From Betaproteobacteria bacterium RIFCSPLOWO2_02_FULL_63_19 (lineage in GTDB: Bacteria; Pseudomonadota; Gammaproteobacteria; Burkholderiales; SG8-39): a DNA stretch of 64,000 nucleotides. This document shows, in pieces, positions 1 to 64,000 of the stretch. The notes under the pieces were generated by a model. The model did not search any database. It worked only from the letters and a program-made list of their open reading frames with translations, and was not told the DNA's origin. The position numbers were made by a program, and so were the translations under genes. Location: assembly GCA_001770415.1 (NCBI GenBank), contig MEQX01000024.1, forward strand, positions 10,983-74,982, written 5' to 3'. How positions within the stretch are numbered: the first letter of the stretch is position 1; each line of letters starts with the position of its first letter.

Positions 1-83
1 CGACTGATCGCCCGGAGGTTCCGGGGCACAGGGTCGGGAAACTCTGATAAGCTTTTCGCGCATCACCAACAGAGGGGGAGAAA

Positions 84-1247
84 ATGATCAAGACGATATC
101 AAGACAATTCAATTGGCTCGGTGCAGTTGCGATCGCGGTCCTGTGCATGGCCGCAGGTATCGCGCAGGCGCAGGTCAAGTTGCCGCCCACCGTGAGCTGG
201 TCGACCTATGGAGTGGGCACGGGCTCGTACAACGAGGCGGTGGCGCAGGCCGCGGGCATCAAGAAAAGGTACCGGACGGACCTTCGTTTGCTGCCGACCC
301 GCAACGACATCTCGAAAATCGCCCCGTTGCGATCAGGGGCCGTGGATTTCTCGGCGATGGGCAGCGGCGTGCTCTTCACCCAGGAGGGCGTCTATGACTT
401 CGCGAACCAGTCCTGGGGACCGCAAAAGGTGATGCTGCTCGGGATAAACCTGTTCCCCGCGCACGTCGGCTTCTTCACCTCGGCGAAGGGCGGAATCAAG
501 CAGGTGTCGGACCTGCGCGGAAAGCGCGTGCCGTACGTGAGAGGTGCGCCGACGCTGCAGGAAGTGATGCGCGGCATACTTGCCTTCGGCGGCCTCACCT
601 TCAAAGACGTCACGCTCGTCGAGGTGGCGGGCTTCATCGCGAACATCCAGGCCTTCACCCAGGGCCAGACCGACATCGCCATCGCCAATACGCTGTCCCC
701 GGTATCCAAGCGCGGAGACGCCTCGCCCTATGGACCGGTCTACTGGCCGCCGTTCCCGCACGACGACGACGCGGCATGGGAGCGATTGCAGAAGATTCTG
801 CCGTACGCGAAGAAGATCGTAACCTCGCAGGGCACGCGGATCCCCAAGAATTTCCAGGGCATCACCTACGCGCTGCCGGTCCTCATCGCCTATGACAGGA
901 AGGGTAATGACATTGTCTACAACATGACCAAGGCGGTGTTCGAGAGTTATCCGGATTACAAGGATGCCCTGGCGAGCGCCAAGGGGTGGAGGCTCACGTC
1001 CGACTCGTTCGACTATCCGATACCGGTGCACCCGGGCGCGGTCCGCTTCTACAAGGAGAAAGGCCTGTGGAAGCCGGAAAACGACCGGAACAATGCCAAG
1101 CTGGTCAAGCGCCAGCAGGTACTCGCCGAGGCATGGAAGGCCGCGATAACCAACAAGGGAATGGCTGACGACGCGTTCAGGATCGCGTGGTTGAGGACGC
1201 GAGCCGACTATCTCGAGAAGGCCGGGTTTGACCCGATATGGCGGTAG
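84..1247 (+). CDS. TAXI-family TRAP transporter solute-binding protein
   Basis: Signal peptide (..AAGIAQAQ); TAXI-type motifs WSTYGVGTGSY, DLRGKRVP, PIPVHPGAVRFYKEKGLW; next to a fused TRAP permease. Confidence 0.9.
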   Translation: MIKTISRQFNWLGAVAIAVLCMAAGIAQAQVKLPPTVSWSTYGVGTGSYNEAVAQAAGIKKRYRTDLRLLPTRNDISKIAPLRSGAVDFSAMGSGVLFTQEGVYDFANQSWGPQKVMLLGINLFPAHVGFFTSAKGGIKQVSDLRGKRVPYVRGAPTLQEVMRGILAFGGLTFKDVTLVEVAGFIANIQAFTQGQTDIAIANTLSPVSKRGDASPYGPVYWPPFPHDDDAAWERLQKILPYAKKIVTSQGTRIPKNFQGITYALPVLIAYDRKGNDIVYNMTKAVFESYPDYKDALASAKGWRLTSDSFDYPIPVHPGAVRFYKEKGLWKPENDRNNAKLVKRQQVLAEAWKAAITNKGMADDAFRIAWLRTRADYLEKAGFDPIWR

Positions 1248-3232
1248 CCGGGTTTGCGGGGAAGCTGGCGAGCGCCGAGGTCTGGCGCCATCGTCAGCTT
1301 TCTCCGTACTGGCGCGGGCTGCTGTGCGTGTCCGCGGGCTCGACGGTACTGCTTGCAATCAACCAGATACTCAATCTGCACTTCTTTGCCGACGTCGTCC
1401 TGATCGACAACCGGTACTACCTTCTGACGCTCGCGCTGCTGTTTCCGTTCGTTTTCATCCTGTTTCCGATTCGGCGCAAGGGGCCGTACGACCGGGTTCC
1501 CTGGTACGACATCGTGCTGGCGCTGATCGCCTTCTCGATCCTGCTGTCGCTGTCATGGTTCGCCGAGCGCGCGGAAGCGGAAGCCTGGGAATTCGCTGCG
1601 CCGACCGGCATCATGGTCATGTGCTACATCTTGTGGGCAATGCTGCTGGACGGGGCGCGCCGGGCCGGCGGGCTGGCCATTTTCTGCGTTGTCCTGCTCG
1701 TGTCGCTCTACCCGATTTTCGCGGACAAGATGCCGATGCCCTTCACGGGACTGGCGTTCACTTTTTCACGTAGCGCGACATACCACATCATCAGTTCCGA
1801 AAGCCTGCTCGGCATTCCGACCCGGGCCTTTGCCAACATCGTGCTCGGCTTCATCGTGTTCGGAGCGGCGCTGCAACACAGCGGTGCCGGCAAGTTCTTC
1901 ATGGACTTCGCGTTCGCGCTGCTCGGCCACGTCCGCGGCGGCCCGGCGAAGGTGGCGATTTTCTCCAGCGGCCTGCTCGGCTCGCTCAGCGGCAGCGTCA
2001 CCACCAACGTGCTGACCACCGGAACGCTGACCATTCCGGCGATGAAGCGCATGGGGTTCTCTGCAAGTTACGCTGCTGGCGTCGAAGCTTGTGCCTCGAC
2101 CGGCGGCGTCCTGATGCCACCGATCATGGGTGCTACGGCCTTTGTCATGGCGGCATTCCTGAACGTGCCCTATCTCGACGTCGCCGTCGCCGCCATCATA
2201 CCTTCGCTGCTTTATTTCTTCGGCCTGTTCGTCGCGATCGACGCCTATTCGGCGCGGCGCGGACTCAAAGGCATGCCGCGTGCCGAGCTGCCGAACCTCG
2301 CGGTCGCGATCAAAGAGGGCTGGCAATATATCTTCGTCTTTGCCTTTCTGATCTACATGCTCGCCATCGAGCAGCAGGAAATTCTCGCGCCCTATTACTC
2401 GACGGTGCTGCTGATCGTGATCAACCAGATCATGCCGCACACGCGCTGGCGCCTGGTCGATTTCATGCGCTTTGTCGACGGGGCGGGACGGCTGTTCATC
2501 GAATTGGTCGGCGTCCTTGCCGCGGTAGGGCTGGTGGTCGGCGCGCTGACGATGACCGGGACGGCCGCGAGTTTCACGAACGATCTGATGCTGCTTTCCG
2601 GAAACAACCCTTACGTGCTGCTGGTTGCAGGCGCCGCCATCTGTTTCGTGCTCGGCATCGGCTTGACGGTCACCGCCGCTTACATTTTTCTGGCGGTCGT
2701 GTTCGCTCCCGGGATGATCGCGAGCGGATTCGACCCGCTTGCGATACATCTGTTCCTGCTCTACTGGGGCATGCTTTCCTTCATCACGCCGCCGGTGGCG
2801 ATCGGGGCGTTCGCGGCTGCGGCGCTCGCCGAGGCCGACGGTATGAAGACCGGGTTCCAGGCGATGCGGCTGGGCGCCATCCTCTACTTCATCCCGTTCT
2901 TTTTCGTGCTGAACCCCGCGATGATCTTCCATGGCTCGTGGACAAGCGTGATCCTGGTGACGGTCACGGCTTTCGTGGGCGTGGTGTTTATCGCCGCGGC
3001 GTTGCAAGGCTACCTGCTCGGTGTCGGACCGCTTACCGGCGGGGTGCTGGCCGTTGCAAGCCGGGTACTGCTGCTCATCGGCGGTCTTCTGTTCGCGATG
3101 CCTGGCGGCGGCAGGCTCGGCTACTCGAATATCGAGTTCGCGATGATGGCGCTCGTGGTCTCCGGCCTCGGCATCCTGGCCGCCTTTCTTCTGAATCGCG
3201 GACGATCCGCGCGAATTGCCGCAAAGGGCTAG
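1238..3232 (+). CDS. TRAP transporter fused permease (4TM/12TM, DctQM-type)
   Basis: 664 aa polytopic protein with RGGPAKVAIFSS, EACASTGGVLMPPIMGATAFVMA, GIGLTVTAAYI, LSFITPPVA. Confidence 0.92.
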   Translation: MAVAGFAGKLASAEVWRHRQLSPYWRGLLCVSAGSTVLLAINQILNLHFFADVVLIDNRYYLLTLALLFPFVFILFPIRRKGPYDRVPWYDIVLALIAFSILLSLSWFAERAEAEAWEFAAPTGIMVMCYILWAMLLDGARRAGGLAIFCVVLLVSLYPIFADKMPMPFTGLAFTFSRSATYHIISSESLLGIPTRAFANIVLGFIVFGAALQHSGAGKFFMDFAFALLGHVRGGPAKVAIFSSGLLGSLSGSVTTNVLTTGTLTIPAMKRMGFSASYAAGVEACASTGGVLMPPIMGATAFVMAAFLNVPYLDVAVAAIIPSLLYFFGLFVAIDAYSARRGLKGMPRAELPNLAVAIKEGWQYIFVFAFLIYMLAIEQQEILAPYYSTVLLIVINQIMPHTRWRLVDFMRFVDGAGRLFIELVGVLAAVGLVVGALTMTGTAASFTNDLMLLSGNNPYVLLVAGAAICFVLGIGLTVTAAYIFLAVVFAPGMIASGFDPLAIHLFLLYWGMLSFITPPVAIGAFAAAALAEADGMKTGFQAMRLGAILYFIPFFFVLNPAMIFHGSWTSVILVTVTAFVGVVFIAAALQGYLLGVGPLTGGVLAVASRVLLLIGGLLFAMPGGGRLGYSNIEFAMMALVVSGLGILAAFLLNRGRSARIAAKG

Positions 3233-3289
3233 GCCCCCGCTTGCGCCGAAGCCGGCGCATCGACGCTCGCGCGGCCGTCAAGCGCCATG

Positions 3290-4522
3290 TCAGTGCATGA
3301 TCTCGTCCGAGGGCCTGACGATGTAGACGCCGTGATTCTTGTCCGAAATGTAGATGTTGCCGCGGGCATCGACGATCAAATCTTCGGACTGGGGCGTCAT
3401 GGTTTTCGGAAAGATCCCGCGGCGCTGCCGCGGAACCGGCGGCACGAAATAGCCGACCTCGCGCGGCATCACGGGGTCGGAGATATCGAAGATGCGCAGC
3501 CCGGCGTTGAACCAGGTCATGAACAACAGATCGTCGCGGTCCAGCAACGCGCGCTGATGCTGGGGTTGATGCTGATTGTGCGGGCCGAACCTGCCGCCGA
3601 ATTCACAGAAGTTCCGGAACGGGGCTCCTGGCGGAGCCGCCGGCGTGGGCAGGATGGAAACCAACCGAGGCGCTTCTTCCTTCGAGACGTCGACGAGGCC
3701 AGCAAAGCACAAAGCTTCGTCGCAGTTCTCCCGGATCGCCTCCGAATTGGCAGCCACCAGGCGACGCGACGGAAATGGAATCGCGGAATGGATGCCGAAC
3801 AGTGCCATGAACGGCGGTGACACGCGGAAGCCGCTGACAAATTTCGGCTTCGCATAATCCGAGATGTCGAGGATCACCATGCCGGCGCCGCGGTAGGGCA
3901 GGTACGCACGCTCGCCCTCGACATAAGGTCCGCCGTGCAACGACGAGAACGGCGGCGCTCCCGATTCGCCGCCGGCCTTCCATTGACCCGGCACCCACCA
4001 GCGACCGACCTCGGCCGGAACCTCGGGATCGCCGATATCCACGATCCGGTAGATCCGTCCCTCGTAACCCGGCGCGCCCGCCGTGAGGTGCGCGTAGCGA
4101 CCGCCGTCGTAATAATTGCGATGCGTACCGGTAGCGCCGGTCTTGAAGTGGCCGCGCCGCACCGGGTCTTCCGGATCGCTCAGATCCCAGATATAGATTC
4201 CCTCCTCGTAGCCTTTCCTGGGGTCGCCACCCCATTCCGCGGGAATCTGCTCCAGGCCGGTGATCATTCGGCCGTCGGCCACCTGGATTTGAAGCGTCCA
4301 GGTATTCGGCGGTCCGTCGATGAACCGCACGAGCTTTGGCGCGGTTGGGTCGGTCACCTCGACAATCGACCAGCCGCGGTGCCAAAGGTGCGCGATGTAC
4401 AGGTACCAGCGTCCGCCGGTCTCCAGAATCTGCAACTTGAACGCGGGCTTGGCATCCAGATCGTGATAGCCGACGAGCTCTACGTTTTGGCGCCATGATT
4501 CACCGCGCGGGAACGCATTCAT
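3290..4522 (-). CDS. LVIVD-repeat beta-propeller protein, no signal peptide
   Basis: Repeated units WSIVEVTDP, IYIWDLSDP, YRIVDIGDP, MVILDISD, LRIFDISDPVMPREVGYF. Confidence 0.8.
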   Translation of the reverse strand: MNAFPRGESWRQNVELVGYHDLDAKPAFKLQILETGGRWYLYIAHLWHRGWSIVEVTDPTAPKLVRFIDGPPNTWTLQIQVADGRMITGLEQIPAEWGGDPRKGYEEGIYIWDLSDPEDPVRRGHFKTGATGTHRNYYDGGRYAHLTAGAPGYEGRIYRIVDIGDPEVPAEVGRWWVPGQWKAGGESGAPPFSSLHGGPYVEGERAYLPYRGAGMVILDISDYAKPKFVSGFRVSPPFMALFGIHSAIPFPSRRLVAANSEAIRENCDEALCFAGLVDVSKEEAPRLVSILPTPAAPPGAPFRNFCEFGGRFGPHNQHQPQHQRALLDRDDLLFMTWFNAGLRIFDISDPVMPREVGYFVPPVPRQRRGIFPKTMTPQSEDLIVDARGNIYISDKNHGVYIVRPSDEIMH

Positions 4523-4577
4523 GACCCTGTCCTCCTATGCCGCTGCAATCGGCGATTCTGAACATGACCGCCATGTC

Positions 4578-6623
4578 CTAGAGCGAGGGGATGAACTCGC
4601 GCATTTCGGGAAACAACACGCGCGGCAGCGCGCGCGGCCAGGCTAGGTGCAGCACCCGATCAAACAAGAAGTAGCAAAACAAAGTCAGTCCTGCCGCAGA
4701 CCCGAGAATCAGTCCCCAGCGCTCGCGGCCTTCGATCCACATGTACAGCACAACGAACGCGAAAGTCGCAGGCAACATGCCTACCAGTCCTGTAAGCGCG
4801 AGATAGGCGAGCAGCCACGCGAGGAACGCCGCGGCCCGCGCGGCCACCGTGCGCGGGTCCAGCCCTGCATCGGCGACGCGCAGGTCCATCGGCCCGCGCC
4901 GTTGCGCGACCGCACCCGATTCCGGGTCGGACGGCCTTCGGAACGTGAAATCGAGAAGGCTCGCCACCAGAATGAACAGGGACAGGCCGCCCACGATCAG
5001 CGGAACGAGCTTCGCGTTCAGGCGCCATCGCGTCGCGAAGAACAGCGCCACCGCGAACAACACGATCAGAAACAGGTAGAAGATCGTGTTCGCGTCGACG
5101 CGCGGAGAACTCCGGTAGTCCGAGAAGCTGGAAATGCGTCCCGACGCGCGAAAGTCCCTCCACAACGGGCGCAGGAATCCCCAGGCGGCCAGCGCGAACA
5201 GCGCCAGCACGATCGGGTTGCTCAGCCATTCCCAACCGTAGCGCGCGTGCGAAATGAACAGGTAACGTTCAACCGTCTTGCCCAGCACGAAGCCCAGAAT
5301 CAATGGCGGGCGCGGCCAGCCCAGTCGCTTCATCGTCCAGCCCAGGACCCCGAACAGGACGAGTGTGACCAGATCGCCCCAGTTGTGCGAACCCTGGAAC
5401 GCGCCGATCATCAGCACCGCAATGATCAACGGCAGGATTACGGGCCCGCGGATCAGCGCAATCTTCGCGAACTGATTGGAAAATGCGAAACAGATGCCAG
5501 CGCCCATGATGTTGGCCAGCGCCACGCTCCACACCATCGCGTAGGTCACATCGAGGTGCTTGCCGAGCATATCCGGGCCGGGCTGCAGCCCGTGGATCAG
5601 AAACACGCCCAGCAGGATCGCCATCGACGCGGATCCCGGCACTCCGAAAGCGATGGTCGGAACCAGCGAACCGCCTTCCTTGGCGTTATTCGACCCCTCC
5701 GAGGCGAGCACACCGCGTATGTCCCCTTTACCGAACGTCTCGGCCGCTCCTTTTTCCGTGCGTAGCGCGTGCCCATAGGCGATCCAGTCGATCACGGCCG
5801 CGCCAATGCCCGGGATCGCGCCGAGCGCCGCGCCAAGCCAGGACACGCGGATCACCAGCCACCAGTGCGTGAACACGTCCTTTACGCCCTGCCACTGTCC
5901 GGCGCGCGAATCGATCTTGGCGCCGCCCGCGATCGAGCGGCGCGCGATCGCCATATCCGCGAGTTCGGGAATAGCGAACAGGCCCAGCGTCACCGGCACC
6001 AGCGGGAGCTTGTCCCACAAATAGAGCGTGTCGAGGGTCCACCGCAGCGTGCCCGTTTGCGGGTCCGCGCCGATCAGCGCCAGAAGGATTCCGAAACCCG
6101 CCATGGTCAGGCCGCGCAACGGCGTGCCAGCGCTCAGCGCGGCGACCATGCACAGTCCGAACACCGCGAAGGCAAGCAGTTGAGGCGAGCCGATGTGCAG
6201 CATCACCGGCCGCAGAATCGGAATGCTCACCGCGAGCAGCAACGCGCCGAATACGCCGCCGACCAGCGAAGCCGTGTAGGCTGCGCCAAGCGCTCGACCC
6301 GCCTGACCCTGCTTGGCGAGCGGATGGCCGTCGAGCACGGTGGCCGCCGAGCCGGTTGTCCCCGGTACGCCGAAAAGAACGGCCGGAATCGTATCGGACG
6401 TCGTGGTTACCGATCCCATGCCTAGCAGCATGCCGAACGCGGCATAGGGATCCATCGAAAACGTGAACGGCAGCAGCAACGCCATGCCGACGATGCCGCC
6501 CAGCCCGGGAATCACGCCCAGTGCCAGGCCGATCAGGACCCCGGTGCCCAGGAACATCAGCCGCAACGGGTCCGACATGATCAGGATCGCGCGGCCCGCG
6601 GCCGAAAGCATTTCAAATTCCAT
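4578..6623 (-). CDS. tctA: Tripartite tricarboxylate transporter permease TctA with fused C-terminal TctB-like domain
   Basis: TctA motifs GVPGTTGSAATVLDGHPLAKQGQAGRALG and EGSNNAKEGGSLVPTIAFGVPGS; extra ~190 aa ending in TctB-like FLFDRVLHLAWP. Confidence 0.85.
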   Translation of the reverse strand: MEFEMLSAAGRAILIMSDPLRLMFLGTGVLIGLALGVIPGLGGIVGMALLLPFTFSMDPYAAFGMLLGMGSVTTTSDTIPAVLFGVPGTTGSAATVLDGHPLAKQGQAGRALGAAYTASLVGGVFGALLLAVSIPILRPVMLHIGSPQLLAFAVFGLCMVAALSAGTPLRGLTMAGFGILLALIGADPQTGTLRWTLDTLYLWDKLPLVPVTLGLFAIPELADMAIARRSIAGGAKIDSRAGQWQGVKDVFTHWWLVIRVSWLGAALGAIPGIGAAVIDWIAYGHALRTEKGAAETFGKGDIRGVLASEGSNNAKEGGSLVPTIAFGVPGSASMAILLGVFLIHGLQPGPDMLGKHLDVTYAMVWSVALANIMGAGICFAFSNQFAKIALIRGPVILPLIIAVLMIGAFQGSHNWGDLVTLVLFGVLGWTMKRLGWPRPPLILGFVLGKTVERYLFISHARYGWEWLSNPIVLALFALAAWGFLRPLWRDFRASGRISSFSDYRSSPRVDANTIFYLFLIVLFAVALFFATRWRLNAKLVPLIVGGLSLFILVASLLDFTFRRPSDPESGAVAQRRGPMDLRVADAGLDPRTVAARAAAFLAWLLAYLALTGLVGMLPATFAFVVLYMWIEGRERWGLILGSAAGLTLFCYFLFDRVLHLAWPRALPRVLFPEMREFIPSL

Positions 6624-6741
6624 GGCGCCGCCGTAGAGTGATGTGCTTCCTAGAAGCCGTCCCGAAGGGAGCCGAGGTCCCGCAATCCGGACTCAGGTGC
6701 CACCGAGGAGCACCCGAGTCAGGTGCTTCAGGCCACGGGTT

Positions 6742-8031
6742 TCAACTGCAGGAAATCGACTTCGCCTTGGTACCAACGTAGACAAACTCGCAACTCATTC
6801 CCTTCTTGAGTTGCTTGCGCTTTGCCTTGGCCCCACCGATGGTGACCTTGGTGCCGCTCCCGCTGACGCCGAGTTTCCCCTTCGTTCCACTGCCTTTGAA
6901 GCTCACCGTGCGACCGTCGTTCTTGACGTCGGTGATCATGCCGGTCGCCTTCATTTCCTTGAGCACGACCTTCGAGATCTGGATTCTGTCTTCCTTGTTG
7001 GTCGCCTCACGCGCCATGTTGACTACCTGGAGAGGGGCCTGGTACATCTTGGAAATCATCTCGGCGATCCTGGGCCCGGAAATCGGATTGATCTCGAGTT
7101 TCTGCTTCTTCGCGTCGGCGAGGAACGCGGGGTCCTTGGTGACCGCCATGAAACTGTCCTGCAGCGCTTTGACGCGGTCCGCAGGCACTCCGGGCGGCGC
7201 GAGGAACGGCCGGCCCCACGCTTGGCGCGCATAGATGAACTCGAGCACCTGCTTTTGCTCGTCATTCTCGGCGAGGTCCATGACGAACGGCACGTTGGGA
7301 ATGTCCGGATGCTTCTCCGTGGACATCTGCACGAGCACGTTGATCGTCTTGTCGCGCAGCCAGTCGCTATGCATCGTCTTCACGCTCGACCATGAATAGC
7401 CGCAGCGTCCCTCGAGTTCACCCTTTTCCATTGCGAACAGCACGTCCGTGCCGCCCGGATAGCCCGTAACCAGCTTGAGCTTGGTGCCGAGCACGTTGTT
7501 CAGCACCTTGGGGAACGTATCGGTGTCCGCACCCTCGCCGGTACCGCCGACGATCATTCCGCGGGTCTTGAGATCCGCGAATTTCGTGATGCCCGTCTTG
7601 GCCCACGAGACGCACACGCTCACCTCGTTGTTGGCGCTGCCGATCCAGGTAAACTTGTTGGACTGGAACTTGGCCTGGTCATTGCCGAGCAGTTTTTCCT
7701 GCGGCATGCCGCGGCCGATCACGCCGAGCGCGGTGCCGTCTTTGGGCAGAATGTTGTACAGTTCGTTGGCGACCAGCATGCTGCCGGCCCCGGTGCGGTT
7801 CTTGACGATGAACTCCGGATTGCCCGGCAGGTGTTTGCCCCAGTGCCGCGCGAACGTGCGTGCATACACGTCGTAGCCGCCACCCGGGGAATACCCGACC
7901 CAGATGGTGACGGTCTTGCCCCTGTAGAAATCGGACACCGAGTCGGCAGCAACGGGACCCGCTGCGGCGATCGCAGCCAATCCGAGTACGGCCAGCGCGG
8001 CGGACCACTTATTTTGATTCGCGAAAGTCAT
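6742..8031 (-). CDS. tctC: TctC/Bug-family periplasmic binding protein with ~80 aa C-terminal extension
   Basis: Signal peptide; FYRGKTVTIWVGYSPGGGYDVYAR, GYPGGTDVLFAMEKGELEG, PPGVPADRVKAL. Confidence 0.85.
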   Translation of the reverse strand: MTFANQNKWSAALAVLGLAAIAAAGPVAADSVSDFYRGKTVTIWVGYSPGGGYDVYARTFARHWGKHLPGNPEFIVKNRTGAGSMLVANELYNILPKDGTALGVIGRGMPQEKLLGNDQAKFQSNKFTWIGSANNEVSVCVSWAKTGITKFADLKTRGMIVGGTGEGADTDTFPKVLNNVLGTKLKLVTGYPGGTDVLFAMEKGELEGRCGYSWSSVKTMHSDWLRDKTINVLVQMSTEKHPDIPNVPFVMDLAENDEQKQVLEFIYARQAWGRPFLAPPGVPADRVKALQDSFMAVTKDPAFLADAKKQKLEINPISGPRIAEMISKMYQAPLQVVNMAREATNKEDRIQISKVVLKEMKATGMITDVKNDGRTVSFKGSGTKGKLGVSGSGTKVTIGGAKAKRKQLKKGMSCEFVYVGTKAKSISCS

Positions 8032-8251
8032 GACGCCTCCTCCTCAATGAGACAACGCGATGATTTCCAAGCTGTAGGACCGGCATGCGGCCAGCACATA
8101 GGATACCTTACAATCTCCTTGCCCTTCAAACTGCGAGGATGCGGGAACGATTACCGCCGTACTTCGGCGCGCGGGCGCTTGCAACGGAAGCTGCAAAGCA
8201 ACCAAGATCGAAGACCGAATGAATTCGTAATTTTCTTGATGAGGAGGAACC

Positions 8252-9226
8252 ATGTCTCGCGCCACCATGAAGCTGTTGTTTGCCGCCGTCCTCGCCGCCA
8301 CCGCGGTCAGCGGCGAAGCGCTCGCGCAACGAGTGACCATCGTCACGAATCAGCAGGGCTCTCTCGCCTATTCGGCAGGCGCCGCGCTGGCGAAGGTCAT
8401 GAACGAAAAGCTTGGCACGCAGGCGCGGATTCAACCGACCGGAGGCTCATCGACGTTCTATCCGCTGCTTAACCGCGGCGAGGCGCAGTACGGGTTCTCC
8501 AGCGCGCTCGAGACGCTGTTCGCGCAGACGGGGACCGGCACTTACGAAGGCAAGCCGCTGCCCAATCTGCGCGTCGTCGCCGAAGTATTCGATCTGTTCC
8601 AGGCGCTGTTCGTCGCCAACGACTCGCCGGTCAAGAAACAGTCCGATATCAAGGGGCTCAAGATCGGCGGCACGTTTACCAGCCAGAAGATCGTCACCTA
8701 TACGCAGAACGCCCTGCTCGCCAACGCCGGACTCAAACCGAGCGACATGATCGAGGTGCCGGTCACCAATGCCAACGGCGCAATCAACGGTGTGGGCGCG
8801 GGCAGGATCGACACTTCGTTCGGGCCGCCGGGCTCGGGCGTGGTGCAGAATGCGCACGCCGCCCTCTCCTCGCACGGCGGCATACGGTTTCTGCCGATCG
8901 ACACCTCGCCTGAAGCGCTGCGGCGCATGCGTGAAGTAATACCGATGGCCAGCGCGTTCATGCTCAAGCCCAGGAAAAACCTCCCGGGGATACTGTCGGA
9001 AATCCCGGTCATGGCCTACCCGTTCGCGCTGGTCGCCGGCAAGGACACGCCTGACGAGCAGGTCTACCAGCTGGTAAAGATGATGTACGCAAACAAGGCG
9101 GCGCTTGCGAAAGCTTTTCCCGCATACGGCCGCTTCAATCCGAAGAACATGGCGCGAATGAAGCAGGGCGAATTCCACCCCGGCGCCATCCGGTTCTACA
9201 AGGAAGCAGGAATCTGGACGCGATAG
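8252..9226 (+). CDS. TAXI-family TRAP transporter solute-binding protein
   Basis: Signal peptide; QPTGGSS, EQVYQLVKMMYAN, FHPGAIRFYKEAGIW; RBS GAGGAGG upstream. Confidence 0.9.
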   Translation: MSRATMKLLFAAVLAATAVSGEALAQRVTIVTNQQGSLAYSAGAALAKVMNEKLGTQARIQPTGGSSTFYPLLNRGEAQYGFSSALETLFAQTGTGTYEGKPLPNLRVVAEVFDLFQALFVANDSPVKKQSDIKGLKIGGTFTSQKIVTYTQNALLANAGLKPSDMIEVPVTNANGAINGVGAGRIDTSFGPPGSGVVQNAHAALSSHGGIRFLPIDTSPEALRRMREVIPMASAFMLKPRKNLPGILSEIPVMAYPFALVAGKDTPDEQVYQLVKMMYANKAALAKAFPAYGRFNPKNMARMKQGEFHPGAIRFYKEAGIWTR

Positions 9227-9276
9227 TGGCCGCATAATCGGACTAAGCCGGTGGACCGGAAATCCCGGTACGACCG

Positions 9277-11298
9277 ATGACGGAACCGTCCGAGGACAGC
9301 AAACAGCTCGACCCCGGGAGCAGCGGCCGGCGTCCCGGTGTGCCGGTCGATCCCGCTGCCGATCCCACATCGGCGATGACCCGATCGGCACGGATCACGG
9401 TACGCGTCCTGTGTATCACGGTCGTGCTGCTGTCGATGGCCTGGGTGCTTGATTTGCCGCAGCGCGTGGGGCGGGCGTACTTTGCCGGCCAGTTGTTGAG
9501 CCTGGTCTATGGGGTCGGATTGGCCGCTGTGTACATGGCGGTCCCGCTCAGTCGCGGGCGGCGCCGAAACCCGGTGCCGTGGTATGACCTGCTCGTCGGC
9601 GCCGTCGCGCTGTGCACGCTTGCCTGGGTAGCGATCGAGTTCGAACGATTGCTCGACGCGGTGCCGTTGCGCACTCGCGAGACGATCGCGATCGGCGCCG
9701 TCATCCTGCTGCTCACGCTCGAGGCGCTGCGCCGCACCGCAGGGTACCTTTTGCTCGGCGTAGTACTGATCTTCGTGGTCTACGCGCTGGTCGGGCATCT
9801 GGTCCCCGGCGAACTCACGGCAACCTATGTGCGGCGCGACTATCTGCTCGTCTACCTCAGTTTCGATCCCAGCGCGCTGCTCGGCGCGCCGATTCGTATC
9901 GCGACGACGATCGTCATCGCGTTCATATTCCTCGGACAAATCCTTTTCAAGGCCGGTGGCGGTGAATTTTTCACCGATCTCGCCAAAGCGACGACCGGTC
10001 ACGCGCGCGGCGGTGCGGCGAAGATCGCCGTTGTCGCCTCTGCGCTGTTCGGCACCATCTCGGGCAGCCCGGCATCGAACGTCACCTCGACCGGAGTGAT
10101 CACCATCCCGCTGATGAAGCAATCAGGCTATCGCGGCGTCGACGCCGGGGCGATCGAAGCGGTTGCCTCGACCGGAGGGCAGTTCATGCCGCCGGTCATG
10201 GGTGCGGCCGCTTTTCTGATGGCCGAATTTCTCGAAATAGCCTATGCCGACGTGGTCATCGGCGCGATCGTGCCGTCGCTCCTTTACTACCTCGCGGTGT
10301 TCGTGCAGGTGGATCTGTTGGCCGCGCGCGATCGAATCGGTATGCTGGGCGGTACGCCTTTACGCGCGCTGAAGGTGTTGCGCGACGGCTGGCATTTCAT
10401 CATCCCATTCGCGCTGCTGATATGGCTGCTGTTCCACTACCGCACCGACCCGGAACTGGCAGCACTGTACGCGGCGGTCGTAACGCTGATCGGCGGTACT
10501 CTGCGTCGTTACGGATCGCAGCGGCTGACGCCGAGCGGGGTGCTGGCGAGCTTCTGGGAAACCGGGCTGATCGTCGTGGAACTGCTGCCTATTCTTGCAG
10601 CAGCGGGTCTGGTGATCGGCGTGCTCAACGTAACCGGTGGTGGATTCGCCTTGACCCTGGTGCTGGTCAAACTGGCGGGCGGATCGAGTTTCGCCCTGCT
10701 GCTGATCTCGGCCGCCGTGTGCATCGTTCTCGGCATGGGCATGCCGACCACGGCGGTGTACATACTGCTCGCGGCCCTGATCGCCCCTGCGCTCGTCGAG
10801 GCAGGCGTGCCGATCTTTTCAGCGCACCTGTTCATCCTCTATTACGGCATGCTGTCGATGATCACGCCGCCGATCGCGCTGGCCTGCTTCACGGCAGCGG
10901 TAATTTCACGCGAAGACCCGATGGCAATCGCGTTCGCGTCGATGCGTTTTGGCTGGGTCGCCTACGTGATTCCGTTCATGTTCGTACTTTCGCCGACGCT
11001 GCTGCTCAATGGCGCGCCGATGGCAATCGCATTCAACTGCGCCACCGCGGCCATTGGGGTGTACTTTTTCTCGGCGGCTCTGATAGGTTTTGTGCGAACG
11101 CCTCTGAACGTCCCGGAGCGCCTGCTGCTGAGCGTCGGAGGTATCGCATCGATCGTACCGACGACCGTGCTCACGTACGGAACACCGATCATTGCCGCGG
11201 GACTGCTGCTGGGGGGCGGAGTTCTTCTGCGCCAGCTGCGAAGGCAACGTGCACCTGTGCGCGACCCCGGATGGAGCAAAGAACCTGTTTCGAAATGA
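9277..11298 (+). CDS. TRAP transporter fused permease (4TM/12TM)
   Basis: RGGAAKIAVVAS, EAVASTGGQFMPPVMGAAAFLMAE, GMGMPTTAVYI, SMITPPIA. Confidence 0.92.
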   Translation: MTEPSEDSKQLDPGSSGRRPGVPVDPAADPTSAMTRSARITVRVLCITVVLLSMAWVLDLPQRVGRAYFAGQLLSLVYGVGLAAVYMAVPLSRGRRRNPVPWYDLLVGAVALCTLAWVAIEFERLLDAVPLRTRETIAIGAVILLLTLEALRRTAGYLLLGVVLIFVVYALVGHLVPGELTATYVRRDYLLVYLSFDPSALLGAPIRIATTIVIAFIFLGQILFKAGGGEFFTDLAKATTGHARGGAAKIAVVASALFGTISGSPASNVTSTGVITIPLMKQSGYRGVDAGAIEAVASTGGQFMPPVMGAAAFLMAEFLEIAYADVVIGAIVPSLLYYLAVFVQVDLLAARDRIGMLGGTPLRALKVLRDGWHFIIPFALLIWLLFHYRTDPELAALYAAVVTLIGGTLRRYGSQRLTPSGVLASFWETGLIVVELLPILAAAGLVIGVLNVTGGGFALTLVLVKLAGGSSFALLLISAAVCIVLGMGMPTTAVYILLAALIAPALVEAGVPIFSAHLFILYYGMLSMITPPIALACFTAAVISREDPMAIAFASMRFGWVAYVIPFMFVLSPTLLLNGAPMAIAFNCATAAIGVYFFSAALIGFVRTPLNVPERLLLSVGGIASIVPTTVLTYGTPIIAAGLLLGGGVLLRQLRRQRAPVRDPGWSKEPVSK

Positions 11299-11387
11299 TC
11301 CGCGCGATGCCGCCTCGCGATTTAGGCGCGTCGCGCCGTTGTAAGCGTGTTCTATCGTGATCCAATCCCGGTTATCTTCCAGCCCGC

Positions 11388-12479
11388 ATGCCCGAATTCA
11401 GCGTCGTCGTCCCCGCCTACCGTGAGCGCGAAAATGTTCCGGCGCTGCTGCGCGCCCTCGACCGGGCGCTTTCCGGCCTGGACTGGGAGACCATCATCGT
11501 TGTAGACGACGCGCTCGACGGCACCGAAGAGTTGGTGCGCGCCGCGGCGCAGCAGGATCGACGCGTTCGTTGTCTGCATCGTATCGGCAGGCAGGGGCTC
11601 GCTTCGGCGTGCATCGAGGGCATGCTTGCCAGCTCGGCGCCGTACCTGGCGGTCATGGACGCGGACCTGCAGCACGACGAAACCCTGTTACCGAAGCTCC
11701 TTGATGCCGCGAGGAGCCACGGCGCAGACATCGTTGTAGCGAGTCGCTATATGCCGGGTGGCAGTACCGGCGAGCTGGCATCGGACCGGGTTTGGATAAG
11801 CCGGCTCGCGAGCACGCTCAGCCGGGTCCTTTGCCAAGGGCTGACCGATCCGATGAGCGGGTTCTTCGTAGTGCGCAGGACGTTTCTCGAGCGCGTGGTC
11901 CGCAGGCTCTATGGGCGCGGCTTCAAGATCCTGCTCGACATGATCGCGGCGGCGCGCGGAGAGGTGAGCCTCCAGGAGCTGCCGTACCGCATGCGCAGCC
12001 GCGAACGCGGAGAGAGCAAGCTCGGCGCGCGCGTGGTCGCAGAGTTCTTCATGCTGATCCTGTACCACGTGTTCGGCCGCATGCTGCCGGGCCGTTTCTT
12101 TCTGTTTGCCGCGGTTGGCACCACCGGTATCGGCGTCCACCTCGGCGTGCTGTGGCTGATGTTCGCCGGCTCGGGGAATTTTCTCGTCAGCCAGGCCGTG
12201 GCGACCTGGGCCGCAATGACCAGCAACTTCTTCCTCAACAACGCGGTCACCTATGGCGACCAGCGGCTGAGCGGGCGAAAGATCGTGCGCGGCTTGTTGA
12301 GCTTCTATGCGGCATGCGGAATCGGGGCGTTGATCAATCTCGCACTCGCCGACTGGCTCTTCATCAACTCGTTGCCGTACTGGATTGCCGGTTTGACCGG
12401 CGCCCTGGTCGCTGCGCTCTGGAACTTCTTCACGACGGCGTCGTTTACCTGGGGCGGATCGACCGCCGGCAAGCGCTGA
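11388..12479 (+). CDS. GT2 polyprenol-phosphate glycosyltransferase (DPM1/Ppm-like) fused to GtrA-like membrane domain
   Basis: SVVVPAYRERENV, VMDADLQHD, TDPMSGFF, SRERGESKL; C-terminal 4 TM with SNFFLNNAVTY and WNF. Confidence 0.88.
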   Translation: MPEFSVVVPAYRERENVPALLRALDRALSGLDWETIIVVDDALDGTEELVRAAAQQDRRVRCLHRIGRQGLASACIEGMLASSAPYLAVMDADLQHDETLLPKLLDAARSHGADIVVASRYMPGGSTGELASDRVWISRLASTLSRVLCQGLTDPMSGFFVVRRTFLERVVRRLYGRGFKILLDMIAAARGEVSLQELPYRMRSRERGESKLGARVVAEFFMLILYHVFGRMLPGRFFLFAAVGTTGIGVHLGVLWLMFAGSGNFLVSQAVATWAAMTSNFFLNNAVTYGDQRLSGRKIVRGLLSFYAACGIGALINLALADWLFINSLPYWIAGLTGALVAALWNFFTTASFTWGGSTAGKR

Positions 12480-14551
12480 TGCAGCGCATGCCTGGACGCC
12501 CGCGGCCGAGCGGGCGCGACTGGATGCAGGCCGGTCTGGTCTCGGCCGCGCTGTTCGTGCTGTACGCGATCACGGCACCGCGTACGGTGGCCGAGGAAGA
12601 CGACGGGCTATTCGTCTTGTCGAGCTATTTTCTTGGGATCGAGCATCCTCCCGGCTATCCCCTGTTTACCATCGTCGGGCACCTCTTCACCTACCTGCCG
12701 CTCGGCTCGGTCGCGTATCGTGTGCATCTGGCGAGCGCGATGTTCGGCGCGCTCACGTGCGCAGCCGCGTGGCTGTGTGCGCGCGCGCTATTACCCGGAC
12801 GTATGCCGGCGTACGTGGCGGCGCTCGGGCTGGGCTTGTCCCCGGTGTTCTGGTCGCAGGCGATCATCGCGGAGGTCTATACACTCAACACATTCTTCTT
12901 CCTGTCGCTCGTCTTCCTCGGACTGCAGGCCTGTCCGCCTGCGGGAGGGGATCCAGGCGAGCCGCGCTCCGCACGCTTGCTTGCGTGGATTGCGCTGGTT
13001 TTCGGCCTGAGCCTCAGCAACCACTATCCGCTGATGCTGCTGGTGGCGCCTGCGTTTGTCTTGCTGTTATGGCCGCTGCGGGCCGAATTGCTCAAGCGCC
13101 TTTGGCTCCTTGTGTTGCTTGTTGTGCTCGGTCTTTTGCCGTATGTCTGGCTGGTGTACCGGTCGTGGGCAGCGCTGCCGATCAGCTTCTACGGGCCAAT
13201 GGAAACCCTGCACGAGATCTGGTATTTCATTAGCCGCTCCGGTTATGTCCATGTTGACCAGTCGGCGACGGCGAACTGGCTTGATCGGATCAAGTTCTTC
13301 CAGTTTCAGGCAGGGGAATTAATGGTTCAGTTCGCGGTCATCGGCACCGCTGCTGCCGCCGCCGGATTCGTCGTTCAATGGCGCGTTTGGGGACGCAGGG
13401 TTGCGGCGTTCTTCACGGCGGCATTCCTGCTGTCATCGATCGTCCTGTTGCTGCTTCTGGGGTTCGACTACGACTCGATCCACAAGAACGTCTACCAAGT
13501 CTATCCGTTGCCCGCGTACGCGGTCGCCGCACTATGGATGGGGCTGGGTCTTGCGTGGTTCGCCGGCCGGTATGCGCTGAATCGCCATCGTACCGTCGCC
13601 ACCGGCGTCTTTGTGATCGCGATCGTAGCCGGCGTCGGCGCACGGTACAACATGTTCGACGATCACGACTGGATTGCTCGCTACGCCAAGGCCGTACTGA
13701 AAACCCTCCCACGGAACGCCGTGGTGTTTGGGCGAGGCGACCCGGATCTGGTGCCGATGGCGTACTTCCACATGATCGAAACCGTCCGTCCGGACATAAG
13801 CCTTTACCAGCCCCGGGGGCTCGTGCTGGGCAACCGCCTGTTCCATCCCGAGAGAACGGACGATGAGACCGCGAGCCGGATCCTGAAACGCATGGTCGCC
13901 GAACAGAAGGTTCCGGTTGTCGCAACACTGGACGCATACACGTTTGGTGCGCAACGCGACCGGTGGCTGTATACCGAGTTCGACCGCTCGTCGAGTGACG
14001 CCAAGAAGGTGACCGTCGACATCCCGGAGGAAGCGGTTCGGTTTTTCGAAACGTCGGTAATGAATGCAAAATCCTCGAACGCGTGGGTCGCCTTTGTTCA
14101 GGGCCAACTCAGGCACCGTTATGCCGTGCTGCTCGCACGCTCGCTTTCGCACCGCGCATCGCCCGATGAGCGCACCCGCCGCCACCTGAAGGCTCTCGAA
14201 AAGGACTTCTACGGCGCGCTCGGAATCGCCGAGGGATTGATGCTGAACAGCGAGGGATACTCGGTGGGCGCCGTCACGCTCGCGCTAGAGACAGCAAGGG
14301 ATCGCATGCCCTCCGATGTTCCGAAAGAATTTCTGGCGCGCTACTTCTATCTGGGAGGTGCTATGCGCGCAGGTCGTGGCGATCGTTCCGGCGCCGTGGG
14401 CAACCTGGAGACGGCGCTGTCAATTTGGCACTCGCCCAAGAATCCGGCCATCGCGACGCTCGAAACGCTGCTTCGCGAAGCGGGTGACTCGGCCGCGCTG
14501 CAACGCCTACAGGACCGCGTGAAGACGTTCAAGCGCTCGCTGCGGCGGTAG
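12479..14551 (+). CDS. DUF2723 (TMEM260-like, GT-C) membrane glycosyltransferase with C-terminal helical/TPR-like domain
   Basis: ATG at 12479 overlaps upstream TGA; signature LGIEHPPGYPL..YRVHLASA, WSQAIIAEVYTLN, LSNH; the longer 919-aa ORF call is a run-on. Confidence 0.85.
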   Translation: MQRMPGRPRPSGRDWMQAGLVSAALFVLYAITAPRTVAEEDDGLFVLSSYFLGIEHPPGYPLFTIVGHLFTYLPLGSVAYRVHLASAMFGALTCAAAWLCARALLPGRMPAYVAALGLGLSPVFWSQAIIAEVYTLNTFFFLSLVFLGLQACPPAGGDPGEPRSARLLAWIALVFGLSLSNHYPLMLLVAPAFVLLLWPLRAELLKRLWLLVLLVVLGLLPYVWLVYRSWAALPISFYGPMETLHEIWYFISRSGYVHVDQSATANWLDRIKFFQFQAGELMVQFAVIGTAAAAAGFVVQWRVWGRRVAAFFTAAFLLSSIVLLLLLGFDYDSIHKNVYQVYPLPAYAVAALWMGLGLAWFAGRYALNRHRTVATGVFVIAIVAGVGARYNMFDDHDWIARYAKAVLKTLPRNAVVFGRGDPDLVPMAYFHMIETVRPDISLYQPRGLVLGNRLFHPERTDDETASRILKRMVAEQKVPVVATLDAYTFGAQRDRWLYTEFDRSSSDAKKVTVDIPEEAVRFFETSVMNAKSSNAWVAFVQGQLRHRYAVLLARSLSHRASPDERTRRHLKALEKDFYGALGIAEGLMLNSEGYSVGAVTLALETARDRMPSDVPKEFLARYFYLGGAMRAGRGDRSGAVGNLETALSIWHSPKNPAIATLETLLREAGDSAALQRLQDRVKTFKRSLRR

Positions 14552-14572
14552 CAGAACGCTTGATCGATTCGC

Positions 14573-14600
14573 AGGCCGTGCTGGAATCGAACCAGCGGCC
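14573..14600 (-). repeat. Degenerate direct repeat of tRNA-Lys 3' half (candidate att relic); folds as a hairpin
   Basis: 24/28 identity to 32126-32153 in the same orientation; minus strand GCTGG-TTCGATT-CCAGC-ACGGCCT vs tRNA GCAGG-TTCGACT-CCTGC-ACGGCCT. Confidence 0.7.
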
Positions 14601-14633
14601 TGCGGGCGGTGATGCCGATACCTTCGTCAGAAC

Positions 14634-14996
14634 CTAGGACGTCTGTTCGCCCTCGGACGGTTCGTCTGCCGCCGGCATCTCGCTCGTTTCCCCGCAACCG
14701 GGATCGGCAAAGGTGATTTCCCAGTTCGACGAGTTTCCACGTTGCTTCATTATCACGTCGTATTGGGCGTCGGGAAGCAACTTGCCCTTGTCCTTGATCC
14801 CGCTGACCTCGAGGCAGGTGATGCGCAGTTCACCAGTACGCACATCGAACGTCGCCGTGGACTTGTCGGTCGAGTCGCCGGTCGTCGTGGGTTGCGTCGC
14901 CGGGTCACCCTCGCCGGGGCTCTGTGCGCCTGCCGTCGGCGAAAACATGATGGCGCAGGTCAGTGCGCAGATCGGTATCAATTGTCGTGTAGTCAT
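14634..14996 (-). CDS. Small secreted hypothetical protein (~120 aa)
   Basis: Likely start MTTRQLIPICALTCAIMFSPTAGAQ (signal peptide); Thr/Ser-rich linker; two Cys in the mature part. Confidence 0.6.
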   Translation of the reverse strand: MTTRQLIPICALTCAIMFSPTAGAQSPGEGDPATQPTTTGDSTDKSTATFDVRTGELRITCLEVSGIKDKGKLLPDAQYDVIMKQRGNSSNWEITFADPGCGETSEMPAADEPSEGEQTS

Positions 14997-15246
14997 GGCG
15001 CGACCTCCTATACATAGACATGGGGAACAGCCCTTACATTCATTCGAAACAATGAATGCGGACACAGGCTAATGGTTCCTTCGTTCCCGGGATCACGTCA
15101 AGGTACAAGTCCCAGCCACTTTCATCGTAGCGGGAAGTAGTTCACGAGATGCGCGCGTCTAACGGCACGCTCGTGCGACATAGTTCACGAAACGCTCAGG
15201 TCGAGTTCGTCAGCGACCTGCACTGCGGGTCGCCGCGCTGATCGGC

Positions 15247-16605
15247 TCAGCGTCGGGTGTCGATTCCGTAGGTGGGCAGTTTCTTTCGCCACCAATCTTC
15301 GGTGGAAAGGGGCTTGCCGTAACCGAGCATCTTGTCGAGTTTCACCAGAACTCGATTGAACACGCTCGTGCGCCTGACGAGCGCTTTGATGGTCCGAAAC
15401 ACGAGCGTGTTCGGCTTGTTCCAGGGGCAGACCGGAACGCAGATGCCGCAAGCGCCGCCCTTCGACTCGGCATAGGCCCAACAGACGGGCCAGCGGCCAT
15501 GCCAGGTCTTGTGACCCGGATTGACCCATTCTCCCGGTCGATCGAAACTGGGTTCCCGGTCTTTGCTGACGGCATCGACCGGGCACGCTTCGATACACCG
15601 GTCGCAGACCTTGCAGAACGCTTCGATACCGAAGTCCTGCGGTTGATCGAGTTCCAAAGGCAGATCGGTGATGATCTTGCAGATCCGGATCATCGTTCCC
15701 AGATCGGGATTGATCACCTTGTCGGCTCGGCACTGCTCGCCCAATCCGGCCTCGATCGCGAAAGGTCCGTTCGGGGCCGTGTCGTTGGACGAAGGAATGG
15801 CCGTATACCCCAGTACGCGTATGAACTCGGCCATGGGCGCCAACAGCTGGTCGATCCGGGAATACGTGAAGAACGGGCCCATCGAACCCACCGGATCCGG
15901 CGCGCAGCCGAACGCGTCGTAAGGCATCTCCAGCAGGAAAACGATCACGTAGCGGCATTTCTCCGGAATCACCCGCTTCTCGCCGGTTTCATAAGGCTTG
16001 TCGACGTCTTCGAAAACGACCTCCTTCCCGTCGCAGTCGCGGCTGTAGACATGGCGTTTGTCCAGCCCGGTGATGCCCACCCGCGCGGCGCCGAACTGGA
16101 TTCCTGCATGCTTTACGATCTGTGCCGCTTCGCGGGGACTGCCGCTGTAGCGAGACACGCCAAGCTTTTCCGGCGTCGGCAGGCCGGCGGTGAGCGGCGT
16201 CCATGACTTGAGTCCCCAATTGGGTATGTTCGGTCCGCGGCAGAATTCCGCCGTTGCCGCGCCCGCGCTTTCCGTCGCGACCGGGCCCGTCGGTGTGCCG
16301 TACGTTTGCCCGCGTGTATAGACGCTCTTGACCGCCGAGTAGAGGGCCACGTCCTTCAACGTATTCCCCGGCGTGTTTGTCTCGATTCCCTGCACCATTT
16401 TCTTGCGCGCCTTGGCGCGAACCTTGGCCTGAACACCCTCAGCGTAATATTGCCCGTAATACAACGCCGACTTGCGCTTATCGAATCTGCCGTAGGTCCG
16501 GTCGTCGATGAGCTTGGTCAAGGGACTCTTGAAGGTATTTCGATCACCCGTTGCATCGGCAGCGGGCGAAGGTTCCATAAATTGACGCTGGATTGAAACG
16601 TTCAT
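15247..16605 (-). CDS. rdhA: Reductive dehalogenase catalytic subunit (RdhA-like; corrinoid and 2x[4Fe-4S]), no TAT leader
   Basis: FCKVCDRCIEACP and CGICVPVCPWNK; AGLGEQCR..INPDLG..RICKIITDLPL; N-terminal RFDKR, PGNTLKDVAL, GSPREAAQIVK, VFEDVDKPYET..VIPEKC; RBS AGGAG. Confidence 0.88.
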   Translation of the reverse strand: MNVSIQRQFMEPSPAADATGDRNTFKSPLTKLIDDRTYGRFDKRKSALYYGQYYAEGVQAKVRAKARKKMVQGIETNTPGNTLKDVALYSAVKSVYTRGQTYGTPTGPVATESAGAATAEFCRGPNIPNWGLKSWTPLTAGLPTPEKLGVSRYSGSPREAAQIVKHAGIQFGAARVGITGLDKRHVYSRDCDGKEVVFEDVDKPYETGEKRVIPEKCRYVIVFLLEMPYDAFGCAPDPVGSMGPFFTYSRIDQLLAPMAEFIRVLGYTAIPSSNDTAPNGPFAIEAGLGEQCRADKVINPDLGTMIRICKIITDLPLELDQPQDFGIEAFCKVCDRCIEACPVDAVSKDREPSFDRPGEWVNPGHKTWHGRWPVCWAYAESKGGACGICVPVCPWNKPNTLVFRTIKALVRRTSVFNRVLVKLDKMLGYGKPLSTEDWWRKKLPTYGIDTRR

Positions 16606-16724
16606 CGCTTGAATCTCCTGATCGACGACATGCGCAAAACCTGCGAGCCCTCTCCCGATCCACCCCTCACGCGACCGGTCGCCGCGCGTCGGACGCTGCC
16701 CGCCGGCGTGACGGTGGCGCGGAC

Positions 16725-16758
16725 AAAAAAGCGGCCTCCTCCGAAGAACGCAAACCGC
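16725..16758 (-). terminator. Intrinsic-terminator-like hairpin in the rdhA upstream region
   Basis: Minus strand GCGGTTT..TTC-TTCG-GAG..GGCCGC followed by TTTTTT. Confidence 0.45.
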
Positions 16759-17081
16759 AGCATTTTGCTCCTTATTTCGAACAGCAGGGAAATCGATGCC
16801 GGCCCCGATCCTCGTCGCCGACCGCCAAATCCGCTCGTCCCCGTTCGCGCCGCGTAGCGCGGCCTCCCCCGGGGCCGATCGACACCGCGGCGTGCGCTAT
16901 GGGGTCGCCACGTCAGCGCGCAGTCATTCCTCGCCGGAGGCGGAAATTTGCGCAATTTTATTAGACAATTTCGCGGAAAGTCGCCTAAACTACCGAAAAG
17001 ACGATGGTTTGACGAGCTGATGGAGTTGTCCGCGCGTTCGATCCGCCGGCGGGCGCGAGACCTCATCGAAAGGAAACAGTC

Positions 17082-18062
17082 ATGCGCGCGCTGATTCGGT
17101 ATTTTTCCCTCGTTTTGCTTCTTGCGCTGCCGGCTTCGGCCGCATTTGCTGCTTCGGCCTACGTGCACAGCCTCTCGGGCACGCTCGCCGCGCGCGTGGG
17201 TCCGGGCCCGGCCATACCGCTCAAGATCGGCGACACCTTCGATCCCGGTGTCACGCTGGTCACCGGTGCAAACAGCGACGCGGTAGTCAAGTTCGAGGAC
17301 GGGCAGGTCATTACGCTGGCGCCGAATACGCAGTTTGCGGTGCGCGAGTACAACTACAACAAGCGCTCGGTGCGCGAGAGCAACGTCGTCTTCGCGCTGT
17401 TGCGAGGCGGCCTGCGCTTCGTCACCGGGGTCATCGGCGCGACCAACCGCAATGCGTTCAAGCTCAACGTCGGCACCGCGACCATCGGCGTGCGCGGCAC
17501 CGACGGCGTGGTCACTTATGACGATATCGCGAACATCATCACTGCGGCGACAAACGCCGGCGCTCTGCAACTGCAGAATCAGGGCTTCCTGACCGGCGTT
17601 GCATCCGGCCAGATTACCAGCGGGAGTCTCACTCGGGGTCAGACATATGCGAGCGTGGCGATTGCTCAAGCGACCCCGGACCTGACAGCGGCGATCAATT
17701 CGATAAACGCGAAGGCAATACCGATTAACACGCCGGTTGTGGTCGCCGCGTCCGCCCGTGCGGCGGCGGCGCAGGAGGCGGCGCGTATCGCGCAAGCGGC
17801 AGCTGACGCACCCGGCGCAACACAAGCCCAGCTTGAGCTGGCACAACGGGCTGCGCAACTGGCGCAGGACGCACTGAACACTGCGATCGCCGAGGCAGTA
17901 AACGCGTTCAACGCCGCGCAGGCCGGGGGCGGCCAGATTCCGGCGCCGCCGGCCCCGGTCGGCCCGGTCGAGACCGGACAGGCCGCAACAACGGGCCAGC
18001 AGGGGCGGCTGCAGAGCGTGATTGAACAGCTTCAGCCGCCGCCGAAGCCGCTGAGCCCGTAA
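17082..18062 (+). CDS. Secreted FecR-domain protein with Ala/Gln-rich helical and Pro-rich tail
   Basis: Signal peptide; VTGANSDAVVKFEDGQVITLAPNT, LLRGGLRFVTG, TATIGVRGT. Confidence 0.8.
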   Translation: MRALIRYFSLVLLLALPASAAFAASAYVHSLSGTLAARVGPGPAIPLKIGDTFDPGVTLVTGANSDAVVKFEDGQVITLAPNTQFAVREYNYNKRSVRESNVVFALLRGGLRFVTGVIGATNRNAFKLNVGTATIGVRGTDGVVTYDDIANIITAATNAGALQLQNQGFLTGVASGQITSGSLTRGQTYASVAIAQATPDLTAAINSINAKAIPINTPVVVAASARAAAAQEAARIAQAAADAPGATQAQLELAQRAAQLAQDALNTAIAEAVNAFNAAQAGGGQIPAPPAPVGPVETGQAATTGQQGRLQSVIEQLQPPPKPLSP

Positions 18063-18082
18063 GGGTCTGAGACGCACCTTTC

Positions 18083-18114
18083 GGCCCGCCGTACTCGTTG
18101 CGAGGCGGCGGGCC
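18083..18114 (+). terminator. GC-rich hairpin downstream of the FecR-domain gene
   Basis: GGCCCGCCG...CGGCGGGCC inverted repeat; no U-tract. Confidence 0.35.
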
Positions 18115-18469
18115 ATCGATCCACGTCGGTGTGGCGGAGGGCGCGAGTGTTCAAACGACTTGACTCGCAATTCTCCGCGCGGGTCTGGCTCTGTCAGCAT
18201 TGTCTTGTGACGTTTCAAGCGATCCGACAACGCGCGGCGCGTACACCCGAGTTCGACGGGCACGAAAGCGACCCGATCTATCCGGGCTTCACCTCGTGAG
18301 ACGCTCTCAATGCAACAGCAAGATATTCCCGGCGTTGTTCGCCCACCCGGTTCGGATACAATCCCCGGCAGTTCCCGGCGCGCCGCGCGAGGCGGGCGCA
18401 GACGATGGCTTTCGCGTGATTTGACTCGCGCCGGCTGACCGCCCCTGACCTGGCCTCCCGGGCGCTCAC

Positions 18470-19195
18470 ATGAAAAGGTCCGTTTCACTCCTCCTTCGGG
18501 CAGCATTTGTTTTCTCCTGCGTCGCCTTGCTGGCCTTTGCCGCCTGGCAGGCCAGCCTGCGCGGGCGCGCCGACCTGACGGCGCAGGGGCCGACTGCGCA
18601 GGTGGAGCGGTGGGCCCGAGGCGGCCGGATCGACTCGCTCCAACGCTGGAGACGCGCGGTGGACGGCCTGCGCGCGGCTCAGGCGCTGGTGCCGGGCGAA
18701 GCCGCGGTCTATGCATCGATGGCGCGCGCGTACTCGCTGGCGGCGATCTCCGCGCCAACGCCGTCAGCCGCAAGCGTGTACCGCGAGTTTTCGCTGCTGC
18801 ATTGGCGCCTCGTCACCATGCTTCGCCCGACCTGGCCGTACGGCTGGTCGGGGATTGCGACCCATACGTTCAACCTGGGTTACGCAGACGTCATGGGTGC
18901 GCTTTCGCGCGCGATGCGCTACGGTCCGTGGGAACCGGGCGTTCAGCTTTTTGCCTCACGCGTCGGGTTGTTACGCTGGGAGCTGCTCGACTCGACGCAG
19001 CGCGAGGAAGTGCGGCAGAACTGGCGCCGCACCGCGCAGCGCCAGGGTGAAGCGCTGGCGCGGATGGCCGTCGAACTGAAGCGCGAGCCGATACTGTGCG
19101 CCGAGGGCCTGCCTGGTATGCAGAAGCGGCTCCAATGCGACAAGCGCCGAAACGCGGCGCCGCGCAAACGCGCTGGAAACCGGATGACGCGATGA
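18470..19195 (+). CDS. VpsP-like polysaccharide biosynthesis / TPR-like protein
   Basis: N-terminal TM; RPTWPYGW...ALSRAMRYGPWEPGV pattern; coupled (ATGA) to an O-antigen ligase gene. Confidence 0.6.
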   Translation: MKRSVSLLLRAAFVFSCVALLAFAAWQASLRGRADLTAQGPTAQVERWARGGRIDSLQRWRRAVDGLRAAQALVPGEAAVYASMARAYSLAAISAPTPSAASVYREFSLLHWRLVTMLRPTWPYGWSGIATHTFNLGYADVMGALSRAMRYGPWEPGVQLFASRVGLLRWELLDSTQREEVRQNWRRTAQRQGEALARMAVELKREPILCAEGLPGMQKRLQCDKRRNAAPRKRAGNRMTR

Positions 19196-20691
19196 GGGCA
19201 GCGCACGAGCGCCGTAGCGCCGACGCCTGGGTGTTCGGCCTGTTCCTCGCGCTGCTCTTCTGGGCGCCGTTGCCGCTGGGGAGCGCGCGGCCCTGGGCCT
19301 GGACGATCCTCGAGCTCGGGATCTATTTCCTCGCCGCGTGCTGGCTCGCGCTGTGGGCGTTCGGCCGCGCGCGCGTTCGCGCGCCCTGCCGAGAGGCCTG
19401 GCCGGTGCTGACGTTGTTCGCGATATGGCTCGCGATCGTCGGTGTGCAGCTGCTACCACTGCCGCGCGAGATGGCGGAAATCATCTCGCCCGAATCGCTG
19501 CGCGTGTGGCTGGATGCGGGGCGCTTCGCCGAACGCGGCTATCCGGTGTCCACCGAGCCTGAGGCGACGACGGTGTTTCTGTTGAAGAGCCTCGCCTACG
19601 CGCTCGCGTTCTTTCTGACGCTGGTGCTCGCCGACCGGCGCGAACGGCTGAAGGCGCTCGCTTTCACGCTCGTCGCCTCGGGACTGCTGCAGGCGCTGTA
19701 CGCGAGCTTCGGGCATCTGCTGCAGCTGCAATACGAATTCGCCTTCACGCCGTTGAACCACGGCGATCGCGCGATCGGCACCTTCCGCAACCCGGACCAC
19801 CTGGCGGGGTACCTGGAACTCGCGCTCTCGGTGGGGATCGGCATGATGATCGGCACGCTGCGCGAACGCGCGCCGCGCACCTGGCGGCAGCGCTTGCGCG
19901 ACTGGGTGGGCTGGATGATCAGTCCGAGGATACTGCTGCGCCTCGTGCTCGTGGTGATGGTGATCGCGCTGGTGATGACGCGCTCGCGCGGCGGCAACGG
20001 GGCGTTCTTCGCCAGCATGCTCGTCGCCGGGGCGCTCGGCCTCGCGCTTTCGCGCCACGCGACGCGCTCGGTGGTGATTCTGATCGCGAGCCTGGTGGTG
20101 ATCGACGTATTCATCGTCGGCGCGTGGTTCGGCGTCGACAAGGTGATGCACCGCCTCGAACAGACCTCGCTCACGCGCGACGCCAGGGCGGTAGCGGGCA
20201 CCAGCGAGCAGTCGCTCGAGGAGCGTGGCGACCCGGCGCTATTCGCGCTGAACATGGCACGCGACTACCCGTGGCTGGGCAGCGGCGGCGGCACGTTCGC
20301 CAGCACGTTCATGAAGTACCGCACCGAGGAACTCGCGGGCGACTTCTACGTCAACGCCGCGCACAACGACTACGCGCAGTTCCTCGTGGAGACGGGCGTC
20401 ATCGGCCTCGCATTGATGGGCCTCGTTGTGCTGCTCTGTTTCGTCACCGCGCTGAAGGCACAGTACCAGCGCACCGACCCGCTCGCGCGCGGCGTCGCGT
20501 TCGGCGCCACGATGGGCATCGTCTCGCTGATGATCCACAGTTGGGTGGACTTCAACCTGCAGACCCCGTCGAACGCGCTCACTTTCGTCGTGGTACTGGC
20601 GATGGCGTGGCCGGCGGCGTACGTCGGGCGGCAGCGGCACGCGAGCGAGAGCGAGGAAGACCGCGCGGCAGCGGGAACGGCGCCAGGGTAA
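19192..20691 (+). CDS. O-antigen ligase / Wzy_C-family polymerase-like membrane protein
   Basis: GTFRNPDHLAGYL, TRSRGG, PWLGSGGGTF, AHNDYAQFLVETGVIG, HSWVDFNLQTPSN. Confidence 0.85.
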   Translation: MRAAHERRSADAWVFGLFLALLFWAPLPLGSARPWAWTILELGIYFLAACWLALWAFGRARVRAPCREAWPVLTLFAIWLAIVGVQLLPLPREMAEIISPESLRVWLDAGRFAERGYPVSTEPEATTVFLLKSLAYALAFFLTLVLADRRERLKALAFTLVASGLLQALYASFGHLLQLQYEFAFTPLNHGDRAIGTFRNPDHLAGYLELALSVGIGMMIGTLRERAPRTWRQRLRDWVGWMISPRILLRLVLVVMVIALVMTRSRGGNGAFFASMLVAGALGLALSRHATRSVVILIASLVVIDVFIVGAWFGVDKVMHRLEQTSLTRDARAVAGTSEQSLEERGDPALFALNMARDYPWLGSGGGTFASTFMKYRTEELAGDFYVNAAHNDYAQFLVETGVIGLALMGLVVLLCFVTALKAQYQRTDPLARGVAFGATMGIVSLMIHSWVDFNLQTPSNALTFVVVLAMAWPAAYVGRQRHASESEEDRAAAGTAPG

Positions 20692-20744
20692 CTGCACCGT
20701 TCCGGGCGGGCGTGCGCCTCGTCCCGACCGAGGGCGGCGGGCCG

Positions 20745-22385
20745 CTATTCCTTGGCGGAATACTCGTGCGGGATGTACGGAGCGCGCTCGTACGCGGGCG
20801 CGTACGGCGTGTGCTCGCGCGCCTTGGCACGATCCTTCTCGCGCCCCATGCGGTCGCTGCCGCCCAGCCAGTAGGGCTTCAAGCCGCGGCTTCGCCACCA
20901 GATCTCGGGCGCCGCCTTGGCGCTCCAAAGATCGCATCTCACGCAGCGTCGGGCTTCCTCCGTCGCTTCGCCGTCGGAGTAGCCGCGCTCGGCGAGTTCG
21001 AATCCACGTGCCCGCGACTCCGGCGGGAGTTCGCTCATCGAAACGCAACCCTTGCCCTGCGGATGGATGTCGGGGTGGTAATCCATTTCCTCTCCCGCTT
21101 CGGGCGCCAGTATTTCCGCGATGTCGCCGCTGCCCCCGAGGTAGCGGTCGATCTCCTGCGCGGCCGATCTCCCCTGCGCGATCGCCTTGATCACATTGAG
21201 CGGTCCGAGCACGACGTCTCCGCCGGCGAATACGCCTTCGCGGCTGGTCTTCAACGATCCGTCGGCTACGGCGATGGTCCCCTCGGCACCCCTGGCCAGT
21301 CCCCACGCGTCGGAGACCCCGGGGGTCTGACCGATCGCCGCCATGATCGTATCGGCGGCGATGGCATAGTCGCTCCCGGGCACGGGCTGCACGGCCGCCC
21401 GTCCGCTCGCATCCGCCTGTCCGAGCTGCATGCGCTGCAACCAGAGTTTGAGTGCGCTGCCGTCGCGCTCGATGCGCAGCGGAGAGGTCAGGAACTCGAC
21501 CTTCACGCCTTCGGCCTCGGCCGCACGCATCTCGAAGTCGTAAGCCGGCATCTCCTTACGGCCGCGGCGGTACAGAATGCGCACGTCTTGGGCGCCCAGC
21601 CGCAGCGCGGTGCGCGCGCAATCGACTGCGACGTTTCCTGCGCCGATGACCGCGACGCGTTTCCCGACCGTGGGGCGGCGGTTCTGTTCGACGCCCAGGT
21701 TGGCTTCCTTGAGAAACTGCACGGCTTTCCAGACGCCGGGAAGATCCTCGCCGGCGATCTCGAGGTCCCGCGCGATGCAGGTGCCGACCGCCAGGAACAC
21801 CGCGTCGTAGCCTGCGCGCTTGAGTTCGTCCAGATCGTCGACGCGCTGATTGCATTTCACGTCGACGCGGTGCGCGGTGATCATCGCGATCTCCTCGTCG
21901 AGCGCCTCGCGCGGAAGCCGGTTCGGCGGTATCCCGATTCGCAGCTGTCCCCCCGGCTTCGGCTGTGCCTCGAATACGGTGACCTCGTGCCCGCAGCGCT
22001 TGCCGAGATAGTAGGCCGCGGTCAATCCGGCCGGGCCCGAACCGACGACCGCCACACGCTTCCCGGTTGCGGCGGCGACCGCTTCGCCCCAGCGCTCTTT
22101 CCATACTCCGGTGTCCTTTTCGACGGCGGCGCGCTTGATGGCGTTGATCGCCACCGGCGCTTCCCACAGTGCGCGGCGGCACTCGGGCTCGCACGGCCGG
22201 TAACAGACGTATCCGCAGACCGCGGGGAACGGAATGCGCTCGCGCACGACTGCCGCCGCTTCCCCGAATTTTCCCAGCGCTGCATACCCGATGTAGCGGG
22301 GAATATCGATTCCCGCCGGACACCCCTCGACACAAGGCGCCCGCTGCCGTCCGCCGCCGTACGACTTTCCACTATGGTTTTCCAT
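20745..22385 (-). CDS. GltD/DPD-like NAD(P)H:FAD oxidoreductase with N-terminal Fe-S domain
   Basis: CVEGCPAGIDIP, CGYVCYRPCEPECRR, VVGSGPAGL, VIGAGNVAVDCAR, YRRGRKEMPA, GVFAGGD, EARRCVRC. Confidence 0.88.
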   Translation of the reverse strand: MENHSGKSYGGGRQRAPCVEGCPAGIDIPRYIGYAALGKFGEAAAVVRERIPFPAVCGYVCYRPCEPECRRALWEAPVAINAIKRAAVEKDTGVWKERWGEAVAAATGKRVAVVGSGPAGLTAAYYLGKRCGHEVTVFEAQPKPGGQLRIGIPPNRLPREALDEEIAMITAHRVDVKCNQRVDDLDELKRAGYDAVFLAVGTCIARDLEIAGEDLPGVWKAVQFLKEANLGVEQNRRPTVGKRVAVIGAGNVAVDCARTALRLGAQDVRILYRRGRKEMPAYDFEMRAAEAEGVKVEFLTSPLRIERDGSALKLWLQRMQLGQADASGRAAVQPVPGSDYAIAADTIMAAIGQTPGVSDAWGLARGAEGTIAVADGSLKTSREGVFAGGDVVLGPLNVIKAIAQGRSAAQEIDRYLGGSGDIAEILAPEAGEEMDYHPDIHPQGKGCVSMSELPPESRARGFELAERGYSDGEATEEARRCVRCDLWSAKAAPEIWWRSRGLKPYWLGGSDRMGREKDRAKAREHTPYAPAYERAPYIPHEYSAKE

Positions 22386-22408
22386 AAGTCATCCCCATGA
22401 TCAACGCG

Positions 22409-22627
22409 CTACCACGCCGTCACCATACGGCGCTCGTGAACCGACACCACCTGGATCGCATCCTCGGGACATTCCACCTCGCAGAGGAAACAGCTCTGGC
22501 ATTCCCGGAGGTATTTGATGTAGGCCTTCTTTGTCGACGAATCGAGCCTTATGACGTCCAGCGGGCACACGTCGACACACACGTTGCACCCTATGCACAG
22601 CTTAGGGTCGATTACTCGGATGCCCAT
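22409..22627 (-). CDS. 2x[4Fe-4S] ferredoxin (AprB-like)
   Basis: MGIRVIDPKLCIGCNVCVDVCP...CQSCFLCEVECP; overlaps the end of the upstream flavoprotein gene. Confidence 0.85.
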   Translation of the reverse strand: MGIRVIDPKLCIGCNVCVDVCPLDVIRLDSSTKKAYIKYLRECQSCFLCEVECPEDAIQVVSVHERRMVTAW

Positions 22628-24360
22628 TCTATCCTCCCGTCCTTGACACTCACGACGCCCTGATCCCGGGCCATCTTCCACAGATACGCGAGCTCCGCTT
22701 CACGCTTGGGCGCGACCGGATAGGTATCGATGGGAATATCCTCCGTCCACCACTTCTGCTCGCCGCCTTCCTGGCGCACGCGGATCCACTTGAGCCAGTT
22801 CACGTTGTCGGTGAACGGATAGTCCTCGCGCAGGATGTTGCGCGTTTCCTTTCTTTCAATCGCCGCCTTCAGCGTGAGTTCGGCGGTCAGAGTCAGGTTC
22901 TTGACTTCGTGACACAAGCGCAGATAGTGCAGGTCGTACGCGCCCAGCATCGGCAGGTCCTGATCGCGAATGGTTTCGACCCGCTGCAGCGCCCGCGCCA
23001 TGCGCCGGCCCTCGCGCAGAAGCAGCACATCGTACGGGATCACCGCTTCCTGCAGTTCCAGCAGCACATGCTCGGATTCCAGTCCTTCCGGTCTGGCGAG
23101 CGGCGCGAACGCCCGCTCGCGCAGTTCGCCCACCTGCCCGTTCTCGTCGCCTGGATCGCCGGCATCGCGCGCGCAGCGGGCGGCCGAGGTTCCGGCGCGC
23201 GCGCCCGAGGTCGCAGCCGCCGCGAGGCCTGTGACGACCGCGCTCGGCGGGCACGCTTCACCTGCGGCGAACAGCCGCGGCGTGCGCGAAGCGTAATCGC
23301 GGTCCACGACGACACCGGGCCGCGTCGTCGGACCGGTGGGACAGAACTCGACCGTCTTCCGGAATTTCCCGTCCTGCACGACGCCTACGCTTTCGAACTC
23401 CCGCTGCGGCAGCGGCAGCATCTGGTACAAGCGCCCCATCTGCTCCGGTCCGAAGTGCCTCGCGTCCATCATGATGGGCGCTCTGCCCATGCGCGCCTCG
23501 ATGCAGAAGAACGCGACGATCTGGGGCAGTCCGGAACGCTCCTTCAGTTTCGGGCTGTAGCGCACCATGAAGCGCTCGCCCTTCGAGTTCAGGAAGTAGG
23601 CGCCTTCGCCCATCCACTTGTTCATGCCCGGCCCGACGTCGACGCGGGCGGGCATCGCGTTGGCCGGCTGGTCGTTCTGTTCGCCGCCGCCCAGCGTCGC
23701 CCCGATGCGGTAGGCCATCGCGAACCCGTCGCCGGAACAGTCGCGCTGTCCCGGGTGAATGCTTTTGTAATAGGTGCTTCCGGTCGCGAGGACCGTGGCC
23801 CTCGCACGCAGGGCATGGAAATCGCCGCTGTGCTGGTGAAAACCGACTGCCCCGGTGACCTCGCCATTGCGCGAAAGAAGGTCGGTCAAGTAAAGCCGGT
23901 TGATCTGCTCGACGCCGATCGACTGCGCGTATTTGCGCAGCGAATCCATCAGCTGGGTGCTGAAGAACTGGACGATCGGGTAGGCGCCGCGCCCCGCCAT
24001 GCGCCGGTAGCTGCCGTCGGTGTTCATCACCAGGTGCACGCCGTAGCGGCGCAGTTCCTCGAGGATCACGTGGCTTTCCTGCAGGTGGTCCCTGATCAGG
24101 TCCTGCTGCGCGAGATAGCCCTGCGCGCGGGTCAGCCGCAGGACCCTGTCGTCGAGGTCGTCTTCCGGAAAGCAGACGTGTATCACGCCGGCCGCAAAAC
24201 AGCTGTTGCCGGTCTTGCCGACGGTGCCCTTGTCCACCTGAACCACGCGACGGGCTCCCGCCTGCTTGGCCTTGATCGCGGCGAACGTGGCCGCGATGCC
24301 GCCGCCGATGACCAGCACGTCGATGCCGTCGATAGTGTGAGTTTGAACCTGTAGCGCCAT
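22612..24360 (-). CDS. FAD-binding oxidoreductase of the SdhA/FrdA/AprA/NadB fold, unknown substrate
   Basis: DVLVIGGGIAATFAA, VLATG, SGDGFAMAYRIGA, GEGAYFLNSKGERFM, LFAAGE, KETR..LREDYP. Confidence 0.8.
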   Translation of the reverse strand: MALQVQTHTIDGIDVLVIGGGIAATFAAIKAKQAGARRVVQVDKGTVGKTGNSCFAAGVIHVCFPEDDLDDRVLRLTRAQGYLAQQDLIRDHLQESHVILEELRRYGVHLVMNTDGSYRRMAGRGAYPIVQFFSTQLMDSLRKYAQSIGVEQINRLYLTDLLSRNGEVTGAVGFHQHSGDFHALRARATVLATGSTYYKSIHPGQRDCSGDGFAMAYRIGATLGGGEQNDQPANAMPARVDVGPGMNKWMGEGAYFLNSKGERFMVRYSPKLKERSGLPQIVAFFCIEARMGRAPIMMDARHFGPEQMGRLYQMLPLPQREFESVGVVQDGKFRKTVEFCPTGPTTRPGVVVDRDYASRTPRLFAAGEACPPSAVVTGLAAAATSGARAGTSAARCARDAGDPGDENGQVGELRERAFAPLARPEGLESEHVLLELQEAVIPYDVLLLREGRRMARALQRVETIRDQDLPMLGAYDLHYLRLCHEVKNLTLTAELTLKAAIERKETRNILREDYPFTDNVNWLKWIRVRQEGGEQKWWTEDIPIDTYPVAPKREAELAYLWKMARDQGVVSVKDGRIEWASE

Positions 24361-24362
24361 GT

Positions 24363-26021
24363 CTACTCCTTTGCCTGCCGTACCGACAGAAACCGCTGCA
24401 CGAGATCGAGCCTGTTGACCTTGTTGCTATCGAGTCGGGGAAACTCGTCCATGAGGAGCACCTCCTCGGGAATCTTGTAGGACGCGATGTTCTTGCTGCG
24501 CAGGAACGCATCGAACTCTTCCGGGACGACATCCACGCCTGTCCGGGGTATCACGAATGCGCAGGGTACCTCGCCGAGCACCGGGTGCGGAACGCCGACC
24601 ACTGCGGCTTCGAGCACCTTGGGGTGGCGGCACAGTATGGACTCGATCTCCGCCGGGTGGACCTTGTTGCCGCCGCGGATAATGACCTGCTTCTTGCGCC
24701 CCAGTAGCGAGAGGTTGCCCTGGGCGTCGATACCGGCGAGATCCCCGGTGCGGAACCATCCTTCGCGGCCGAGTTCTCCCCAGGCGCGACGCGTGGCCTC
24801 GAGGTCACGGAAATATCCGGAACTGGTGCCTGGGCCCCGGACCCACAGCTCGCCGACTTCTCCCGCAGGAACTTCCTGATTCGTCTCGTCGACGAGCTTC
24901 ACTTCGATTCCCGGCAGCGCGCGACCCACCGACCCGCCAAGGCGAATCTCGCGCGGATCGTCCAATGCCGCCTGCGCGATGGATACCGTTTCCATGCTGC
25001 CGTAGGCCGGCGCCATCACGCATCCGAGCTTCGCTTCGGCTTCCTGCGCCACCGAAGGCAACAGCGCCGCGGTTCCGGTTCGGATCACTCGCAGCGAACT
25101 CAGATCGTAGCGCGATAGATCCGGGTGCTCCAGGAGTCGCAGCAGTATCGCCGGAACGGTACCCATGAAGCTCACGCGCTCGCGCTCGATCAATTCGAGG
25201 ATCGTCTCCGCCGCCATCGATTCCGACAGCACCATCCGGCATCCGAGTTGGGCCGCGATCAGCCAGGCCATCGCGCCGGCGCCACCGCCCACCGGGGCAA
25301 AGATCCCGACCACGTCCTCCCGAGTGAGTTTCAGTCGTGATGCTATTCCCGATCCAATCAAGACTTGAGCGCCCTCGGGCCACTCGCAGACTTTCGGTTC
25401 GCCGGTGCTGCCGCTGGAGAGCGAAAGCAGAGAAACCTCGTCCGGCCCATAACGGGTCTGGTCCAGGCAGTCGGGTCGAATCTCCGGATCTGCACGCCGC
25501 TGCATCAGGTCGTTCAGCGATATTGCGCCGGCCGGAACCCGGTCCCCCGACACGAGCAAGTGCGGCTGCGCTTGCGAGCGGTCTTCATCGCGGATGCTTG
25601 CCATCATCTCCAGGTAGTCGAATCCCCGGAATTCGTCCACCAGCAGCACGGCCTTGGGATCGAGGTACCGGAACATGGGCCCCATCTCTGACTGACGCCA
25701 CATGATCGGTGCGAATGCCGCCAGCAGACCTGCTTTCTTCAACGCGATCCGGACCAGCAGATTCTCGACGCCGTTCGGAAGCTGGATCAGGACAAGGTCG
25801 TCGCGCTTTAGCCCGAGGTCCAGCAACCCCAACGCGAGCAGATCGGACTGATTCTTGACCTGGGCCCAGGTGAGCCGGCTCTGACGGTCCGACATGGCTT
25901 CGCCGTCCGGAACGTCCGTCGCGTGGCGCTCGAGCGCGCGGACCATCGTGTCGGGCGACCACAAGCCCCGTTCGAGATATTCCCGAACCATCTCCTGCGG
26001 CATGCGCGTTGGTTTCGACAC
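24363..26021 (-). CDS. AMP-dependent acyl/aryl-CoA ligase (ANL superfamily; DhbE/cyclohexanecarboxylate-CoA ligase-like N-terminus)
   Basis: SSGSTGEPK, YGSME, WFRTGDL, GRKKQVIIRGG, YKIPE. Confidence 0.88.
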   Translation of the reverse strand: MSKPTRMPQEMVREYLERGLWSPDTMVRALERHATDVPDGEAMSDRQSRLTWAQVKNQSDLLALGLLDLGLKRDDLVLIQLPNGVENLLVRIALKKAGLLAAFAPIMWRQSEMGPMFRYLDPKAVLLVDEFRGFDYLEMMASIRDEDRSQAQPHLLVSGDRVPAGAISLNDLMQRRADPEIRPDCLDQTRYGPDEVSLLSLSSGSTGEPKVCEWPEGAQVLIGSGIASRLKLTREDVVGIFAPVGGGAGAMAWLIAAQLGCRMVLSESMAAETILELIERERVSFMGTVPAILLRLLEHPDLSRYDLSSLRVIRTGTAALLPSVAQEAEAKLGCVMAPAYGSMETVSIAQAALDDPREIRLGGSVGRALPGIEVKLVDETNQEVPAGEVGELWVRGPGTSSGYFRDLEATRRAWGELGREGWFRTGDLAGIDAQGNLSLLGRKKQVIIRGGNKVHPAEIESILCRHPKVLEAAVVGVPHPVLGEVPCAFVIPRTGVDVVPEEFDAFLRSKNIASYKIPEEVLLMDEFPRLDSNKVNRLDLVQRFLSVRQAKE

Positions 26022-26095
26022 GATGGCTTCCTCAAACCCGAAACCATAGTAAGGTCATTGCAGAACGTCAAATTTATTCTCAGTAGCTATTACAT

Positions 26096-26110
26096 TTACA
26101 TATGTATATG
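26096..26110. promoter_or_regulatory. AT-rich dyad between the divergent CoA-ligase and LysR genes (candidate LTTR site)
   Basis: TACATATGTA palindrome (26097-26106) inside a T-N11-A frame, in an AT-rich spacer. Confidence 0.35.
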
Positions 26111-26153
26111 CTTAGGCCAGCATCCACAATGGGCTTACGCAAAGGGGACCGGC

Positions 26154-27065
26154 GTGAACTTGCATCAACTCAAACTGTTCTGCGCGGTCGTGGAAACGGG
26201 AAGCTTCGCCCTCGCAGGAGAGCGACTTCACATCACGCAGCCGGCATTGAGCATCCAGGTCCGACGCCTTGAACTGGGTCTGCGCACGGTGCTATTGCGA
26301 CGAAACAAGAAGGGACCGATGCTCACCGACGCGGGCAAGGTCGTCTACGATGCGGCGAAAGCGATCTTCGAGCGCGAGGACGGGCTGCAACGACAACTCG
26401 AGGAAATCCGCTCAGGAGAAAGAGGCACGCTGGCCGTTGCGATAAGTCCGACCGGCGTGCTGTATTTCGCCTCGCAGTTGATTCAGGCGTTCAAGCGCCG
26501 CTTTCCTGCCGCCGCCGTGATACCGACGATCGGAACGCGCGAGGAAGTCCTTGAACGGGTGGCGCAAGGAAGCGCCGATCTGGGTTTCGAATGGGGCCCG
26601 ATTACCCATCCGCGGCTGGTCCACTCGGCTCTTATCCGGGCTCGTTTTCTTGTGGTCACGAGTCCTGAACACGCCTTCGCCGATAAGAAGGTCGTCCGGG
26701 TGTCGGATTTCGTGCACGAACCCTTGGTCGATCTGGACCACGGCCCGGGAACGCCATCCTTCGTCGAGCAAGCTCTTCTGAAGGCGGGAATTCGGCCGAA
26801 GACCGTGCTTCGCGTGCCATCGATCGACGCGATGAAAAGCCTCATTGAAGCGAATCTGGGCGTCGGAATGCTGTCGGACCTTTCGGTCGAGCGCGAGGTT
26901 GGCCTGGGACTTCTGAAACCACTGCCGTTGCAAGGGTTTCCTCTCGCCCGAGATCTCGTCGTCGTGTCACGCAAGGACGGCCCGATTTCGCGGGCGACCG
27001 CCTCATTCCTGGAATTCGCCGCGAGCTACCGTGCCCCGGTGTCTGCGCGGCCCCGGAGTCGCTAA
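26154..27065 (+). CDS. LysR-family transcriptional regulator
   Basis: GTG start; NLHQLKLFCAVVETGSFALAGERLHITQPALSIQVRRLE HTH. Confidence 0.92.
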   Translation: MNLHQLKLFCAVVETGSFALAGERLHITQPALSIQVRRLELGLRTVLLRRNKKGPMLTDAGKVVYDAAKAIFEREDGLQRQLEEIRSGERGTLAVAISPTGVLYFASQLIQAFKRRFPAAAVIPTIGTREEVLERVAQGSADLGFEWGPITHPRLVHSALIRARFLVVTSPEHAFADKKVVRVSDFVHEPLVDLDHGPGTPSFVEQALLKAGIRPKTVLRVPSIDAMKSLIEANLGVGMLSDLSVEREVGLGLLKPLPLQGFPLARDLVVVSRKDGPISRATASFLEFAASYRAPVSARPRSR

Positions 27066-27080
27066 CCTCGAAACCCCGCG

Positions 27081-29942
27081 CTAGGACTTCGCCGCCCGCA
27101 GCGCGGTTCGTATCCTTTCCGGCGTGATGGGCAACTCCTTGACCCAGACACCGGTGGCGTTGGCGATCGCATGCGCGACGGCGCCGAGCACCGGCAGCGT
27201 GGTCCCTTCGCCGATTTCCTTTGCGCCGTACGGCCCCTCGGGTTCGTAGGATTCGACGAGTCCGCTGAAGATATCCGGCGCATCCTTGATGGTCATCACC
27301 AGGTAGCCGTGAAGGTTCGGATTCATCATGCGGCCTTTTTCATCGAACAGGATTTCCTCCATGATCGTTTCGCCGGCCCCCATGACGATGGCGCCTTCCA
27401 CTTGGCCGCGGGCCATCATGGGATTGATCGGCACGCCGCAATCATGGTAATCGGTGAATTGTTCGATCTTGACCTTGCCGGTCTCGAGATCCACCGACGC
27501 CTCGCAGACCGAACTGCCGAACGAATAGGCGGGGCTGGTGCCGACGGTGGCACCCTTGTAGTCGCCGCCCAGCCCGTCGCGCGGTTTGTACCAGCCTGTT
27601 CCCACCAGGGGACCGTTGTCATTGAAGTACTTCCGCGCCACTTCTTCCCACGGCACGCTGCGGCCGTTCGCGGCGTACATCCTGGCATCCCGCGCCACCA
27701 CCTCGGACGGATCGCACTCCAGCATGGCTGCCGCAATGGGCTTCATGCGCTCCACGACAGCTTGCCCGGCGCGCGATACGGCGTGTCCTCCCATCAGCGT
27801 CACGCGCGAGGAATAGGCGCCGAGATCGATCGGGGAGATGTCGCTGTCCTCGGCCCGCACGCGCATCCGCGACACCGGTATGCCGAGTGCTTCGGCGCAC
27901 ATCTGCGCCATGACCGTCTCCGCGCCCTGCCCGATTTCCGCCACCCCTATCATCAGGATCGCCGCCATGCCGTCCTCGGTGACGCGCACGATGGCATTGG
28001 CGTGCGGAAAGATCGACTTTTTCTGAAAATGTTCCGGCCCTTTTTCATGCGACATCTGCACCTGGCCCCGATAGATGGCGTAGCCGGCGCCCGAGACGAA
28101 ACCGCCGCAACCGATCCCGATGCCTTGCCCCTTGGGCAGTTTGCCGTACTTTTCCTTCCATCCGGACTTCTTCTGTACGGCATCGAGCGTGGCCCGGAAT
28201 TCGCAACTCTGGATGTCGAGATCGTTGACGGTCCGCGTGTTCGGGTCCATGGAATTGCGTCTGCGGATCTCGATCGGATCGATCCCCATCTCATCCGCCA
28301 TCATGGTGAGGAGACACTCGAAGGCAAAGCGCGGCTGCGGCACGCCGTGGCCCCGGAATGCGCCGCAGGCGGGTTTGTTGGTCACGACCCGAATTCCCTT
28401 GTACTTGAAATTTGGAATGTGATAGAGCGTCGGCATCATGTTGCCGGCGTAATACGTCGTGGCCACGCCGAACGAGGCGTAAGCGCCGCCGTCGAGATGG
28501 ATCTCGCTTTCGAATGCCTTGATCTTGCCGTTGCGATCGAGGCCCAGTTTGTACTTCATGTACTGCTTGTGGCGCCCGCGACCGAACAGCATCATCTCTT
28601 CGCGCGAGTAGACCATCTTGACGGGACGGCCCGTGATCTTGCTGAGGATCGGCGCGCAAAGCTCCAGCGGTGAGGTGCCCGCCTTCGCTCCGAATCCGCC
28701 GCCGACGGTGGGGCGGATGACACGAATCCTGCCCAGCGGCAGGTGGAATACGTGAGCCAACATGTACTGGACATAATGCGGCGCCTGTGTCGAAGTGTAG
28801 AGCACCAACGTTCCGTCGCTCTCCCAGGTCGCAATGGACGCGTGCGGCTCCATCGGCTGCTGATGCGTGAGGTTGCCGACGAAGGTCTCTTCCTTCACGA
28901 AATCCGACTCGGCAAAGCCCTTTTCCACGTCGCCGTGCGCCTGATCGACGAAGGTGTTGATGTTGCCCCGATAGCGCTCGTGAATCAGTGGCGCATCTTT
29001 GGCGATCGCTTCGAAAGGATCGAGGATCGGCGGCAGTTCCATGTATTCCACTTCGATCAGCGAAAGCGCTTTTTCGGCTGTCTTCTCGTCGATCGCGGCA
29101 ACCGCGGCCACGCGGTCACCGACGTGGAGCACTTTCTTCTTGGACAGTACGTGTTCGTCGTAGCGGGCCGGTGAAACGCCGAAGCACTCATCCGGCACGT
29201 CCTCGCCGGTGATGACGGCGAGCACGCCGGGCAAGGCCATGGCTTTGCTGGTGTCGATGCGCTTGATGATGCCGTGGGCGATCGGCGAGCCGAGGATTTT
29301 GCCATGGGCCATGCGCGGCAGCGAAATGTCACCGGTGTAAAGCGCTCGTCCCATCGCCTTGTCCGCAGCATCCAGGCGCGGAATCGAGGCGCCGACACTC
29401 GCATAGCGTTCGTCTCCGACATAGCTGCCGTCGTCGGTTGCGGGAACCTCGCCCGATTTCTCGGCGCAGGTGCCGTCGCCCCGATAGTTCCCGCATCGCC
29501 GCACGGCACGCATAATTCCGAAGTAGCCCGTGCAGCGGCACAGATTGCCGGCCAAACCGTCCTTGATTTCCTCGATGCTCGGCTCCGGGTTCTTGTTCAG
29601 CAGCGCGATCGAGGACATGATCATCCCCGGCGTGCAATAGCCGCACTGGATGCCGCCCTCATTGACGAACGCCTTCTGGATCGGGGCAAGCTCGCCATCC
29701 TTCGCCACCCCTTCGATGGTCGAAATCTGTTTGTCCTCGGCTTCGCTGGCGAGCATCAGGCAGCTGTTGATCGGCGTGCCGTCGACCAGCACCGTGCAGG
29801 CACCGCAATCGCCCAGGTTGCAGCCCTTCTTGGTGCCGGTGAGGCCGAGCGTATCGCGCAGGACGTCGAGGAGCGTTTCTCCACCTTGCAGCGCGACTGG
29901 ATACGGCCGGCCGTTAATTTTCAGCGTGCGTGTGTTCGCCAT
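27081..29942 (-). CDS. Xanthine-oxidase-family molybdoenzyme: [2Fe-2S] subunit fused to 4-hydroxybenzoyl-CoA-reductase-alpha (HcrA)-like Mo subunit
   Basis: Start MANTRTLKING (TGATG overlap); GCNLGDCGACTV, QCGYCTPG, NLCRCTGY; then GGGFGAK, FRGHGVPQ, KLPKGQGIG, FVSG, GAYSSRVT, GAKEIGEG. Confidence 0.85.
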   Translation of the reverse strand: MANTRTLKINGRPYPVALQGGETLLDVLRDTLGLTGTKKGCNLGDCGACTVLVDGTPINSCLMLASEAEDKQISTIEGVAKDGELAPIQKAFVNEGGIQCGYCTPGMIMSSIALLNKNPEPSIEEIKDGLAGNLCRCTGYFGIMRAVRRCGNYRGDGTCAEKSGEVPATDDGSYVGDERYASVGASIPRLDAADKAMGRALYTGDISLPRMAHGKILGSPIAHGIIKRIDTSKAMALPGVLAVITGEDVPDECFGVSPARYDEHVLSKKKVLHVGDRVAAVAAIDEKTAEKALSLIEVEYMELPPILDPFEAIAKDAPLIHERYRGNINTFVDQAHGDVEKGFAESDFVKEETFVGNLTHQQPMEPHASIATWESDGTLVLYTSTQAPHYVQYMLAHVFHLPLGRIRVIRPTVGGGFGAKAGTSPLELCAPILSKITGRPVKMVYSREEMMLFGRGRHKQYMKYKLGLDRNGKIKAFESEIHLDGGAYASFGVATTYYAGNMMPTLYHIPNFKYKGIRVVTNKPACGAFRGHGVPQPRFAFECLLTMMADEMGIDPIEIRRRNSMDPNTRTVNDLDIQSCEFRATLDAVQKKSGWKEKYGKLPKGQGIGIGCGGFVSGAGYAIYRGQVQMSHEKGPEHFQKKSIFPHANAIVRVTEDGMAAILMIGVAEIGQGAETVMAQMCAEALGIPVSRMRVRAEDSDISPIDLGAYSSRVTLMGGHAVSRAGQAVVERMKPIAAAMLECDPSEVVARDARMYAANGRSVPWEEVARKYFNDNGPLVGTGWYKPRDGLGGDYKGATVGTSPAYSFGSSVCEASVDLETGKVKIEQFTDYHDCGVPINPMMARGQVEGAIVMGAGETIMEEILFDEKGRMMNPNLHGYLVMTIKDAPDIFSGLVESYEPEGPYGAKEIGEGTTLPVLGAVAHAIANATGVWVKELPITPERIRTALRAAKS

Positions 29943-30820
29943 CACTTTTCTCCTGTTGCGCGCGCTTGAGCGGTCAGTAGGGCACGCCGGGTCAAGGTTC
30001 CGACGAGTTCTCGCCTGTACTCGGCCGATCCGCGCAGGTCCGAGATCGGCAGCGCTGCCGCTATGGCAGCTTGCGCCGCGCGGTCGAGACCGTTCTTGTC
30101 CAGGACCTTGCCTGCCAGCGCGGTGTGCGCGTCGGGTACAAGCGTCGGCTTGCCGGCAACTGCGGAAAGACACACGCGCGCCTGCGCGACGCTGCCGTCC
30201 GCCTTCAATTGCAGGCTCGCGGCCACCGCCGCCACGGCGACGGAATTCGCTTCGCGCAGACCGAATCGCGCATAGCCTGCGCCAAACCTCGCCGGGGAAT
30301 GGGGAACCAGCACTTCGGTCAGGACCTCATCGTCGCGTAGTACCGTTTCCCGCGGGCCGACAAAGAAGGCTTCGATCGGCATGTTGCGCACTCCCGATGG
30401 CGACCACAGGTTCAGCGTGGCGTTACTGACCGCCAGCACCGGCGGCAGGTCGGCACACGGCACGGCACCGACGATGTTCCCGCCAACGGTTCCCAGATTT
30501 CGAACCTGCGGACTCGCCATTTCCCGGGCGGCGTCGCGGACGACCGGACATTTCTCGCGGATGACGTCGGACGTCGCCACCTCATTGAGTGTGGCGAGCG
30601 CTCCGATTCTCACGCGGTCATCGACGGACGCAATCCCCCGCAATGCCGCGATCCTGTTGAGGGAAATCACGTGACCGGCTCCGTACCGGTCGGTCTTGAG
30701 GTCAACGATCAGGGAAGTTCCCCCGGCCAGAAAGCGCGCCTGTTTTCCCCATCGAGCGATCATCTCCGCCGCTTGTTCAAGCGTGGAGGCGTCGTGAAAC
30801 TCAGCTTCGGACAAGATCAC
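29942..30820 (-). CDS. FAD-binding medium subunit (CoxM/CutM-type) of a xanthine-oxidase-family enzyme
   Basis: LAGGTSL, ASPQVRNLGTVGGNI, DLRGSAEYRR; no Cys-rich insertion. Confidence 0.88.
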   Translation of the reverse strand: MILSEAEFHDASTLEQAAEMIARWGKQARFLAGGTSLIVDLKTDRYGAGHVISLNRIAALRGIASVDDRVRIGALATLNEVATSDVIREKCPVVRDAAREMASPQVRNLGTVGGNIVGAVPCADLPPVLAVSNATLNLWSPSGVRNMPIEAFFVGPRETVLRDDEVLTEVLVPHSPARFGAGYARFGLREANSVAVAAVAASLQLKADGSVAQARVCLSAVAGKPTLVPDAHTALAGKVLDKNGLDRAAQAAIAAALPISDLRGSAEYRRELVGTLTRRALLTAQARATGEK

Positions 30821-31062
30821 GGCCTTCCTCCTACAGTATCCAAGAAAGACAGCGCCGCACCGTTCAGCTCAGCTCGGGCGTGCTGCGCAACAGTTCCCTG
30901 CGCCGCCTGCAGGCGAACGCAGCGTCACAGGCTGACACGAGAGAAATGCCGTCGAATTGACCTGCATCAAGCCGAGTCGGGGCGCTCCGACCGGCCGAGC
31001 GCTCGACGGTACACGGTACACTTACCCGCCGCACAACGTCTTCCAACGCACTCCAACCAGCG

Positions 31063-31998
31063 ATGTCCGATACACTCGCCGCCCTGCTCCCGGTCTTCCT
31101 GCTGATTGTCACCGGCTTCGTGCTGCGCCGCAGCCTGCTGTCGGAGGAGTCGCACTGGACCGGCATCGGGCAGCTCGTGTATTTCGTGATGCTTCCGGCG
31201 CTGTTGATCGACACGCTGGCGCGCGCGGATTTCGCACGCCTGCCGGTCGGCAGCATCGGCGGTGCCCTTCTCGCGGCGATTGCGGCGATGGCAGCGATCT
31301 GCCTCGCGCTGCGACGGCCGCTCGCCAGTCGGCTCCAGATCGACGGCGCGGCGTTTACGTCGCTGTTTCAGGGTGCAACGCGCTGGAATGCCTTTGTCGC
31401 ACTGGCGATCGCGGCGGGCCTGTTCGGCAACCACGGCGTCGCCCTCGTGTCGGTTGCGATGCTGGCGATGATCCCGGTGCTCAACGTGCTCAACGTGCTC
31501 AACGTCTGGGTGCTGGCGCGCTACGCCGCCGCAAAGCGGCCCGACTGGCGCACCGTGGTCGTCGCGTTGATCCGCAACCCGCTCATCTGGTCGTGCGCAG
31601 CGGGCATTGCACTGAACCGGATCGAGATCGCAATCCCGCCGCCCGTGCATGTCTTCGCCGAAGCGCTGGGGCGTTCATCGCTCGCGCTGGCGCTGTTGAT
31701 GGTCGGCGCGGGGCTGCGTCTCACGAGTCTGCTGCAGCCTTCGCCGGCCGCGCTGCTCGCGAGCGTGCTCAAGCTCGTCGTGCTGCCGGCGCTGGCGATC
31801 GGCGCAGGGCACCTGATGGGATTGAACGCAGCCGGCCTCGGCGTAGTCGCGATCACGTCGTCCGTGCCGACAGCTCCCGTGGCCTACGTGCTGGCGCGGC
31901 AGATGGGCGGCGATGCCGAGCTGCTGGCGCAGATATTGACGATGCAAACCGTGCTCGCCGCGCTGACCATACCGATCATGATTTCGCTTGCCCTATGA
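31063..31998 (+). CDS. AEC (auxin efflux carrier / malonate-malate permease) family transporter
   Basis: 10 TM; LVYFVMLPALL, RWNAFVALA, NPLIWSCAAG, AYVLARQMGGDAEL. Confidence 0.88.
   Translation: MSDTLAALLPVFLLIVTGFVLRRSLLSEESHWTGIGQLVYFVMLPALLIDTLARADFARLPVGSIGGALLAAIAAMAAICLALRRPLASRLQIDGAAFTSLFQGATRWNAFVALAIAAGLFGNHGVALVSVAMLAMIPVLNVLNVLNVWVLARYAAAKRPDWRTVVVALIRNPLIWSCAAGIALNRIEIAIPPPVHVFAEALGRSSLALALLMVGAGLRLTSLLQPSPAALLASVLKLVVLPALAIGAGHLMGLNAAGLGVVAITSSVPTAPVAYVLARQMGGDAELLAQILTMQTVLAALTIPIMISLAL
31477..31503 (+). repeat. 9-bp tandem repeat x3 (GTGCTCAAC) inside the AEC gene
   Basis: Encodes VLN-VLN-VLN. Confidence 0.9.
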
Positions 31999-32081
31999 AC
32001 GCTGTCGAGCAGAACAGCAGGGCGTCGCCGGCGTCGTTCTCGGTCGCGCCGAATGTCCGCGGAGGGCTTCGCTACGGGCCG

Positions 32082-32114
32082 AAAAAGTAAGGGCCCAGCC
32101 TAAGCTGAACCCTT
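32082..32114 (-). terminator. Rho-independent terminator after tRNA-Lys
   Basis: Minus strand AAGGGTTCAGC-TTAG-GCTGGGCCCTT then ACTTTTT. Confidence 0.8.
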
Positions 32115-32121
32115 GATTTTT

Positions 32122-32197
32122 TGGTAGGCCGTGCAGGAGTCGAACCTGCGACCAACGGATTAAAAGTCCGCTGCTCTACCAACTGAGCTAACGACCC
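32122..32197 (-). tRNA. tRNA-Lys(UUU)
   Basis: GGGTCGTTAGCTCAGTTGGTAGAGCAGCGGACTTTTAATCCGTTGGTCGCAGGTTCGACTCCTGCACGGCCTACCA; 76 nt, encoded CCA; follows cpoB as in other proteobacteria. Confidence 0.97.
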
Positions 32198-32276
32198 GAA
32201 AGAGGTCGGATTTTACTGCGCACGGCGCGCCAGCGTCAACGAAACAACGACTTACCGCGCGGTCCGCGGCCCAGTC

Positions 32277-33047
32277 TTATCGCTTCTTCAATCGCTGCTT
32301 GGCTTCGGCGGCAGCGGGACTCTGAGGGTATTTCTGTATCAACGCGAGCAGCGTTTCGCGGGCCGGCTTTTGTTCGCCGAGTTCGGCCTGCGCGCTGGCG
32401 ATGTTCAGCATCGCATCGGGCGCCTTCACATTGTCGGGCCAGGCTTCGACCACCTTCTGCTGCGTGGCGATGGCAAGCCTGTAGTCCTTGGTCGCGTAGT
32501 ACGCATTGCCGATCCAGTATTGCGCCGCGGGCACGAGCAGGCTGTTCGGATAGTTTACGACGAAGGTCTGGAAGGCGGCGACGCTGGCCTGATAATTCCC
32601 GACCTTGAACTGGTTGAGCGCCGCCTCGTAGGCATCCTTTTCCTTCTGCGCCTCCCGCTCCGGCGTAATGATCTTTGCTTCGAACTGCTGCTCGAGCTTG
32701 CGCAAACGCTGGTCCAGATCAGCGTACAGTTCCTTTTGTCGCCGGTCCGTCGTTTCGGAGCGATGGACCAGCACTTCAATCTGTCCGCGCAGGCGCGTCA
32801 TGTCCTGCCGCAGCGCGTCGACCAGTTGCGCAAAATCCACCGCGCGGTCCTTGGCCGCCACGTCGAGCTGCGCGATGCGCTCGTCGAGCGATTTCTGGAT
32901 CGCCGCCTGACTGGCGGCCACCTCGGCCCGCAGCTGCGAGATCTGTTTGCGCGCTTCCTCGTCGTCGAACAGTCCTGCCTGCGCCCTGCTTGCGACGAGC
33001 GCAAAGAACAGGACCGCAAGCAGGCGTTGCAGACGGAAGGCCGGCAT
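32277..33047 (-). CDS. cpoB: Tol-Pal system protein CpoB/YbgF
   Basis: AGLFDDEEARK, coiled coil, TPR AQYWIGNAYY, KAPDAMLNIA, YPQSPAA. Confidence 0.92.
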   Translation of the reverse strand: MPAFRLQRLLAVLFFALVASRAQAGLFDDEEARKQISQLRAEVAASQAAIQKSLDERIAQLDVAAKDRAVDFAQLVDALRQDMTRLRGQIEVLVHRSETTDRRQKELYADLDQRLRKLEQQFEAKIITPEREAQKEKDAYEAALNQFKVGNYQASVAAFQTFVVNYPNSLLVPAAQYWIGNAYYATKDYRLAIATQQKVVEAWPDNVKAPDAMLNIASAQAELGEQKPARETLLALIQKYPQSPAAAEAKQRLKKR

Positions 33048-33051
33048 CGTT

Positions 33052-33597
33052 CTAGAACTCGCCGCTATGCAGCAGATCGACGCGACGGTTCTGCGCCCAG
33101 CACGTCTCGCTGTGTTCGGTGCAGCGCGGCTTCTCCTCGCCCAGACTCACGGCGTCGATCTGCGACTCGCGTGCGCCCATCAACGCAAGCGTGCGCTTCG
33201 TGGCCTCGGCACGGCGCTGGCCCAGCGCCAGGTTGTACTCCCGGCTGCCGCGCTCGTCGGCGTTGCCCTGAAGCAGCATCTTTGCGCCGGCGTGCTGTTC
33301 GAGATACCGGGCGTGCGCCTGAAGCAGCGGTCGGAACTCGTCGCGGATACGGTCGCTGTCGTATTCAAAGAATATGGAGCGCTTGGAGAGGATGTTTTTA
33401 GGGTCCTTGAGCGGATTGACATCGATCTGCGTCGGCCGCACCGGTTGCGCGCTCCCCGATGGCTGCGCCGGCCGCGTCGACGGCACTGAGGCAGGCGCGC
33501 GATCTTCGACCCCGGGCTTGGTCTCATCGCGGGTCGGCTCGCTGCCGCAACCGTACAGCACTGCCAATCCCAACGCGGCGAATACTGCTTTTCTCAT
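33052..33597 (-). CDS. pal: Peptidoglycan-associated lipoprotein
   Basis: Lipobox LYGC; QGNADERGSREYNLALGQRRA; SLGEEKP; NRR. Confidence 0.95.
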   Translation of the reverse strand: MRKAVFAALGLAVLYGCGSEPTRDETKPGVEDRAPASVPSTRPAQPSGSAQPVRPTQIDVNPLKDPKNILSKRSIFFEYDSDRIRDEFRPLLQAHARYLEQHAGAKMLLQGNADERGSREYNLALGQRRAEATKRTLALMGARESQIDAVSLGEEKPRCTEHSETCWAQNRRVDLLHSGEF

Positions 33598-33613
33598 GGC
33601 TCTCCCCCCTTTG

Positions 33614-34894
33614 CTAATTTCCAAGAAATGGCCCCCACGCCGGTTCGCGCACATCGGCGGCCTGGACCGACAGGCGCTGCTTCACACGTCCGTCCGAGGA
33701 TACGGCGGCCAGCACGCCGCGGCCCCCGACCTCCGTGGCATACAGAATCATCGTGCCGTTGGGTGCAAAGCTCGGTGATTCATCGCGCTGAGTATCGGTA
33801 AGAATCTGCACCTGCCCGCTTCCCAAGTCCATGACCGCGAGTTGAAAGCGGCCGTCCCGACGCGAAACGAAAGCCATCGTCTTTCCGTCCGGACTGAGCC
33901 GGGGCGACACATTGTACTCGCCGTCGAACGTGACGCGCGTGGCATCTCCGCCGTCAGCGCCCATGCGGTAGATCTGCGGGCTGCCACCGCGATCGGAGGT
34001 GAAATAGATGAATCTGCCATCGGCCGAGAATACCGGTTCGGTATCGATGGTCGCCGATCGCGTGATGCGGCGCACATTGCTGCCATCAGGATTGACGAGA
34101 TAGAGCTGGGACCCGCCCTCCTTGGAAAGCACCGCCGCCAGTTGCTTGCCATCGGGGGACCATGCGGGCCCGCTGTTTGACCCCCTGAAGTTGGCCACGA
34201 CGTGGCGCTGCCCGGTGGTCAGCGAATGCACATAGACGACCGGCTTCTTTCTCTCGAAGGAAACGTACGCGAGGCGCGTCCCATCGGGCGACCAAGAGGG
34301 GGAAATGATAGGTTCGCGCGATGCGAGCGCCACCTGTGCACCTTGTCCGTCCGCATCGGCGATGCGCAGCTCGAAGCGTCCGTTCTGTTTCACCACGTAA
34401 GCGATGCGCGTCGAAAACACGCCGCGTTCTCCGGTCAGCTTCTCGTAGATTATGTCCGCGATGTGGTGTGCCGTGGCGCGAACCTGTGCCGACGAAAGGG
34501 TAAAGGCCACACCGGCGATCTGCGTCTGCTTGGGTACGTCGAGCAGCCGAAACCGCACTTCGTAGCGCCCACGGGACAGCTGCTGCGCGCCGCCGATGAC
34601 GATCGCGTCGGCGTTACGGGTCTTCCATTCGCTGAAATTGACCTGCGTGGGATCTGTGGGCAGAGGATTGACGCCGCCCGCGTATTGCATGCGGAACCTG
34701 CCGCTCCTGAGCAGATCAGCCTCGATAATGTCCGTGATGCGGGTGGGCAGCACCGATTCCCCCGCGAACTGCAGTACCGCAACGGGAATCTGGTTGCTCC
34801 CACCTCCGGTGATCTCGATGGTGAGCTGACCTTGAGCTGCGCCGGCGATGCAGCACAGGCAGACAGCGAGCAGATGCTGGATGGCTCGTTTCAT
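33614..34894 (-). CDS. tolB: Tol-Pal beta-propeller protein TolB
   Basis: FSTRIAYV, ADADG, SPSWSPDG repeats, FTSDRGGSPQIY. Confidence 0.95.
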   Translation of the reverse strand: MKRAIQHLLAVCLCCIAGAAQGQLTIEITGGGSNQIPVAVLQFAGESVLPTRITDIIEADLLRSGRFRMQYAGGVNPLPTDPTQVNFSEWKTRNADAIVIGGAQQLSRGRYEVRFRLLDVPKQTQIAGVAFTLSSAQVRATAHHIADIIYEKLTGERGVFSTRIAYVVKQNGRFELRIADADGQGAQVALASREPIISPSWSPDGTRLAYVSFERKKPVVYVHSLTTGQRHVVANFRGSNSGPAWSPDGKQLAAVLSKEGGSQLYLVNPDGSNVRRITRSATIDTEPVFSADGRFIYFTSDRGGSPQIYRMGADGGDATRVTFDGEYNVSPRLSPDGKTMAFVSRRDGRFQLAVMDLGSGQVQILTDTQRDESPSFAPNGTMILYATEVGGRGVLAAVSSDGRVKQRLSVQAADVREPAWGPFLGN

Positions 34895-34929
34895 GCGAAC
34901 GGGGAGTATACAACCTCCTGCGCGACGGT

Positions 34930-35781
34930 TCATTCGTTGGGGCGGAACTTCAGCTGCAGTTCGCGCGCAAACTGTTCCGGGCGGTCGGGCAACGGTAGCG
35001 GCGAGGATTTCAGGATGGCGCGCTCCACGGCTTCGTCATAGGCCCGGTATCCGCTCGACTTGCGCAACTGCACCGAATAGACGTCACCTGTGATCAATTG
35101 CACAACGTCGAAGATCGCCTCCGGATTTCCAGTGATGCCTGCCGGCAGAACGACATTGCTCCTGACCTTGGTCTTGATCTTATTGACATAGCTGTTGTCG
35201 GCAATCGGACCTCCCGAAGGCGGCTGCACCGGCCTGCTCACCGGCGCCGCCTTTTGCAGGTCCCTTTCGGCCTCCTTGAGAATCGCCTGCGAACGGTCGA
35301 ATTTCATGATCCGCGGCTCGACCTTCTTCGGCTCGACCTTCTTCGGCACGACCTTCTTCGGCGCGACCTTCTTGGGCGGTGGCTTTACTGGCTCCACCTC
35401 CTTCGGCTCCACTTTCTTCGGCGGTTGCTGCTTCTCCACCGCGATGTCCGGCTTGACCGGCTTCGGCTCGACCCTGGGTTCGGGCGGAGGCGGCAGCTCG
35501 ACCTTCGCTTCGACCTTCGGCTCGGGCTTGGGTTCGACCTTCGGCTCGGGCTTCGGCTCGGGTTTGGGTTCGACCCGCGGCGCGGGGGCCGGCGGCGGTT
35601 GTACCACGGTGGGCGGCCGCGTCCAAAGCTCGACGTATACGGCGTCGGGCAGTTTCGAATGCCAATGAATGCCGAAGAACAGCACCGCGAACAGCACCGC
35701 GTGCACCAGCACCGCCAGCACCGCTGCGGGCGCATTGACCGGTTCAGGATTCACGAATACCGAGGACATCGCGGTCGACAT
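34930..35781 (-). CDS. tolA: TolA (Pro/Lys/Glu-rich linker, TonB_C-like C-terminus)
   Basis: N-terminal TM with HAVL; KPEPK and KKVEP repeats; SSGYRAYDEAVERAI. Confidence 0.88.
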   Translation of the reverse strand: MSTAMSSVFVNPEPVNAPAAVLAVLVHAVLFAVLFFGIHWHSKLPDAVYVELWTRPPTVVQPPPAPAPRVEPKPEPKPEPKVEPKPEPKVEAKVELPPPPEPRVEPKPVKPDIAVEKQQPPKKVEPKEVEPVKPPPKKVAPKKVVPKKVEPKKVEPRIMKFDRSQAILKEAERDLQKAAPVSRPVQPPSGGPIADNSYVNKIKTKVRSNVVLPAGITGNPEAIFDVVQLITGDVYSVQLRKSSGYRAYDEAVERAILKSSPLPLPDRPEQFARELQLKFRPNE

Positions 35782-36215
35782 CAGCGCGACTCGGTCTTCA
35801 CCAGCAGGCCGACCCGGCGGATGTTCGCTTTTTGCAGCTCGTCCATCACCTTGAGCACGGCGTCATAACGCACGTTCTTGTCGCCGGCGATGACCACCGG
35901 CTGGTCGGGATTTTTCAACTGCCGTTCGCGCAGTGCGTCAACCAGCTGCGCCGTCGTCACCCGCCGCTCCTTGATATTCCCCGCTTTCGCCGTTCCCGGA
36001 GCATCCGTCTGCTCGCGCAGCAAGAGCGACGCATCGGCGCCAATGACAACCTCGAGCGGCGCCGCCGGCAGCTGAGCGGATTTGCCCAGGCTCGGCAGAT
36101 CGACCACGCCCGTCGTGATTAACGGCGCGGTGACCATGAAAATGACCAGCAACACCAGCATCACGTCGATGTACGGAACGACGTTGATCTGATTCATCAG
36201 GCGCTGTTTACGCAT
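35781..36215 (-). CDS. tolR: TolR
   Basis: INVVPYIDVMLVLLVIFMVTAP; IAGDKNVRY. Confidence 0.95.
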   Translation of the reverse strand: MRKQRLMNQINVVPYIDVMLVLLVIFMVTAPLITTGVVDLPSLGKSAQLPAAPLEVVIGADASLLLREQTDAPGTAKAGNIKERRVTTAQLVDALRERQLKNPDQPVVIAGDKNVRYDAVLKVMDELQKANIRRVGLLVKTESR

Positions 36216-36277
36216 CAGATACCCAATCCGTATTTCGATCTGCCACCCAAGCGTCGCCGAACGCGATCATGGCGCGC

Positions 36278-36961
36278 TCAGCGGTTGTGCGCCTGGCGCT
36301 GGATGATGTTCGAAAACTCCTCCATGAAGCTCTCGAAGCGCACGGCGAGGCGATCCACGTCGTGGGAATAGCGGTTGTACGCGACGACAGCGGGAATCGC
36401 CGCGAACAGGCCAATCGCGGTGGCCACCAGCGCTTCGGCGATTCCCGGCGCCACGGCGGCGAGTGTCGCCTGGTGCACGTTCGCCAGGCCTCGGAACGAA
36501 TGCATGATTCCCCAGACCGTCCCGAGCAGGCCCACGTAGGGGCTCACGGAGCCTACCGAGGCAAGAAACGCCAGGTGCGATTCGAGACGGTCCATTTCGC
36601 GCTGATAGGTGGCGCGCATGGCGCGCCGCGCACCGTCGACAAGTACGCTCGGGTCGGCGGCGCGCTGGGTGCGCAGCTTCGTGTACTCCCTGAATCCCGC
36701 CTCGAATATGCGCTCCAGGCTGCCGGTCGAGTGGCGGTGGTTGACCGCACTCTGATAGAGCGCGCCCAGATCGTTGCCACTCCAGAAATCGCGTTCGAAC
36801 TGCTCGGTCTTTTCGCGCGACTTCCGGATCGTGAAATACTTGTAGAAAATGTAGTACCAGGACATGAACGACACCACCAGCAGCAGCGCCATGACAATTT
36901 GAACGACGACGCTCGCATTCCAGATGAGCGTCAGCATCGACAGGTCTTGGGTAACGTTCAT
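36278..36961 (-). CDS. tolQ: TolQ
   Basis: LASVGSVSPYVGLLGTVWGIM; APGIAEALVATAIGLFAAIPAV. Confidence 0.95.
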   Translation of the reverse strand: MNVTQDLSMLTLIWNASVVVQIVMALLLVVSFMSWYYIFYKYFTIRKSREKTEQFERDFWSGNDLGALYQSAVNHRHSTGSLERIFEAGFREYTKLRTQRAADPSVLVDGARRAMRATYQREMDRLESHLAFLASVGSVSPYVGLLGTVWGIMHSFRGLANVHQATLAAVAPGIAEALVATAIGLFAAIPAVVAYNRYSHDVDRLAVRFESFMEEFSNIIQRQAHNR

Positions 36962-37414
36962 GCGACTTCTTCCAGTTTTCTGCGAATCGCCTCGGGTACG
37001 CCTATCGCCCTGCGGGTGCGAGCATCGACGCACGCGAGCGTGACCTCCGCCGACGCCAACATGACGTTTCCCCGCCTGATTTCCTGTGCAAACACCAGTC
37101 GCGCGCGTCCCAGCCTGCGCAGCCGCGTGCCCACCGAAAGCATATCGTTAAGCAACGCCGGCCTATGGTATGTGATTTGCGCCGAACGCACCATGAACAG
37201 CAGGTGCTGGTCGCGCGCAAGCTGTCCCAGATCGAATCCCAGCGACTGCATCAGCTCGGTACGCGCACACTCCATGAAATCGAGGTAGTTGCCGTGGTAG
37301 ACCACACCCGCGGCATCCGTGTGCTGATAGTAGACGCGCTGATGCCAGGAGAAGTTCTTGCGGCTCCCGACCGTCTCCGGGCCGGACCCGCCGTCGTGGT
37401 CCCGCAGAGTCTTG

Positions 37415-37422
<8 letters not shown>
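36958..37422 (-). CDS. ybgC: Tol-Pal-associated acyl-CoA thioesterase YbgC
   Basis: [23 protein letters not shown]; lies between ruvB and tolQ. Confidence 0.88.
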
Positions 37423-38458
<1,036 letters not shown>

Positions 38459-38486
38459 GCGCTATATTAACTCAGCACCTCGGCGC

Positions 38487-39068
38487 TCAAGCTTTGGATA
38501 ATAGCTTCAGCGCCGCCCGGATGCCGTCCGAAAGCGATTGGCCCTCGGGGAGCTGCTTGACTGCGTGCAATGCCTCTTTTTCGCTGTATCCCAGGCCGAG
38601 CAACGCGTTGATGACATCGGTCGAAGCCGGCGCCGTGCGGTTCACGGCGCCCACGCCTGCCACGTCGGTGCCGAGCTTGCCCCGCAATTCGAGCAGCAGC
38701 CGCTCGGCGGTCTTCTTGCCCACGCCGGGAATCTTCACCAGCCGCCCGGATTCCTGCATGGTCACTGCCTGGACGAGTTCGGCCACTGACAGTCCCGAGA
38801 GTACGGCAAGCGCCGTACGCGCGCCCACGCTGCTGATCTTGAGCAGCTGGCGGAATGCCCGCCGCTCGGTCTCCGCTGCAAAACCATAGAGCAGATGCGC
38901 ATCCTCTCGCACCTGCAGGTGGGTGTAGAGCGTGACACTCTCACCGGTCGAGGGCAAGACGTAGAACGTGCTCATCGGCACTTCGAGTTCGTACCCGACG
39001 CCGCCCGCTTCGACGAGAATCTGCGGCGGATTCTTTTCCAGCAGCACGCCGGTTAACCGACCTATCAT
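38487..39068 (-). CDS. ruvA: Holliday junction branch migration protein RuvA
   Basis: [39 protein letters not shown]. Confidence 0.96.
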
Positions 39069-39616
39069 GCCGTCCTGCCCTGCAACAGACGCCCGCGGCG
39101 AACCCGGTGACCCAAGGTCGAAAGCGCACCCATCCCCTGACCGCCATGCGCGTGGCAAATGGCGCAAGCAAGGGCATCGGCAGCATCGGAACCCGGCACC
39201 GCGGGCAAACGCAGCAGACGCTTTACCATTTCCTGCACCTGCGCCTTCGCAGCGTGGCCGTTGCCAACGACTGCCTGCTTCACCTGGAGCGCCGTATATT
39301 CGGCCACCGGCAGGCCGGCATCGACTGCGGCACAGATCACCGTTCCGCGCGCTTGACCGAGCGCAAGCGTCGATTGAGGGTTAAGGTTGACGAACACCTT
39401 TTCCACGGCTGCCTGACGCGGCTGATGGATCGCGATGACCTCGCGCAGGCCGTGGAGAATAGACTTCAGGCGCTCGGGCAGTTCATCGCCCGCAGATCGT
39501 ATGCAACCGCTGGTGATGTAGCTCACCCGGGTGCCGGACTTTTCGATCACGCCGAATCCCGTTATGCGCAGGCCGGGGTCGATTCCGATAATTCGCAGCG
39601 GCACCGCCCCGGTCAT
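39065..39616 (-). CDS. ruvC: Crossover junction endodeoxyribonuclease RuvC
   Basis: [38 protein letters not shown]. Confidence 0.96.
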
Positions 39617-39622
39617 TGGCGC

Positions 39623-40351
39623 TCAGCTCTCTCCGATGACAGCCGTGGTGTATACGTTCTGCACGTCGTCGATCGATTCCAGCGCGTCGAGCAGTCTGTT
39701 CATGCGCACCGCGTCGTCACCCGCGAGGTCGTGTTCCATGCCCGGCTTCATCGTGACCTCGGCCAGATCCGGCGTCAGGCCGCTTTTCTCCAGCGATTCC
39801 CTGACCCGGAGAAAATCTCCCGGCGCACACAGCACTTCCATCGAACCGTCGCCGTTCGTCACGACATCGTCCGCACCTGCCTCCAGCGCGGCCTCCATTA
39901 CTCTTTCCTCGCTAGCGCCCGGAGCGAAAACGAACTGCCCGCAGTGCTTGAACAGATACGCCACCGAGCCATCGGTACCCAGGTTGCCGCCGTTCTTGGT
40001 GAATGCGTGGCGCACGTCTGCCACAGTGCGGGTCCGATTGTCGGTGAGACATTCGACCATTACCGCCGCACCGCCGACCCCGTAGCCCTCGTACCGGACT
40101 TCCTCGTAATGAACCCCCTCAAGATCGCCGCTGCCGCGCTTGATGGCCCGCTCGATGGTGTCTTTCGGCATGTTGGCGCCGTAGGCCCTGTCCACTGCGA
40201 GGCGCAGCCGAGGATTCATGTTCGGATCGGCGCCGCCCATGCGCGCGGCTACGGTGACCTCCTTGATCAGGCGCGTAAAAATCTTGCCCTTCTTGGCATC
40301 GGCCAATGCCTTCTTGTGCTTGATGTTTGCCCATTTCGAGTGGCCTGCCAT
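39623..40351 (-). CDS. yebC: YebC/PmpR family protein
   Basis: [33 protein letters not shown]. Confidence 0.95.
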
Positions 40352-40560
40352 ATGAGCCTGATTATCCCCTGACCTTGAAGCAGCGGCGACGTATAATTTT
40401 AGCATCGCCATAGCGCCCCACCGGCATTGCGTTGACCCGCTGCCCGGGTTCGCATGCCGCATCCCGATCGCACAAGCCGGCAAGATCGAGCTCCGACCGA
40501 CGGGCGGGTGGCATGTGCCCTTCGAATCGCCGCGGGCAGCATTCACTGGAGGAGAAACGC

Positions 40561-41340
40561 ATGGATCTTGGAATTCGGGGAAGGAATGCACTGGTATGCG
40601 GCGCAAGCAAGGGACTGGGCCGCGCCTGCGCGACATCGCTCGCGCGCGAGGGTTGCAGCGTCACCATCGTCGCGCGCGACCGGGAGCAGTTGGCGAGGAC
40701 GGCAGCCGCTATCCGCGCCGCCACCGGCGCCAAAATCACGGTGGTCGCGACCGACATCACCACCGACGAGGGCAGAGCCGCAGCGCTGGACGCAGCGGGA
40801 ACCCTGGACATCCTGGTGAACAACGCAGGCGGCCCTCCAACGGGGGATTTCCGAAAGTTTTCGCGCGACGACTGGCTGCGCGCGCTGAACGGCAACATGC
40901 TCACCCCTATCGAACTCATCCGTGCCACGGTCGATGGCATGATGGAACGAAAGTTCGGTCGCATCGTCAACATTACGTCCAGCGCCGTCAAAGCACCCAT
41001 CAATGTGCTCGCGCTATCCAACGGTGCCCGAAGCGGACTCACCGGATTCATCGCTGGAATCGCTCGCGAATCCGTGCGTCACAACGTAACCATTAACAAT
41101 CTGCTGCCCGGTGCATTCGCGACCGACAGGCTCAAGACCATGTTCGCAGCGCAAGGGAAGGCGGCCGGCATTTCCACCGAACAGGCGATGGACGAACGCC
41201 GCAAGACCATTCCTGCCGGACGCTTCGGCGAACCCGAGGAATTCGGCGAGGCGTGTGCATACTTGTGTAGTGCACAGGCGGGCTTCGTGACCGGCCAGAA
41301 TTTTCTGATCGACGGCGGCGCGTATCCGGGAACCTTCTAG
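40561..41340 (+). CDS. SDR family oxidoreductase (3-oxoacyl-ACP reductase-like)
   Basis: [41 protein letters not shown]. Confidence 0.9.
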
Positions 41341-41353
41341 GGCCTATTGACAT

Positions 41354-42532
41354 TCACCGCGCGAGTGTTCGATCAGCGGCGCCTTTCCGCGTCCGCATCG
41401 TCTTCAGCAGTTCGCTCGCTTGAGCGATCCCCTGTTCTTGCGCCTTGGCCGCCCAAACCCGCGCGGCCGCCGGATCGCGATCTGTGCCGATACCATAGGC
41501 GAGCATCCGCGCCAGATTGAATTGTGCGGCCGCAAAGCCGCTCTCGGCGCTCTTGCGGTACCACTGCAGCGCCTGTCGCGGCTCAAGCGAGACCCCGCGT
41601 CCGGTTTCGAGAAGTTCCCCGAGGTTGTTCTGCGCGACGAAATCGCCCGCTTCGGCCGCGGCCCTATACAACTCCGCGGCCCGCTTTAGCGATTCCCGCG
41701 TTCCCTCCCTTACGTTGAGCCAGGCGAGCACGCTCGTGGCACCGACTCGGCCCTGCGCGGCGGCCGGCTCCAGCCATTTCTTCCCGCAGGCGGGGTCGAC
41801 GCGAGCGCCTTCGATACACGCACGGCCCATCGCCTCCTGAGCCGCGGCGTCGCCCCCGGCGGCAGCCTTCTCCAGCCATTGACGTGCCTTTTCCGGATCG
41901 GTCTTCGACAGGCAAACTGAGGTCCGGTACGCGGCTGCAGCATGACCGAGATCAGCCGCCCGCGCGAAAAATTTGCAGCCGCGCGCGGAGTCAGCGGCGA
42001 CCAGAATGCCGTCGGAATAATAAAGGCCGAGCGCGGCCGTGGCGCGTTCGGGTTCCGTGCGCGAGATCCGCGTCACGCGCCACACCGTGTCTGCGAGCGT
42101 CGTTCGAATCATCGTCAGATAGGCCGCTGAGTCCCGCACGTGACCGAGCGATTGCGCGTGCAGAACGCGATTGGCAGCCTCGATCGATATCCAACCCAGG
42201 TTTTGGCGGATGGTTTCGTCTTTTTGTTTGACCTTGACCACCTTGCGATGCGCGGCGATCAGCTTTTCCAGCTCGACGAGCGATCGCTTGGCAAGGTCCC
42301 CCGGCCGCAAGGGCGCAATGCGAGGCGCCGGGGCCGGCCGGCGCCTCGCGGACGGCCCCGGCGCCGATCGACGAGGGCGTTTGGCAACTGGCGATTCGGA
42401 ATGGGTCGCGCCCCTTTCGCTACGCTTGAGTTCCTCTTGTCCGGCACCTTGCGCGCAGGCGGTCTCCGCGGACGCCGCGACGAGCAGGAATCCAAGCAGC
42501 CAAAACATCGCCACGATAAACAGCCTATCCAT
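41354..42532 (-). CDS. Secreted Sel1-repeat protein
   Basis: Signal peptide MDRLFIVAMFW..; repeats AQNNLGELLETGRGV, AQFNLARMLAYGIG; start inferred. Confidence 0.8.
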   Translation of the reverse strand: MDRLFIVAMFWLLGFLLVAASAETACAQGAGQEELKRSERGATHSESPVAKRPRRSAPGPSARRRPAPAPRIAPLRPGDLAKRSLVELEKLIAAHRKVVKVKQKDETIRQNLGWISIEAANRVLHAQSLGHVRDSAAYLTMIRTTLADTVWRVTRISRTEPERATAALGLYYSDGILVAADSARGCKFFARAADLGHAAAAYRTSVCLSKTDPEKARQWLEKAAAGGDAAAQEAMGRACIEGARVDPACGKKWLEPAAAQGRVGATSVLAWLNVREGTRESLKRAAELYRAAAEAGDFVAQNNLGELLETGRGVSLEPRQALQWYRKSAESGFAAAQFNLARMLAYGIGTDRDPAAARVWAAKAQEQGIAQASELLKTMRTRKGAADRTLAR

Positions 42533-42632
42533 GGGTAGTCTCGGACCGAAAAACACGCTGAGAATGGACGATTTCGCGACGCGCATCAAGTGCGGTGAAC
42601 CCCGATCGCCGTTCAGCTCGCGCGTTCGCCGC

Positions 42633-43691
42633 TCAGCCGCTGAACCGGAAGTGGACGATGTCCCCGTCCTGCACCACGTAATCGCGCCCCTCCAGGCGGT
42701 ACTTCCCGGCCTTCTTCGCTGCGGCCTCGCTGCCGAGCGCAATGAAGTCATCGTAGGCGATGACTTCGGCACGAATGAACCCCTTCTCGATGTCCGCATG
42801 TACGGCCCCGGCGGCGCGCGGGGCACGCGTGCCACGACGAATGGTCCACGCGCGGCACTCGTCCTCACCGGTCGTGAGAAAGCTGACGAGCCCCAGCGCA
42901 CGATAGACTTCGCGGACCATGATGTCGAGAACCGGTTCTCGTACGCCGAGCAATTCGCGGAATTCCTTCCGATCCTCCTCGGGCATGGCCTGGATCTCGC
43001 CCTCGGACTTGGCGCAACATGCAAACGTCGGCATGCCGGCCACGGGGAGGCCAAACCGCGCCAGTACCTCGGCGGTCGGCTTCGCGATTTCGTCCTCGCC
43101 CAGGTTGACCATCGCGAGAATGGGACGCGCCGTCAGGAACGCGTAGGTCCGCAGTTCCGGACGGGCAGCGAGTTCAGGATCGTCGTAAATGCGCTGGTTG
43201 TTATCGACCAGCTTGAAGCAGCGATCGAGTGCATCACGCTCCTCGCCCGGCATGCCCTGCTTGCCCTTCTTGCGCTCGATGCCGTCGCGTTCGAGGCGGG
43301 TCTCGACCAGCATCAGGTCGGACACGATCATTTCCGACAAGAGCGCGTCGATATCCGCGCGCGGATCGTTCAGCCCCTCCTCGTCGAAGGCGCGAACGAC
43401 CAGCAGGAAGGCGTCCATCGGCTTGACCAGGTTCAAGAACCCGGCGTCGAGAGCCGACTTGTTGACCCTGCTCTCGCCCTTGTGGGCCGCATGCGCCTCG
43501 ACAAGTTCGATGACAGCATGAGTCGTCTTCTTGGGATGGTACATCCCGGATAGCGTGTCGACTCGGTTGTCCGGGACCTTCACGCTGCCGAGCGTGATCC
43601 CGCCCTTCGCGCGGCCCGGCTCGGCACCAGTCAGCGCCGAAAAAAGGGCCGTCTTGCCACTCTGGGGAAAACCGACGAGTGCGACTTTCAT
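42633..43691 (-). CDS. ychF: Divergent YchF-like OBG-family NTPase with C-terminal TGS (DUF933) domain
   Basis: GFPQSGKT P-loop; VKVPDNRV; SFLTTGEDECRAWTI, KGFIRAEV, EGRDYVVQDGD; directly after pth. Confidence 0.8.
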   Translation of the reverse strand: MKVALVGFPQSGKTALFSALTGAEPGRAKGGITLGSVKVPDNRVDTLSGMYHPKKTTHAVIELVEAHAAHKGESRVNKSALDAGFLNLVKPMDAFLLVVRAFDEEGLNDPRADIDALLSEMIVSDLMLVETRLERDGIERKKGKQGMPGEERDALDRCFKLVDNNQRIYDDPELAARPELRTYAFLTARPILAMVNLGEDEIAKPTAEVLARFGLPVAGMPTFACCAKSEGEIQAMPEEDRKEFRELLGVREPVLDIMVREVYRALGLVSFLTTGEDECRAWTIRRGTRAPRAAGAVHADIEKGFIRAEVIAYDDFIALGSEAAAKKAGKYRLEGRDYVVQDGDIVHFRFSG

Positions 43692-43727
43692 TGGCCTCTT
43701 AGCTAGGGTGAAAAATGGACGCGCGCC

Positions 43728-44336
43728 TCAGTTCTTCCCGTCCGAATCCGCCGGCTCAGGCTTGTCCCGGGTATGAAGCTTCAGCATCGCGGCGTGCATG
43801 TCGCCGGCCAGAATCCACGGCGAGACTTGCAGGCAGCGATCGACTGCCGATTCAATCAACTCACGCTCGGGCGCCGGTGGTGCCGACAACACATAATCAG
43901 CAACGATATTCTTGTCACCGGGATGCCCGATGCCGATGCGCAACCGCCAATAGTCCTGCGTGCCCAATTGCTCGGCAATGTCCCGCAGGCCGTTGTGACC
44001 GGCCACGCCCCCGCCCCGCTTGAGCTTCGCCGCACCCGGCGCGAAATCAAGTTCGTCGTGCACGACCAGGCATTCTTCGGGCCGAATCCTGTAATACCGC
44101 GCCAGCGAACCCACCGCCATCCCGGAGGCGTTCATGTAGGTCTGCGGCATTATCAACCAGACCTCGCTCGAGCCGCGGCTCACCTTTCCGACTATCGCGT
44201 GAAACTTCGGCTGCGAGCGCATCTCCACTTCCTGCCTCACGGCCAAGCGTGATAGAAACCAAAAGCCGGCATTGTGTCGGTCTCTTTCGTGTTTTCGCCC
44301 TGGATTGCCCAGACCGGCGATGAGTCGAATCGACAT
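43728..44336 (-). CDS. pth: Peptidyl-tRNA hydrolase
   Basis: LIAGLGNPG, RHNAGF, TYMNASG, VVHDELD, GHNGLR, RLRIGIGHP. Confidence 0.97.
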   Translation of the reverse strand: MSIRLIAGLGNPGRKHERDRHNAGFWFLSRLAVRQEVEMRSQPKFHAIVGKVSRGSSEVWLIMPQTYMNASGMAVGSLARYYRIRPEECLVVHDELDFAPGAAKLKRGGGVAGHNGLRDIAEQLGTQDYWRLRIGIGHPGDKNIVADYVLSAPPAPERELIESAVDRCLQVSPWILAGDMHAAMLKLHTRDKPEPADSDGKN

Positions 44337-44405
44337 GTGGATAGACCAAGGGCGCGGAACCTGGCGCCGCGCCCTTGGTGCTGGTTGGACGCGAGCTTGG
44401 ACCTT

Positions 44406-45110
44406 CTACGCCTTGCCGCCTTTTTTCTCGGCGGCAGGCTCCGGCTCTGCCTTCGCCGGTTGCTTGGTGGCGGGAACTTCCGCGGCCGCCGGAGTTTCGA
44501 CCGCGGCCACGGCCTCGGCAGCCACCTCCTCCTCGGCAACCACGAGCTTCGGAATTTGTGCAGTCGCGACCGGCGGGTTTTCCGCTCCCTTCAGGGAAAG
44601 TTCAACACCCTTGGGCATCTGGAGATCGCGAACGTGCAGCGAATGACCGACGGTAAGCTCGGAAAGATCGACTGTGACGAACTCCGGCAGGTCTGCCGGC
44701 AGGCAGCGGATGCGCAGCTCGTTCATGACGTGGTTCACGACGCCTCCCGAGAGCTTCACCGCAGGCGAAACCTCGGCGTTGACGAAATGCAACGGCACCT
44801 TCATTTGGATCTTTTCGTCGGCCGAAACCCGCTGGAAATCGATGTGCTGCACCTGCGGCTTCCAGGGATGCATGTTGAACGCTCGAAGCAGAACCGGCTC
44901 AGACGTATCGTCGAGCTTGAGCGTCAGTATCGATGCGTGAAACTTTTCGCCGCGCAACTGATGGAACAGCCCGTTGTGGTCGATCTCTATGTTTACGGCG
45001 GGCTTCTTGCCCCCGTAAACGATCCCGGGAACCTTTCCCGCCAGACGCAGGCGGCGGCTCGCACCCGTACCCTGCTGTTTGCGCGTTTGCGCAATAACTT
45101 CCATTGCCAT
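44406..45110 (-). CDS. rplY: 50S ribosomal protein L25/CTC
   Basis: [31 protein letters not shown]; RBS GGAGG. Confidence 0.95.
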
Positions 45111-45182
45111 TTTTGCCTCCATATTGACTCCTCGTCGTTCCGACTCGGAGAGTTCTCAAGGGCGATAACCCCTGTTCCAAAT

Positions 45183-45206
45183 GTCCCGCCCGCGACCAGG
45201 CCGGAC
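45183..45206 (-). promoter_or_regulatory. Hairpin in the prs-rplY spacer (possible L25 leader element)
   Basis: Minus strand GTCCGGCC-TGGTCGC-GGGCGGGAC, an imperfect stem. Confidence 0.3.
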
Positions 45207-45230
45207 TACTTCAACTGCCAAATTGAATTC

Positions 45231-46181
45231 CTATTCGATAAACAGCGAACTGACCGAGTCCTCGTTGCTGATGCGAAGAATTGTCTCGGCCAGCAGGCCG
45301 GCAACCGAAAGCACCCTGATTTTCCCGCACGCCTGCGCGTCCTTTCTCAACGGGATCGAATCGGTCACGACGAGCTCGTCCAGCGCCGACTCGTCGATCC
45401 GCTGCACCGCGTTACCGGAGAGCACCGCGTGCGTGCAATATGAAACGACTCGCGTCGCGCCCTCGCTCTTCAGCGCATCGGCGGCTTTGACCAGCGTTCC
45501 TGCCGTGTCGACGATATCGTCCATGATCACACAGGTGCGCCCGTTCACGTCGCCGATGATGTTCATTACCTCCGAGACATTGGCTTTCGGTCGACGCTTA
45601 TCGATGATCGCCAAGTCGGACTCCAGGCGCTTGGCGATCGCCCGCGCCCGCACCACCCCGCCCACGTCTGGCGACACCACCAACAAATTGTCGTATTGGT
45701 GCTTCCACACGTCCCCGAGCAGAATCGGCGTCGCGTAGACATTGTCCACCGGAACATCGAAGAATCCTTGGATCTGGTCGGCGTGCAGATCCATCGTCAG
45801 AACCCGGTCTACCCCCACCGCATGGAGCATGTTCGCCACGACTTTGGCCGAAATGGCTACCCTTGCCGAGCGCGGTCGCCGGTCCTGGCGCGCGTAACCG
45901 AAATATGGAATCGCCGCGGTCACCCGCGAGGCCGACGCCCTCTTCAACGCATCGACCATCAGCAGGATTTCCACCAGGTTGTCGTTGGTGGGATGACAAG
46001 TGGATTGAAGAACAAAACAGTCTTTGCCCCGCACATTCTCCAGTAGCTCGACCATGACCTCGCCGTCGGAGAATTTCGATACCGAAGCCTGCCCCAAAGG
46101 TATATTGAGCCGCCTCACGACGGCGTGCGCGAGCAACGGATTGGCGTTGCCGGTGAAGACCATCAGGCTTTCGTAGGCCAT
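45231..46181 (-). CDS. prs: Ribose-phosphate pyrophosphokinase
   Basis: [42 protein letters not shown]. Confidence 0.97.
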
Positions 46182-46415
46182 CGTCTCAGTTCCGCCTCAA
46201 TACACCGCTGTAACGATCGACAAGGACCACCCAGTGCGCCGCGTGGCGGCGCAAAACCTCTGCGTCGCTGGACGAACGACTAAGTTGCACCACCGACCTC
46301 GGTTCTGCTTATGCGGACTTCGTACCTCTGAATACCTCGCCGTCACGCACGAACTCCGATCGCGGCGCTTTGAAAACATCCATTCTGCGACCCGCCGCCC
46401 TCTGCGGCAGGTGTC

Positions 46416-46492
46416 TGGCTGGGGAGGAAGGATTCGAACCTTCGCATGTCGGAATCAAAATCCGGTGCCTTAACCAGCTTGGCGACTCCCCA
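46416..46492 (-). tRNA. tRNA-Gln(UUG)
   Basis: TGGGGAGTCGCCAAGCTGGTTAAGGCACCGGATTTTGATTCCGACATGCGAAGGTTCGAATCCTTCCTCCCCAGCCA; between ispE and prs. Confidence 0.96.
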
Positions 46493-46527
46493 AAATGCAA
46501 TCGTCCCGCCGCTCGACCGATATTTCC

Positions 46528-47409
46528 CTATTTTCCGGTTTCGCCGGCCTTGGTTCGGCTCGGACCAGACGCCAAAGGATGCTCGTCGAGTCCCCGTACC
46601 GCAAACCCGCGCATATCCGCGGGCAGCGCCGACACCACCGCGCGGGCGCGACGTTCGGTAGAGAATCCGGCGAAAACACAGCTACCGGACCCGCTCATGC
46701 GCGCATCTCCAAATGCCTTCAACCACGCGAGGTAAGCGGCCACCACAGGATATCGCCTGCTTACGACGGGCTCCAAGTCATTGTGCCCGAACCCGTCGGA
46801 AAAGCTTGATATTTTGATGCTTTTTGTATCTCGTGTCAATTCCGGTGCAGCGAAAATGTCAGCGGTGGACACCGCCACTGGAGGTACCAAAACGACGTAC
46901 CAGGTGGGCGGCAGTCGCAAGGGCCGAAGTTGGTCACCGACTCCCTCGCCAAAGGCGTTTTCCCGGCACAGGAAGAACGGCACATCGGCCCCGAGGCCGC
47001 GGCCCAGATCCGCCAGGCGCTGCGAGGACAGATCCAGGCCCCACAAGCGGTCGAGCGCGATGAGCGTCGTCGCTGCGTCCGAACTGCCGCCCCCAAGGCC
47101 CGCACCGGTCGGGATGTTCTTCTCGATCGAGATTTCAATCCCGCGCTGACATCCGGATTCGCGCTGCAGTAATCGCGCGGCACGCACGCACAACTCGTCA
47201 TTCTCCTCGACCCCGGGTAGCGGCTTCGCCAAACGCACCTCGGCGCTCGAAAGCGGCGTGAATCTAACCCAATCGCTCAAGTCGATCAAACGAAAGACGG
47301 TCTGCAAAAGATGATAGCCGTCCGCGCGTCTCCCAACGACGTGCAAGAACAGATTTAGCTTCGCCGGTGCGGGCCAGGCCCGGTTCCAATCGTCCAGGGG
47401 GTTGATCAC
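46528..47409 (-). CDS. ispE: 4-diphosphocytidyl-2C-methyl-D-erythritol kinase
   Basis: PAPAKLNLFLHV, GYHLLQT, GAGLGGGSSDAA, LGADVPFF, MSGSGSCVF. Confidence 0.96.
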   Translation of the reverse strand: MINPLDDWNRAWPAPAKLNLFLHVVGRRADGYHLLQTVFRLIDLSDWVRFTPLSSAEVRLAKPLPGVEENDELCVRAARLLQRESGCQRGIEISIEKNIPTGAGLGGGSSDAATTLIALDRLWGLDLSSQRLADLGRGLGADVPFFLCRENAFGEGVGDQLRPLRLPPTWYVVLVPPVAVSTADIFAAPELTRDTKSIKISSFSDGFGHNDLEPVVSRRYPVVAAYLAWLKAFGDARMSGSGSCVFAGFSTERRARAVVSALPADMRGFAVRGLDEHPLASGPSRTKAGETGK

Positions 47410-47436
47410 CTTTTCACGCCGTACGGATATGCCCTT

Positions 47437-48054
47437 TCATTGCGGTGCCGTCCACTCATCCACGATCAGACGAATCTCGATATTGTCGCGCGACATGCGC
47501 AGCATCAACGGACGGGCGCCCTCGTATTCCTGATACTCAATCCCCCAACCGTTCTGCTCGAGTTCGCGGAGGCGTGATCGCGCGTCGCGCGCGACCCTCG
47601 CGGGATACGCCGGATCGGCGCGTCCTTGCACCCAGTCCGGCAATCCGGCAAGAGGCAGACGCCATCCAAGTATTCGTTCCGTCAGTGATTCGGCCTCGGA
47701 CGCCTTGTACCGGCTCTGATCTGCCGTTACCAGTTCGACGCTTCCGCGTCGCCGCGTGATACGGGCGATGCCCTGTCCGAGCACCGAAGTAATCAACATT
47801 TCGTCGAAGTCCGAACCGTGCCGCCACACGATACGGCCGTTCATGCCTTCGCGGCCATGCCGCACCGCCACCCGTCCGACCAGCTCGAATCCGTTTTTCA
47901 CCGGACCGGCATCCAGCGTATCCGGCAACGATGCACATCCGGTCAGCAATGCAGAGACAACAACCAATGCTGATCCGAATCCATACGCGAGAGACGGCGT
48001 GGCACGCTGAAGAAGGCCCTCGCGCAGAACTGTCGGGTCCCCACCGTCGTGCAT
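47437..48054 (-). CDS. lolB: Outer-membrane lipoprotein insertase LolB (true start probably downstream of ORF start)
   Basis: Lipobox LTGC; LGWRLPLAGLPDWVQG, QNGWGIEY; upstream of ispE. Confidence 0.88.
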   Translation of the reverse strand: MHDGGDPTVLREGLLQRATPSLAYGFGSALVVVSALLTGCASLPDTLDAGPVKNGFELVGRVAVRHGREGMNGRIVWRHGSDFDEMLITSVLGQGIARITRRRGSVELVTADQSRYKASEAESLTERILGWRLPLAGLPDWVQGRADPAYPARVARDARSRLRELEQNGWGIEYQEYEGARPLMLRMSRDNIEIRLIVDEWTAPQ

Positions 48055-48120
48055 GCTGCTCTCGTATCCTGAGTCGCTGCGTCGCCGCCAAGTTGAACGT
48101 CGTTCAACGAACCAGCGGCA

Positions 48121-49923
48121 CTAGCGTTTTAGACGCCGGATTGTGTTATTAAGCGTCTCGTTATCGGGGTGTTTGTTCGCTGCCTCGCCAAGGATCTTTT
48201 CGGCCTCCTCACGCTTGCCTGAGACCCAAAGTACCTCGCCAAGATGGGCCGCGATCTCCGGATCGGCGCGGCCGGCAAAAGCACGCTTCAGATACTTCAC
48301 GGACTCCTCGATCTGACCGAGTCGATAGAGTACCCACCCCATGCTGTCTATGATGAAATAGTCGGTGGGCGCAAGATTCAGGGCCTTTTCGATCAGTTCG
48401 CGGGCTTCGGCCAACCGCAGGTTGCGCTCGGCGAAGGTGTAACCGAGCGCGTTGTACGCATGGGCATGATTGGGCCGCAGTTGAATTACTTTCTTCAGAC
48501 TCGCTTCCAGCACGTCAAAGCGCTCGATCTTTTCGGCGAGCATCGCGTAGTCGTAGAGCAGGTCGGGATTCTCCGGCAGGCGCCCAAGGGCGTTCTCGAC
48601 CAAGGCAAACGCCTCTTGGTTGCGTTTTGCGTCGCGAAGTATCTGTGCTTCGGCGAGCGTAAGTTGCACGCGCTGTTGGTCGTCGGTTGCGTCCAGTTTT
48701 TGCAGACGGCCGCGCGCCTGTTCGATCCGGCCCTGCTTGGCCATGGCCTGCGCGTAGCGGATCTGCGAAGTCAGATATCTCTCACCCTGACCGACCTTTC
48801 CGTACCAGAGCAGCGCCTGCGGATAGTTCTTCTGCTCCTCCGCGATCTGGCCCAGATAAAGCAGGACGGTTTCCTTGTCCGCGAAATCAAGTTCAAGCAG
48901 CCGCTTGAGACTCGTTTCGGCGGCATCGTAGTCCGACAGCTGCATCGAGAGCAGCGCAACGGCATAAACGACGTCGGAATTGGCGGGAAAATCAGCGAGG
49001 AGCTTCTGGAATTCGTTGCGCGCCTCGGCAAAGCGCCGGTCCGCCACCAGCGCCCGCGCGTAGGCGAGTCGTACGTCGCGCGAGTTCGGATATCGCTGCA
49101 GATAGCGCGACAGCCGATCGAGAGCAGCCTCGACGGACCCGGGCTGGAGCAGACGTGCCTCCATAACCACCGCGGCTTCCCAGTCCGGCTTCAATTCCTG
49201 GGCCCTGCGGATCTCGCTGAGCGCGACTTCGCTCTGACCGGCGTTGGCGGCAGCCTGCGCCAGCGCGTAATGCGCCTGCGGCAGTTTGGGATAATCGTCG
49301 GTCAGCCGCCGCACGAGCGCCATCGCCGCCGACTTGTCCTTCGCCGACACCAACGAGCGGTTGAGTTGCATGAAAGCATCGCCGGCGTTCTCTCCCGCTG
49401 ACTCAAGCAGTTTTCCGAGATATGGATACGCCTCATCGAACCGCCCCGCGCCGACCAGCAGCCCTGTGAGAGCCCGCAGGGGACGAAGCGAATGGGGATC
49501 CGTTTCGTGCCACACTCGGGCAGACTCGATCGCAGCGGTACCCATGTGCGCAAACACGGCCAGTTCGGTTGCGCGACGAGCGACACGCGGATCGCGGGTG
49601 CGCTTGGCGAGGTCACCGTAGGACTGTGCGGCGATACCAATGTTTCCGCGCTGTGCAGCAATCTCTGCCAGCAGAAACTCGTACAGCACGCTGTTGGTAA
49701 GCTCCTGTTTGGGCAGTTCCAGTTCCCGCTCCTCGGTCGGTCGCGATGTGCGCGGTCTTTCAGACGCTTTCTGCGCGACCGCGGCTGTCGCCGGTGCGGC
49801 TCGCGGTGCTTCGGTCCTTGGCGCATTCAGCGCACAGCCCGAGAGCGCCATGGCCACGACAACGGCTGCGCCGCGCTTGACCGAGGGCGCAATTGACACG
49901 GGGAAAACGCGGGGCGGGAGCAT
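48121..49923 (-). CDS. TPR-repeat lipoprotein (conserved upstream of lolB)
   Basis: Lipobox LSGC; LLAEIAAQRG, NALGYTFA, DSMGWVLY, EIAAHLGEVLW. Confidence 0.88.
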   Translation of the reverse strand: MLPPRVFPVSIAPSVKRGAAVVVAMALSGCALNAPRTEAPRAAPATAAVAQKASERPRTSRPTEERELELPKQELTNSVLYEFLLAEIAAQRGNIGIAAQSYGDLAKRTRDPRVARRATELAVFAHMGTAAIESARVWHETDPHSLRPLRALTGLLVGAGRFDEAYPYLGKLLESAGENAGDAFMQLNRSLVSAKDKSAAMALVRRLTDDYPKLPQAHYALAQAAANAGQSEVALSEIRRAQELKPDWEAAVVMEARLLQPGSVEAALDRLSRYLQRYPNSRDVRLAYARALVADRRFAEARNEFQKLLADFPANSDVVYAVALLSMQLSDYDAAETSLKRLLELDFADKETVLLYLGQIAEEQKNYPQALLWYGKVGQGERYLTSQIRYAQAMAKQGRIEQARGRLQKLDATDDQQRVQLTLAEAQILRDAKRNQEAFALVENALGRLPENPDLLYDYAMLAEKIERFDVLEASLKKVIQLRPNHAHAYNALGYTFAERNLRLAEARELIEKALNLAPTDYFIIDSMGWVLYRLGQIEESVKYLKRAFAGRADPEIAAHLGEVLWVSGKREEAEKILGEAANKHPDNETLNNTIRRLKR

Positions 49924-50014
49924 GCCAGACCTGACTGTTACTGGCCTTACAGTTTAGGTATATTTGCCGGGCGCGACAAGAACAATAACCACTCAAACAA
50001 CAGCAATTTGTTCG

Positions 50015-50827
50015 ATGCCAGAACTGCCCGAAGTCGAGATTACCCGGCGTGGGATCGCGCCCCACATCGAGGGAAAGACCGTGACCGGAGTCGTGGTGCG
50101 GGACCGGCGCCTGCGCTGGCCGGTACCACGCGGTCTGAACAGGCATTTGAGCGGGTTGACGCTGCACCGCGTTACTCGGCGTGGCAAATACCTCCTGCTG
50201 GATTTCCACGAAGGTAGTTTGATCGTGCATCTTGGAATGTCCGGCAGCCTGCGCGTCGCCGACCCCAACTCGGCGCCCGGACCCCACGAGCACGTCGACT
50301 TGGTGTTCGGTCCAGTCGCACTTCGCTTGCGGGATCCGCGCCGTTTTGGAGCCGTCTTGTGGACAACAGGTGAGATCGCCGAACATCCGCTGATTGCGGG
50401 GCTGGGGGTCGAACCGTTGTCGCAGGAATTCTCCGGAACATGGCTCTACGCCGCCACACGAGGACGGCGCAGCGCAATCAAGGCGCTGCTGATGAATGCG
50501 GCAATCGTAGTGGGCGTTGGAAACATCTACGCAAGCGAGTCATTGTTTCGAGCCGGAATATTGCCGCGCACCCAGGCGGCTCGGCTTTCCCTGCCCCGCT
50601 GCGACAGGCTCGCGCATGCGGTCGCCGAAACCCTGAACGATGCGATCGCGGCAGGCGGATCGAGCCTGCGGGATTTTATACACAGCGACGGCGGCTCCGG
50701 CTGGTTCCAGCATCGGCACTTTGTCTATGACCGCGCGGGTCTGCCCTGCCGGGTTTGCGCAACACCGATACGCCTGGCTCGACTCGGACAACGCTCGACA
50801 TTCTGGTGCCCACGCTGCCAAAAATGA
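50015..50827 (+). CDS. mutM: Formamidopyrimidine-DNA glycosylase
   Basis: [29 protein letters not shown], zinc finger CRVC..CPRCQ. Confidence 0.97.
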
Positions 50828-50891
50828 GCAGCAAGTCCCAGCTAACACGACGCGACGGGTTCACCGAGCACGTCAAGTCCGTCGCAATGCC

Positions 50892-52297
<1,406 letters not shown>

Positions 52298-52387
52298 GGC
52301 GCGAAGCGGGGAACTTCATCGAGAGGAAGCTGATAGAATCGCGCCGCTATCATAGCGTGATTTCACGTCCACTCTCCGCCCATCTTC

Positions 52388-53383
52388 ATGCTCAGGCTGT
52401 TCAAGAATAGTGAACCAGGGGACAAGCCCGGCTGGTTCGACCGTCTCAAGGGCGGTTTGGCGAAGACACGCACGCAGCTCGGCGGCTTGTTCGCCGCACG
52501 GCGGATCGACGAATCGCTATTCGAGGAGCTCGAAACAGCTCTGCTATCGGCCGATGCGGGCGTCGCTGCGACCGAACATCTGATCACCGAGCTTCGCAAG
52601 CGTGCCAGGAAAAACCGGCTCGAGAACGCCGAACAATTGAAATCCGAACTGCATGAGCTAATGGTAGAAATACTCTCGCCGCTTGAGGTCTCGATCGACT
52701 GCGGGGCCCACCGTCCGTTGATCATCATGGTTGCGGGCGTCAACGGCGCAGGCAAGACCACGTCAATAGGAAAGCTTACGCATCTGTATCAGCGCCAAGG
52801 ACACACGGTCTTGCTCGCCGCAGGTGACACCTTTCGCGCTGCGGCGCGTGAGCAGCTAGCGGAGTGGGGCAAGCAGAACGGTGTCACGGTCGTTTCGCAG
52901 CAATCCGGCGATCCCGCCGCGGTGATCTTCGACGCAATCCAAGCGGCGCGAGCGCGAAATATCGGCATCGTGCTGGCCGACACCGCTGGACGCCTCCCGA
53001 CGCAGATGCACCTGATGGAAGAAGTCCGAAAGATCAAACGCGTGATCCGCAAGGCGGACGAGCACGCGCCGCACCATGTGTGGCTTGTAATCGACGCCAA
53101 CACTGGCCAGAATGCCGTCAATCAGGTGTGCGCATTCGACGAGGCGATCGGGCTGACGGGGATCATCCTTACCAAGCTTGACGGCACAGCCAAAGGCGGC
53201 GTAGTCGCGGCCATTGCGCTGGCGCGATCCAACCAGGCGTCGGCACAGGCCGATCGGGGAACTCGTCAATCCAAGGACGCGCCGGTGCAGCCCATTCCCA
53301 TCGCCTATGTCGGACTCGGCGAAGGACTCGACGATTTGCGGCCGTTCGTTGCCAGAGAATTCGTATCGGCATTGCTTGACTAG
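52388..53383 (+). CDS. ftsY: Signal recognition particle receptor FtsY (short NG type)
   Basis: GVNGAGKTT, GDTFRAAA, DTAGR, TKLDGTAKGG. Confidence 0.96.
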   Translation: MLRLFKNSEPGDKPGWFDRLKGGLAKTRTQLGGLFAARRIDESLFEELETALLSADAGVAATEHLITELRKRARKNRLENAEQLKSELHELMVEILSPLEVSIDCGAHRPLIIMVAGVNGAGKTTSIGKLTHLYQRQGHTVLLAAGDTFRAAAREQLAEWGKQNGVTVVSQQSGDPAAVIFDAIQAARARNIGIVLADTAGRLPTQMHLMEEVRKIKRVIRKADEHAPHHVWLVIDANTGQNAVNQVCAFDEAIGLTGIILTKLDGTAKGGVVAAIALARSNQASAQADRGTRQSKDAPVQPIPIAYVGLGEGLDDLRPFVAREFVSALLD

Positions 53384-53385
53384 CC

Positions 53386-54048
53386 TTGGGCACAGATCTC
53401 ATCAGTTTCAGCAAGGTCTGCAAACGCTACCCCGGCGGCTATGAGGCTCTGAAGGACGTCAGTTTCAGCGTCGAACCCGGCGAGATGGTTTTTGTCACGG
53501 GACATTCCGGCGCGGGGAAGAGCACTCTGCTCAAGCTCATCGCGGCAATGGAACATGCAACCTCCGGATCGGTGCTCATCGCCGGGCAGAACGTCTCGTC
53601 ATTGCGCCGTCCCGCGATACCGTTTCTGCGACGCAAGCTGGGTCTGGTCTTCCAGGACCAGAAGTTGCTCTACGACCGCAGCGCATTCGACAACGTCATG
53701 CTGCCGCTCGTCGTCACCGGCCATCCCTGGCGCGAAGCCGCCAAGCGGGCGCGCGCAGCGCTGGACAAGGTCGGGCTTCTCGATCGCGAGCGCGCAAATC
53801 CGATCGCTCTTTCAGGCGGAGAACAGCAGCGACTCTGCATCGCGCGCGCCGTGGTGAACAGGCCGAACATCCTCATCGCGGACGAGCCGACGGGAAGTCT
53901 CGACACCGAATACGCCGACGCGATCATCGATATGTTCCGATCGTTCAATCAAGTCGGCGTTACGGTACTTATTTCCACCCACGACGACCGACCGATTCGA
54001 AGGCTCAGTCCGCGCGTGCTGACATTGAACCGAGGCAGCCTGGCGTGA
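53386..54048 (+). CDS. ftsE: Cell division ATP-binding protein FtsE
   Basis: GHSGAGKST, VFQD, LSGGEQQR, ADEPTG. Confidence 0.93.
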   Translation: MGTDLISFSKVCKRYPGGYEALKDVSFSVEPGEMVFVTGHSGAGKSTLLKLIAAMEHATSGSVLIAGQNVSSLRRPAIPFLRRKLGLVFQDQKLLYDRSAFDNVMLPLVVTGHPWREAAKRARAALDKVGLLDRERANPIALSGGEQQRLCIARAVVNRPNILIADEPTGSLDTEYADAIIDMFRSFNQVGVTVLISTHDDRPIRRLSPRVLTLNRGSLA

Positions 54049-54953
54049 GAGCCTGGCTGCGCCATCACGCGTTGAGCTTTGCCCACACTGCTCGGCGATT
54101 TGCTGCCAGTCCGGCCGCGACGCTGCTCAACGCACTGGTCATCGGCGTCGCTCTCGCCCTGCCCCTCGGCGGACACGTTCTACTGGCTAATGTGCAGCAG
54201 TTTGCCCGCGGCATCGCCGCGGATGCCCAAATCAGCATCTTCTTGGCGCCGGAGGCCTCGACGTCCGAAATCGCCGGCCTGCAAAAGCGCCTGCGTGGGA
54301 CCCCAGGCGTGAGATCGGTCGCGTTCGTGAGCCGACAAGAGGCATTGGACGGGCTAAAACGCGTTCCGGGAATGGCCGAGGTGATTGCAACGCTGCGCGA
54401 GAATCCCCTGCCCGACGCGTTTGTCGCCACGCTTGCCGCGAGCGACCCCGAACTCGCGCAGCGCCTGGCGCGAGATTTCAAGAGCATTCCGCGGGTCGCC
54501 TATGTCCAGACCGACTCGGCATGGATGGAAAGGGTCCACAGCCTGCTTCGAGTCGGCCGCACGGCCGTGATGCTTGTGGGCGCGCTGCTGAGCTTTGCCT
54601 TGGTGGCGGTCACGTTCAATACCATACGGCTCCAGATTCTGACGCAGAGCAACGAGATTGAAGTTTCGAAACTGGTCGGAGCGACCAATGCCTACATTCG
54701 TAGGCCGTTCTTTTATTTCGGAATTCTCCAGGGCATTTTCGGTGGGGTCGTTGGCTGCGCAATCGTCGACATCGCGATATTGGTGCTCAACAACGATCTC
54801 GCGGGATTGGGAACGCTTTACGGCGCGAATGTTCGCCTAGAGCTTCTCGGCCGGTCAGACGGCTTCGCGGTTCTGACCTTTGCGGCAGTCCTTGGATGGC
54901 TGGGCGCATATGCGTCAGTGAGTAGACACTTATACAAAATAGAATCACAGTAA
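54045..54953 (+). CDS. ftsX: Cell division permease FtsX
   Basis: NPLPDAF, TFNTIRLQI, EIEVSKLVGATNAYIRRPF. Confidence 0.93.
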   Translation: MRAWLRHHALSFAHTARRFAASPAATLLNALVIGVALALPLGGHVLLANVQQFARGIAADAQISIFLAPEASTSEIAGLQKRLRGTPGVRSVAFVSRQEALDGLKRVPGMAEVIATLRENPLPDAFVATLAASDPELAQRLARDFKSIPRVAYVQTDSAWMERVHSLLRVGRTAVMLVGALLSFALVAVTFNTIRLQILTQSNEIEVSKLVGATNAYIRRPFFYFGILQGIFGGVVGCAIVDIAILVLNNDLAGLGTLYGANVRLELLGRSDGFAVLTFAAVLGWLGAYASVSRHLYKIESQ

Positions 54954-55045
54954 CCGAGTTTCAGGATGATCTCAATCCGGGCTTGCACCTCGGCCGCTGC
55001 CAGCCGGGATCCGTGGATACTCGGGTTCGAAAACCAATTCTCAAA

Positions 55046-55072
55046 TTAGCACTCTAACGCGTTGAGTGCTAA
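55046..55072. promoter_or_regulatory. CIRCE element (HrcA operator) upstream of rpoH
   Basis: Perfect TTAGCACTC-N9(TAACGCGTT)-GAGTGCTAA. Confidence 0.92.
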
Positions 55073-55153
55073 AATAGGGTCGAAATTTCTGGACTGGTCG
55101 CAGCTGCGGGCGGTTACAGGCAGGTACCTGATACGAATGGAGAAAATGCGAAT

Positions 55154-56005
55154 ATGAACAATGCCTTTGCATTGCCGGTTCCATTAACAGTCGGAAGCTT
55201 GGATAGCTACATCCACGCGGTGAACTGCTTGCCGATACTCTCCGCCGAAGAGGAGTTCAAGCTTGCTCGGAAATACCGGGCCCGGGAAGATATCGAGGCC
55301 GCGCACAAGCTCGTGCTGTCCCACTTGCGCGTCGTGGTATCGATCGCAAGGGGATATATGGGTTATGGACTTCCCCAAGCGGACCTGATTCAGGAAGGCA
55401 ACATCGGCCTCATGAAAGCCGTCAAACGTTTCGACCCGGAACGCGGCGTGCGGCTGGTTTCATTTGCGATCCACTGGATCAAGGCCGAGATCCACGAATT
55501 CGTTCTGCGCAACTGGAGACTGGTCAAGGTCGCCACGACCAAGGCGCAGCGCAAGCTGTTCTTCAATCTACGCAGCATGAAGCCCGGGTTCGATTCCCTC
55601 ACTCCAGCCGAAATCGACTCGGTGGCCGGAGCGCTCGGCGTTAAACCCGAGGAGGTCGTCGAGATGGAAACACGCCTCTACGGGCAGGACGTATCCCTCG
55701 AATCGAGCAGCGATGACGAAGACGACCGATTCGCCCCCATCGCGTACCTCAGCGATCCGGGAATCGGACCCGCACAGATTCTGGAAGCGGACGAAAACGA
55801 ACGGATGAACGCCAGCGGACTGGAAACGGCGCTGGCGAGCCTCGACGATCGAAGCCGCAGGATTATCGAGGCGCGCTGGCTGCGCGAAAAGGATACCGCG
55901 ACGCTGCACGACCTGGCGCGCGAGTACGGGGTTTCGGCCGAGCGCATCCGCCAGATCGAAGCAAAGGCACTGGCCAAGATGAAAAGCATAATGTCGGCGG
56001 CTTGA
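55154..56005 (+). CDS. rpoH: RNA polymerase sigma-32 factor
   Basis: DLIQEGNIGLMKAVKRFDP; RpoH box VATTKAQRKLFFNLR; VSAERIRQIE. Confidence 0.97.
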   Translation: MNNAFALPVPLTVGSLDSYIHAVNCLPILSAEEEFKLARKYRAREDIEAAHKLVLSHLRVVVSIARGYMGYGLPQADLIQEGNIGLMKAVKRFDPERGVRLVSFAIHWIKAEIHEFVLRNWRLVKVATTKAQRKLFFNLRSMKPGFDSLTPAEIDSVAGALGVKPEEVVEMETRLYGQDVSLESSSDDEDDRFAPIAYLSDPGIGPAQILEADENERMNASGLETALASLDDRSRRIIEARWLREKDTATLHDLAREYGVSAERIRQIEAKALAKMKSIMSAA

Positions 56006-56067
56006 GGACGGCCGCCCTTTGGCCAGTCGGAATTCACACAGGCCGGAACAAGACAGGGCCGATCCGT

Positions 56068-56646
56068 TCAGCCGCCGCTGAGCAGAATCCTTATTTCTGT
56101 CGCAAACGTGTCCACGTGCCCCTGCTTCACTAGCAAGCGCACCCGTCCCTTGGGATCGAACACGTAGATTCCGGCCGTGTGGTCCACCGAGTAGTTGTCG
56201 GGCCTGGAACCGGGCACTTTCTGATAGAACACTTTGAATTCCTTGGCAACACGGGCGGTCTGCTTCATATCGCCGTATAAGCCTAAGAAGTCAGCGTGAA
56301 AGGCGGGCACGTATTGCGCCAGCAACTGCGGCGTATCGCGTTGCGGATCCACCGTGACGAAAAGCACCTGCACGCGCTTGCCGTCATCGCCGAGTTGCTC
56401 GATGACCGATTTCAGGTGCGCGAGCGTGGTGGGGCAGATATCCGGGCAGTGAAGATAGCCGAAGAACACGACGAGCGCCTTGCCGCGGAAATCTGCGAGG
56501 GTCCTGCGTTTGCCCGTGTGGTCGGTCAGCGACAATTCGCGCGCATAGCCGGCGCCCGTGATATCCGCATTCTGGAATTTCGGCCCCGACGGTCCGCAGC
56601 CGGCAATCAGGAGCGCCGCACATGGGGTTGCCGCGAGCAGCCGCAC
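56068..56646 (-). CDS. SCO/SenC copper chaperone lipoprotein
   Basis: GTG start after cyoE stop; lipobox IAGC; FFGYLHCPDICP; TVDPQRDT; VDHTAG. Confidence 0.9.
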   Translation of the reverse strand: MRLLAATPCAALLIAGCGPSGPKFQNADITGAGYARELSLTDHTGKRRTLADFRGKALVVFFGYLHCPDICPTTLAHLKSVIEQLGDDGKRVQVLFVTVDPQRDTPQLLAQYVPAFHADFLGLYGDMKQTARVAKEFKVFYQKVPGSRPDNYSVDHTAGIYVFDPKGRVRLLVKQGHVDTFATEIRILLSGG

Positions 56647-56647
56647 G

Positions 56648-57535
56648 CTAGAACCGGACGTAGTGGTCCACGAGCAGTGCCGCGAACAGAACCGACAGGT
56701 AGGTGATCGAGAACCTGAATGTGCGCCGCGCCAGTTCATCGCTGTAGTCCAGATTCAGCCGCGCGGCGTAATGCAGGAACCGCCCTCCGAGCATCAGCGC
56801 AGTTGCAAGGTAGATCCAGCCGCTCATGCCGTAGGCGAAGGGAAACAGGCTGCAGGCCAGCAGAATCAGCGTATAGAGCAGCACATACAACACGGTAAAC
56901 CGGCGACCGTGGGTCACCGGCAGCATCGGCAAGCCTGCACGCGCGTAGTCTTCGGTGCGATACAGGGCGAGAGCCCAGAAATGCGGCGGGGTCCAGGCAA
57001 AGATGATCAGGAACAGCAGCAGCGCTTCCGGCGCGACCTCTCCGGACACGGCGGCCCAGCCAAGCACCGGCGGCATTGCCCCGGACGCGCCGCCGATCAC
57101 GATGTTCTGCGGCGTGAGCGGCTTGAGCAATATCGTGTATACGATCGCGTAGCCAAGGAAGGTACCGAATGTGAGCCACATCGTCAGGGGATTGACGAGC
57201 CGGTACAGAATCCACAGGCCGGCGCCGCCGATGAGGCCCGCGAACACGAGGGTCTGCAGCGGGCTCAACGTGCCGCTGGGCAGCGGCCGCGAACGCGTGC
57301 GCATCATCACTGCGTCGATCGTCCGCTCGAGCAGGCAGTTGACGGCAGCTGCGGCACCGGCCACGAGCCATATCCCGATGGTAGCCGCCACCAGAACGCC
57401 GGGCGGCACCATGCCCGGGGTTGCGAGAAACATACCGATGACCGCGCAGAATACGATCAACGCGACGACCCGCGGTTTGGTCAGCAGATAGAACTGACGC
57501 AGGCGATCCACGCCGAGATTGAGGGCCAATTGCAT
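56648..57535 (-). CDS. cyoE: Protoheme IX farnesyltransferase (heme O synthase)
   Basis: [55 protein letters not shown]. Confidence 0.95.
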
Positions 57536-57919
57536 GCGTGTATGTGCGGCTACCGAAGGGGTCGCCGGGGGGCCGTATGGTATCACGCGCCAACCGGTCT
57601 GGGAGGCGACGCGGCCCGCTACGACCCCGGCCCCCTGCAACATACCCCAGGTGTCTCTCGCGCACCGCCGGCGCCGAAGGGTGTACTGCGCGGCGCTTGG
57701 GGCGATCCGGCAGCCCGGCCGTGCGCTCGCGCCCGCGCGTCTCGAGCAGTAGACGCCGGCTCACGATCTGCCTTAATATGGCGCCGGTGTGACATTTGGG
57801 CTTTATTTTCTAGAAAAATAGGTATTGAGGGGTGGGATGTCGGGTCCGACGGGGATCCGTTTCTTCCAGCGGCGTCCTTCCCAATTACTGCGTCAGTCCA
57901 ATCATCCGGGGCCGAAGTC

Positions 57920-59275
57920 ATGATCCTAGCAGTTGCATTGGTGTTGTTGGTCGTCGGCTCGGTCCTGTTTCACTTTCTGAGCCCGTGGTACTTCACGCCG
58001 ATCGCCTCCAACTGGGGAATGATCGACGACACGGTATCGATCACGTTCTGGGTCACGGGATTCGTGTTCGTCGCCGTCAACCTGTTCATGGCCTATTGCG
58101 TGCTGCGCTACCGCCACAAGAGGGGCAGCCGCGCCGCGTACGAACCCGAGAACAAGAAACTGGAGGGCTGGCTCATCGGGTTGACCACGCTCGGAATCGT
58201 AGCCATGCTGGCCCCGGGCCTGCTCGTATGGGCAAAGTTCGTCGACGTCCCGAAAGACGCGGCGGTATTTGAGGCCGTTGGCAGGCAGTGGTACTGGAAC
58301 TACCGCTTTCCCGGCAAGGACGGCGTGCTCGGCGCCGTCGACGCCCGGTTCGTCAGTGACAAGAACCCGCTTGGCGTCAACCCGGACGATCCGTTCGGAC
58401 GCGACGACGTCCTGATTACGAGCCCCGAAGTCCACTTGCCGGTAGGCAAGCCGGTCAAGGCGCTGCTGCGCTCGCTCGACGTACTGCACGACTTCGCCGT
58501 GCCGCAGTTCCGCGTGAAAATGGACCTGGTGCCCGGCCTGGTCACTTACGCGTGGTTCACGCCGACTCGGACCGGAACGTTCGACATGCTGTGTGAAGAA
58601 TTGTGTGGCACCGCGCATTTCACGATGCGCGGCAAAGTCGTCGTTGAGGAAGAGCACAAGTTTCGGGAGTGGCTGAGCAGCTACCCGACATTCGCACAAT
58701 CCCTGGCCCGGCCGGCGGGCGATGCCGGCGCGGGCAAACCGCTCTACGCGACGTGCGCCGGCTGCCATGGCGCGCAGGGCGAGGGCAATCCCGCGCTCAA
58801 CGCCCCGAAACTGAGCGGGCAGGGAGACTGGTACCTGAAGCGGCAGTTGACCTACTTCAAGTCCGGCGCACGGGGTGCACACGAGCAGGACGTGTACGGC
58901 AAGCAGATGGCTGCGATGGCAGCGACGCTGGCGGACGAGACCGCCATCGACAATGTTGTCGCCTATATCGGAACGCTGCCGGATGCGCCGGCTCCGGGCA
59001 CGCTGAAAAACGATGCAGCCGAGGGTCGAAATCGCTACGTGACCTGTGGTACCTGTCACGGCCGCAACGGACGCGGCACGCAGGCGACGAACGCGCCGCG
59101 GCTCGCGGGCATGAGCGACTGGTACATGGTCAGGCAACTGGCGAACTTCAAGCAGCGGATACGCGGCGCCCACCCCAAGGACCCATACGGCCCGCAGATG
59201 GTGTCGATGGCCGAGATCTTGCCCGATGACAAGGCGATCGCCGACGTAGTTGCCTACATCAACACTTTCAAATGA
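57920..59275 (+). CDS. coxM: Cytochrome c oxidase subunit II (CoxM-type) fused to two c-type heme domains
   Basis: DVLHDF, CEELCGTAHFTM (CuA); CAGCH and CGTCH heme-c motifs, each followed by APxLxG and distal M. Confidence 0.9.
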   Translation: MILAVALVLLVVGSVLFHFLSPWYFTPIASNWGMIDDTVSITFWVTGFVFVAVNLFMAYCVLRYRHKRGSRAAYEPENKKLEGWLIGLTTLGIVAMLAPGLLVWAKFVDVPKDAAVFEAVGRQWYWNYRFPGKDGVLGAVDARFVSDKNPLGVNPDDPFGRDDVLITSPEVHLPVGKPVKALLRSLDVLHDFAVPQFRVKMDLVPGLVTYAWFTPTRTGTFDMLCEELCGTAHFTMRGKVVVEEEHKFREWLSSYPTFAQSLARPAGDAGAGKPLYATCAGCHGAQGEGNPALNAPKLSGQGDWYLKRQLTYFKSGARGAHEQDVYGKQMAAMAATLADETAIDNVVAYIGTLPDAPAPGTLKNDAAEGRNRYVTCGTCHGRNGRGTQATNAPRLAGMSDWYMVRQLANFKQRIRGAHPKDPYGPQMVSMAEILPDDKAIADVVAYINTFK

Positions 59276-59327
59276 CCGGATTCGCGCGTATCGCGTGTAT
59301 CGAAGAATCAGCGGAGAGGAAAACTCA

Positions 59328-61109
59328 ATGAGTTATGTCGCGCACGACGAATCCGTGTTCGTCCGGCCAGCCGAAGTCGGGGAGATGGAGCTCTACCACC
59401 CGAAGACCTTCATCGGGAAGTACATCTGGAGCCAGGACGCGAAAGTGATCGGAGTCCAGTACTCGATCACCGCGATCGCGGTGGGCCTGGTCGCGCTGGT
59501 GCTCTCGGGAATCATGCGGCTGCAGTTGGGATTCCCGCATGTCTTTTCGTTCATCAACCCGAGCAACTACCTCCAGTTCGTGACCATGCACGGCATGATC
59601 ATGGTGGTCTACCTGCTCACCGCGCTGTTCCTGGGAGGATTCGGCAACTACCTGATCCCGCTGATGGTCGGAGCGCGGGACATGGTCTTCCCGTACGTAA
59701 ACATGATCAGCTACTGGGTCTATCTGTTCGCCGTGCTGCTGCTGATGGCGAGTTTCTTCGTGCCGGGCGGATCCACCGGCGCCGGCTGGACGCTGTATCC
59801 GCCCCAGGCCATCCTGGACGGAACGCCGGGGGCGAACTGGGGAATCATCCTGATGCTCGTGTCGCTGGCGTTCTTCATCATCGGATTCACCATGGGCGGG
59901 CTGAACTACGTCGTGACCGTCCTGCAGGCCCGCACCCGCGGGATGACCATGATGCGCCTGCCGCTGACCGTATGGGGCATCTTCATGGCCACCATCCTCG
60001 CGCTGCTGGCGTTTCCCGCCCTGTTCGTCAGCGCCATCATGATGGCCTTGGATCAGATGCTGGGGACGAGCTTCTTCATGCCGGCACTGATTTCCAAGGG
60101 GCAGCACCTCGACTACAACGGGGGCAGCCCGGTGTTGTTCCAGCATCTGTTCTGGTTCTTCGGGCATCCCGAAGTCTACATCGTCGCCTTGCCCGCCTTC
60201 GGCATTGTCTCGGACCTGATCTCCGTGCACGCCAGAAAGAACATCTTCGGCTACAGGATGATGGTCTGGGCGATTCTGGCGATCGGCGGCCTCAGTTTCA
60301 TCGTCTGGGCGCACCACATGTATGTCAGCGGGATGAACCCGTACTTCGGCTTCTTCTTCGCCACCACCACGCTGATTATCGCCGTCCCAACGGCCCTCAA
60401 GGTATACAACTGGGTGCTGACTCTCTGGCGGGGTGACATCCGCTTCAACGTACCCATGCTGTTCGCCATCGGTTTCATCTTCACGTTCATCAACGGAGGA
60501 CTGACCGGACTGTTCCTCGGCAACGTGACCGTGGACCTCCCGCTTTCGGACACCATGTTCGTCGTCGCCCATTTCCACATGGTGATGGCCGTGTCACCCA
60601 TCCTGGTCATTTTCGGGGCGATCTATCACTGGTATCCCAAGGTCACCGGGCGAATGCTGGACGATACGATGGGCAAGTTCCACTTCTGGGTCACCTTCCT
60701 CGGCACCTACGCAATCTACTACCCGATGCATTACCTGGGTTTCCTGGGCGTACCGCGCCGCTACTATGCGGTGACCGGCACGGACTTCATCCCCGAATCG
60801 GCCCAGTCGCTGAACGCCGGCATCACCGTCGCGACGCTGGTCGTGGGCAGCGTCCAGTTGCTGTTCCTGTTCAATCTGGTCTGGAGTTATTTCCGAGGCC
60901 GCCCATCGGGCGACAATCCCTGGGGGGCCACCACGCTGGAGTGGCAAACCCCCCACACGCCACCGAAACACGGCAACTTCGGCGCTGAATTGCCGGTGGT
61001 CTATCGCTGGGCCTACGATTACAGCGTGCCGGGTGCCGAGAAGGACTTCATACCGCAAAACCAGCCGCCGGCTAGAACAGCGGAGGATGCAGTGGACGCG
61101 ACGTCATGA
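59328..61109 (+). CDS. coxN: Cytochrome c oxidase subunit I (A1-type, CoxN-like)
   Basis: TMHG, GWTLYPP, FWFFGHPEVY, WAHH, AHFH, PRRY. Confidence 0.93.
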   Translation: MSYVAHDESVFVRPAEVGEMELYHPKTFIGKYIWSQDAKVIGVQYSITAIAVGLVALVLSGIMRLQLGFPHVFSFINPSNYLQFVTMHGMIMVVYLLTALFLGGFGNYLIPLMVGARDMVFPYVNMISYWVYLFAVLLLMASFFVPGGSTGAGWTLYPPQAILDGTPGANWGIILMLVSLAFFIIGFTMGGLNYVVTVLQARTRGMTMMRLPLTVWGIFMATILALLAFPALFVSAIMMALDQMLGTSFFMPALISKGQHLDYNGGSPVLFQHLFWFFGHPEVYIVALPAFGIVSDLISVHARKNIFGYRMMVWAILAIGGLSFIVWAHHMYVSGMNPYFGFFFATTTLIIAVPTALKVYNWVLTLWRGDIRFNVPMLFAIGFIFTFINGGLTGLFLGNVTVDLPLSDTMFVVAHFHMVMAVSPILVIFGAIYHWYPKVTGRMLDDTMGKFHFWVTFLGTYAIYYPMHYLGFLGVPRRYYAVTGTDFIPESAQSLNAGITVATLVVGSVQLLFLFNLVWSYFRGRPSGDNPWGATTLEWQTPHTPPKHGNFGAELPVVYRWAYDYSVPGAEKDFIPQNQPPARTAEDAVDATS

Positions 61110-61828
61110 CGATCATCTTGCTGGTCGTGGTGCCGATCATGGCGGCTGTCGTGTGGTGGCTGTTGCGGCAGACGATGAATGTGCGCCCCTGGACCGAGCA
61201 GCGCCCGGGCGACGCCCTCCCCGGCGACGGCGTCCTGTCCCTGCCCCCGGTAACAATTGGTCTCGGGGTGTTTCTGGCGGTCGCCACGTCGCTGTTCGCG
61301 CTGCTGATCAGTGCCTATAACATGCGGATGGAGGCAGCCGACTGGACGACCCTGGCCGTGCCCAAGGGACTGTGGGTGACTACGGGGGTGCTCGTACTGA
61401 GCAGCATCGCCATGCAATGGACCCGGTCCGCGGCGATACGGGGACGGATTGACCGCGTGAGAATGGGCCTGATTGCCGGGGGCGTCCTCGCGTTCGGTTT
61501 TCTGGCGGGGCAACTTCTGGTGTGGCAGCAACTGCACGCATCGAGCCACTTCGTGACCTCGAATCCTGCCAATGCGTTCTTTTACCTGCTCACCGCGGTG
61601 CACGGCCTGCACCTGCTCGGCGGCCTGTGGGTCTGGGGCAAAACCACGGCCAAGCTGTTTCGCGGCGCTGCGGTCGGCCGCGTTCGCCTGAGCGTGGAAC
61701 TGTGCACCGTGTACTGGCACTACCTGCTGCTGGTCTGGCTGGCCCTGTTCGCATTGCTGCTGTCCACGCCGCCGCGCCAGAACGCATGCACGCCGGATGC
61801 GGTTGCGATCTGCGGGTCGCCGAGGTGA
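61106..61828 (+). CDS. coxO: Cytochrome c oxidase subunit III homolog (CoxO-like)
   Basis: FYLLTAVHGLHLLGG; YWHYLLLVW. Confidence 0.85.
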   Translation: MTIILLVVVPIMAAVVWWLLRQTMNVRPWTEQRPGDALPGDGVLSLPPVTIGLGVFLAVATSLFALLISAYNMRMEAADWTTLAVPKGLWVTTGVLVLSSIAMQWTRSAAIRGRIDRVRMGLIAGGVLAFGFLAGQLLVWQQLHASSHFVTSNPANAFFYLLTAVHGLHLLGGLWVWGKTTAKLFRGAAVGRVRLSVELCTVYWHYLLLVWLALFALLLSTPPRQNACTPDAVAICGSPR

Positions 61829-61939
61829 GCACATGGCACAGGCGCACGGAAATCGCATCGCGGACCCGATGCTAGCGCCGGAGCCACAGTTGCCGCAGGC
61901 TGTACAGATAAACCAGATGGACAAAGGGGATCGAAGAAC

Positions 61940-62665
61940 ATGACACAACCCGTATCGACGAGTTCTGCGCAGACCTTCCCGCTGCCCGAAGGCCTGCCGG
62001 GCATCGTCGCGGACTTCTCGTCGGATCAGAGGGCTTTCAAGAACGTCCCCTGGGGCAAGGCAATGATGTGGATCTTCCTTCTCAGCGACACCTTCATCTT
62101 CAGTTGCTTCCTGATCTCGTACATGACGGTGCGCATGTCCACCACGGAGCCCTGGCCAAATCCCAGCGAGGTGTTCGCATTGACGCTTTGGGGAAAGAAG
62201 ATTCCCCTCATCTTGATCGCGATCATGACCTTCGTCCTGATCAGCAGCAGCGGGACCATGGCCATGGCCGTCAAGTTCGGCTATGAGAAGAACAGGAGGA
62301 TGACCTTCATCCTGCTGCTGGTCACCGCGGCATTGGGCGCCACGTTCGTCGGAATGCAGGCCTTCGAGTGGACCAAGCTGATCTTCGAGGAAGGGGTGCG
62401 CCCGTGGGGCAATCCGATGGGCGCGGCCCAGTTCGGCTCGACCTTCTTCATGATCACAGGTTTTCACGGCACGCACGTGTCGATCGGTGTGATTTTCCTG
62501 ATCATCGTGGCGGCAAAGGTAATCCGGGGGGACCTGGATCACGAAAGGCCGGGCTTCATGACCGGCAGAAAGGGGAACTACGAGATTGTCGAAACCATGG
62601 GCCTGTACTGGCACTTCGTCGATCTGGTCTGGGTATTCATCTTCGCATTCTTCTATCTTTGGTAA
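61940..62665 (+). CDS. coxP: Cytochrome c oxidase subunit III homolog (CoxP-like)
   Basis: MWIFLLSD; TGFHGTHV; LYWHFVDLVWVFIF. Confidence 0.88.
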   Translation: MTQPVSTSSAQTFPLPEGLPGIVADFSSDQRAFKNVPWGKAMMWIFLLSDTFIFSCFLISYMTVRMSTTEPWPNPSEVFALTLWGKKIPLILIAIMTFVLISSSGTMAMAVKFGYEKNRRMTFILLLVTAALGATFVGMQAFEWTKLIFEEGVRPWGNPMGAAQFGSTFFMITGFHGTHVSIGVIFLIIVAAKVIRGDLDHERPGFMTGRKGNYEIVETMGLYWHFVDLVWVFIFAFFYLW

Positions 62666-62673
62666 GAACAATC

Positions 62674-63018
62674 ATGGCACACGCGCAGGGACAACAGCAT
62701 CCGATCGGCATCTACCTCAAGATCTGGGGATTGCTCTTCATTCTCAGCACCGCATCTTATCTCGTGGACTACTTCCACTTCCAGGGATACCTCCGATGGT
62801 TTCTGATCGTCACGTTCATGCTGATGAAGGCGGGCCTGATTGTCGCCGTGTTCATGCACATGATCTGGGAGCGACTGGCCCTGGTGTATGCCATCTTGGT
62901 CCCGCCGCTGCTGTTGATGGTGCTTCTGGGCATCGGAGCCCTTGAAGCGGACTACACGTTCTTCACGCGCGGCACGTTCTTCGCGGCCGCCACGAAGGCG
63001 CCGGCGCAGCATCGCTGA
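62674..63018 (+). CDS. Cytochrome c oxidase subunit IV (prokaryotic COX4-type, CoxQ-like)
   Basis: YLKIWGLLFILS..MKAGLIVAVFMHM; 3 TM. Confidence 0.85.
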   Translation: MAHAQGQQHPIGIYLKIWGLLFILSTASYLVDYFHFQGYLRWFLIVTFMLMKAGLIVAVFMHMIWERLALVYAILVPPLLLMVLLGIGALEADYTFFTRGTFFAAATKAPAQHR

Positions 63019-63041
63019 CACGCTCGGATCGGTCGCCTTGC

Positions 63042-63602
63042 TCAGGTGTGGCGTATCATCCCTACCCTCTGCTGCAGAGCGATCAGCCAGTGCGGGTCGG
63101 GCCGGCCCGTGCCTGCCGGTTCCATTTGGGGATGCGATTTCAGGACCGCCGCCAGCGAAATTTCCTGCTGAGGCTCTAGGTCCACGAACAAGACATGCCT
63201 GCCTTCGCTTAGGGGCTTTTCGAATCGGGCGAGGTCCCGGTTGGGCTTCTGAATCCCGATCAGCCCTCCCTCCCAAGCACTAAAGCCCAGCAGCACGACG
63301 GCCAGGAAGATGAAGGGCATCCATCCAACCCTGGTTTGCGTCCAGCCCGCAGCGTACGCGACCAAGAGAACCAGCGCGAAAGCGCAAATCCCCACTACGG
63401 CGCCTCGCTTTGTCGAGCGGACGATGTCCTGCTTCATGAACGACTGAACCTCGTGAAGATGAGGATGTTGCTCCACCGCCGCGTCGTTCTGGCTGAGCAC
63501 GTGAATTTGCGGTGTCGAAACGCCGGCTGCCTCCAGTTGCTCCTCGAACACTTCCAGGTCGTCCAAGCTGTCGCTGACGAAGTAATGCCTACGCATGCTC
63601 AT
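63042..63602 (-). CDS. Conserved hypothetical 2-TM membrane protein
   Basis: MRRHYFVSDSLDDLE..HVLS; central hydrophobic hairpin ending WEGGLIG; GRHVLFVD. Confidence 0.7.
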   Translation of the reverse strand: MSMRRHYFVSDSLDDLEVFEEQLEAAGVSTPQIHVLSQNDAAVEQHPHLHEVQSFMKQDIVRSTKRGAVVGICAFALVLLVAYAAGWTQTRVGWMPFIFLAVVLLGFSAWEGGLIGIQKPNRDLARFEKPLSEGRHVLFVDLEPQQEISLAAVLKSHPQMEPAGTGRPDPHWLIALQQRVGMIRHT

Positions 63603-63761
63603 GATGAACTCCTCCTGGTCTGTGACTCTGGCCACTATTCTTGACTGTGCGCTACCGCAATCCTGCACCGGATACCCTGTTCGGGCAAGAGGAAACGAAG
63701 GGCAGACCGCAGTCCTGAACTCAGCGCCGCGTTGCGCGGTCCGAATGATCACTTCGGAATT

Positions 63762-64000
63762 TCAGCCGGCGCCATCGCCGACCCGGCAGCGCCTGAGGTT
63801 GAGCACGAAGTACAGGATCACGATGAGAACTCCCATCGCGTACCACTGCAGCGCATAGGCTCGATGCACATCGACCCCCTGGTCGGGACGCTGCCACTGG
63901 CGTACAAGGCCGTCGCGGGTATCGCTGGTCTGCTGAATCACGATCGGTTGCAAGGCGAGCCCGGAATTCTCCTCGATGCGCGCAAGTACGAGGTTCTGCA
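63762..64000 (-). CDS. surf1: SURF1-family protein, C-terminal fragment (gene starts beyond window)
   Basis: Frame open to window edge; DGLVRQWQRPDQGVDVHRAYALQWY followed by a TM helix. Confidence 0.85.
   Translation of the reverse strand, partial: QNLVLARIEENSGLALQPIVIQQTSDTRDGLVRQWQRPDQGVDVHRAYALQWYAMGVLIVILYFVLNLRRCRVGDGAG

Follow-up and report, generated by a model that had tools for sequence, protein, structure and literature searches.

Our analyses show that an uncultured groundwater betaproteobacterium carries, on a 138-kb contig of which a stretch of 64,000 nucleotides was analyzed (the window), a coupled pair of genes for a polyprenyl-phosphate-sugar synthase with a fused GtrA-like domain and for a membrane glycosyltransferase of the GT-C type from the family of human TMEM260. 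In relatives the pair almost always follows the gene for the pilus subunit and, therefore, most likely sugar-coats pili. Our preferred reading, to which we give an even chance, is that the pair acts in trans on pilin, which it mannosylates as a minimal periplasmic O-glycosylation module of two genes. The pair consists of:

11388-12479, plus strand: gene 1 (P0001, 363 aa), a DPMS-like polyprenyl-phosphate-sugar synthase, probably for mannose (PF00535, PF04138, 5mlz).

12477-12481, plus strand: TGATG stop/start overlap coupling gene 1 and gene 2 (direct reading; also in orthologous loci).

12479-14551, plus strand: gene 2 (P0002, 690 aa), a TMEM260-family (PF11028) GT-C glycosyltransferase (Pfam, 9rql match, AlphaFold, Foldseek).

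The two genes share a single base, the TGA of gene 1 occupying positions 12477-12479 and the ATG of gene 2 positions 12479-12481. The same one-base overlap is repeated in the orthologous loci that align from residue 1 (L035, L054, L127 and L144), so that the translational coupling claimed in a preliminary description made from the sequence is borne out by direct reading and by recurrence. The promoter scan found no promoter-like site, and in the terminator scan terminator-like matches exceeded the shuffle mean by about 1.6 sd, none of them at the gene ends. The closest relatives known as P0004 and P0005 show 80% and 74% identity, respectively.

Gene 1 combines a Glycos_transf_2 domain (PF00535, residues 5-169, E 5.8e-31) with a GtrA_DPMS_TM domain (PF04138, residues 240-355) according to Pfam, NCBIfam giving only far-sub-threshold GT2 matches. 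Its best solved structure is the type III DPMS of Pyrococcus furiosus (PfDPMS, 5mlz; E 9.2e-49, query residues 4-355), a full-length match that includes the four-helix membrane domain; in both proteins one chain joins a GT2 catalytic domain to a four-helix GtrA-like domain. Two features of gene 1 carry this comparison:

11658-11675, plus strand: DADLQH, residues 91-96, the DPMS signature that binds metal, diphosphate and mannosyl (equal to 89-DADLQH-94 of PfDPMS).

12105-12452, plus strand: GtrA/DPMS-type four-helix transmembrane domain, residues 240-355, a candidate flippase (PF04138, E 5.1e-17).

All 14 PfDPMS residues named for GDP-mannose, metal and Dol-P (E12, D39, L69, D89, D91, Q93, H94, R117, R131, S135, F177, K178, R202 and K208) have counterparts in gene 1, which are invariant or nearly so among 38 homologues adjacent to GT-C genes (27-81% identity). 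Within the signature, for which the archaeal motif is the reference (PMC5526996), D91, D93 and H96 are invariant and Q95 nearly so in these homologues, and the Dol-P phosphate site of PfDPMS (R117, R131, S135) recurs as R120, R134 and S138, all likewise invariant. Judging from these residues, the sugar on the gene 1 product is probably mannose. The polar pocket of the archaeal membrane domain comprises N248, N277 and R341 or Asn, with F338 as a gate (PMC12992685). Of these, N277 and R341 align with N280 and N346 of gene 1, both of them invariant or nearly so, whereas gene 1 has H251 and A343 in place of N248 and F338. For the archaeal enzyme, crystallographic work has suggested flipping by the fused domain, and the authors of that study consider type III DPMS confined to archaea (PMC12992685); the GtrA-like domain of gene 1 possibly flips the lipid-linked sugar as well. 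The two enzymes also differ in that gene 1 is bacterial and mesophilic, and in that its lipid acceptor is presumably undecaprenyl phosphate instead of dolichyl phosphate.

Gene 2 scores 101.3 bits against PF11028 in Pfam, compared with a cut-off of 24.2 (E 6.9e-29), and has no family assigned in NCBIfam. Human TMEM260 (9rql) is its sole sequence match in the PDB (HMMER, E 1.6e-30, residues 21-444). The AlphaFold model (pLDDT 95.5, pTM 0.94) contains, according to DSSP, about 11 membrane helices followed by an alpha/beta segment (415-515) and eight helices (517-689). The top Foldseek matches of this model (AglB, ArnT, PglB, Pmt4, STT3 and ALG9) are all GT-C enzymes, as are the 32 of 32 matches at E <= 0.001; no TMEM260 structure is present among the matches. 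The confident model and these fold matches support the GT-C nature already ascribed to gene 2 and, together with Pfam and the solved-structure matches, the whole initial parts list of a synthase with a fused GtrA-like domain and a GT-C enzyme. The residues and regions of gene 2 that can be compared with the human enzyme are:

12593-12604, plus strand: EEDD, residues 39-42, first periplasmic loop, with D41 corresponding to TMEM260 D52 (HMMER alignment).

12644-12664, plus strand: HPPGYPL, residues 56-62, with H56 corresponding to TMEM260 H67 (HMMER alignment).

13235-13246, plus strand: R253-S-G-Y256, probable counterpart of TMEM260 R264-x-x-Y267 (R-x-x-Y spacing).

13706-14548, plus strand: periplasmic C-terminal region, residues 410-690 (DSSP on the model).

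13739-13741, plus strand: D421 in GRGD, corresponding to the proposed TMEM260 catalytic base D441 in RGD (alignment).

Aligning the acidic loop with the TMEM260 aspartate, a check proposed in the preliminary description, gave a positive result: D41 falls on D52, whose replacement by alanine inactivates the human protein (PMC10214176), and is invariant among 74 diverse homologues. Also invariant in this set are H56, P57, G59 and P61; the TMEM260 counterpart of the histidine, H67, binds the donor sugar and its mutation abolishes activity. R253-x-x-Y256 has the same spacing as R264 and Y267, which bind phosphate and mannose and cannot be mutated without inactivation, and it is nearly invariant in the family; we infer this match from the spacing because the HMMER alignment is two residues off. 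D421 is at least 90% conserved in the 74 homologues and corresponds to D441, the proposed catalytic base in the luminal Rossmann-like domain, whose D441A mutant is inactive.

Human TMEM260 (PF11028, CAZy GT117; PDB 9rql, 9rqm and 9rqn) is an ER protein O-mannosyltransferase of IPT domains. Gene 2 shares with it the family and the order of domains, in which the GT-C core leads into an alpha/beta subdomain and then into a luminal or periplasmic domain of TPR-like form, so that the luminal Rossmann-like plus TPR architecture matches the gene 2 model; both use a polyprenyl-phosphate-monosaccharide donor, which for gene 2 is a prediction. Gene 2 differs in its bacterial origin and in having a donor synthase of its own as a partner, in C-terminal domains of no detectable sequence similarity (HMMER gives no match to TMEM260 beyond residue 444), and in its acceptor, an IPT domain in human and likely pilin for the bacterial pair. 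In the model, the alpha/beta subdomain and the eight-helix TPR-like repeat are presumed to form the acceptor-binding part. The proposed human sequon P-x5-P-x3-G-P-x2-[GA]-G-G-x2-[TS] has no full match, by eye, in the aligned PilA sequences; a PilA segment (G-A-G-A-I-T-V-T) in which a strand with Thr comes after a Gly turn bears a loose resemblance to it and is not counted as evidence.

The likely acceptor emerges from gene neighborhoods. Gene 2 has at least 1,685 homologous matches, and a full-length gene 1 homologue lies directly upstream in 22 of 25 genome loci at 45-80% identity; in 14 loci of greater distance one adjoins the GT-C gene on one side or the other. Of 80 metagenome loci, a large number of them incomplete at their ends, 65 contain such a homologue. 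In the tree, the window protein falls in a clade of 105 rows, of which those with adequate flanks are linked to pilin in 49 cases and not linked in 2; in other words, pilA precedes the pair in 49 of 51 orthologous Burkholderiales loci, at a distance of 1-3 kb with other genes between. The background rate of a prepilin-like ORF within 9 kb is 4% in the window genome. Clustering of about 1,000 neighboring ORFs shows that genes for Pfam Pilin and N_methyl proteins, PilS, PilR, PilB/T-type ATPases, PilC and PilD adjoin homologues in Burkholderiales, several Gammaproteobacteria, Magnetococcales, Chromatiales and CPR-like loci. In three loci (L100, L110 and L111) the GT-C gene even sits within the pilus operon, with the pilin gene on one side and pilD on the other. 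These neighborhoods lend real, though indirect, support to the protein glycosylation proposed in the preliminary description and give it type IV pilin as a candidate acceptor, with the reservation that in the window genome the pair does not lie beside a pilin gene.

This separation bears on the possibility that the active module has, in place of PilA or in addition to it, other periplasmic or envelope proteins as acceptors, such as minor pilins, T2SS pseudopilins or a broader secreted set as with the actinobacterial Ppm1/Pmt system. In Mycobacterium and Streptomyces, which are Gram-positive actinobacteria, a polyprenyl-phosphate-mannose synthase feeds a GT-C O-mannosyltransferase of exported proteins, and the genes form neither a coupled pair nor a pilus-linked one; that transferase is of the PMT family, GT39, whereas P0002 gives only a weak PMT_2 match in Pfam. 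We regard such other acceptors as unlikely, although worth keeping in view: the pair lies away from pilA here and in L051, L052, L056 and L064, the window genome codes for about 15 further prepilin-like ORFs, and tandem arrays of 3-5 GT-C paralogues in L067, L106 and L108 suggest several acceptor specificities. A phyletic test across 401 Pseudomonadota genomes, 12 of them PF11028-positive, is mixed. PF00114 pilins occur in all five genomes with P0002-like matches (three of one genus), compared with a background of 34%, and in none of the seven with more distant PF11028 members (six of them small, 1.7-2.0 Mb), and these seven genomes also speak for other acceptors. Against them stand the adjacency to the major pilin gene in nearly the whole orthologous clade and the lack of any other conserved acceptor-like neighbor among the clustered ORFs. 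Mannosylation of the major pilin remains our preferred reading, and five other genomes with unlinked pairs have PF00114 pilins elsewhere in the genome.

In the window genome, the pair is flanked by a TRAP transporter on one side and a tRNA-Lys integration scar on the other, and the 138-kb contig has no prepilin-like ORF. Two tandem pilA copies are located on another contig and, therefore, the module would act in trans; their products share 54-64% identity with the pilins adjoining orthologous pairs. Orthologous loci usually add a YfhO-like protein and an unnamed polytopic protein of about 637 aa, neither of which was found in the window genome (92% complete), so that the pair deserves the label "self-contained", given to it at the outset, only in part. 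Besides the distance from pilA and the lack of these two partners, it speaks against the pilin reading that the organism's own pilA locus has downstream a polytopic protein of 631 aa, together with a Wzx flippase and genes for sugar nucleotides, which could glycosylate pilin without the pair. The 631-aa protein has no homologue among the roughly 1,000 neighborhood ORFs and no Pfam match. The integration scar beside the pair is the following:

14573-14597, minus strand: tRNA-Lys-like 3' fragment, 22 bp past the gene 2 stop (repeat search).

This repeat has only two copies in the window, where none is expected by chance: the fragment marks one end of an island of about 17.5 kb and the tRNA-Lys at 32122-32197 the other. 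No third copy was found upstream of gene 1, and therefore the pair is not bounded by attachment-site repeats. A search for synteny in genomes of the same genus through the upstream TRAP transporter gene retrieved, as best matches, paralogues of about 50% identity, so that no orthologous empty site was identified. Displaced from pilA, deprived of the YfhO-like and ~637-aa partners and placed beside an integration hotspot, the pair might be a stranded, functionless remnant of a pilin glycosylation locus that lost its partners on relocation. We find this very improbable, since both frames are intact and full length relative to their orthologues, all catalytic residues and the start/stop coupling are retained, a copy of 99% identity is on public record, the base composition equals that of the surrounding DNA, and comparable stand-alone pairs exist in other lineages (L051, L052 and L064).

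The island also contains, 4.5 kb downstream of the pair, a Wzy_C (O-antigen-ligase-like) gene (19096-20691), which could be taken as a hint that a glycan or lipid (O-antigen, LPS core, lipid A or exopolysaccharide) receives the sugar from the GT-C enzyme in the manner of GtrA/GtrB/GtrC or ArnC/ArnT. These systems share with the pair a three-part logic, namely a GT2 enzyme that makes a polyprenyl-phosphate sugar, a GtrA-like part and GT-C transfer outside the cytoplasm, all encoded together here in two coupled genes, and ArnT is among the best fold matches of gene 2. The known systems modify O-antigen or lipid A, whereas the GT-C enzyme here comes from a protein-specific family clustered with pilus genes; unlike in GtrA/GtrB/GtrC, the GtrA-like part is fused to the synthase. 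As the Wzy_C gene belongs to a separately acquired island, the family keeps the counterpart of D441 (the peptide Ser/Thr base in TMEM260) as well as the TPR-like "fingers", and the conserved neighbors are pilus genes and not LPS/EPS genes, we consider a glycan or lipid acceptor rather improbable.

For the mannosylation of pilin, the closest analogue of the probable working of the module is TfpW of Pseudomonas aeruginosa group IV strains, a GT-C arabinofuranosyltransferase accompanied by the GtrA-like protein PsPA7_6247, which we compared by description and published motif. Both are polytopic GT-C proteins of about 650-690 aa with some 11 membrane helices and a C-terminal TPR domain (helical repeats 517-689 in gene 2), and the DDx motif in periplasmic loop 1 of TfpW has its likeness in E40-D41-D42-G43. 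Common to both are also a genetic tie to pilA, a polyprenyl-phosphate-monosaccharide donor and a GtrA-like component. By contrast, the TfpW gene directly follows pilA, whereas the window contig lacks pilin and the orthologues have 1-3 kb between; the TfpW donor comes from the DprE1/DprE2 D-Araf pathway, as opposed to a DPMS-like GT2 enzyme; and the proline-rich motif of the TfpW family, Y-x6-P-F-x7-P as given in a preprint, occurs in 0 of 97 homologues of gene 2. In the mechanism that we envisage, gene 1 would transfer mannose from GDP-mannose to undecaprenyl phosphate at the cytoplasmic face, as its conserved residues suggest, and the lipid-linked mannose would cross the membrane, possibly through gene 1's own GtrA-like four-helix domain. 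By homology with human TMEM260, D41, H56 and R253/Y256 of gene 2 would bind the donor, its periplasmic Rossmann-like and TPR-like domains would hold an extended acceptor peptide and D421 would activate the Ser/Thr hydroxyl. The acceptor, according to gene neighborhoods, would most likely be PilA, the major type IV pilin. The TfpO and TfpW systems of P. aeruginosa suggest, by analogy, that the likely benefit would be to mask pili from pilus-specific phages or to change the surface properties of the pilus.

TMEM260 was recognized as a human O-mannosyltransferase in 2023 and a structure preprint followed in 2026; our literature search found no paper on any bacterial member of the family. The consistent link to the pilin gene provides a testable bacterial substrate for it, and the most likely role of the pair, the glycosylation of pili, is so far undescribed for this family. 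More tentatively, and with somewhat less than even confidence, we propose that a bacterial type-III-like synthase makes and flips its own product and, with a TMEM260-family GT-C enzyme, achieves pilin O-mannosylation in trans as a portable two-gene system. If true, pilin glycosylation would have, beside the PglL/TfpO and TfpW types, a third class of machinery not described so far, and the bacterial branch of the TMEM260 family would have pilin as its first substrate. Gene 1, a bacterial protein close to the archaeal type-III synthase, bears on the claim that such enzymes are confined to hyperthermophilic archaea. The window pair is the smallest form of the system and, with a pilin gene, would make an easy construct for reconstitution in E. 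coli. In Pseudomonas, glycosylated pilin blocks pilus-specific phages, and the pair would be another route to this kind of protection.

The two genes at 11388-14551 of the window form a conserved unit, and their preliminary description proved to be real and correct. They are laid out as follows:

11388-12479, + strand: gene 1, encoding the GT2-GtrA synthase P0001 (363 aa), with its TGA stop at 12477-12479
12479-14551, + strand: gene 2, encoding the TMEM260-like GT-C protein P0002 (690 aa), with its ATG at 12479-12481
P0001 residues 5-169: Glycos_transf_2 domain (Pfam)
P0001 residues 240-355: GtrA_DPMS_TM domain (Pfam)

The TGATG overlap claimed for this pair is indeed read where gene 1 stops and gene 2 starts, and the identical junction occurs at orthologous loci (L035, L054, L127 and L144, in alignments beginning at residue 1). 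The choice of start codon is supported because close homologues likewise open with “MQ”. Each gene is single-copy in the source genome, the GC content of the pair (~64%) is no different from that of its flanks, and a 99%-identical protein occurs in the groundwater MAG “Betaproteobacteria bacterium RIFCSPLOWO2_12_FULL_63_13”. Across genome collections, 22 of the 25 loci with 45-80% identity have a full-length gene 1 homologue directly upstream, in the same orientation; at 14 more distant loci (26-42% identity) the synthase also adjoins the GT-C gene, at times downstream. On soil metagenome contigs it was seen in 65 of 80 loci, many of the remaining ones ending early. In some genomes, a single synthase is accompanied by 2-5 GT-C paralogues in tandem (L059, L067, L068, L106, L108).

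By far the best solved-structure match of P0001 is the type-III dolichyl-phosphate-mannose synthase of Pyrococcus furiosus, PfDPMS (5mlz; E 9.2e-49), which covers residues 4-355 and hence both domains; ArnC comes next (E 1e-10). The PfDPMS residues that contact GDP-mannose, metal and Dol-P (E12, D39, L69, D89, D91, Q93, H94, R117, R131, S135, F177, K178, R202 and K208; PMC5526996) are all retained unchanged in P0001 (as E13, D40, L71, D91, D93, Q95, H96, R120, R134, S138, F179, K180, R205 and K211). The 38 homologues that adjoin TMEM260-like genes (27-81% identity) show little or no variation at these positions, the substitutions being Q95S in six, F179Y in six and single changes at L71 and K180. 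Dol-P-Man has been found head-down in the PfDPMS membrane domain, and self-flipping of the product was proposed as possible (PMC12992685, 2026). In that pocket, N280 and N346 of P0001, both conserved, take the places of N277 and of R341, which is Asn in non-Thermococcales, and H251 and A343 those of N248 and F338. Because of the active-site residues and the full-length match to 5mlz, gene 1 would encode a bacterial type-III-like polyprenyl-phosphate-sugar synthase, presumably using mannose and possibly flipping its own product. Type III DPMS has been stated to be confined to archaea (PMC12992685). The full PfDPMS active site together with a fused four-helix domain is found at 11388-12479 of the window and in 38 homologues within L032-L111; judged by active site and domain content, such bacterial proteins appear to be at odds with this statement.

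The product of gene 2 matches the Pfam family TMEM260-like (PF11028, formerly DUF2723) with 101.3 bits (cut-off 24.2), and its sole PDB sequence match, human TMEM260 (9rql; E 1.6e-30), pairs residues 21-444 with 32-464. AlphaFold, given 74 diverse homologues, produced a model of very high confidence (pLDDT 95.5, pTM 0.94). The top Foldseek matches of this model are exclusively GT-C enzymes (AglB, ArnT, PglB, Pmt4, STT3, ALG9), so that the GT-C fold, on which the preliminary description had been made to depend, is present. Mutants of TMEM260 at D52 (D52A), H67, R264 (R264A), Y267 (Y267A) and D441 (D441A) are inactive, and D441, in the luminal Rossmann-like domain, is the assigned catalytic base (PMC10214176; bioRxiv 10.64898/2026.03.17.711096). 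When the acidic loop is aligned with TMEM260, as the preliminary description had proposed, D41 pairs with D52; H56 pairs with H67, and D421 (GRGD) with D441 (RGD). R253-x-x-Y256 has the spacing of R264-x-x-Y267, the HMMER alignment being two residues off. Across the 74-sequence alignment, D41, H56, P57, G59 and P61 never vary, and R253, Y256 and D421 reach at least 90% conservation. In the model, ~11 membrane helices precede an alpha/beta segment (residues 415-515) and a run of eight helices (517-689), an arrangement that matches the Rossmann-like and TPR domains of TMEM260. Gene 2 encodes a TMEM260 family member, and we are highly confident of the component identities of both genes.

The neighbourhoods of related pairs point to the type IV pilus. 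We grouped the ORFs surrounding 87 related loci (~1,000) into clusters; those that recur include, by annotation, major pilins (Pfam Pilin and N_methyl), PilS-like kinases, PilR-like sigma-54 regulators, PilB/T-type ATPases, PilC and prepilin peptidase. The typical gene order in soil Burkholderiales is:

1-2: GAF-HD gene, then pilA (one or two copies)
3: ~1,000-aa YfhO-like protein or ~400-aa gene
4-6: GT2-GtrA synthase, TMEM260-like GT-C (one or two copies), unnamed ~637-aa polytopic protein

Linkage to pilins extends to Magnetococcales (L023, L082), several Gammaproteobacteria (L059, L068-L070, L105), Thiohalocapsa (L086) and Chromatiales (L094), and at L100, L110 and L111 the GT-C gene lies within the pilus operon, with the pilin on one side and pilD on the other. 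In a FastTree phylogeny of 132 proteins, P0002 is nested in a 105-row clade in which, among rows with adequate flanks, 49 are linked to a pilin and 2 lack such a link, one of these two having a partial pilin match; by the same detection rule, only 4% of the source genome has a prepilin-like ORF no further than 9 kb away. A phyletic test of co-occurrence between PF11028 and the pilin family PF00114 gave a mixed outcome.

Other polytopic proteins accompany these loci. The ~637-aa protein (L033:10061-11974, + strand, and about 57 further loci among L124-L203) has at least nine membrane segments and a ~200-aa soluble tail, matches nothing in Pfam even at E <= 1, and in most loci of soil Burkholderiales is encoded directly 3' of the TMEM260-like gene; possibly it is another GT-C-like transferase. 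A second type, of 610-750 aa with an F-[VIL]-[WL]-D-D loop motif (L059:10573-12447, + strand; L086:5881-7851, + strand; three copies in L074), is presumably akin to TMTC-type GT-C enzymes. Its L059 copy has a very weak TPR match (E 0.23), and in L059 and L086 its gene directly follows pilA, the place of TfpW in Pseudomonas. At L067:8001-16291, L108:8001-17422 and L106:8001-12341, on a gammaproteobacterial MAG chromosome and in MAGs of Armatimonadota and Elusimicrobia, three to five TMEM260-like paralogues stand in tandem, and their flanks contain no pilin gene; such arrays suggest diversified acceptor specificities.

In mechanism, the closest analogue would be the TfpW system of Pseudomonas aeruginosa. 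TfpW, a ~646-aa GT-C protein, has both a DDx loop and a TPR domain; its gene adjoins pilA, and it is supplied by a polyprenyl-phosphate-sugar and has a GtrA-like helper (bioRxiv 10.1101/2020.04.19.049825). However, compared by published motif and description, the TfpW family motif Y-x6-P-F-x7-P occurs in none of the 97 homologues examined, and the donor pathway differs from that of our gene pair. A glycan or lipid acceptor, as in the Gtr and Arn systems, seems improbable; a protein is favoured because of the peptide-directed catalytic base of the family, the TPR-like domain and the pilus neighbourhoods.

In the window, the pair is unlinked from pilin, an unusual, stripped-down form: no prepilin-like ORF occurs anywhere on its 138-kb contig, and neither the YfhO-like nor the ~637-aa partner was found in the source genome (92% complete). 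Its surroundings comprise:

9277-11298: TRAP-type transporter gene, 90 bp upstream of the pair
14573-14597: tRNA-Lys-like 3' fragment, 22 bp past the gene 2 stop
32122-32197: intact tRNA-Lys, at the other end of a ~17.5-kb island

The fragment marks the far end of this island, and the pair must have abutted the tRNA gene before the island integrated. Compared with 32126-32150, the scar carries a compensatory change at paired T-stem positions (GCTGG...CCAGC against GCAGG...CCTGC) and, from these bases, resembles the 3' terminus of another functional tRNA allele, such as one brought by the incoming element, more than a randomly decayed copy. Other lineages, too, have stand-alone pairs (L051, L052, L056, L064), with pilins elsewhere in those genomes. 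That the pair is a stranded, inactive remnant is very improbable.

The source genome encodes its pilins on another contig:

L114:203-11290, - strand: source-genome pilin locus (contig C93), with two pilA genes, then a 631-aa polytopic protein
L114:11659-13920: GT41/TPR protein gene, divergent from the pilin locus

The tandem pilA genes are near-identical; their 156-aa products carry the classic FTLIELM at the N-terminus and share 54-64% identity with the pilins adjoining orthologous pairs. Downstream lie genes for the 631-aa protein, which matches nothing in Pfam, and for a flippase of the Wzx type, a methyltransferase, a CMP-sugar cytidylyltransferase, oxidoreductases and an acetyltransferase; this locus may represent a second route to pilin glycosylation, unrelated to the gene pair. 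In alignment, the pilins beside orthologous pairs and the source PilA (L114:9888-10355, - strand) share a conserved Gly turn followed by a Thr/Ser-bearing strand (pattern T-D-x-x-G-x-V-T-A-T-V-Q; G-A-G-A-I-T-V-T in the source PilA), which bears a loose resemblance to the proposed TMEM260 sequon, whose end reads [GA]-G-G-x-x-[TS].

Our search of the literature on bacterial TMEM260-like/DUF2723/GT117 members and pilin O-mannosyltransferase found no paper on the function of a bacterial member. For the pair in the window, PilA modified in trans is the best single acceptor candidate, with about an even chance of being the right one; other envelope proteins are a considerably less likely choice. The conserved gene pair itself is probably a pilin O-mannosylation module.

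Follow-up and report, generated by a model that had tools for sequence, protein, structure and literature searches.

An intact tRNA-Lys(UUU) gene and a short sequence resembling its 3' end lie 17.5 kb apart in the 64,000-nucleotide stretch of DNA analysed here (the window), with the shorter copy, which we call the relic, on the downstream side of the gene. This arrangement raises two questions: is the relic a true displaced piece of the tRNA gene, and does the DNA between the two copies form a single integrated island? The earlier note on this DNA had answered both in the affirmative, and proposed an old integrase-less island of about 17.5 kb, immobilised or mobilised in trans. Our analysis upholds the displaced tRNA-Lys 3' scar, whereas the single island sits poorly with the independent modules of the interval and with its lack of a compositional boundary.

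The repeat and its origin in tRNA-Lys

ARAGORN places the intact tRNA-Lys(UUU) gene on the minus strand at 32122-32197, 80 nt downstream of cpoB in the tol-pal cluster, so the relic is situated past the 3' end of the tRNA, as a direct repeat. Both by direct reading and by computation, 14573-14600 (AGGCCGTGCTGGAATCGAACCAGCGGCC) was identical to 32126-32153 (AGGCCGTGCAGGAGTCGAACCTGCGACC) at 24 of 28 positions on the same strand, reproducing the match first noted at this locus. The repeat proved longer than the earlier note had recorded, since ungapped local alignment extended it to 40 of 51 positions (78% identity), pairing 14550-14600 with 32103-32153. These 51 nt span the variable loop, the T-arm, the 3' acceptor strand and 23 nt beyond the acceptor; at the tRNA gene (minus strand) the latter correspond to ACCA and 19 nt of 3' flank, and they fall in the gene's own terminator flank. 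The native intrinsic terminator, as read from the sequence, occupies 32082-32114 on the minus strand (AAGGGTTCAGC-TTAG-GCTGGGCCCTT followed by a T-run), and this flank is also conserved after tRNA-Lys in the congener G002.

Two of the four mismatches between the 28-mers constitute a paired swap in the T-stem (GCAGG/CCTGC to GCTGG/CCAGC), and the acceptor strand ACGGCCT does not differ between the copies; both observations had been made before and were reproduced. ACGGCCT had also been called unusual; we do not retain this description, since in most relatives it is the acceptor strand that tRNA-Lys(UUU) normally carries. The relic (14550-14600, minus strand) thus consists of a displaced tRNA-Lys 3' half with its 3' flank, around a 28-nt core at 14573-14600. 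Its homology to tRNA-Lys fades in the variable loop, with no clean boundary at the anticodon loop. No tRNA was called by ARAGORN at 14.5 kb, where a complete cloverleaf with anticodon arm and 5' acceptor strand was not found, and Rfam RF00005 matched only model positions 43-63 (the T-arm), with 13.9 bits against a threshold of 29. The relic resembles the partial tRNA genes that are mis-called as tRNAs at attR sites (PMC9897764) in that these are 3' tRNA fragments from mobile-element integration. Unlike them, it falls below the ARAGORN and Rfam thresholds and lacks both CCA and the discriminator A.

A GC-rich intergenic hairpin could conceivably come to look like a tRNA T-arm by chance, as GC-rich DNA yields many imperfect repeats of 25-35 nt at 70-80% identity and any tRNA T-arm scores 17-22 of 28. 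This explanation is effectively refuted by the numbers, since only 0.001 sites per genome are expected to match the tRNA-Lys 3' 28-mer at 24 or more of 28 positions, and the observed match runs 23 nt past the tRNA. When the relic 28-mer was compared with all 64 tRNAs, tRNA-Lys ranked first (24), followed by tRNA-Val (22). Genome-wide, matches of at least 24/28 were confined to the tRNA-Lys genes and two orphans, the relic and one further copy on contig C22. The strict T-arm motif was found outside tRNAs at four sites in the genome, of which the three besides the relic are obvious tRNA fragments. A second "tRNA-Lys(ttt)" of 98 nt on contig C73 was rejected as an ARAGORN false positive within coding sequence. 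Judged on sequence, a true tRNA-Lys 3' fragment has been displaced to this position, in the geometry of an att duplication, and the relic is best read as an attR-type scar.

tRNA-Lys as a recurrent hotspot

The adjacency of cpoB and tRNA-Lys is kept across the family and in 36 of 80 metagenome loci, and the ancestral, family-level downstream neighbour of tRNA-Lys is now found on contig C108. Downstream of the orthologous gene in G002 there is a direct-repeat orphan (25/28) that delimits a 5.8-kb islet with integrase-less cargo. G004 carries two such orphans (28/28 and 25/28, at 1.5 and 2.4 kb), successive scars that bracket toxin-antitoxin-type genes, again with no integrase. Further same-strand pairs of the 28-mer in G014 and G030 are possibly similar displaced halves; in G001 the contig ends within the T-stem of tRNA-Lys. 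The second orphan of the source genome, on C22, lies in an ordinary metabolic locus distant from tRNA-Lys and has no mobility genes around it, so orphans need not always mark the ends of islands. Together, the displaced 3' halves in relatives and the C22 orphan identify the site as a recurrent hotspot, and the tRNA-Lys gene beside cpoB as a probable recurrent integration target in the family. The locus is thereby one more well-documented case in which a tRNA gene has served over a long time as a hotspot of recombination.

The sibling orphans (C22, G002, both of G004, and L031) start in or beside the anticodon loop (TAATCCG) and retain the native terminator flank. A start at the anticodon loop fits the crossover sites of integrases (Islander, PMC4383910; PMC9897764). 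It also bears on a different origin, in which the relic would be the remnant of a tandem duplicate of tRNA-Lys that arose with no integrase, lost its 5' half and was moved 17.5 kb by later insertions. Tandem tRNA-Lys genes do exist in relatives (two copies 191 bp apart in G033; UUU and CUU pairs in G008 and G021), and the relic carries the terminator flank of the gene itself. However, the 3' half alone survives in the relic and in all sibling orphans, and the fixed 5' boundary of the siblings is not expected from random decay. In addition, the paired swap in the T-stem means that the relic was not copied recently from the tRNA-Lys gene as it now stands. We consider such a duplication to be a very improbable source of the relic.

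The interval as island or patchwork

Islands integrated at a tRNA gene, with the tRNA regenerated and a 3' fragment displaced, make up the Islander/TIGER class (Williams 2002; PMC4383910). As in these islands, the tRNA gene at the present locus is intact at one end and a 3' fragment of it stands as a direct repeat at the other, located on the gene's 3' side; the cargo is metabolic, and the tRNA has been struck repeatedly in related genomes. Unlike them, the interval lacks an integrase and all other mobility genes, and no empty site is known for it. The repeat has no more than 78% identity over 51 nt, the interval is a patchwork of native composition, and the flank past the scar is likewise non-ancestral.

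In order to search for a recombinase, PF00589 was run over the whole genome in six frames with read-through of stops. It found nothing on C24, the contig of the window, and nine matches elsewhere in the genome; PF00589 remnants were detected beside other tRNA fragments of the source genome. Pfam scans of all interior ORFs, the one check that covered serine recombinases, likewise revealed no recombinase, in agreement with the earlier statement that no integrase is visible. Composition was native at both ends of the interval with no step in the GC and tetranucleotide profile; just the region from 16 to 25 kb reached the 90-95th percentile. For an island of this class, a composition unlike that of the host would be a supporting mark and not a necessary one.

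An empty site joining tRNA-Lys to the DUF2723 gene, the arrangement that the earlier note proposed to look for, was found in none of 40 related genomes or 80 metagenome loci, all of them drafts. This search covered cpoB and DUF2723 in the 40 relatives, 20 kb past cpoB in 20 of them, and the 80 metagenome cpoB loci. In the latter (up to 8.7 kb downstream) there were no integrases, orphans or orthologues of interval genes, the lone match being a 39%-identical GltD-family paralogue at one locus. None of the interval genes follows tRNA-Lys in any of the 40 genomes or 80 loci.

Comparison of the genes themselves, for which all relatives were draft MAGs or metagenome contigs, was the more informative. 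On the left flank, a GT2/GtrA gene and a DUF2723 (TMEM260-like) gene, identified by Pfam, form a pair at 11388-14551 on the plus strand. The pair is patchy in relatives and has another context in other genera: among the 40 relatives it is present in just G004, G007 and G010, within a C93-like context and with a third gene, but no hairpin, after it. In the near relative R the segment 12109-14023 is deleted. At the tRNA-Lys locus the pair is outside its family-level context and non-ancestral. Inside the interval, a small conserved hypothetical gene (14634-15065, minus strand; maximal ORF of 143 aa in the ORF list, called product of 104 aa) converges on DUF2723 and has homologues at 72-77% identity in contigs of the R, S and T types. 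Next to it lies a gene of the RdhA-like reductive dehalogenase family (15247-16605, minus strand, Pfam). This gene occurs in the source genome (G000), R and T and is absent in S; no orthologue was found in G001-G003, and identity within the genus is at most 32%.

A block of FecR, hyp241 and WzyC genes follows (16867-20744, plus strand, Pfam) and represents a 3.9-kb indel, whose borders coincide exactly with those of the segment that R, S and T lack. With a GC content of 0.66-0.675 and tetranucleotide usage in the 90-95th percentile, it is the sole compositionally atypical part of the interval. The remainder, 20745-31998, is an 11-kb catabolic module (Pfam) with the genes GltD-like, ferredoxin, FAD flavoprotein, CoA ligase, LysR, Mo-hydroxylase (XDH family), CoxM-like and AEC transporter. 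The module is intact as a unit in R and S, and in G001 its GltD-LysR and XDH-CoxM parts are nested at two other loci. The comparison with G001-G003 does not extend to the AEC transporter, to hyp143 or to the TRAP/TTT genes of the left flank. Homology in S stops at the stop codon of the AEC gene (31991), where CoA-transferase genes come next, and the module is not beside tRNA-Lys there. Occupying different loci in G001 and S, it behaves as a portable unit in its own right. Repeats delimiting sub-modules were not found beyond GC-rich chance matches.

At least four modules of the interval thus vary separately across the near relatives R, S, T and G001. Since they are present, absent or placed independently of one another, the scar probably represents an old junction of recombination that lies within a larger plastic zone past tRNA-Lys. 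The alternative takes the whole of 14601-32121 as one old island that entered at tRNA-Lys, no longer has its integrase and today is either immobile or mobilised in trans; this reading has several points in its favour. The att geometry is correct, no interval gene follows tRNA-Lys elsewhere, the ancestral downstream neighbour has moved, and G002 and G004 contain integrase-less islets bounded by the same repeat. We nevertheless hold it to be unlikely, given the missing recombinase remnant, the lack of a compositional step at either end, the separately varying modules, a left flank that is itself non-ancestral and the empty site that was not found. In S, moreover, the block crosses the position of the relic leftward and ends on the tRNA-proximal side with no tRNA-Lys. 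The earlier note had held that synteny of the interval without the repeat would speak against an island. The interval as such is not kept at tRNA-Lys in relatives, but its junction between DUF2723 and the small gene is kept in S and T without tRNA-like sequence.

The data show the repeat, its origin in tRNA-Lys, the hotspot behaviour, the lack of an integrase and the mosaic make-up of the interval. It is probable, in our view, that 14550-14600 is an old tRNA-Lys scar within a plastic zone and not the edge of a coherent 17.5-kb island. Insertion into tRNA-Lys mediated by a tyrosine integrase would have left the attR-type scar where the inserted DNA ended, on the side away from the tRNA. The event would be old, the recombinase having been lost and the scar having drifted to its present identity. 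The DNA between tRNA and scar would since have been reworked into an immobile patchwork of the small conserved gene, the RdhA-like gene, a recently inserted FecR-WzyC block and the 11-kb module. The integrase as maker of the scar, and the order of these events, are what we infer from the pattern. It is also possible that the relic arose later, in the G000 lineage, because R, S and T keep the junction without the tRNA-like part.

The old scar in a reworked zone recalls degraded or "anchored" islands and tandem accretion at tRNA hotspots, in which a scar outlasts its recombinase and later indels fall within the zone. Unlike tandem accretion with multiple att scars, as in G004, only one scar is detectable on C24; successive accretion in the source genome is therefore deduced, not seen. 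As the interval genes form an immobile patchwork, in which the modules vary separately, the locus is an ordinary fossil of a known process. A repeat of a tRNA fragment is not proof that the DNA it encloses with the tRNA is a single island. In the present case the element that left the scar is gone, and the genes enclosed each have a history of their own. A horizontal origin of the RdhA-like gene or of the aromatic-acid-type module needs to be argued gene by gene, not as "island cargo".

The relic hairpin

The claim that the relic forms a longer hairpin between convergent genes was confirmed by folding. The extended hairpin at 14570-14604 comprises 13 bp, with an 8-bp outer stem (CGCAGGCC/GGCCTGCG), a 2-nt bulge, a 5-bp T-stem and a 7-nt loop. 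Its folding energies are -30.2 and -25.5 kcal/mol for the two strands (z about -3.7), and it sits between DUF2723 (plus strand, ending at 14551) and the small conserved gene (minus strand, ending at 14634). It may act as a transcript-end structure between these genes. Rho-independent terminators and REP-like elements are similarly stable GC-rich hairpins between convergent genes. Unlike the former, the relic has no T-run or U-tract on either strand at 14570-14604, and a consensus terminator scan had no match there; it thus has the GC-rich hairpin of an intrinsic terminator but not the U-tract that would follow it there. Unlike REP- or MITE-like elements with their many dispersed copies, it is unique within the window at up to three mismatches, and the genome (a 92%-complete draft of 4.65 Mb) holds just one further orphan; the genome-wide REP-like recurrence that the earlier note had named as grounds against an island was thus not seen.

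Conservation of the hairpin in near relatives is not demonstrable from the available sequences. The part from T-loop to acceptor is recognisable only in the source genome, and the same spacer in R holds a strong hairpin of ambiguous homology to the relic. An apparent A-U to G-C compensatory change between the source and R hairpins was withdrawn, since an alternative alignment, with a 26-nt deletion between TCGAT repeats, puts the R hairpin elsewhere in the spacer. A role as a conserved terminator of DUF2723 was ruled out, as G010 and G004 have no hairpin and the third gene follows directly. Scans of public metagenome and genome contigs gave no match to the exact hairpin pattern, and a looser orphan-type pattern matched one MAG.

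The orphans raise one further reading, in which tRNA-Lys-derived hairpins, the relic among them, make up a small family kept for a function (transcript-end, RNA processing or protein-binding) independently of any island. The discriminator A-to-G change is common to four orphans from three genomes (both of the source genome, L031 and the second of G004). Three of these four also have GGTC changed to GGCC, the second G004 orphan having GGCA there. These changes keep or strengthen the extended hairpin, in which the variable region pairs with the 3' acceptor strand, and both source-genome orphans lie in intergenic gaps at gene 3' ends. Against this, there are only two copies in the genome, R, S and T lack the tRNA-like part at this junction, no U-tract is present, and neither the contig scans nor the R hairpin lend a clear homologue. 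We regard such a family as a rather remote prospect. It is just as doubtful that, in these Betaproteobacteria, tRNA-Lys 3' halves have repeatedly been turned, once displaced, into stable minihelix-like hairpins and kept as RNA or DNA elements with a function, such as transcript-end or processing signals or recombinase decoys.

The hairpin-strengthening changes that recur in the orphan fragments form a small pattern in their own right.

Origin of the displaced tRNA-Lys fragment

Direct reading showed that the core of the displaced tRNA-Lys 3' fragment (the relic), 14573-14600, shares 24 of its 28 nt with 32126-32153, both copies being on one strand. ARAGORN places a tRNA-Lys(UUU) gene at 32122-32197 on the minus strand, and the relic lies 17.5 kb downstream of its 3' end in direct orientation. 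Reading of both copies together with the ARAGORN call confirmed the att-type repeat described in the earlier note. As also described there, two of the four differences between the 28-mers form a paired swap in the T-stem (GCAGG/CCTGC to GCTGG/CCAGC), and both copies have the acceptor strand ACGGCCT. This strand had been called unusual, which did not hold, since it is the normal tRNA-Lys(UUU) acceptor strand in most relatives and thus characteristic of the lineage.

The T-arm of any tRNA scores 17-22/28 against the relic. Among all 64 tRNAs of the source genome, the top match was tRNA-Lys (24), followed by tRNA-Val(CAC) with 22. We then carried out the proposed genome-wide check, scanning the tRNA 28-mer over both strands of the entire 4.65-Mb assembly. 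Besides the tRNA-Lys gene, the only sites at 24/28 or better were two tRNA-Lys(CUU) genes, the relic (24) and a second orphan fragment on contig C22 (26), against 0.001 sites expected by chance from base composition. A strict T-arm motif occurred outside tRNA genes at only four sites, the other three being obvious tRNA 3' fragments. The ungapped local alignment covers 51 nt (40/51 identical, 14550-14600 versus 32103-32153) and ends 23 nt past the acceptor strand, within the terminator flank of tRNA-Lys itself, and the Rfam tRNA model recognises a T-arm fragment only (13.9 bits). Because a 24/28 match is so rare, tRNA-Lys is the best of the 64 tRNAs, homology runs beyond the tRNA and Rfam sees a T-arm fragment, derivation of the relic from tRNA-Lys is beyond reasonable doubt.

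The C22 orphan (C22:22833-22860, 26/28) shows about 70 nt of total homology to tRNA-Lys (56/70), which begins at the anticodon loop and extends 33 nt past the acceptor (C22:22790-22900; locus L030:9790-9900). It is intergenic, flanked by a CMD-family gene and an IclR regulator in an ordinary metabolic locus with no mobility genes nearby, and its hairpin is longer than that of the relic, with an outer stem of 14 bp. A discriminator A-to-G change is common to this orphan, the relic, the second of two orphans in the related genome G004 and an orphan at locus L031. Three of these four also carry a GGTC-to-GGCC change, the G004 orphan having GGCA there; with these variants, the variable region pairs with the acceptor strand as well as before or better. 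Possible causes are drift with a GC bias in a hairpin that already existed, an att sequence carried by a shared element, and selection for hairpin stability. The L031 orphan (L031:4820-4900, JANMSV010000275.1) is a tRNA-Lys 3' half in an unrelated betaproteobacterial MAG, with GGCC and discriminator G; a T-run terminator follows the orphan, and no tRNA gene was found within 8 kb of it.

The tRNA-Lys site as a recombination hotspot

The tRNA-Lys gene is found 80 nt after cpoB, where a tol-pal cluster ends, and this adjacency is kept in relatives and in 36 of 80 metagenome loci. Displaced tRNA-Lys 3' halves also occur in other family members, on the downstream side of the orthologous gene and in direct orientation. 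In G002, a genome of the same genus, an orphan (25/28) 5.8 kb from tRNA-Lys brackets hemerythrin, TctC and PLP enzyme genes; in G004, two orphans at 1.5 and 2.4 kb (28/28 and 25/28) bracket nucleotidyltransferase and PIN-domain genes. Neither the G002 nor the G004 islets contain an integrase. Further same-strand 28-mer pairs were seen in G014 and G030 (44 kb apart), where the second copies may be either orphans or full tRNA genes. The sibling orphans have their start at the anticodon loop (TAATCCG) or next to it and retain the native terminator flank, and such a fixed boundary is what a site-specific crossover yields. A regenerated tRNA and a displaced fragment marking the ends of inserted DNA is an established model (Islander, PMC4383910; PMC9897764), and the tRNA-Lys site is a hotspot.

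The contig of G001, the closest genome, stops within the tRNA-Lys T-stem (G001:C165:1-60, locus L024), and the ends of several further contigs, from MAGs and metagenomes, fall at tRNA-Lys or at most about 20 nt past it. A repeat at this position, or a junction that varies between strains, would fit such ends.

Composite structure of the interval and its left flank

From left to right, the DNA between the relic and tRNA-Lys holds a small conserved hypothetical gene, an RdhA-like gene, a block of FecR-domain, hypothetical and Wzy_C genes (16867-20744), and an 11-kb module (20745-31998) of GltD-like reductase, ferredoxin, FAD flavoprotein, CoA ligase and LysR genes followed by a fused 2Fe-2S/Mo-hydroxylase, a CoxM-like subunit and an AEC transporter. 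That no integrase remains, as the earlier note had it, was borne out by a six-frame search reading through stops: the genome has nine PF00589 matches, including remnants beside other tRNA fragments on contigs C52 and C64, and none of the nine is on the contig carrying the window. The suggested GC and tetranucleotide test gave no support for an island, as the profile is genome-typical at both proposed ends and a mild deviation is confined to 16-25 kb (90-95th percentile, GC 0.66-0.675).

Our comparisons are built entirely on draft MAGs and metagenome contigs, and the near relatives R, S and T are known from public assemblies. L037 represents the same strain (99.4% identical), and independently confirms the assembly over GltD...AEC-tRNA-cpoB. 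R (L032; 91-93% DNA identity) is collinear over the relic junction, with two segments missing: 12109-14023, which holds the C-terminus of GT2 and the greater part of DUF2723, and 16867-20744. In T (L045, about 80%) the order is DUF2723, small gene, Rdh, GltD, and the FecR-WzyC block is missing. S (L038/L040, 81-87%) has TRAP-GT2-DUF2723, small gene and GltD...AEC; Rdh and FecR-WzyC are both missing. Homology between S and the window ends at the AEC stop codon, and S then has CoA-transferase genes where the window has tRNA-Lys and cpoB. No tRNA was found on the examined parts of these S contigs. In G001, of the same genus and more distant, GltD-FAD2-ligase-LysR (73-85% aa) is nested between neighbours from contig C81 and XDH-CoxM (70% and 53%) between genes that adjoin on contig C70 of the source genome. 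The RdhA-like gene has no orthologue in G001-G003 (best 32% or less).

Since these units are present, absent or placed separately in R, S, T and G001, the interval is made up of at least four units with separate histories. The FecR-WzyC block is a clean 3.9-kb indel relative to R, S and T, and with a GC of about 0.67 it is the sole compositionally atypical part of the interval; it is probably the most recent insertion. The 11-kb module behaves as a portable unit: S has it intact at another locus, and in G001 it is divided between two other loci and nested in each.

The left flank does not have the features of ancestral chromosome either. The GT2-DUF2723 pair is known from three other genera only, being missing in the congeners G001-G003 and present in the closer S and T contigs; G010 and G004 carry it nested among genes with orthologues on contig C93 of the source genome. 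The genes that follow tRNA-Lys in five genera map instead to C108:31.6-50.6 kb. This patchy, displaced distribution and the location of the usual neighbours on C108 indicate that the plastic zone after tRNA-Lys reaches past the scar, which is an internal landmark within it.

The observation is thus confirmed and extended, and its interpretation is right in part: an att-type scar whose integrase is gone, at a tRNA hotspot, stands, and a single 17.5-kb island does not, the interval being mosaic in relatives. The 17.5 kb is an immobile composite, and rearrangement extends to the DNA past the scar. All of this fits what is known of tRNA-linked islands and how they decay.

Several further features were observed in these regions. 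In R, the GtrA portion of GT2 and the bulk of DUF2723 are lost through the 1.9-kb deletion, which leaves the glycosylation pair as a pseudogene. In the AEC transporter gene (31467-31505), the 9-nt unit GTGCTCAAC is present in three tandem copies, giving VLNVLNVLNV in the protein, whose nearest named homologues outside the lineage are alphaproteobacterial (57-61%). A paralogous FecR/WzyC cluster lies at 111909-115084 of the same contig (C24). The strongest tetranucleotide deviation of this contig part (95-98th percentile) is at 57000-68000 in window coordinates, well outside the relic-tRNA interval.

The relic hairpin and other tRNA-like features

The relic sits between the DUF2723 stop (plus strand, 14551) and the small-gene stop (minus strand, 14634), and the hairpin reported between these convergent genes is indeed present. 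It has 13 bp interrupted by a 2-nt bulge, and the fold energies of the two strands are -30.2 and -25.5 kcal/mol (z about -3.7). No U-tract follows it on either strand, and a scan for the terminator consensus gave no match. In G010 and G004 a third membrane-protein gene directly follows DUF2723, with no hairpin, which rules out a conserved terminator of the DUF2723 operon and shows the relic to be at a synteny breakpoint.

The part from T-loop to acceptor strand is recognisable only in the source genome and the same-strain L037. The spacers of R, S and T give no match of 19/28 or better, and have in common with the source genome just a short motif, GCAGsCCGC..GG. The extra 26 nt of the source spacer is flanked by a TCGAT direct repeat, so slippage deletion could account for the shorter spacer of R. 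The R spacer also has a strong hairpin (-26 kcal/mol); its reading as a structurally conserved relic with a compensatory change was withdrawn, as an equally good alignment puts this hairpin elsewhere in the spacer. Either the scar is older than the R, S and T splits and then decayed or was deleted elsewhere, or it arose in the lineage of the source genome.

Elsewhere in the source genome, contig C15 carries 16 tRNA genes of atypical sequence within 1.6 kb (C15:66735-68329) and, 20 kb past this array, a tRNA-Arg 3' fragment (C15:88354); together these look like a prophage- or island-borne tRNA array. ARAGORN also calls a tRNA-Ser(gga) at 58259-58346, which lacks CCA and lies within a 905-aa ORF (56558-59275), and is probably a false positive, as is a 98-nt 'tRNA-Lys' on contig C73.

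Follow-up and report, generated by a model that had tools for sequence, protein, structure and literature searches.

The locus described here raises the question of how a protein with the hallmarks of respiratory reductive dehalogenases might function in a betaproteobacterium when neither an export signal nor a membrane anchor accompanies it. The window, i.e. the whole stretch of 64,000 nucleotides that was analyzed (contig MEQX01000024.1 of Betaproteobacteria bacterium RIFCSPLOWO2_02_FULL_63_19), contains a stop-free ORF at 15247..16605 (-), called rdhA below, whose 452-aa product, P0001, is a predicted cytoplasmic RdhA-family corrinoid/2x[4Fe-4S] protein. The start codon at 16605 is the first one past an in-frame stop and is preceded, 7 nt upstream, by the ribosome-binding site AGGAGA; the NCBI annotation of the same sequence places the start at M10, giving 443 aa. 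All motifs quoted for this ORF in a preliminary description of the DNA were found in the translation. These are the N-terminal RdhA blocks RFDKR (40-44), PGNTLKDVAL (79-88), and GSPREAAQIVK, the motifs VFEDVDKPYETGEKRVIP and GLGEQCRADKVINPDLGTMIRICKIITDLPL, a first Fe-S motif, CKVCDRCIEACP (C331/334/337/341 and P342), and a second one, C375...CGICVPVCPWNK (C386/389/393 and P394).

P0001 belongs to the RdhA family. It scored above the cut-offs of TIGR02486 (RDH; 237.4 bits, cut-off 160.35) and PF13486 (58.9 bits, cut-off 24.3) and below that of the QueG family TIGR00276 (49.1 bits, cut-off 200). Sequence matches were found to PceA (4uqu, E=4e-50), NpRdhA (1e-27), and QueG (7e-6), the best solved relative being PceA at 174 bits, with NpRdhA at 100 bits. 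An AF2 model of the protein (pLDDT 86.5) has the PceA fold, with Foldseek TM scores of 0.72-0.74 for PceA, 0.52-0.61 for NpRdhA, which the model covers only partly (TMt 0.35-0.41), and 0.34 for QueG. Profile score, tree, and fold all indicate that P0001 is not QueG, an identity that the preliminary description had held open. Assignment to the NpRdhA/BhbA type was also discarded, given the length of 452 aa, the single RdhA domain, and the distant position of that type in the tree; the fused reductase is absent, as had been claimed, and so is the vestigial N-terminal domain. The host genome additionally encodes an NpRdhA-type gene (contig C9) and a separate, true QueG (contig C67).

The catalytic residues of PceA are Tyr246, Asn272, and Arg305, with which Y248, N274, and R307 of P0001 align. 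Y248, R293, R307, and the eight cluster cysteines do not vary among 45 Tat-less and Tat-bearing relatives, whereas conservation of N274 is at least 90%. The PceA pocket residues W376 and Y382 correspond to Ala in the P0001 alignment. The gene is under purifying selection, with a dN/dS of 0.16 against a 90%-identical orthologue.

The absence of a TAT leader, noted previously, was confirmed: the N-terminus is hydrophilic, with no RR motif, no h-region, and no in-frame extension. No transmembrane segment was found, the maximum 19-aa Kyte-Doolittle value being 1.08 across the whole protein. Likewise, when every ORF of 40-200 aa on both strands between 12.5 and 19.5 kb was scanned for hydropathy, no rdhB-like ORF and no small multi-TM ORF was revealed on either side of rdhA, in agreement with the preliminary description, and no rdhB was found in eight related loci either. 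A 120-aa ORF downstream of rdhA (14634..14996 (-)) was rejected as an RdhB anchor, since it has a single Sec-type signal segment and no family match; it encodes 111 aa in L026, a colinear sister contig (90% aa and ~91% nt identity). A Tat exon or rdhB hidden by a frameshift, which had been named as the finding that would overturn the cytoplasmic reading, was searched for, and none was found. The rdhA leader (16606..16866 (-)) is non-coding, is ~80% identical with indels in L026, and holds the ribosome-binding site. It includes a short ORF (MLRFAFFGGG...SIRRFKR, followed by a stop) that is out of frame with rdhA and was rejected as a Tat exon, being Arg/Gly-rich and devoid of an h-region. This frame is not preserved in L026: 5-nt and 1-nt indels separate the two contigs, so the ORF does not appear to be constrained as coding sequence. 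No Tat-like coding sequence was detected upstream of rdhA in seven to eight related loci.

In the tree, P0001 falls in a compact clade in which the Tat signal is missing from every sampled member (39/39). This all-Tat-less clade (support 100) is sister (99) to a clade whose members carry RRDFFK Tat signals, with PceA branching off just outside these two; at one sister-clade locus (L038, a single member), a 79-aa ORF resembling RdhB, with two TM segments, lies 4 nt downstream of rdhA. This topology supports the earlier proposal of an enzyme of respiratory ancestry that is now cytoplasmic. P0001 groups with PceA-type sequences, and NpRdhA and the C9 paralogue of the host sit far from it on a long branch of their own; further Tat-less groups are found at other positions in the tree. 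The label "Dehalococcoidia-style" given previously was too specific, as the nearest relatives are Tat-less proteins of the Syntrophus type (74-75% identity) and from Thermodesulfobacteriota MAGs (57% identity), while named Dehalococcoidia relatives reach only 27-32%. Similarly, the stretch EQCRADKVI, first regarded as an odd substitution, is the signature of the clade and not a defect. No orthologue above 38% identity was found in any of 60 related betaproteobacterial genomes, and three congeneric genomes lack rdhA. Considering this together with the Syntrophus-type relatives and a tRNA-Lys fragment at 14573-14600, rdhA was probably acquired horizontally from anaerobic Syntrophus-like bacteria, and its patchy distribution is consistent with such a transfer. 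The rdhA sequence was found in DNA metagenomes from groundwater, soil, and sediment, and no RNA run containing it was found.

We favor, with a probability of roughly 0.6, the reading that rdhA encodes a functional, soluble, cytoplasmic catalytic subunit of a reductive dehalogenase that is PceA-like, belongs to a clade that shed Tat and RdhB, and plays a non-respiratory role. From the features above, we infer that P0001 binds a corrinoid and dehalogenates its substrate, and we propose the following donor and substrate class. Electrons from a cytoplasmic low-potential ferredoxin or flavodoxin would pass through the two [4Fe-4S] clusters to the corrinoid, and cob(I)alamin would strip the halogen from the substrate, with Tyr248, positioned by Arg307 and Asn274, as the proton donor. 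Because the enzyme would face the cytoplasm, the organohalide would have to be imported or diffuse into the cell; the likeliest substrate would be a halogenated phenolic or aromatic acid, e.g., a halo-4-hydroxybenzoate. Rather than respiration, such a dehalogenation would support catabolism or detoxification. Corrinoid genes were sought in the host genome by nhmmer, by a motif scan, and with a regex for the B12 box, an approach that yields weak evidence. A BtuF-like protein (176 bits, a weak test) and a TonB-dependent receptor are encoded on contig C44, which also carries a B12-box leader, and only one TP_methylase motif was detected in the genome (by motif scan, also a weak test). This check, suggested earlier, thus came out in favor of uptake and against synthesis: corrinoid uptake genes are probably present and de novo cobalamin synthesis is probably absent, so that activity would depend on scavenged corrinoids.

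The neighborhood of rdhA bears on how the substrate might enter. A TAXI-type TRAP transporter consisting of a solute-binding subunit and a fused permease (8252..11298 (+); TIGR02122, 160 bits; TIGR02123, 533 bits) lies 4 kb downstream of rdhA and is a candidate organic-acid importer; TctAB genes are also found near rdhA in the window. Across the clade, the sole recurrent neighbors are organic-anion or efflux transporters, which adjoin rdhA in independent members: DctPQM directly upstream on the same strand as rdhA, elsewhere a divergent TctCBA, or an MFS gene directly downstream. Judged from gene context, these transporters fit an RdhA acting on an imported or intracellular organohalide. However, no gene was found to adjoin rdhA in every clade member, and no transporter was found near it at clade locus P0039. 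Betaproteobacteria carry very many TRAP and TTT genes, and the proximity of such genes in the window, three to four genes off and on the strand opposite to rdhA, could be due to chance. No RdhK-, MarR-, or two-component-type regulator adjoins rdhA. The genomic context is aromatic, with a CoA ligase and an HcrA-like Mo enzyme in the window and HpaB and cupin genes beside clade member P0016.

The CoA ligase belongs to an operon that could supply both electrons and substrate. A LysR-family regulator (26154..27065 (+); start approximate, the HTH starting at residue 78 of an ORF that begins at 25923) is divergent from this operon, which encodes a 552-aa AMP-forming acyl/aryl-CoA ligase with no specific equivalog match (24363..26021 (-)), a 582-aa Frd/Sdh/AprA-like FAD flavoprotein of an uncharacterized family (22612..24360 (-)), a 72-aa 2x[4Fe-4S] ferredoxin whose gene overlaps that of the flavoprotein (22409..22627 (-)), and, as the last gene, a 546-aa GltD-like NAD(P)H-dependent Fe-S flavoprotein (20745..22385 (-); PRK12771, 443 bits; Fer4_20 and Pyr_redox_2 domains). 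The ferredoxin and GltD-like genes are 4.1-5.8 kb from rdhA, matching the 4-6 kb reported before. Beyond the regulator lies a xanthine-dehydrogenase-family Mo enzyme (27081..30820 (-)). Its fused [2Fe-2S]+Mo subunit (27081-30173) is closest to the alpha subunit of 4-hydroxybenzoyl-CoA reductase, at 851 bits on TIGR03194 and below the cut-off of 994, and its FAD subunit (29942-30820) is XdhB-like, with only 116 bits on TIGR03195 (cut-off 404) and no HcrB signature.

It is possible, though doubtful, that RdhA is the terminal enzyme of this LysR operon, with electrons passing from NAD(P)H through the GltD-like protein and the 72-aa ferredoxin to RdhA; the substrate would be a halogenated aromatic acid or the CoA ester made by the ligase, and the dehalogenated product would go on to the HcrA-like Mo enzyme. 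The best argument for this arrangement comes from L026, where rdhA lies directly behind the GltD-like gene of the same operon, on the same strand, with a gap of 334 nt in which a scan found no terminator. Only in the window are the two genes separated, by a lineage-specific 3.9-kb block of polysaccharide genes (16867..20744 (+)) that encodes FecR-domain, VpsP-like, and Wzy_C/O-antigen-ligase-like proteins, is absent from L026, and breaks the colinearity. GltD-like proteins are indeed NAD(P)H-linked Fe-S flavoproteins, the Mo enzyme resembles HcrA at the score given above, and all of these genes fall within one putative island. Its proposed proximal boundary is a tRNA-Lys(UUU) gene (32122..32197 (-)) adjoining the core tol-pal gene ybgF/cpoB, and its possible distal end is a degenerate copy of the 3' part of tRNA-Lys (14573..14600; 24 of 28 nt), so that, on sequence grounds, rdhA may be carried by a tRNA-Lys-associated island.

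Other observations speak against this operon assignment. The ferredoxin is a translationally coupled, fixed partner of the flavoprotein at all loci examined, including rdhA-less ones in Betaproteobacteria RIFCSPLOWO2, Chloroflexota-type, and other contigs, and it therefore looks like the flavoprotein enzyme's own subunit. The flavoprotein/ferredoxin/GltD-like module does not lie beside rdhA at seven other clade loci, and no operator shared by the LysR operon and the rdhA leader was found (14-mers with up to two mismatches, and dyads). In the window, rdhA stands well apart from the operon and is 82.5% identical to its L026 counterpart at the nucleotide level versus 91-93% for the flanks; by this measure, rdhA evolves faster than its surroundings. 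The scores of the Mo enzyme, below the 4-HBCR cut-off for one subunit and lacking the HcrB signature for the other, also weigh against the proposed product route. Scans for promoters and terminators in the surroundings of rdhA yielded no hit over shuffled expectation, and no sigma-70 consensus was found on the rdhA strand in the leader. The ferredoxin/GltD-like donor suggested in the preliminary description is favored by the same-strand adjacency in L026; the wide occurrence of the flavoprotein-ferredoxin pair without rdhA leaves a dedicated donor role for it weakly supported. It is less probable still that a PceA-type RdhA, already cytoplasmic in Syntrophus-like anaerobes, was captured by the aquifer betaproteobacterium, inserted into the tRNA-Lys island right behind the ligase operon and near the HcrA-like enzyme, and now forms with them an undescribed, NAD(P)H-driven, anaerobic route for the catabolism of halogenated hydroxy-aromatic acids; if so, the GltD-like protein and the ferredoxin would replace the fused reductase of the NpRdhA type as the low-potential electron source.

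With a low likelihood similar to that of the operon model, the enzyme may serve mainly in detoxification, dehalogenating halophenolics with no gain of carbon or energy, while MFS or RND pumps expel the product or the toxin. This is suggested by the Syntrophus-type loci, where the rdhA gene of the 74-75% identical relatives is followed by an MFS_3 efflux-type transporter gene (with an 8-nt overlap in Syntrophus sp. GWC2_56_31, L008) and then by a TetR regulator and an RND/OEP efflux system. In the window lineage, however, catabolic-type genes and no efflux genes are found beside rdhA, and other clade members adjoin importers (DctPQM, TctABC). Detoxification and catabolism are not mutually exclusive. 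The repurposing for catabolism proposed at the outset may be correct, and the Syntrophus-type loci fit detoxification at least as well.

We consider it unlikely that the clade comprises B12/Fe-S reductases of another chemistry that act, as QueG does, on a non-halogenated substrate. Its members are biochemically uncharacterized, it is found in pristine groundwater and soil metagenomes, and the two PceA pocket residues are replaced by Ala. In addition, C122, C191, C309, D295, and P244 are conserved specifically in this clade; D295, which is adjacent to R293, is invariant in the Tat-less clade, and an N occupies this position in the sister clade. The three cysteines and the N-to-D change beside R293 could signal a different chemistry. 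Against this, the PceA-type Tyr/Arg/Asn set is invariant or nearly so, the clade is nested in bona fide RdhA diversity with a Tat- and RdhB-bearing sister clade, and the P0001 score lies over the RDH cut-off and far under that of QueG. Finally, a protein that is still respiratory, using an unrecognized export or membrane route or having its Tat signal or rdhB masked by a frameshift or mis-assembly, is highly improbable: the out-of-frame leader ORF superficially resembles Tat n-regions and L026 has an upstream ATG in frame with rdhA, but this Arg/Gly-rich stretch has no hydrophobic h-region and differs by indels between two close relatives, no rdhB-like ORF was found, nothing Tat-like lies upstream at seven other loci, the signal is missing throughout the 39 clade members, and the identical protein sequence was recovered from several independent assemblies.

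RdhAs that descend from respiratory enzymes but are cytoplasmic and lack an anchor abound in metagenomes; they are well documented, yet biochemically uncharacterized. This locus offers a compact conserved clade together with a set of possible partners, i.e. the ferredoxin, the GltD-like reductase, the CoA ligase, and the TRAP/TTT transporters. The host lineage lives in groundwater, a setting in which halogenated aromatic acids occur both naturally and from herbicides. If active, the P0001 enzyme would give a first handle on how RdhAs are reduced when neither a membrane complex nor a fused reductase is present and would widen the potential for reductive dehalogenation to aquifer Betaproteobacteria.

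Among characterized systems, PceA of Sulfurospirillum multivorans (4UQU) and of Desulfitobacterium/Dehalobacter (8Q4H) is respiratory, Tat-exported, and RdhB-anchored. P0001 shares with it a single domain of ~450 aa, the two Fe-S motifs, and the Tyr/Asn/Arg set, with ~25-27% identity over the structural alignment. Unlike PceA, it lacks Tat, RdhB, and RdhK-/RdhT-type accessory genes, is predicted to be cytoplasmic, and has Ala at the W376/Y382 positions. NpRdhA (Nitratireductor pacificus, 4RAS/6ZY1) and BhbA (Comamonas sp. 7D-2) are cytoplasmic, non-respiratory enzymes that act on imported halogenated 4-hydroxybenzoates. P0001 resembles them in its predicted location and role and in its Proteobacteria host, but NpRdhA-type proteins are ~700 aa long with a vestigial second cobalamin-binding-like domain and, in some cases, a fused reductase, neither of which P0001 has. 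QueG belongs to the same B12/2x[4Fe-4S] superfamily and is set apart by the profile score and fold given above. P0001 is also like Tat-less, rdhB-less homologs described from genomes and metagenomes, for example the "simplified cytosolic type" (Han et al. 2025, PMC12219181) and those of Desulfatiglans SAGs (Jochum et al. 2018, PMC6129605) and of DEH-C11 and Desulfobacula toluolica Tol2 (Wasmund et al. 2016, PMC4959651); our criteria for Tat-less orphan RdhAs were drawn from PMC12219181 and PMC4959651. Like these proteins, P0001 has no Tat signal, TM helix, RdhB, or vestigial domain, is in the ~400-450 aa range, and keeps its Fe-S cysteines intact. The published proteins, found in aromatics-degrading anaerobes, are as biochemically uncharacterized as the P0001 clade; their hosts are Desulfobacterota or Chloroflexota, whereas that of P0001 is an uncultured groundwater betaproteobacterium, and the comparison is one of traits. 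P0001 is thus an additional, well-documented example of the Tat-less, anchor-less RdhAs rather than a new kind.

The minus-strand ORF at 15247-16605 encodes a 452-aa protein, P0001, whose translation contains every sequence block quoted in the preliminary description, including both Fe-S motifs (C331/334/337/341-P and C375...C386/389/393-P-W-N-K). Its identification as an RdhA was borne out by the TIGR02486 model (NCBIfam RDH subfamily; 237.4 bits, cut-off 160.35), and the Pfam Dehalogenase model also matched (58.9 bits, cut-off 24.3). Among PDB sequences, the best matches were PceA of S. multivorans (E=4e-50) and the PceA of the 8Q4H complex (9e-41), followed by NpRdhA (1e-27) and QueG (7e-6). 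The AlphaFold model built from 45 relatives was confident (mean pLDDT 86.5), with disorder only in residues 1-21 and in the loop 102-119, and its top structural matches were all PceA entries (TM 0.72-0.74, E ~1e-27), followed by NpRdhA (TM 0.52-0.61). P0001 is not QueG, as it scored only 49 bits with that model (cut-off 200) and superposed poorly on its structure (TM 0.34).

By sequence alignment, Tyr246, Asn272, and Arg305 of PceA correspond to Y248, N274, and R307 of P0001. Among 29 Tat-less and 16 Tat-bearing relatives, no substitution occurs at Y248, R293, R307, or any of the eight cluster cysteines, and N274 is at least 90% conserved. The dN/dS of rdhA is 0.16 when compared with the 90%-identical orthologue on the sister contig L026, and its base composition is close to host values (GC3 0.75, gene GC 0.60, window GC 0.626). 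By these residues and substitution rates, the catalytic apparatus is intact and selected.

The absence of a Tat (RRxFxK) leader was confirmed. The N-terminus is hydrophilic, the top 19-residue hydropathy in the whole protein is 1.08, and the ATG at 16605, preceded by an AGGAGA ribosome-binding site, is the first start past an in-frame stop; NCBI annotates the same protein from M10 onward, a difference that leaves the Tat-less reading unaffected. A hydropathy scan of the small ORFs from 12.5 to 19.5 kb likewise found no RdhB-like gene beside rdhA. The 120-aa ORF downstream of rdhA was rejected as an anchor, having a Sec-type signal only. Also rejected was an upstream out-of-frame ORF (MLRFAFFGGG...SIRRFKR-stop), which bears a faint likeness to a Tat leader and has no hydrophobic core; two indels, of 5 nt and 1 nt, displace it in the 91%-identical relative, so that it is not under constraint as coding sequence. 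Nothing similar to a Tat-like sequence was seen upstream of rdhA in seven other clade loci, and together with these indels and the ORF scan this revealed no Tat or rdhB exon hidden by a frameshift. A 53-codon ORF (16602-16762, minus strand) has a strong ribosome-binding site (AAGGAG) and overlaps the start codon of rdhA at its end (ATGA); because its frame is lost in L026, it probably encodes nothing. Conservation is high in the first 30 nt around its ATG, which might have a regulatory role.

Homologues P0003-P0040, down to 48% identity, all lack a Tat signal and have a short hydrophilic N-terminal segment ahead of FKSPLTDLIDDxTYGRFDKRK, while the next group (37-42% identity; Aminicenantes and Chloroflexota included) almost always starts with MxRRDFFKFGLGG. 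In the phylogeny against RdhA references (maximum likelihood, 121 sequences), this Tat-less group forms a 39-member clade (support 100) that is sister (support 99) to a 54-member, predominantly Tat-bearing clade including a Dehalogenimonas protein. Outside these two clades, PceA of S. multivorans branches next, and NpRdhA falls on a distant long branch with the NpRdhA-like paralogue of the same genome. In a 2.7-Mb Aminicenantes genome, the rdhA of a sister-clade member is followed after 4 nt by an RdhB-like ORF of 79 aa with two TM segments. The Tat-bearing sister clade and this ORF therefore support the proposed respiratory ancestry of P0001. The Tat-less clade is compact, since among the 1.84 billion representatives of a database clustered at 50% identity it is reduced to a single one (52% identity; next match 43%). 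Its signature residues D295 (N in the sister clade), P244, C122, C191, and C309 each reach at least 93% conservation within it, and the Tat-bearing sister clade lacks them all; an extra site might be built from the three added cysteines. The core EQCRADKVI, described earlier as odd, is indeed present, and it loses its oddity because D295 is a signature of the clade.

The MAG (4.65 Mb, 116 contigs, 92% complete) belongs to an aquifer betaproteobacterium, and the sequence is present in groundwater, soil, and sediment metagenomes. No P0001 orthologue was found in 60 related genomes (3 from the host's genus, 33 from its family, the remainder from its order), where the best match had 38% identity and NpRdhA-like genes of ~700 aa were common. 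Beyond the 90% orthologue, the nearest relatives (74-75% identity) are in Syntrophus-type loci, including Syntrophus sp. GWC2_56_31, and a clade member at greater distance carries the label Thermodesulfobacteriota. A flavoprotein encoded near rdhA is 84% identical to one of Betaproteobacteria bacterium RIFCSPLOWO2_02_FULL_62_17, and the host RuvB shares 85% identity with the RuvB of a MAG labelled Betaproteobacteria bacterium. A 17.5-kb stretch with rdhA at its far end has a tRNA-Lys on one side (32122-32197, adjoining the core tol-pal gene ybgF) and a copy of the tRNA-Lys 3' part on the other (24/28 nt, 14573-14600), which supports these as the boundaries of a putative island carrying rdhA. 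The gene was probably acquired horizontally.

In the window, rdhA is alone, flanked by a small ORF for a secreted protein and by a FecR-domain gene in divergent orientation. L026 is colinear at ~91% nucleotide identity and lacks both a 3.9-kb FecR-domain/VpsP-like/Wzy_C block (16867-20744) and 1.9 kb at 12109-14023, which holds a TMEM260_N-like (glycosyl/mannosyl-transferase-like) gene and the GtrA-like end of a glycosyltransferase gene. Cell-surface polysaccharide genes are turning over on both flanks of rdhA. Since L026 lacks the first block, the insertion-free order is LysR and, divergent from it, the genes for the CoA ligase, the Frd/AprA-like flavoprotein, the 72-aa ferredoxin, and the GltD-like reductase, with rdhA last. 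The strongest point for the earlier proposal that the ferredoxin/GltD-like module could reduce the RdhA is that in L026 the GltD-like gene has rdhA as its immediate downstream neighbour, co-oriented and separated by 334 nt that hold no terminator-like site. However, seven other loci of the Tat-less clade lack this module beside rdhA, no operator-like word is common to the rdhA leader and the LysR-ligase intergenic region, and the flavoprotein family is found widely, in Betaproteobacteria, Acidobacteriota, Binatia, Chloroflexota, and Deltaproteobacteria. At three further loci, none with rdhA nearby, the genes for the flavoprotein and this 72-aa ferredoxin overlap, so the simplest reading is that the ferredoxin is a subunit of the flavoprotein itself. 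We regard the module as a testable but unlikely donor.

The 582-aa flavoprotein and the overlapping 2x[4Fe-4S] ferredoxin, found in the window (20745-26021) and at loci L035-L037, constitute a widespread, unnamed two-gene unit. Its companions are CoA ligases or a CoA transferase, with TRAP transporters in two of the three further loci; a GltD-like gene accompanies it only in the betaproteobacterial example. Beyond LysR lies an HcrA-like Mo enzyme (27081-30820, minus strand) with a fused [2Fe-2S] subunit, closest to 4-hydroxybenzoyl-CoA reductase alpha (TIGR03194 851 bits, under the 994 cut-off). The FAD subunit resembles XdhB, with a poor HcrB score (116 vs 404 bits), and the enzyme may be a hydroxylase rather than a dehydroxylating reductase.

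Transporters recur beside clade members. DctPQM is directly upstream of rdhA on the same strand at the P0023 locus (78-nt gap), TctCBA is divergent from rdhA with an MFS gene directly downstream at P0010, and at P0016 TctCBA is upstream with cupin, HpaB, and DctPQM downstream. DctM is near rdhA at P0025, URO-D and EthD genes replace transporters at P0039, and the window lineage has a TAXI-TRAP system and a TctAB fusion 4-10 kb from rdhA. In Syntrophus-type loci, rdhA is followed directly by MFS_3, then TetR and an RND/OEP pump, an operon conserved in several contigs; in Syntrophus sp. GWC2_56_31 (L008:6764-9365), rdhA and the efflux-type MFS_3 ORF overlap by 8 nt. This operon hints at a dehalogenate-and-export detoxification unit. 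The recurrent transporters fit an intracellular enzyme, with substrate carried in or substrate or product pumped out, and are circumstantial indications of anionic or phenolic aromatics as substrate.

Corrinoid supply was assessed by B12-box and motif scans of the same genome. On the uptake side, contig C44 (~24000-28280, minus strand) carries a cobalamin-riboswitch-like leader (B12 box AGCCCGGAGACCGGCC, CCACTG element, GGGAA element) ahead of genes for a TonB-dependent receptor and for a binding protein similar to BtuF (NF002894 176 bits, under the 234 cut-off). On the synthesis side, the precorrin-type methyltransferase motif had only one match across the MAG, a CysG-like one. By these two tests, both weak, the host can probably import corrinoids and probably does not make them, which would make it a scavenger.

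Elsewhere, the genome encodes QueG (contig C67) and a second dehalogenase-type cluster (C9:14557-23771, minus strand) with a 745-aa NpRdhA-like gene (21534-23771, minus strand), a short 318-aa RdhA/QueG-like gene (20504-21460, minus strand), a SulP-type permease, a sulfatase-like gene, and a TAXI-TRAP system. The cluster points to a catabolic module of its own, which may link sulfated and halogenated aromatics.

In sum, rdhA is a genuine gene, intact and under selection, whose product is a cytoplasmic RdhA with respiratory ancestors. Dehalogenation of a halogenated aromatic is its most likely predicted function: P0001 would reductively dehalogenate an imported or intracellular compound with electrons from a soluble low-potential donor, an overall explanation to which we assign a probability of roughly 0.6. 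Tat-less, rdhB-less rdhA genes were described in Dehalogenimonas lykanthroporepellens, Desulfobacula toluolica, and DEH-C11 (PMC4959651) and in Desulfatiglans single-cell genomes (PMC6129605), and a 'simplified cytosolic type' of ~395 aa in Desulfobacterota and Chloroflexota (PMC12219181); we found no assay of such an enzyme in the literature describing these genes. P0001 differs from respiratory RdhAB systems, from QueG, and, as had been proposed, from NpRdhA/BhbA-type enzymes. In contrast, it agrees with the descriptions of the Tat-less, rdhB-less 'cytosolic' RdhA and belongs to this already known but biochemically uncharacterised kind.

Follow-up and report, generated by a model that had tools for sequence, protein, structure and literature searches.

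A ten-gene block in the genome of an uncultured groundwater betaproteobacterium joins a portable cassette, which combines acid-to-CoA activation with an Fe-S flavoprotein reductase, to an HcrA-like molybdenum (Mo) enzyme. The block lies in a stretch of 64,000 nucleotides analysed as a whole and referred to here as the window. Our preferred reading, held tentatively, is that of a LysR-associated catabolic block which handles a carboxylic acid, most likely cyclic, aromatic or hetero-aromatic, as its CoA thioester, and which is built from two separable units. The six protein types that an earlier note had recognised in this DNA were all recovered with Pfam and NCBIfam models at the coordinates it gave, and its gene identities proved correct. 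The features are as follows:

20745..22385, minus strand: NfnB/GltD-like NAD(P)H oxidoreductase, 546 aa (Fer4_20 and Pyr_redox_2)
22409..22627, minus strand: 2x[4Fe-4S] ferredoxin, 72 aa, AprB-like without the AprB tail (cluster motifs in the translation)
22612..24360, minus strand: AprA/PAPS-reductase/SdhA-fold FAD protein, 582 aa (FAD_binding_2 and Succ_DH_flav_C)
24363..26021, minus strand: ANL-superfamily acyl/aryl-CoA ligase, 552 aa (AMP-binding and AMP-binding_C)
26066..26111, no strand assigned: candidate divergent promoter/operator block between ligase and lysR (conserved in relatives)
about 26154..27065, plus strand: LysR-type regulator (HTH_1 and LysR_substrate)
27081..29945, minus strand: [2Fe-2S]x2-molybdopterin fusion, about 954 aa (Fer2, Fer2_2, Ald_Xan_dh_C (hammerhead) and MoCoBD_1/2)
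29942..30820, minus strand: CoxM/CutM-type FAD subunit, 292 aa (FAD_binding_5 and CO_deh_flav_C)
31063..31998, plus strand: AEC-family transporter (Pfam Mem_trans)

The spacing of the genes is operon-like, and the overlapping or near-abutting minus-strand genes described earlier are found where they had been placed. Unit 1 (26021-20745) comprises the ligase, flavoprotein, ferredoxin and GltD-like genes, with a gap of 2 nt between ligase and flavoprotein, an overlap of 16 nt between flavoprotein and ferredoxin and a gap of 23 nt before the GltD-like gene, and Unit 2 (30820-27081) comprises the FAD subunit and the Mo fusion, the stop of the former overlapping the start of the latter by 1-4 nt. 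The literature yielded no description of a combination of ligase, flavoprotein, ferredoxin, GltD-like protein and Mo enzyme, and the earlier note had not recognised it as a described pathway either; a plasmid search gave no match.

We found the cassette, or its core of ligase, flavoprotein and ferredoxin, again in some 10 metagenomic contexts independent of one another (loci numbered here with the prefix L). All four genes are present in L002, L003, L004, L006 and L007-9, the ligase of L003 being cut by the contig end, and the core without the GltD-like gene is found in L011/12, L097 and L100/101. In L017 the contig ends after ligase and flavoprotein, and L001 holds flavoprotein, ferredoxin and GltD-like genes with a DctPQM TRAP system upstream. 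A TAXI-TRAP system adjoins the cassette in L002, L004, L007-9, L011/12, L097 and L100/101, and IS66/rve/integrase genes flank it in L007 and L008. In L010 a CoA-transferase III takes the place of the ligase, which points to a CoA-ester substrate.

The flavoprotein family is uncharacterised, as are the close members of the fused Mo family, and for this reason the substrate and the reaction remain proposals. The 72-aa ferredoxin, which displays two CxxCxxCxxxCP motifs in translation (CIGCNVCVDVCP and CQSCFLCEVECP), follows the flavoprotein in nearly all relatives examined. This pair has hundreds of homologues, and among the best 120 all source names seen were those of a MAG or metagenome. The AprA-type fold attributed to the flavoprotein was borne out, since a Foldseek search with its AF2 model (pLDDT 93) returned PAPS reductase 8a8o_A as the top match (TM 0.80-0.84), and the family profile scored 226 bits with 8a8o, 197 with AprA and 195 with SdhA. 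No NCBIfam equivalog is reached, the best being NF006131 (171 bits versus 587). With at most 124 bits against sdhA/frdA models whose cutoffs are at least 567, an assignment as succinate dehydrogenase or fumarate reductase flavoprotein was rejected on these NCBIfam cutoffs, the C-terminal RxExR...ReDYP arginine motif being kept.

The likeness to AprAB and archaeal PAPS reductase (1jnr, 8a8o), which match best in both structure and profile, extends to gene order, in that the FAD subunit is followed directly downstream by a small 2x[4Fe-4S] subunit. Likewise, the tail-less ferredoxin of the window resembles the small subunit of an AprAB-like clade which also lacks the AprB tail and for which a role in sulfur assimilation was proposed (PMC8477390). 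The pair might then reduce or form a sulfur-oxyanion in adenylylated or organic form, for instance (P)APS or a derivative of an aryl/alkyl sulfonate, in line with a PF03601 (YeiH-like) transporter as its neighbour in L011/12 and L097 and with a glycyl-radical enzyme neighbour in L005. We regard such sulfur chemistry as highly improbable, however: identity to AprAB is about 21%, flavoprotein and ferredoxin score 60 and 36.8 bits on the aprA and aprB models (cutoffs 641.75 and 135.65), the profile alignment shows no equivalent of AprA W234 and R265, and genes of the sat, cysDC or asr type or for sulfur trafficking are missing around every cassette examined. An APS/PAPS reductase proper was rejected on these scores and on the missing sulfur genes. 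The constant neighbours are, instead, a carboxylate-activating ANL ligase together with a TRAP importer, joined in many cases by an NfnB-like protein.

The GltD-like protein, encoded after the pair in L001-L004 and L006-L009, contains two [4Fe-4S] sites in Fer4_20 followed by FAD/NAD(P) Rossmann domains, an architecture that places it among the GltD/NfnB-type NAD(P)H Fe-S flavoproteins and is shared with NfnAB, StnABC and GltD modules and with AadN of Rhodopseudomonas palustris, an example of such a module supplying an aryl-CoA reductase (PMC9973337). Its earlier label holds at this level, but it falls below every NCBIfam cutoff and is not GltD proper, since the glutamate-synthase equivalog cutoffs are missed; its nearest solved relatives are large subunits of Stn/Nfn type (9bov, 373 bits; 8oh5, 334; NfnB 4ylf_B, 270), with GltD at 177. 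In contrast to NfnAB, there is no NfnA-like partner and an AprAB-like pair stands in its place, and the protein has a C-terminal extension of about 125 aa. By analogy with GltD-GltB, PreT-PreA, NfnAB and AprAB, electrons from NAD(P)H would pass through the [4Fe-4S] clusters of this protein to the 72-aa ferredoxin and from there to the FAD bound by the AprA/SdhA-fold protein. The ligase would make the acyl-CoA and the three-protein reductase would act on its product, the thioester probably being reduced by two electrons at the flavoprotein FAD, for example at a C=C, a ring bond or a substituent beside the activated carboxyl. We infer the reductive direction from thermodynamics, couples of the SdhA/AprA type having potentials far higher than that of NAD(P)H.

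As for the acid itself, the suggestion of an aromatic-acid ligase finds support in overall similarity, which is highest to the aryl-acid adenylases DhbE, EntE and salicyl-AMP ligases (215-249 bits), with 4CL behind at 168 bits. It finds none in the active site, where the hydroxy-aryl pocket of these adenylases (H-N-(Y/F)...S/C) is missing: the DhbE pocket H234-N235-Y236...S240, in segment PMAHNYPLSSPGV, aligns to PVGGGAGAMAW in the ligase. The ligase also scores about as high on the NCBIfam models for medium-chain and cyclohexanecarboxylate ligases. Besides the aryl-acid-adenylase relatives of the ligase, an aromatic acid is favoured by UbiD near the cassette in L004 and L100/101 and by Amidohydro_2 and Rieske oxygenase genes in L002. 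Counting against it, the TAXI-TRAP systems characterised so far are, to our knowledge, for aliphatic C4/C5 acids, and the relatives in L097 and L005 have beta-oxidation-like genes and a glycyl-radical enzyme, respectively, as neighbours.

The TRAP partners (TAXI and DctPQM) also bear on a further reading, in which the flavoprotein would be a substituted-succinyl-CoA or dicarboxylyl-CoA dehydrogenase/reductase performing SdhA chemistry on a succinate-like moiety, with aliphatic or alicyclic dicarboxylates, and not aromatic acids, entering via TAXI-TRAP. The SdhA/Frd fold with its retained arginine motif would fit, as would the CoA-transferase III of L010 (BbsEF-type family), the glycyl-radical enzyme and activase immediately upstream in L005 and the beta-oxidation-like ECH, 3HCDH and AbfD/HpaB-like gene downstream of the L097 cassette. 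Nevertheless, we consider this quite improbable, as such an oxidation cannot reduce NAD(P)+ via the GltD-like module without energy input, and the Hcr-type, UbiD and Amidohydro_2 neighbours, together with the aryl-acid enzymes nearest to the ligase, point to aromatic acids.

The second unit encodes a member of the xanthine-oxidase/Mo-hydroxylase family, in which all Pfam domains, including those of the FAD subunit, exceed gathering thresholds. The Mo domain matches Thauera HcrA (1rm6_A) at 508-510 bits, with the next PDB match at 342, although its identity to HcrA, judged by eye from the alignment, is only moderate. For the fusion the best model is TIGR03194 HcrA (851 bits, under the cutoff of 994.55), the [2Fe-2S] module scores 157 bits with HcrC, and the motifs GGGFG and GAKE..GEG align with HcrA. 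The description as HcrA-like is thus adequate for the nearest solved relative and, together with the HcrC-like module and the adjacent CoA ligase, recalls HcrCAB of Thauera aromatica (PDB 1rm6/1sb3). It does not extend to a bona fide 4-HBCR, a candidate rejected because the HcrA equivalog cutoff is missed, a single polypeptide unites the gamma and alpha subunits where HcrCAB has three separate subunits, and the FAD subunit lacks the Cys-rich [4Fe-4S] insert of HcrB. This insert of 39 residues is absent from the FAD subunits of the window, L006 and L014-16 and present in HcrB and in the HcrB-like protein of L011. The best PDB matches of the window subunit are CutM/CoxM, HcrB aligning at the N-terminus only, and no Thauera-type low-potential ferredoxin partner system is evident in the window.

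In the YgfK-YgfM-XdhD system of E. coli (with AegA/YgfT), an anaerobic purine/selenate-linked Mo system, a single locus encodes, as in the window, a [2Fe-2S]-Mo fusion of ~950 aa, a separate small FAD subunit and an Fe-S flavoprotein of GltD-like type. Its family models match the window proteins (TIGR03313, 421 bits; TIGR03312, 72; TIGR03315, 311), all far below cutoffs. In contrast to that system, the Mo domain of the window is much closer to HcrA, a CoA ligase is also present, and the GltD-like gene tracks the flavoprotein-ferredoxin pair and not the Mo enzyme. The logic of the block is that of the furoyl-CoA pathway of Cupriavidus basilensis (HmfABCDE with the LysR HmfR), in which a CoA ligase and a three-cofactor XO-family Mo enzyme act on a hetero-aryl-CoA; we know of no AprA-like flavoprotein or GltD-like module in that pathway.

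The fusion has more than 100 homologues at 72-97% identity and belongs to a very large family, members of which are 72-78% identical across Planctomycetota and Acidobacteriota. One member was observed on a contig with a hydrazine-synthase gene, an anammox marker. In L015 and L016 the fused genes face Oah-, Had- and Dch-like genes and an HGD-D/activase, reminiscent of benzoyl-CoA-like ring degradation. This context, and HcrA being by far the nearest characterised relative, would suit a genuine route for 4-hydroxybenzoate (or a close analogue, for instance protocatechuate or 4-aminobenzoate), with the ligase forming the aryl-CoA, the Mo enzyme removing the para substituent and the flavoprotein, ferredoxin and NfnB-like protein serving as electron supply only, possibly by bifurcating NAD(P)H to yield low-potential electrons. 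The NfnB/Stn-like character of the GltD-like protein agrees with such a role, for which the GltD/Nfn-like AadN of R. palustris, which feeds an aryl-CoA reductase, is a precedent (PMC9973337). Even so, the route appears rather unlikely, given a Mo domain under the HcrA cutoff and an FAD subunit without the [4Fe-4S] loop that takes ferredoxin electrons in Thauera HCR. The flavoprotein, moreover, has the full substrate-type SdhA/AprA architecture and occurs with ligase and transporter in contexts devoid of Mo enzyme, an association not easily reconciled with a mere electron donor. In the catabolic reading that we prefer, which the ring-degradation-like neighbours of the fused family also support, the HcrA-lineage enzyme would add or remove a ring oxygen on an aryl-CoA-type substrate, with its electrons passing via the plain FAD subunit probably to NAD(P) or a quinone-level carrier and probably not by the low-potential ferredoxin route of Thauera 4-HBCR. 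The two units would then perform ligation followed by two redox steps on a common NAD(P)(H) pool.

The weight of this last proposal depends on how firmly the units are linked. Among the contigs found, both occur together only in the window and in L006, a near relative (86% nt) whose full arrangement is, on that account, not independent evidence. In four other close relatives with readable flanks (73-85% identical) those flanks hold no Mo enzyme, which makes the module two separable units. The cassette is found without any Mo enzyme in L002, L004 and L007-9 (L003 shows only 5 kb of one flank), and the fused Mo genes, for their part, are found beside TetR and other partners where there is no cassette. 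Their cooperation may consequently be incidental, and a self-sufficient mobile cassette, with its LysR, could have landed beside an unrelated Mo-enzyme/AEC unit, the two sharing no common pathway. The integrase-type flanks in L007 and L008 and a lysR that is convergent, not divergent, with the Mo operon agree with this possibility, which we find doubtful in view of L011/12. There, in an independent lineage, a single operon reads LysR-ligase-flavoprotein-ferredoxin-HcrB (with Cys insert)-HcrC-HcrA-TAXI, its Hcr lineage differing from that of the window (40% identical). XO-family genes also lie within 5-8 kb of cassette relatives in L010 and L022, a weaker proximity, and for a family with few loci per genome such repeated association in different lineages is unlikely to be accidental. 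The earlier expectation of co-occurrence elsewhere therefore holds for ligase, flavoprotein, ferredoxin and GltD-like protein, and for Hcr-type genes in the L011/12 operon, but not for the Mo enzyme in the four close relatives.

The LysR gene does lie between the two operons, as had been described, but it is transcribed divergently from the ligase operon, across an intergenic region of 132 nt, and convergently with the Mo operon (15-nt gap), and it is placed here as regulator of the ligase operon only. Its HTH_1 and LysR_substrate domains, the divergent layout and a conserved intergenic candidate site identify it as the LysR of a divergent operon. Orthologues occupy the same position in L006 (86%) and L002 (73%), which share the divergent promoter/operator block with the window, and a distant LysR is found upstream of the ligase in L011/12. 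On the minus strand, a promoter-like match for the ligase operon (-35 TTGACG, -10 TATGGT) spans 26071-26043, and the palindromic TACATATGTA in the intergenic block is a candidate LTTR site. The regulator would control at least the ligase operon.

The interval containing the block also holds rdhA and the AEC gene, as first noted, but only the latter is conserved with the block, being divergent from the Mo operon and in the same place in L006 (86%), where collinearity with the window stops just past it. The RdhA is real (TIGR02486, 237 bits versus a cutoff of 160), but its gene lies inside a 5.5-kb segment missing from the otherwise collinear L006, the closest relative, and was seen with the redox genes in no other locus examined. 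A reductive-dehalogenase-linked module was accordingly rejected, and the idea that the NAD(P)H-ferredoxin link might also serve RdhA lacks synteny support, rdhA not being part of the block. The label 'anaerobic' is likewise not established, since a heme-copper oxidase gene (COX1) lies in the window.

Pathways that process aromatic and alicyclic acids as CoA esters form the backbone of carbon turnover without oxygen, and their redox enzymes BCR, HCR and NCR are textbook cases of difficult chemistry. In a bolder and unlikely extension of our reading, the flavoprotein-ferredoxin pair with the NfnB-like protein would represent a new ATP-independent class of aryl- or cyclic acyl-CoA reductase, which might bifurcate and would be dearomatising, dehydroxylating or ene-reducing in place of BCR, HCR, OYE or ACAD, and which, with HcrA-lineage Mo enzymes, would give Betaproteobacteria, Chloroflexota and 'Deltaproteobacteria' that are abundant in groundwater but uncultured a pathway for substituted aromatic acids that has so far gone unrecognised. 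The block is a meeting point of two large uncharacterised enzyme families, the AprA-fold flavoprotein-ferredoxin pair, whose genes almost always accompany those for an acid-CoA ligase and a TRAP importer, and the fused HcrA-lineage Mo enzyme. Being a self-contained set of just four genes, the cassette can be tested directly in a heterologous host. With a substrate assigned to either family, thousands of metagenomic genes that now carry the wrong label, 'succinate dehydrogenase flavoprotein' or '4-hydroxybenzoyl-CoA reductase', would gain an annotation, and a new way for electrons from NAD(P)H to reach a thioester substrate would possibly come to light.

Assignments from Pfam, NCBIfam and the translations bear out the genes listed for 20745-30820 in the earlier note, which had proposed an undescribed anaerobic aromatic-acid module. 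Together with the neighboring AEC gene, the block reads as follows.

31063-31998, divergent from the Mo operon: AEC transporter
29942-30820, minus strand: FAD subunit, 292 aa (Pfam FAD_binding_5/CO_deh_flav_C)
27081-29945, minus strand: [2Fe-2S]-Mo fusion, ~954 aa (Fer2, Fer2_2, hammerhead, MoCoBD_1/2)
about 26154-27065, plus strand: LysR
24363-26021, minus strand: ANL ligase
22612-24360, minus strand: flavoprotein (FAD_binding_2 + Succ_DH_flav_C)
22409-22627, minus strand: 2x[4Fe-4S] ferredoxin, 72 aa
20745-22385, minus strand: GltD-like protein, 546 aa (Fer4_20/Pyr_redox_2)

The stop codon of the FAD subunit overlaps the start of the fusion gene, and the LysR gene diverges from the ligase operon while converging with the Mo operon. 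Within the ligase operon, or cassette, a gap of 2 nt separates ligase and flavoprotein, the flavoprotein and ferredoxin genes overlap by 16 nt, and 23 nt lie between ferredoxin and GltD.

A flavoprotein scan of genome contigs returned 5 useful loci. The patterns used to scan metagenomes with a family alignment were too general; 74 of 80 loci proved to be SdhA-like proteins, 24-32% identical and without cassette partners, and contributed little. The contexts gathered are listed below.

Cassette contexts in relatives' loci (percentages, identity)
L006, flavoprotein 94% aa (86% nt overall): full AEC-to-GltD block, collinear with the window
L002, L004, L007-9, 73-85%: ligase-flavoprotein-ferredoxin-GltD, then TAXI-TRAP
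L003, 81%: contig opening with a C-terminal ligase fragment, followed by flavoprotein-ferredoxin-GltD
L017, 83%: ligase-flavoprotein up to the contig end
L001: DctPQM upstream, then flavoprotein-ferredoxin-GltD
L011/12, L097, L100/101, 48-51%: ligase-flavoprotein-ferredoxin + TAXI-TRAP, without GltD
L010: CoA-transferase III instead of a ligase
L005: glycyl-radical enzyme + activase directly upstream

Based on these contexts, the cassette core is a real, portable functional unit, and its link to HcrA-lineage enzymes recurs but is facultative. The operon of L011/12 runs straight on into genes for HcrB, HcrC and HcrA, this HcrA being only 40% identical to the Mo domain of the window and equally close to HcrA of Thauera. 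A weaker proximity of XO-family genes was seen in L010 and L022. However, no Mo enzyme was found in the readable flanks of four other close cassette relatives (L002, L004, L007-9 and, on one side, L003). The proposal of a single module is supported by the recurring ligase-flavoprotein-ferredoxin(-GltD) core and by the shared operon of L011/12, but the Mo enzyme accompanies the core in only part of its contexts. The electron-input partner varies: an NfnB-like protein takes this place in one clade, and L011/12 have instead an enzyme of Hcr type that carries a ferredoxin-accepting cluster.

Among the other genes near the cassette are UbiD (L004, L100/101) and, in L002, Amidohydro_2 and a Rieske oxygenase; L011/12 and L097 have a YeiH-like transporter. 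In L007 (999-7308) and L008 (240-3885) the cassette is bracketed by IS66, rve and integrase genes, with ligase-flavoprotein-ferredoxin-GltD-TAXI starting immediately after IS66, rve and tyrosine-recombinase genes, an arrangement suggestive of recent mobility; next comes a set of biotin carboxylase/carboxyltransferase genes. In L005 (6643-11931), from a Chloroflexi MAG, one operon joins the 791-aa glycyl-radical enzyme and the activase to the abutting flavoprotein-ferredoxin pair, and L097 (1355-10955) carries two paralogous pairs with TAXI-TRAP and ligase between them and, further along, genes for the YeiH-like transporter, ECH, 3HCDH and an HpaB/AbfD-like protein. The window itself encodes two systems of the TAXI-TRAP type and a transporter in which TctA and TctB are fused, all within 20 kb of the block (84-3232, 4578-6623 and 8252-11298). 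The system at 8252-11298 is kept beside the block in L006, but its binding and membrane proteins are only 30% and 39% identical, respectively, to the TAXI proteins that accompany the cassette in L011.

For the Mo domain the top NCBIfam model was HcrA, at 851 bits and under the cutoff of 994.55, followed by XdhA (570 bits), and the closest solved relative was the alpha subunit of Thauera 4-hydroxybenzoyl-CoA reductase (4-HBCR; 510 bits vs 342 for the next match). The FAD subunit is CutM/CoxM-like, its alignment to HcrB being confined to residues 2-122, and direct alignment shows that it lacks the 39-residue Cys-rich insert, the [4Fe-4S] loop of HcrB, which is present in the L011 homologue. The description of the enzyme as HcrA-like is sustained as to best model and closest solved relative, yet the sub-cutoff score, the type of FAD subunit and the absent insert indicate that it belongs to the HcrA lineage without being a bona fide 4-HBCR. 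The family is very large: an identical FeS-Mo fusion occurs in more than 100 clusters (72-97% identity) from Planctomycetota, Phycisphaerae and Acidobacteriota, and in relatives' contigs the fusion gene is preceded by the 292-aa FAD gene as well as a TetR gene. In two Planctomycetota-type contigs, L015 (1-12312) and L016 (1-19024), the fused Mo unit faces an operon encoding Oah-like (215 bits) and Had-like (242 bits) proteins, both best matches, a Dch-like protein, an SDR, a thiolase, a single HGD-D/BcrB-like protein with its activase, and a DUF2889-ANL ligase of 1140 aa. These genes are benzoyl-CoA-pathway-like, yet every one scores under the equivalog cutoffs, and the operon looks like an uncharacterised benzoyl-CoA-like pathway; the fused Mo family facing it would hence work in ring or alicyclic CoA-ester metabolism. 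Close to the fused Mo unit lie xdhC and a radical SAM gene that is HemN-like, and L015 also encodes hydrazine synthase alpha.

The flavoprotein fell under every curated equivalog cutoff, with a top NCBIfam score of 171 vs 587 bits. An AF2 model built from 32 homologues (pLDDT 93) matched best, by Foldseek, the archaeal PAPS reductase 8a8o (TM 0.80-0.84), followed by SdhA/FrdA and AprA, all at ~21% identity, and the family profile gave the same first rank to PAPS reductase (226 bits) over AprA (197) and SdhA (195). The flavoprotein shares with these enzymes a C-terminal RxE(S/T)R...R(E)DYP motif, and in the profile alignment W234 and R265 of AprA have no counterparts in the flavoprotein family. 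Its constant, translationally coupled partner is the ferredoxin, which is without the AprB tail. The GltD-like label proved correct as to relatedness (GltD, 177 bits), but the large subunits of Stn/Nfn enzymes are closer (373-270 bits). A pairing of this protein with the Mo enzyme, after the YgfK/XdhD model, was rejected because GltD trails the flavoprotein pair in six contexts free of Mo genes. As for the ligase, the solved proteins closest to it, at 249-215 bits, are DhbE, EntE and salicyl-AMP ligases, with 4CL at 168, a ranking that prompted us to consider a salicylate/2,3-DHB ligase; this was rejected since a Gly-rich PVGGGAGAMAW stands where the hydroxy-aryl pocket segment HNY...S is expected.

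The earlier note had also placed rdhA in the same tRNA-bounded block. L006 is collinear with the window over 8000-15200 and over 20741-31991, and the 5.5 kb between them (15200-20741) have no counterpart there, encoding:

15247-16605: rdhA (TIGR02486, 237 bits)
16602-18773: 723-aa ORF overlapping rdhA, without Pfam or NCBIfam match
19096-20691: Wzy/O-antigen-ligase-like gene

As the module is retained in this otherwise collinear relative, rdhA does not belong to it. A single tRNA-Lys island holding rdhA and the module was dropped as well, L006 having the module and neither rdhA nor the tRNA junction. Of the 33 nt at 14573-14605, 27 agree with the tRNA-Lys(UUU) 3' half (32124-32156). The T-stem differs by compensatory changes (CAGG/CCTG vs CTGG/CCAG), and the stretch may derive from another tRNA or be an att-like repeat. 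Regarding the supposed anaerobic character, a COX1 gene (heme-copper oxidase subunit I) at 59250-61109 makes it probable that the host is able to respire oxygen, and obligate anaerobiosis is not indicated.

The block appears to work like the known aryl-CoA modules Hcr/Hba and Hmf, resembles the YgfK-YgfM-XdhD architecture of E. coli and, judged by model scores, falls outside all curated families at equivalog level. The literature searched on the gene combination and on AprA-like proteins held no description of the cassette, in agreement with its proposed novelty. The published 'AprAB-like' clade, which has sulfur-assimilation neighbors (PMC8477390), is a lineage separate from the flavoprotein pair of the window, and AadN sets a precedent in which an Nfn-like module serves aryl-CoA reduction (PMC9973337). 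In a plasmid collection the Mo domain found only matches of 36% identity or less and the flavoprotein no homologue, with no cultured, annotated reference for either.

Family assignments, gene packing and the modularity of the units are direct observations, on which we hypothesize the following route. An acid would enter via a TRAP or AEC transporter and be ligated to CoA. Electrons from NAD(P)H would travel via the NfnB-like FAD and its [4Fe-4S] clusters to the 2x[4Fe-4S] ferredoxin, and from there to the AprA-fold FAD, which would reduce the thioester substrate. A reductive direction is favored by the position of SdhA/AprA-type couples, well above NAD(P)H. The HcrA-lineage enzyme would put on or take off ring oxygen, exchanging electrons via a plain FAD site, and LysR may control the ligase operon from the conserved block at 26066-26111. 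TAXI systems known so far have aliphatic specificity, which, together with the atypical ligase pocket and the beta-oxidation-like genes of L097, weakens the case for an aromatic or cyclic substrate. Nevertheless, we infer this class from the links to Hcr, the neighboring UbiD, Amidohydro_2 and Rieske genes, the surroundings of the fused Mo family and the closest relatives of the ligase. On a minority reading, the flavoprotein complex might be an acyl- or aryl-CoA reductase of a new class.
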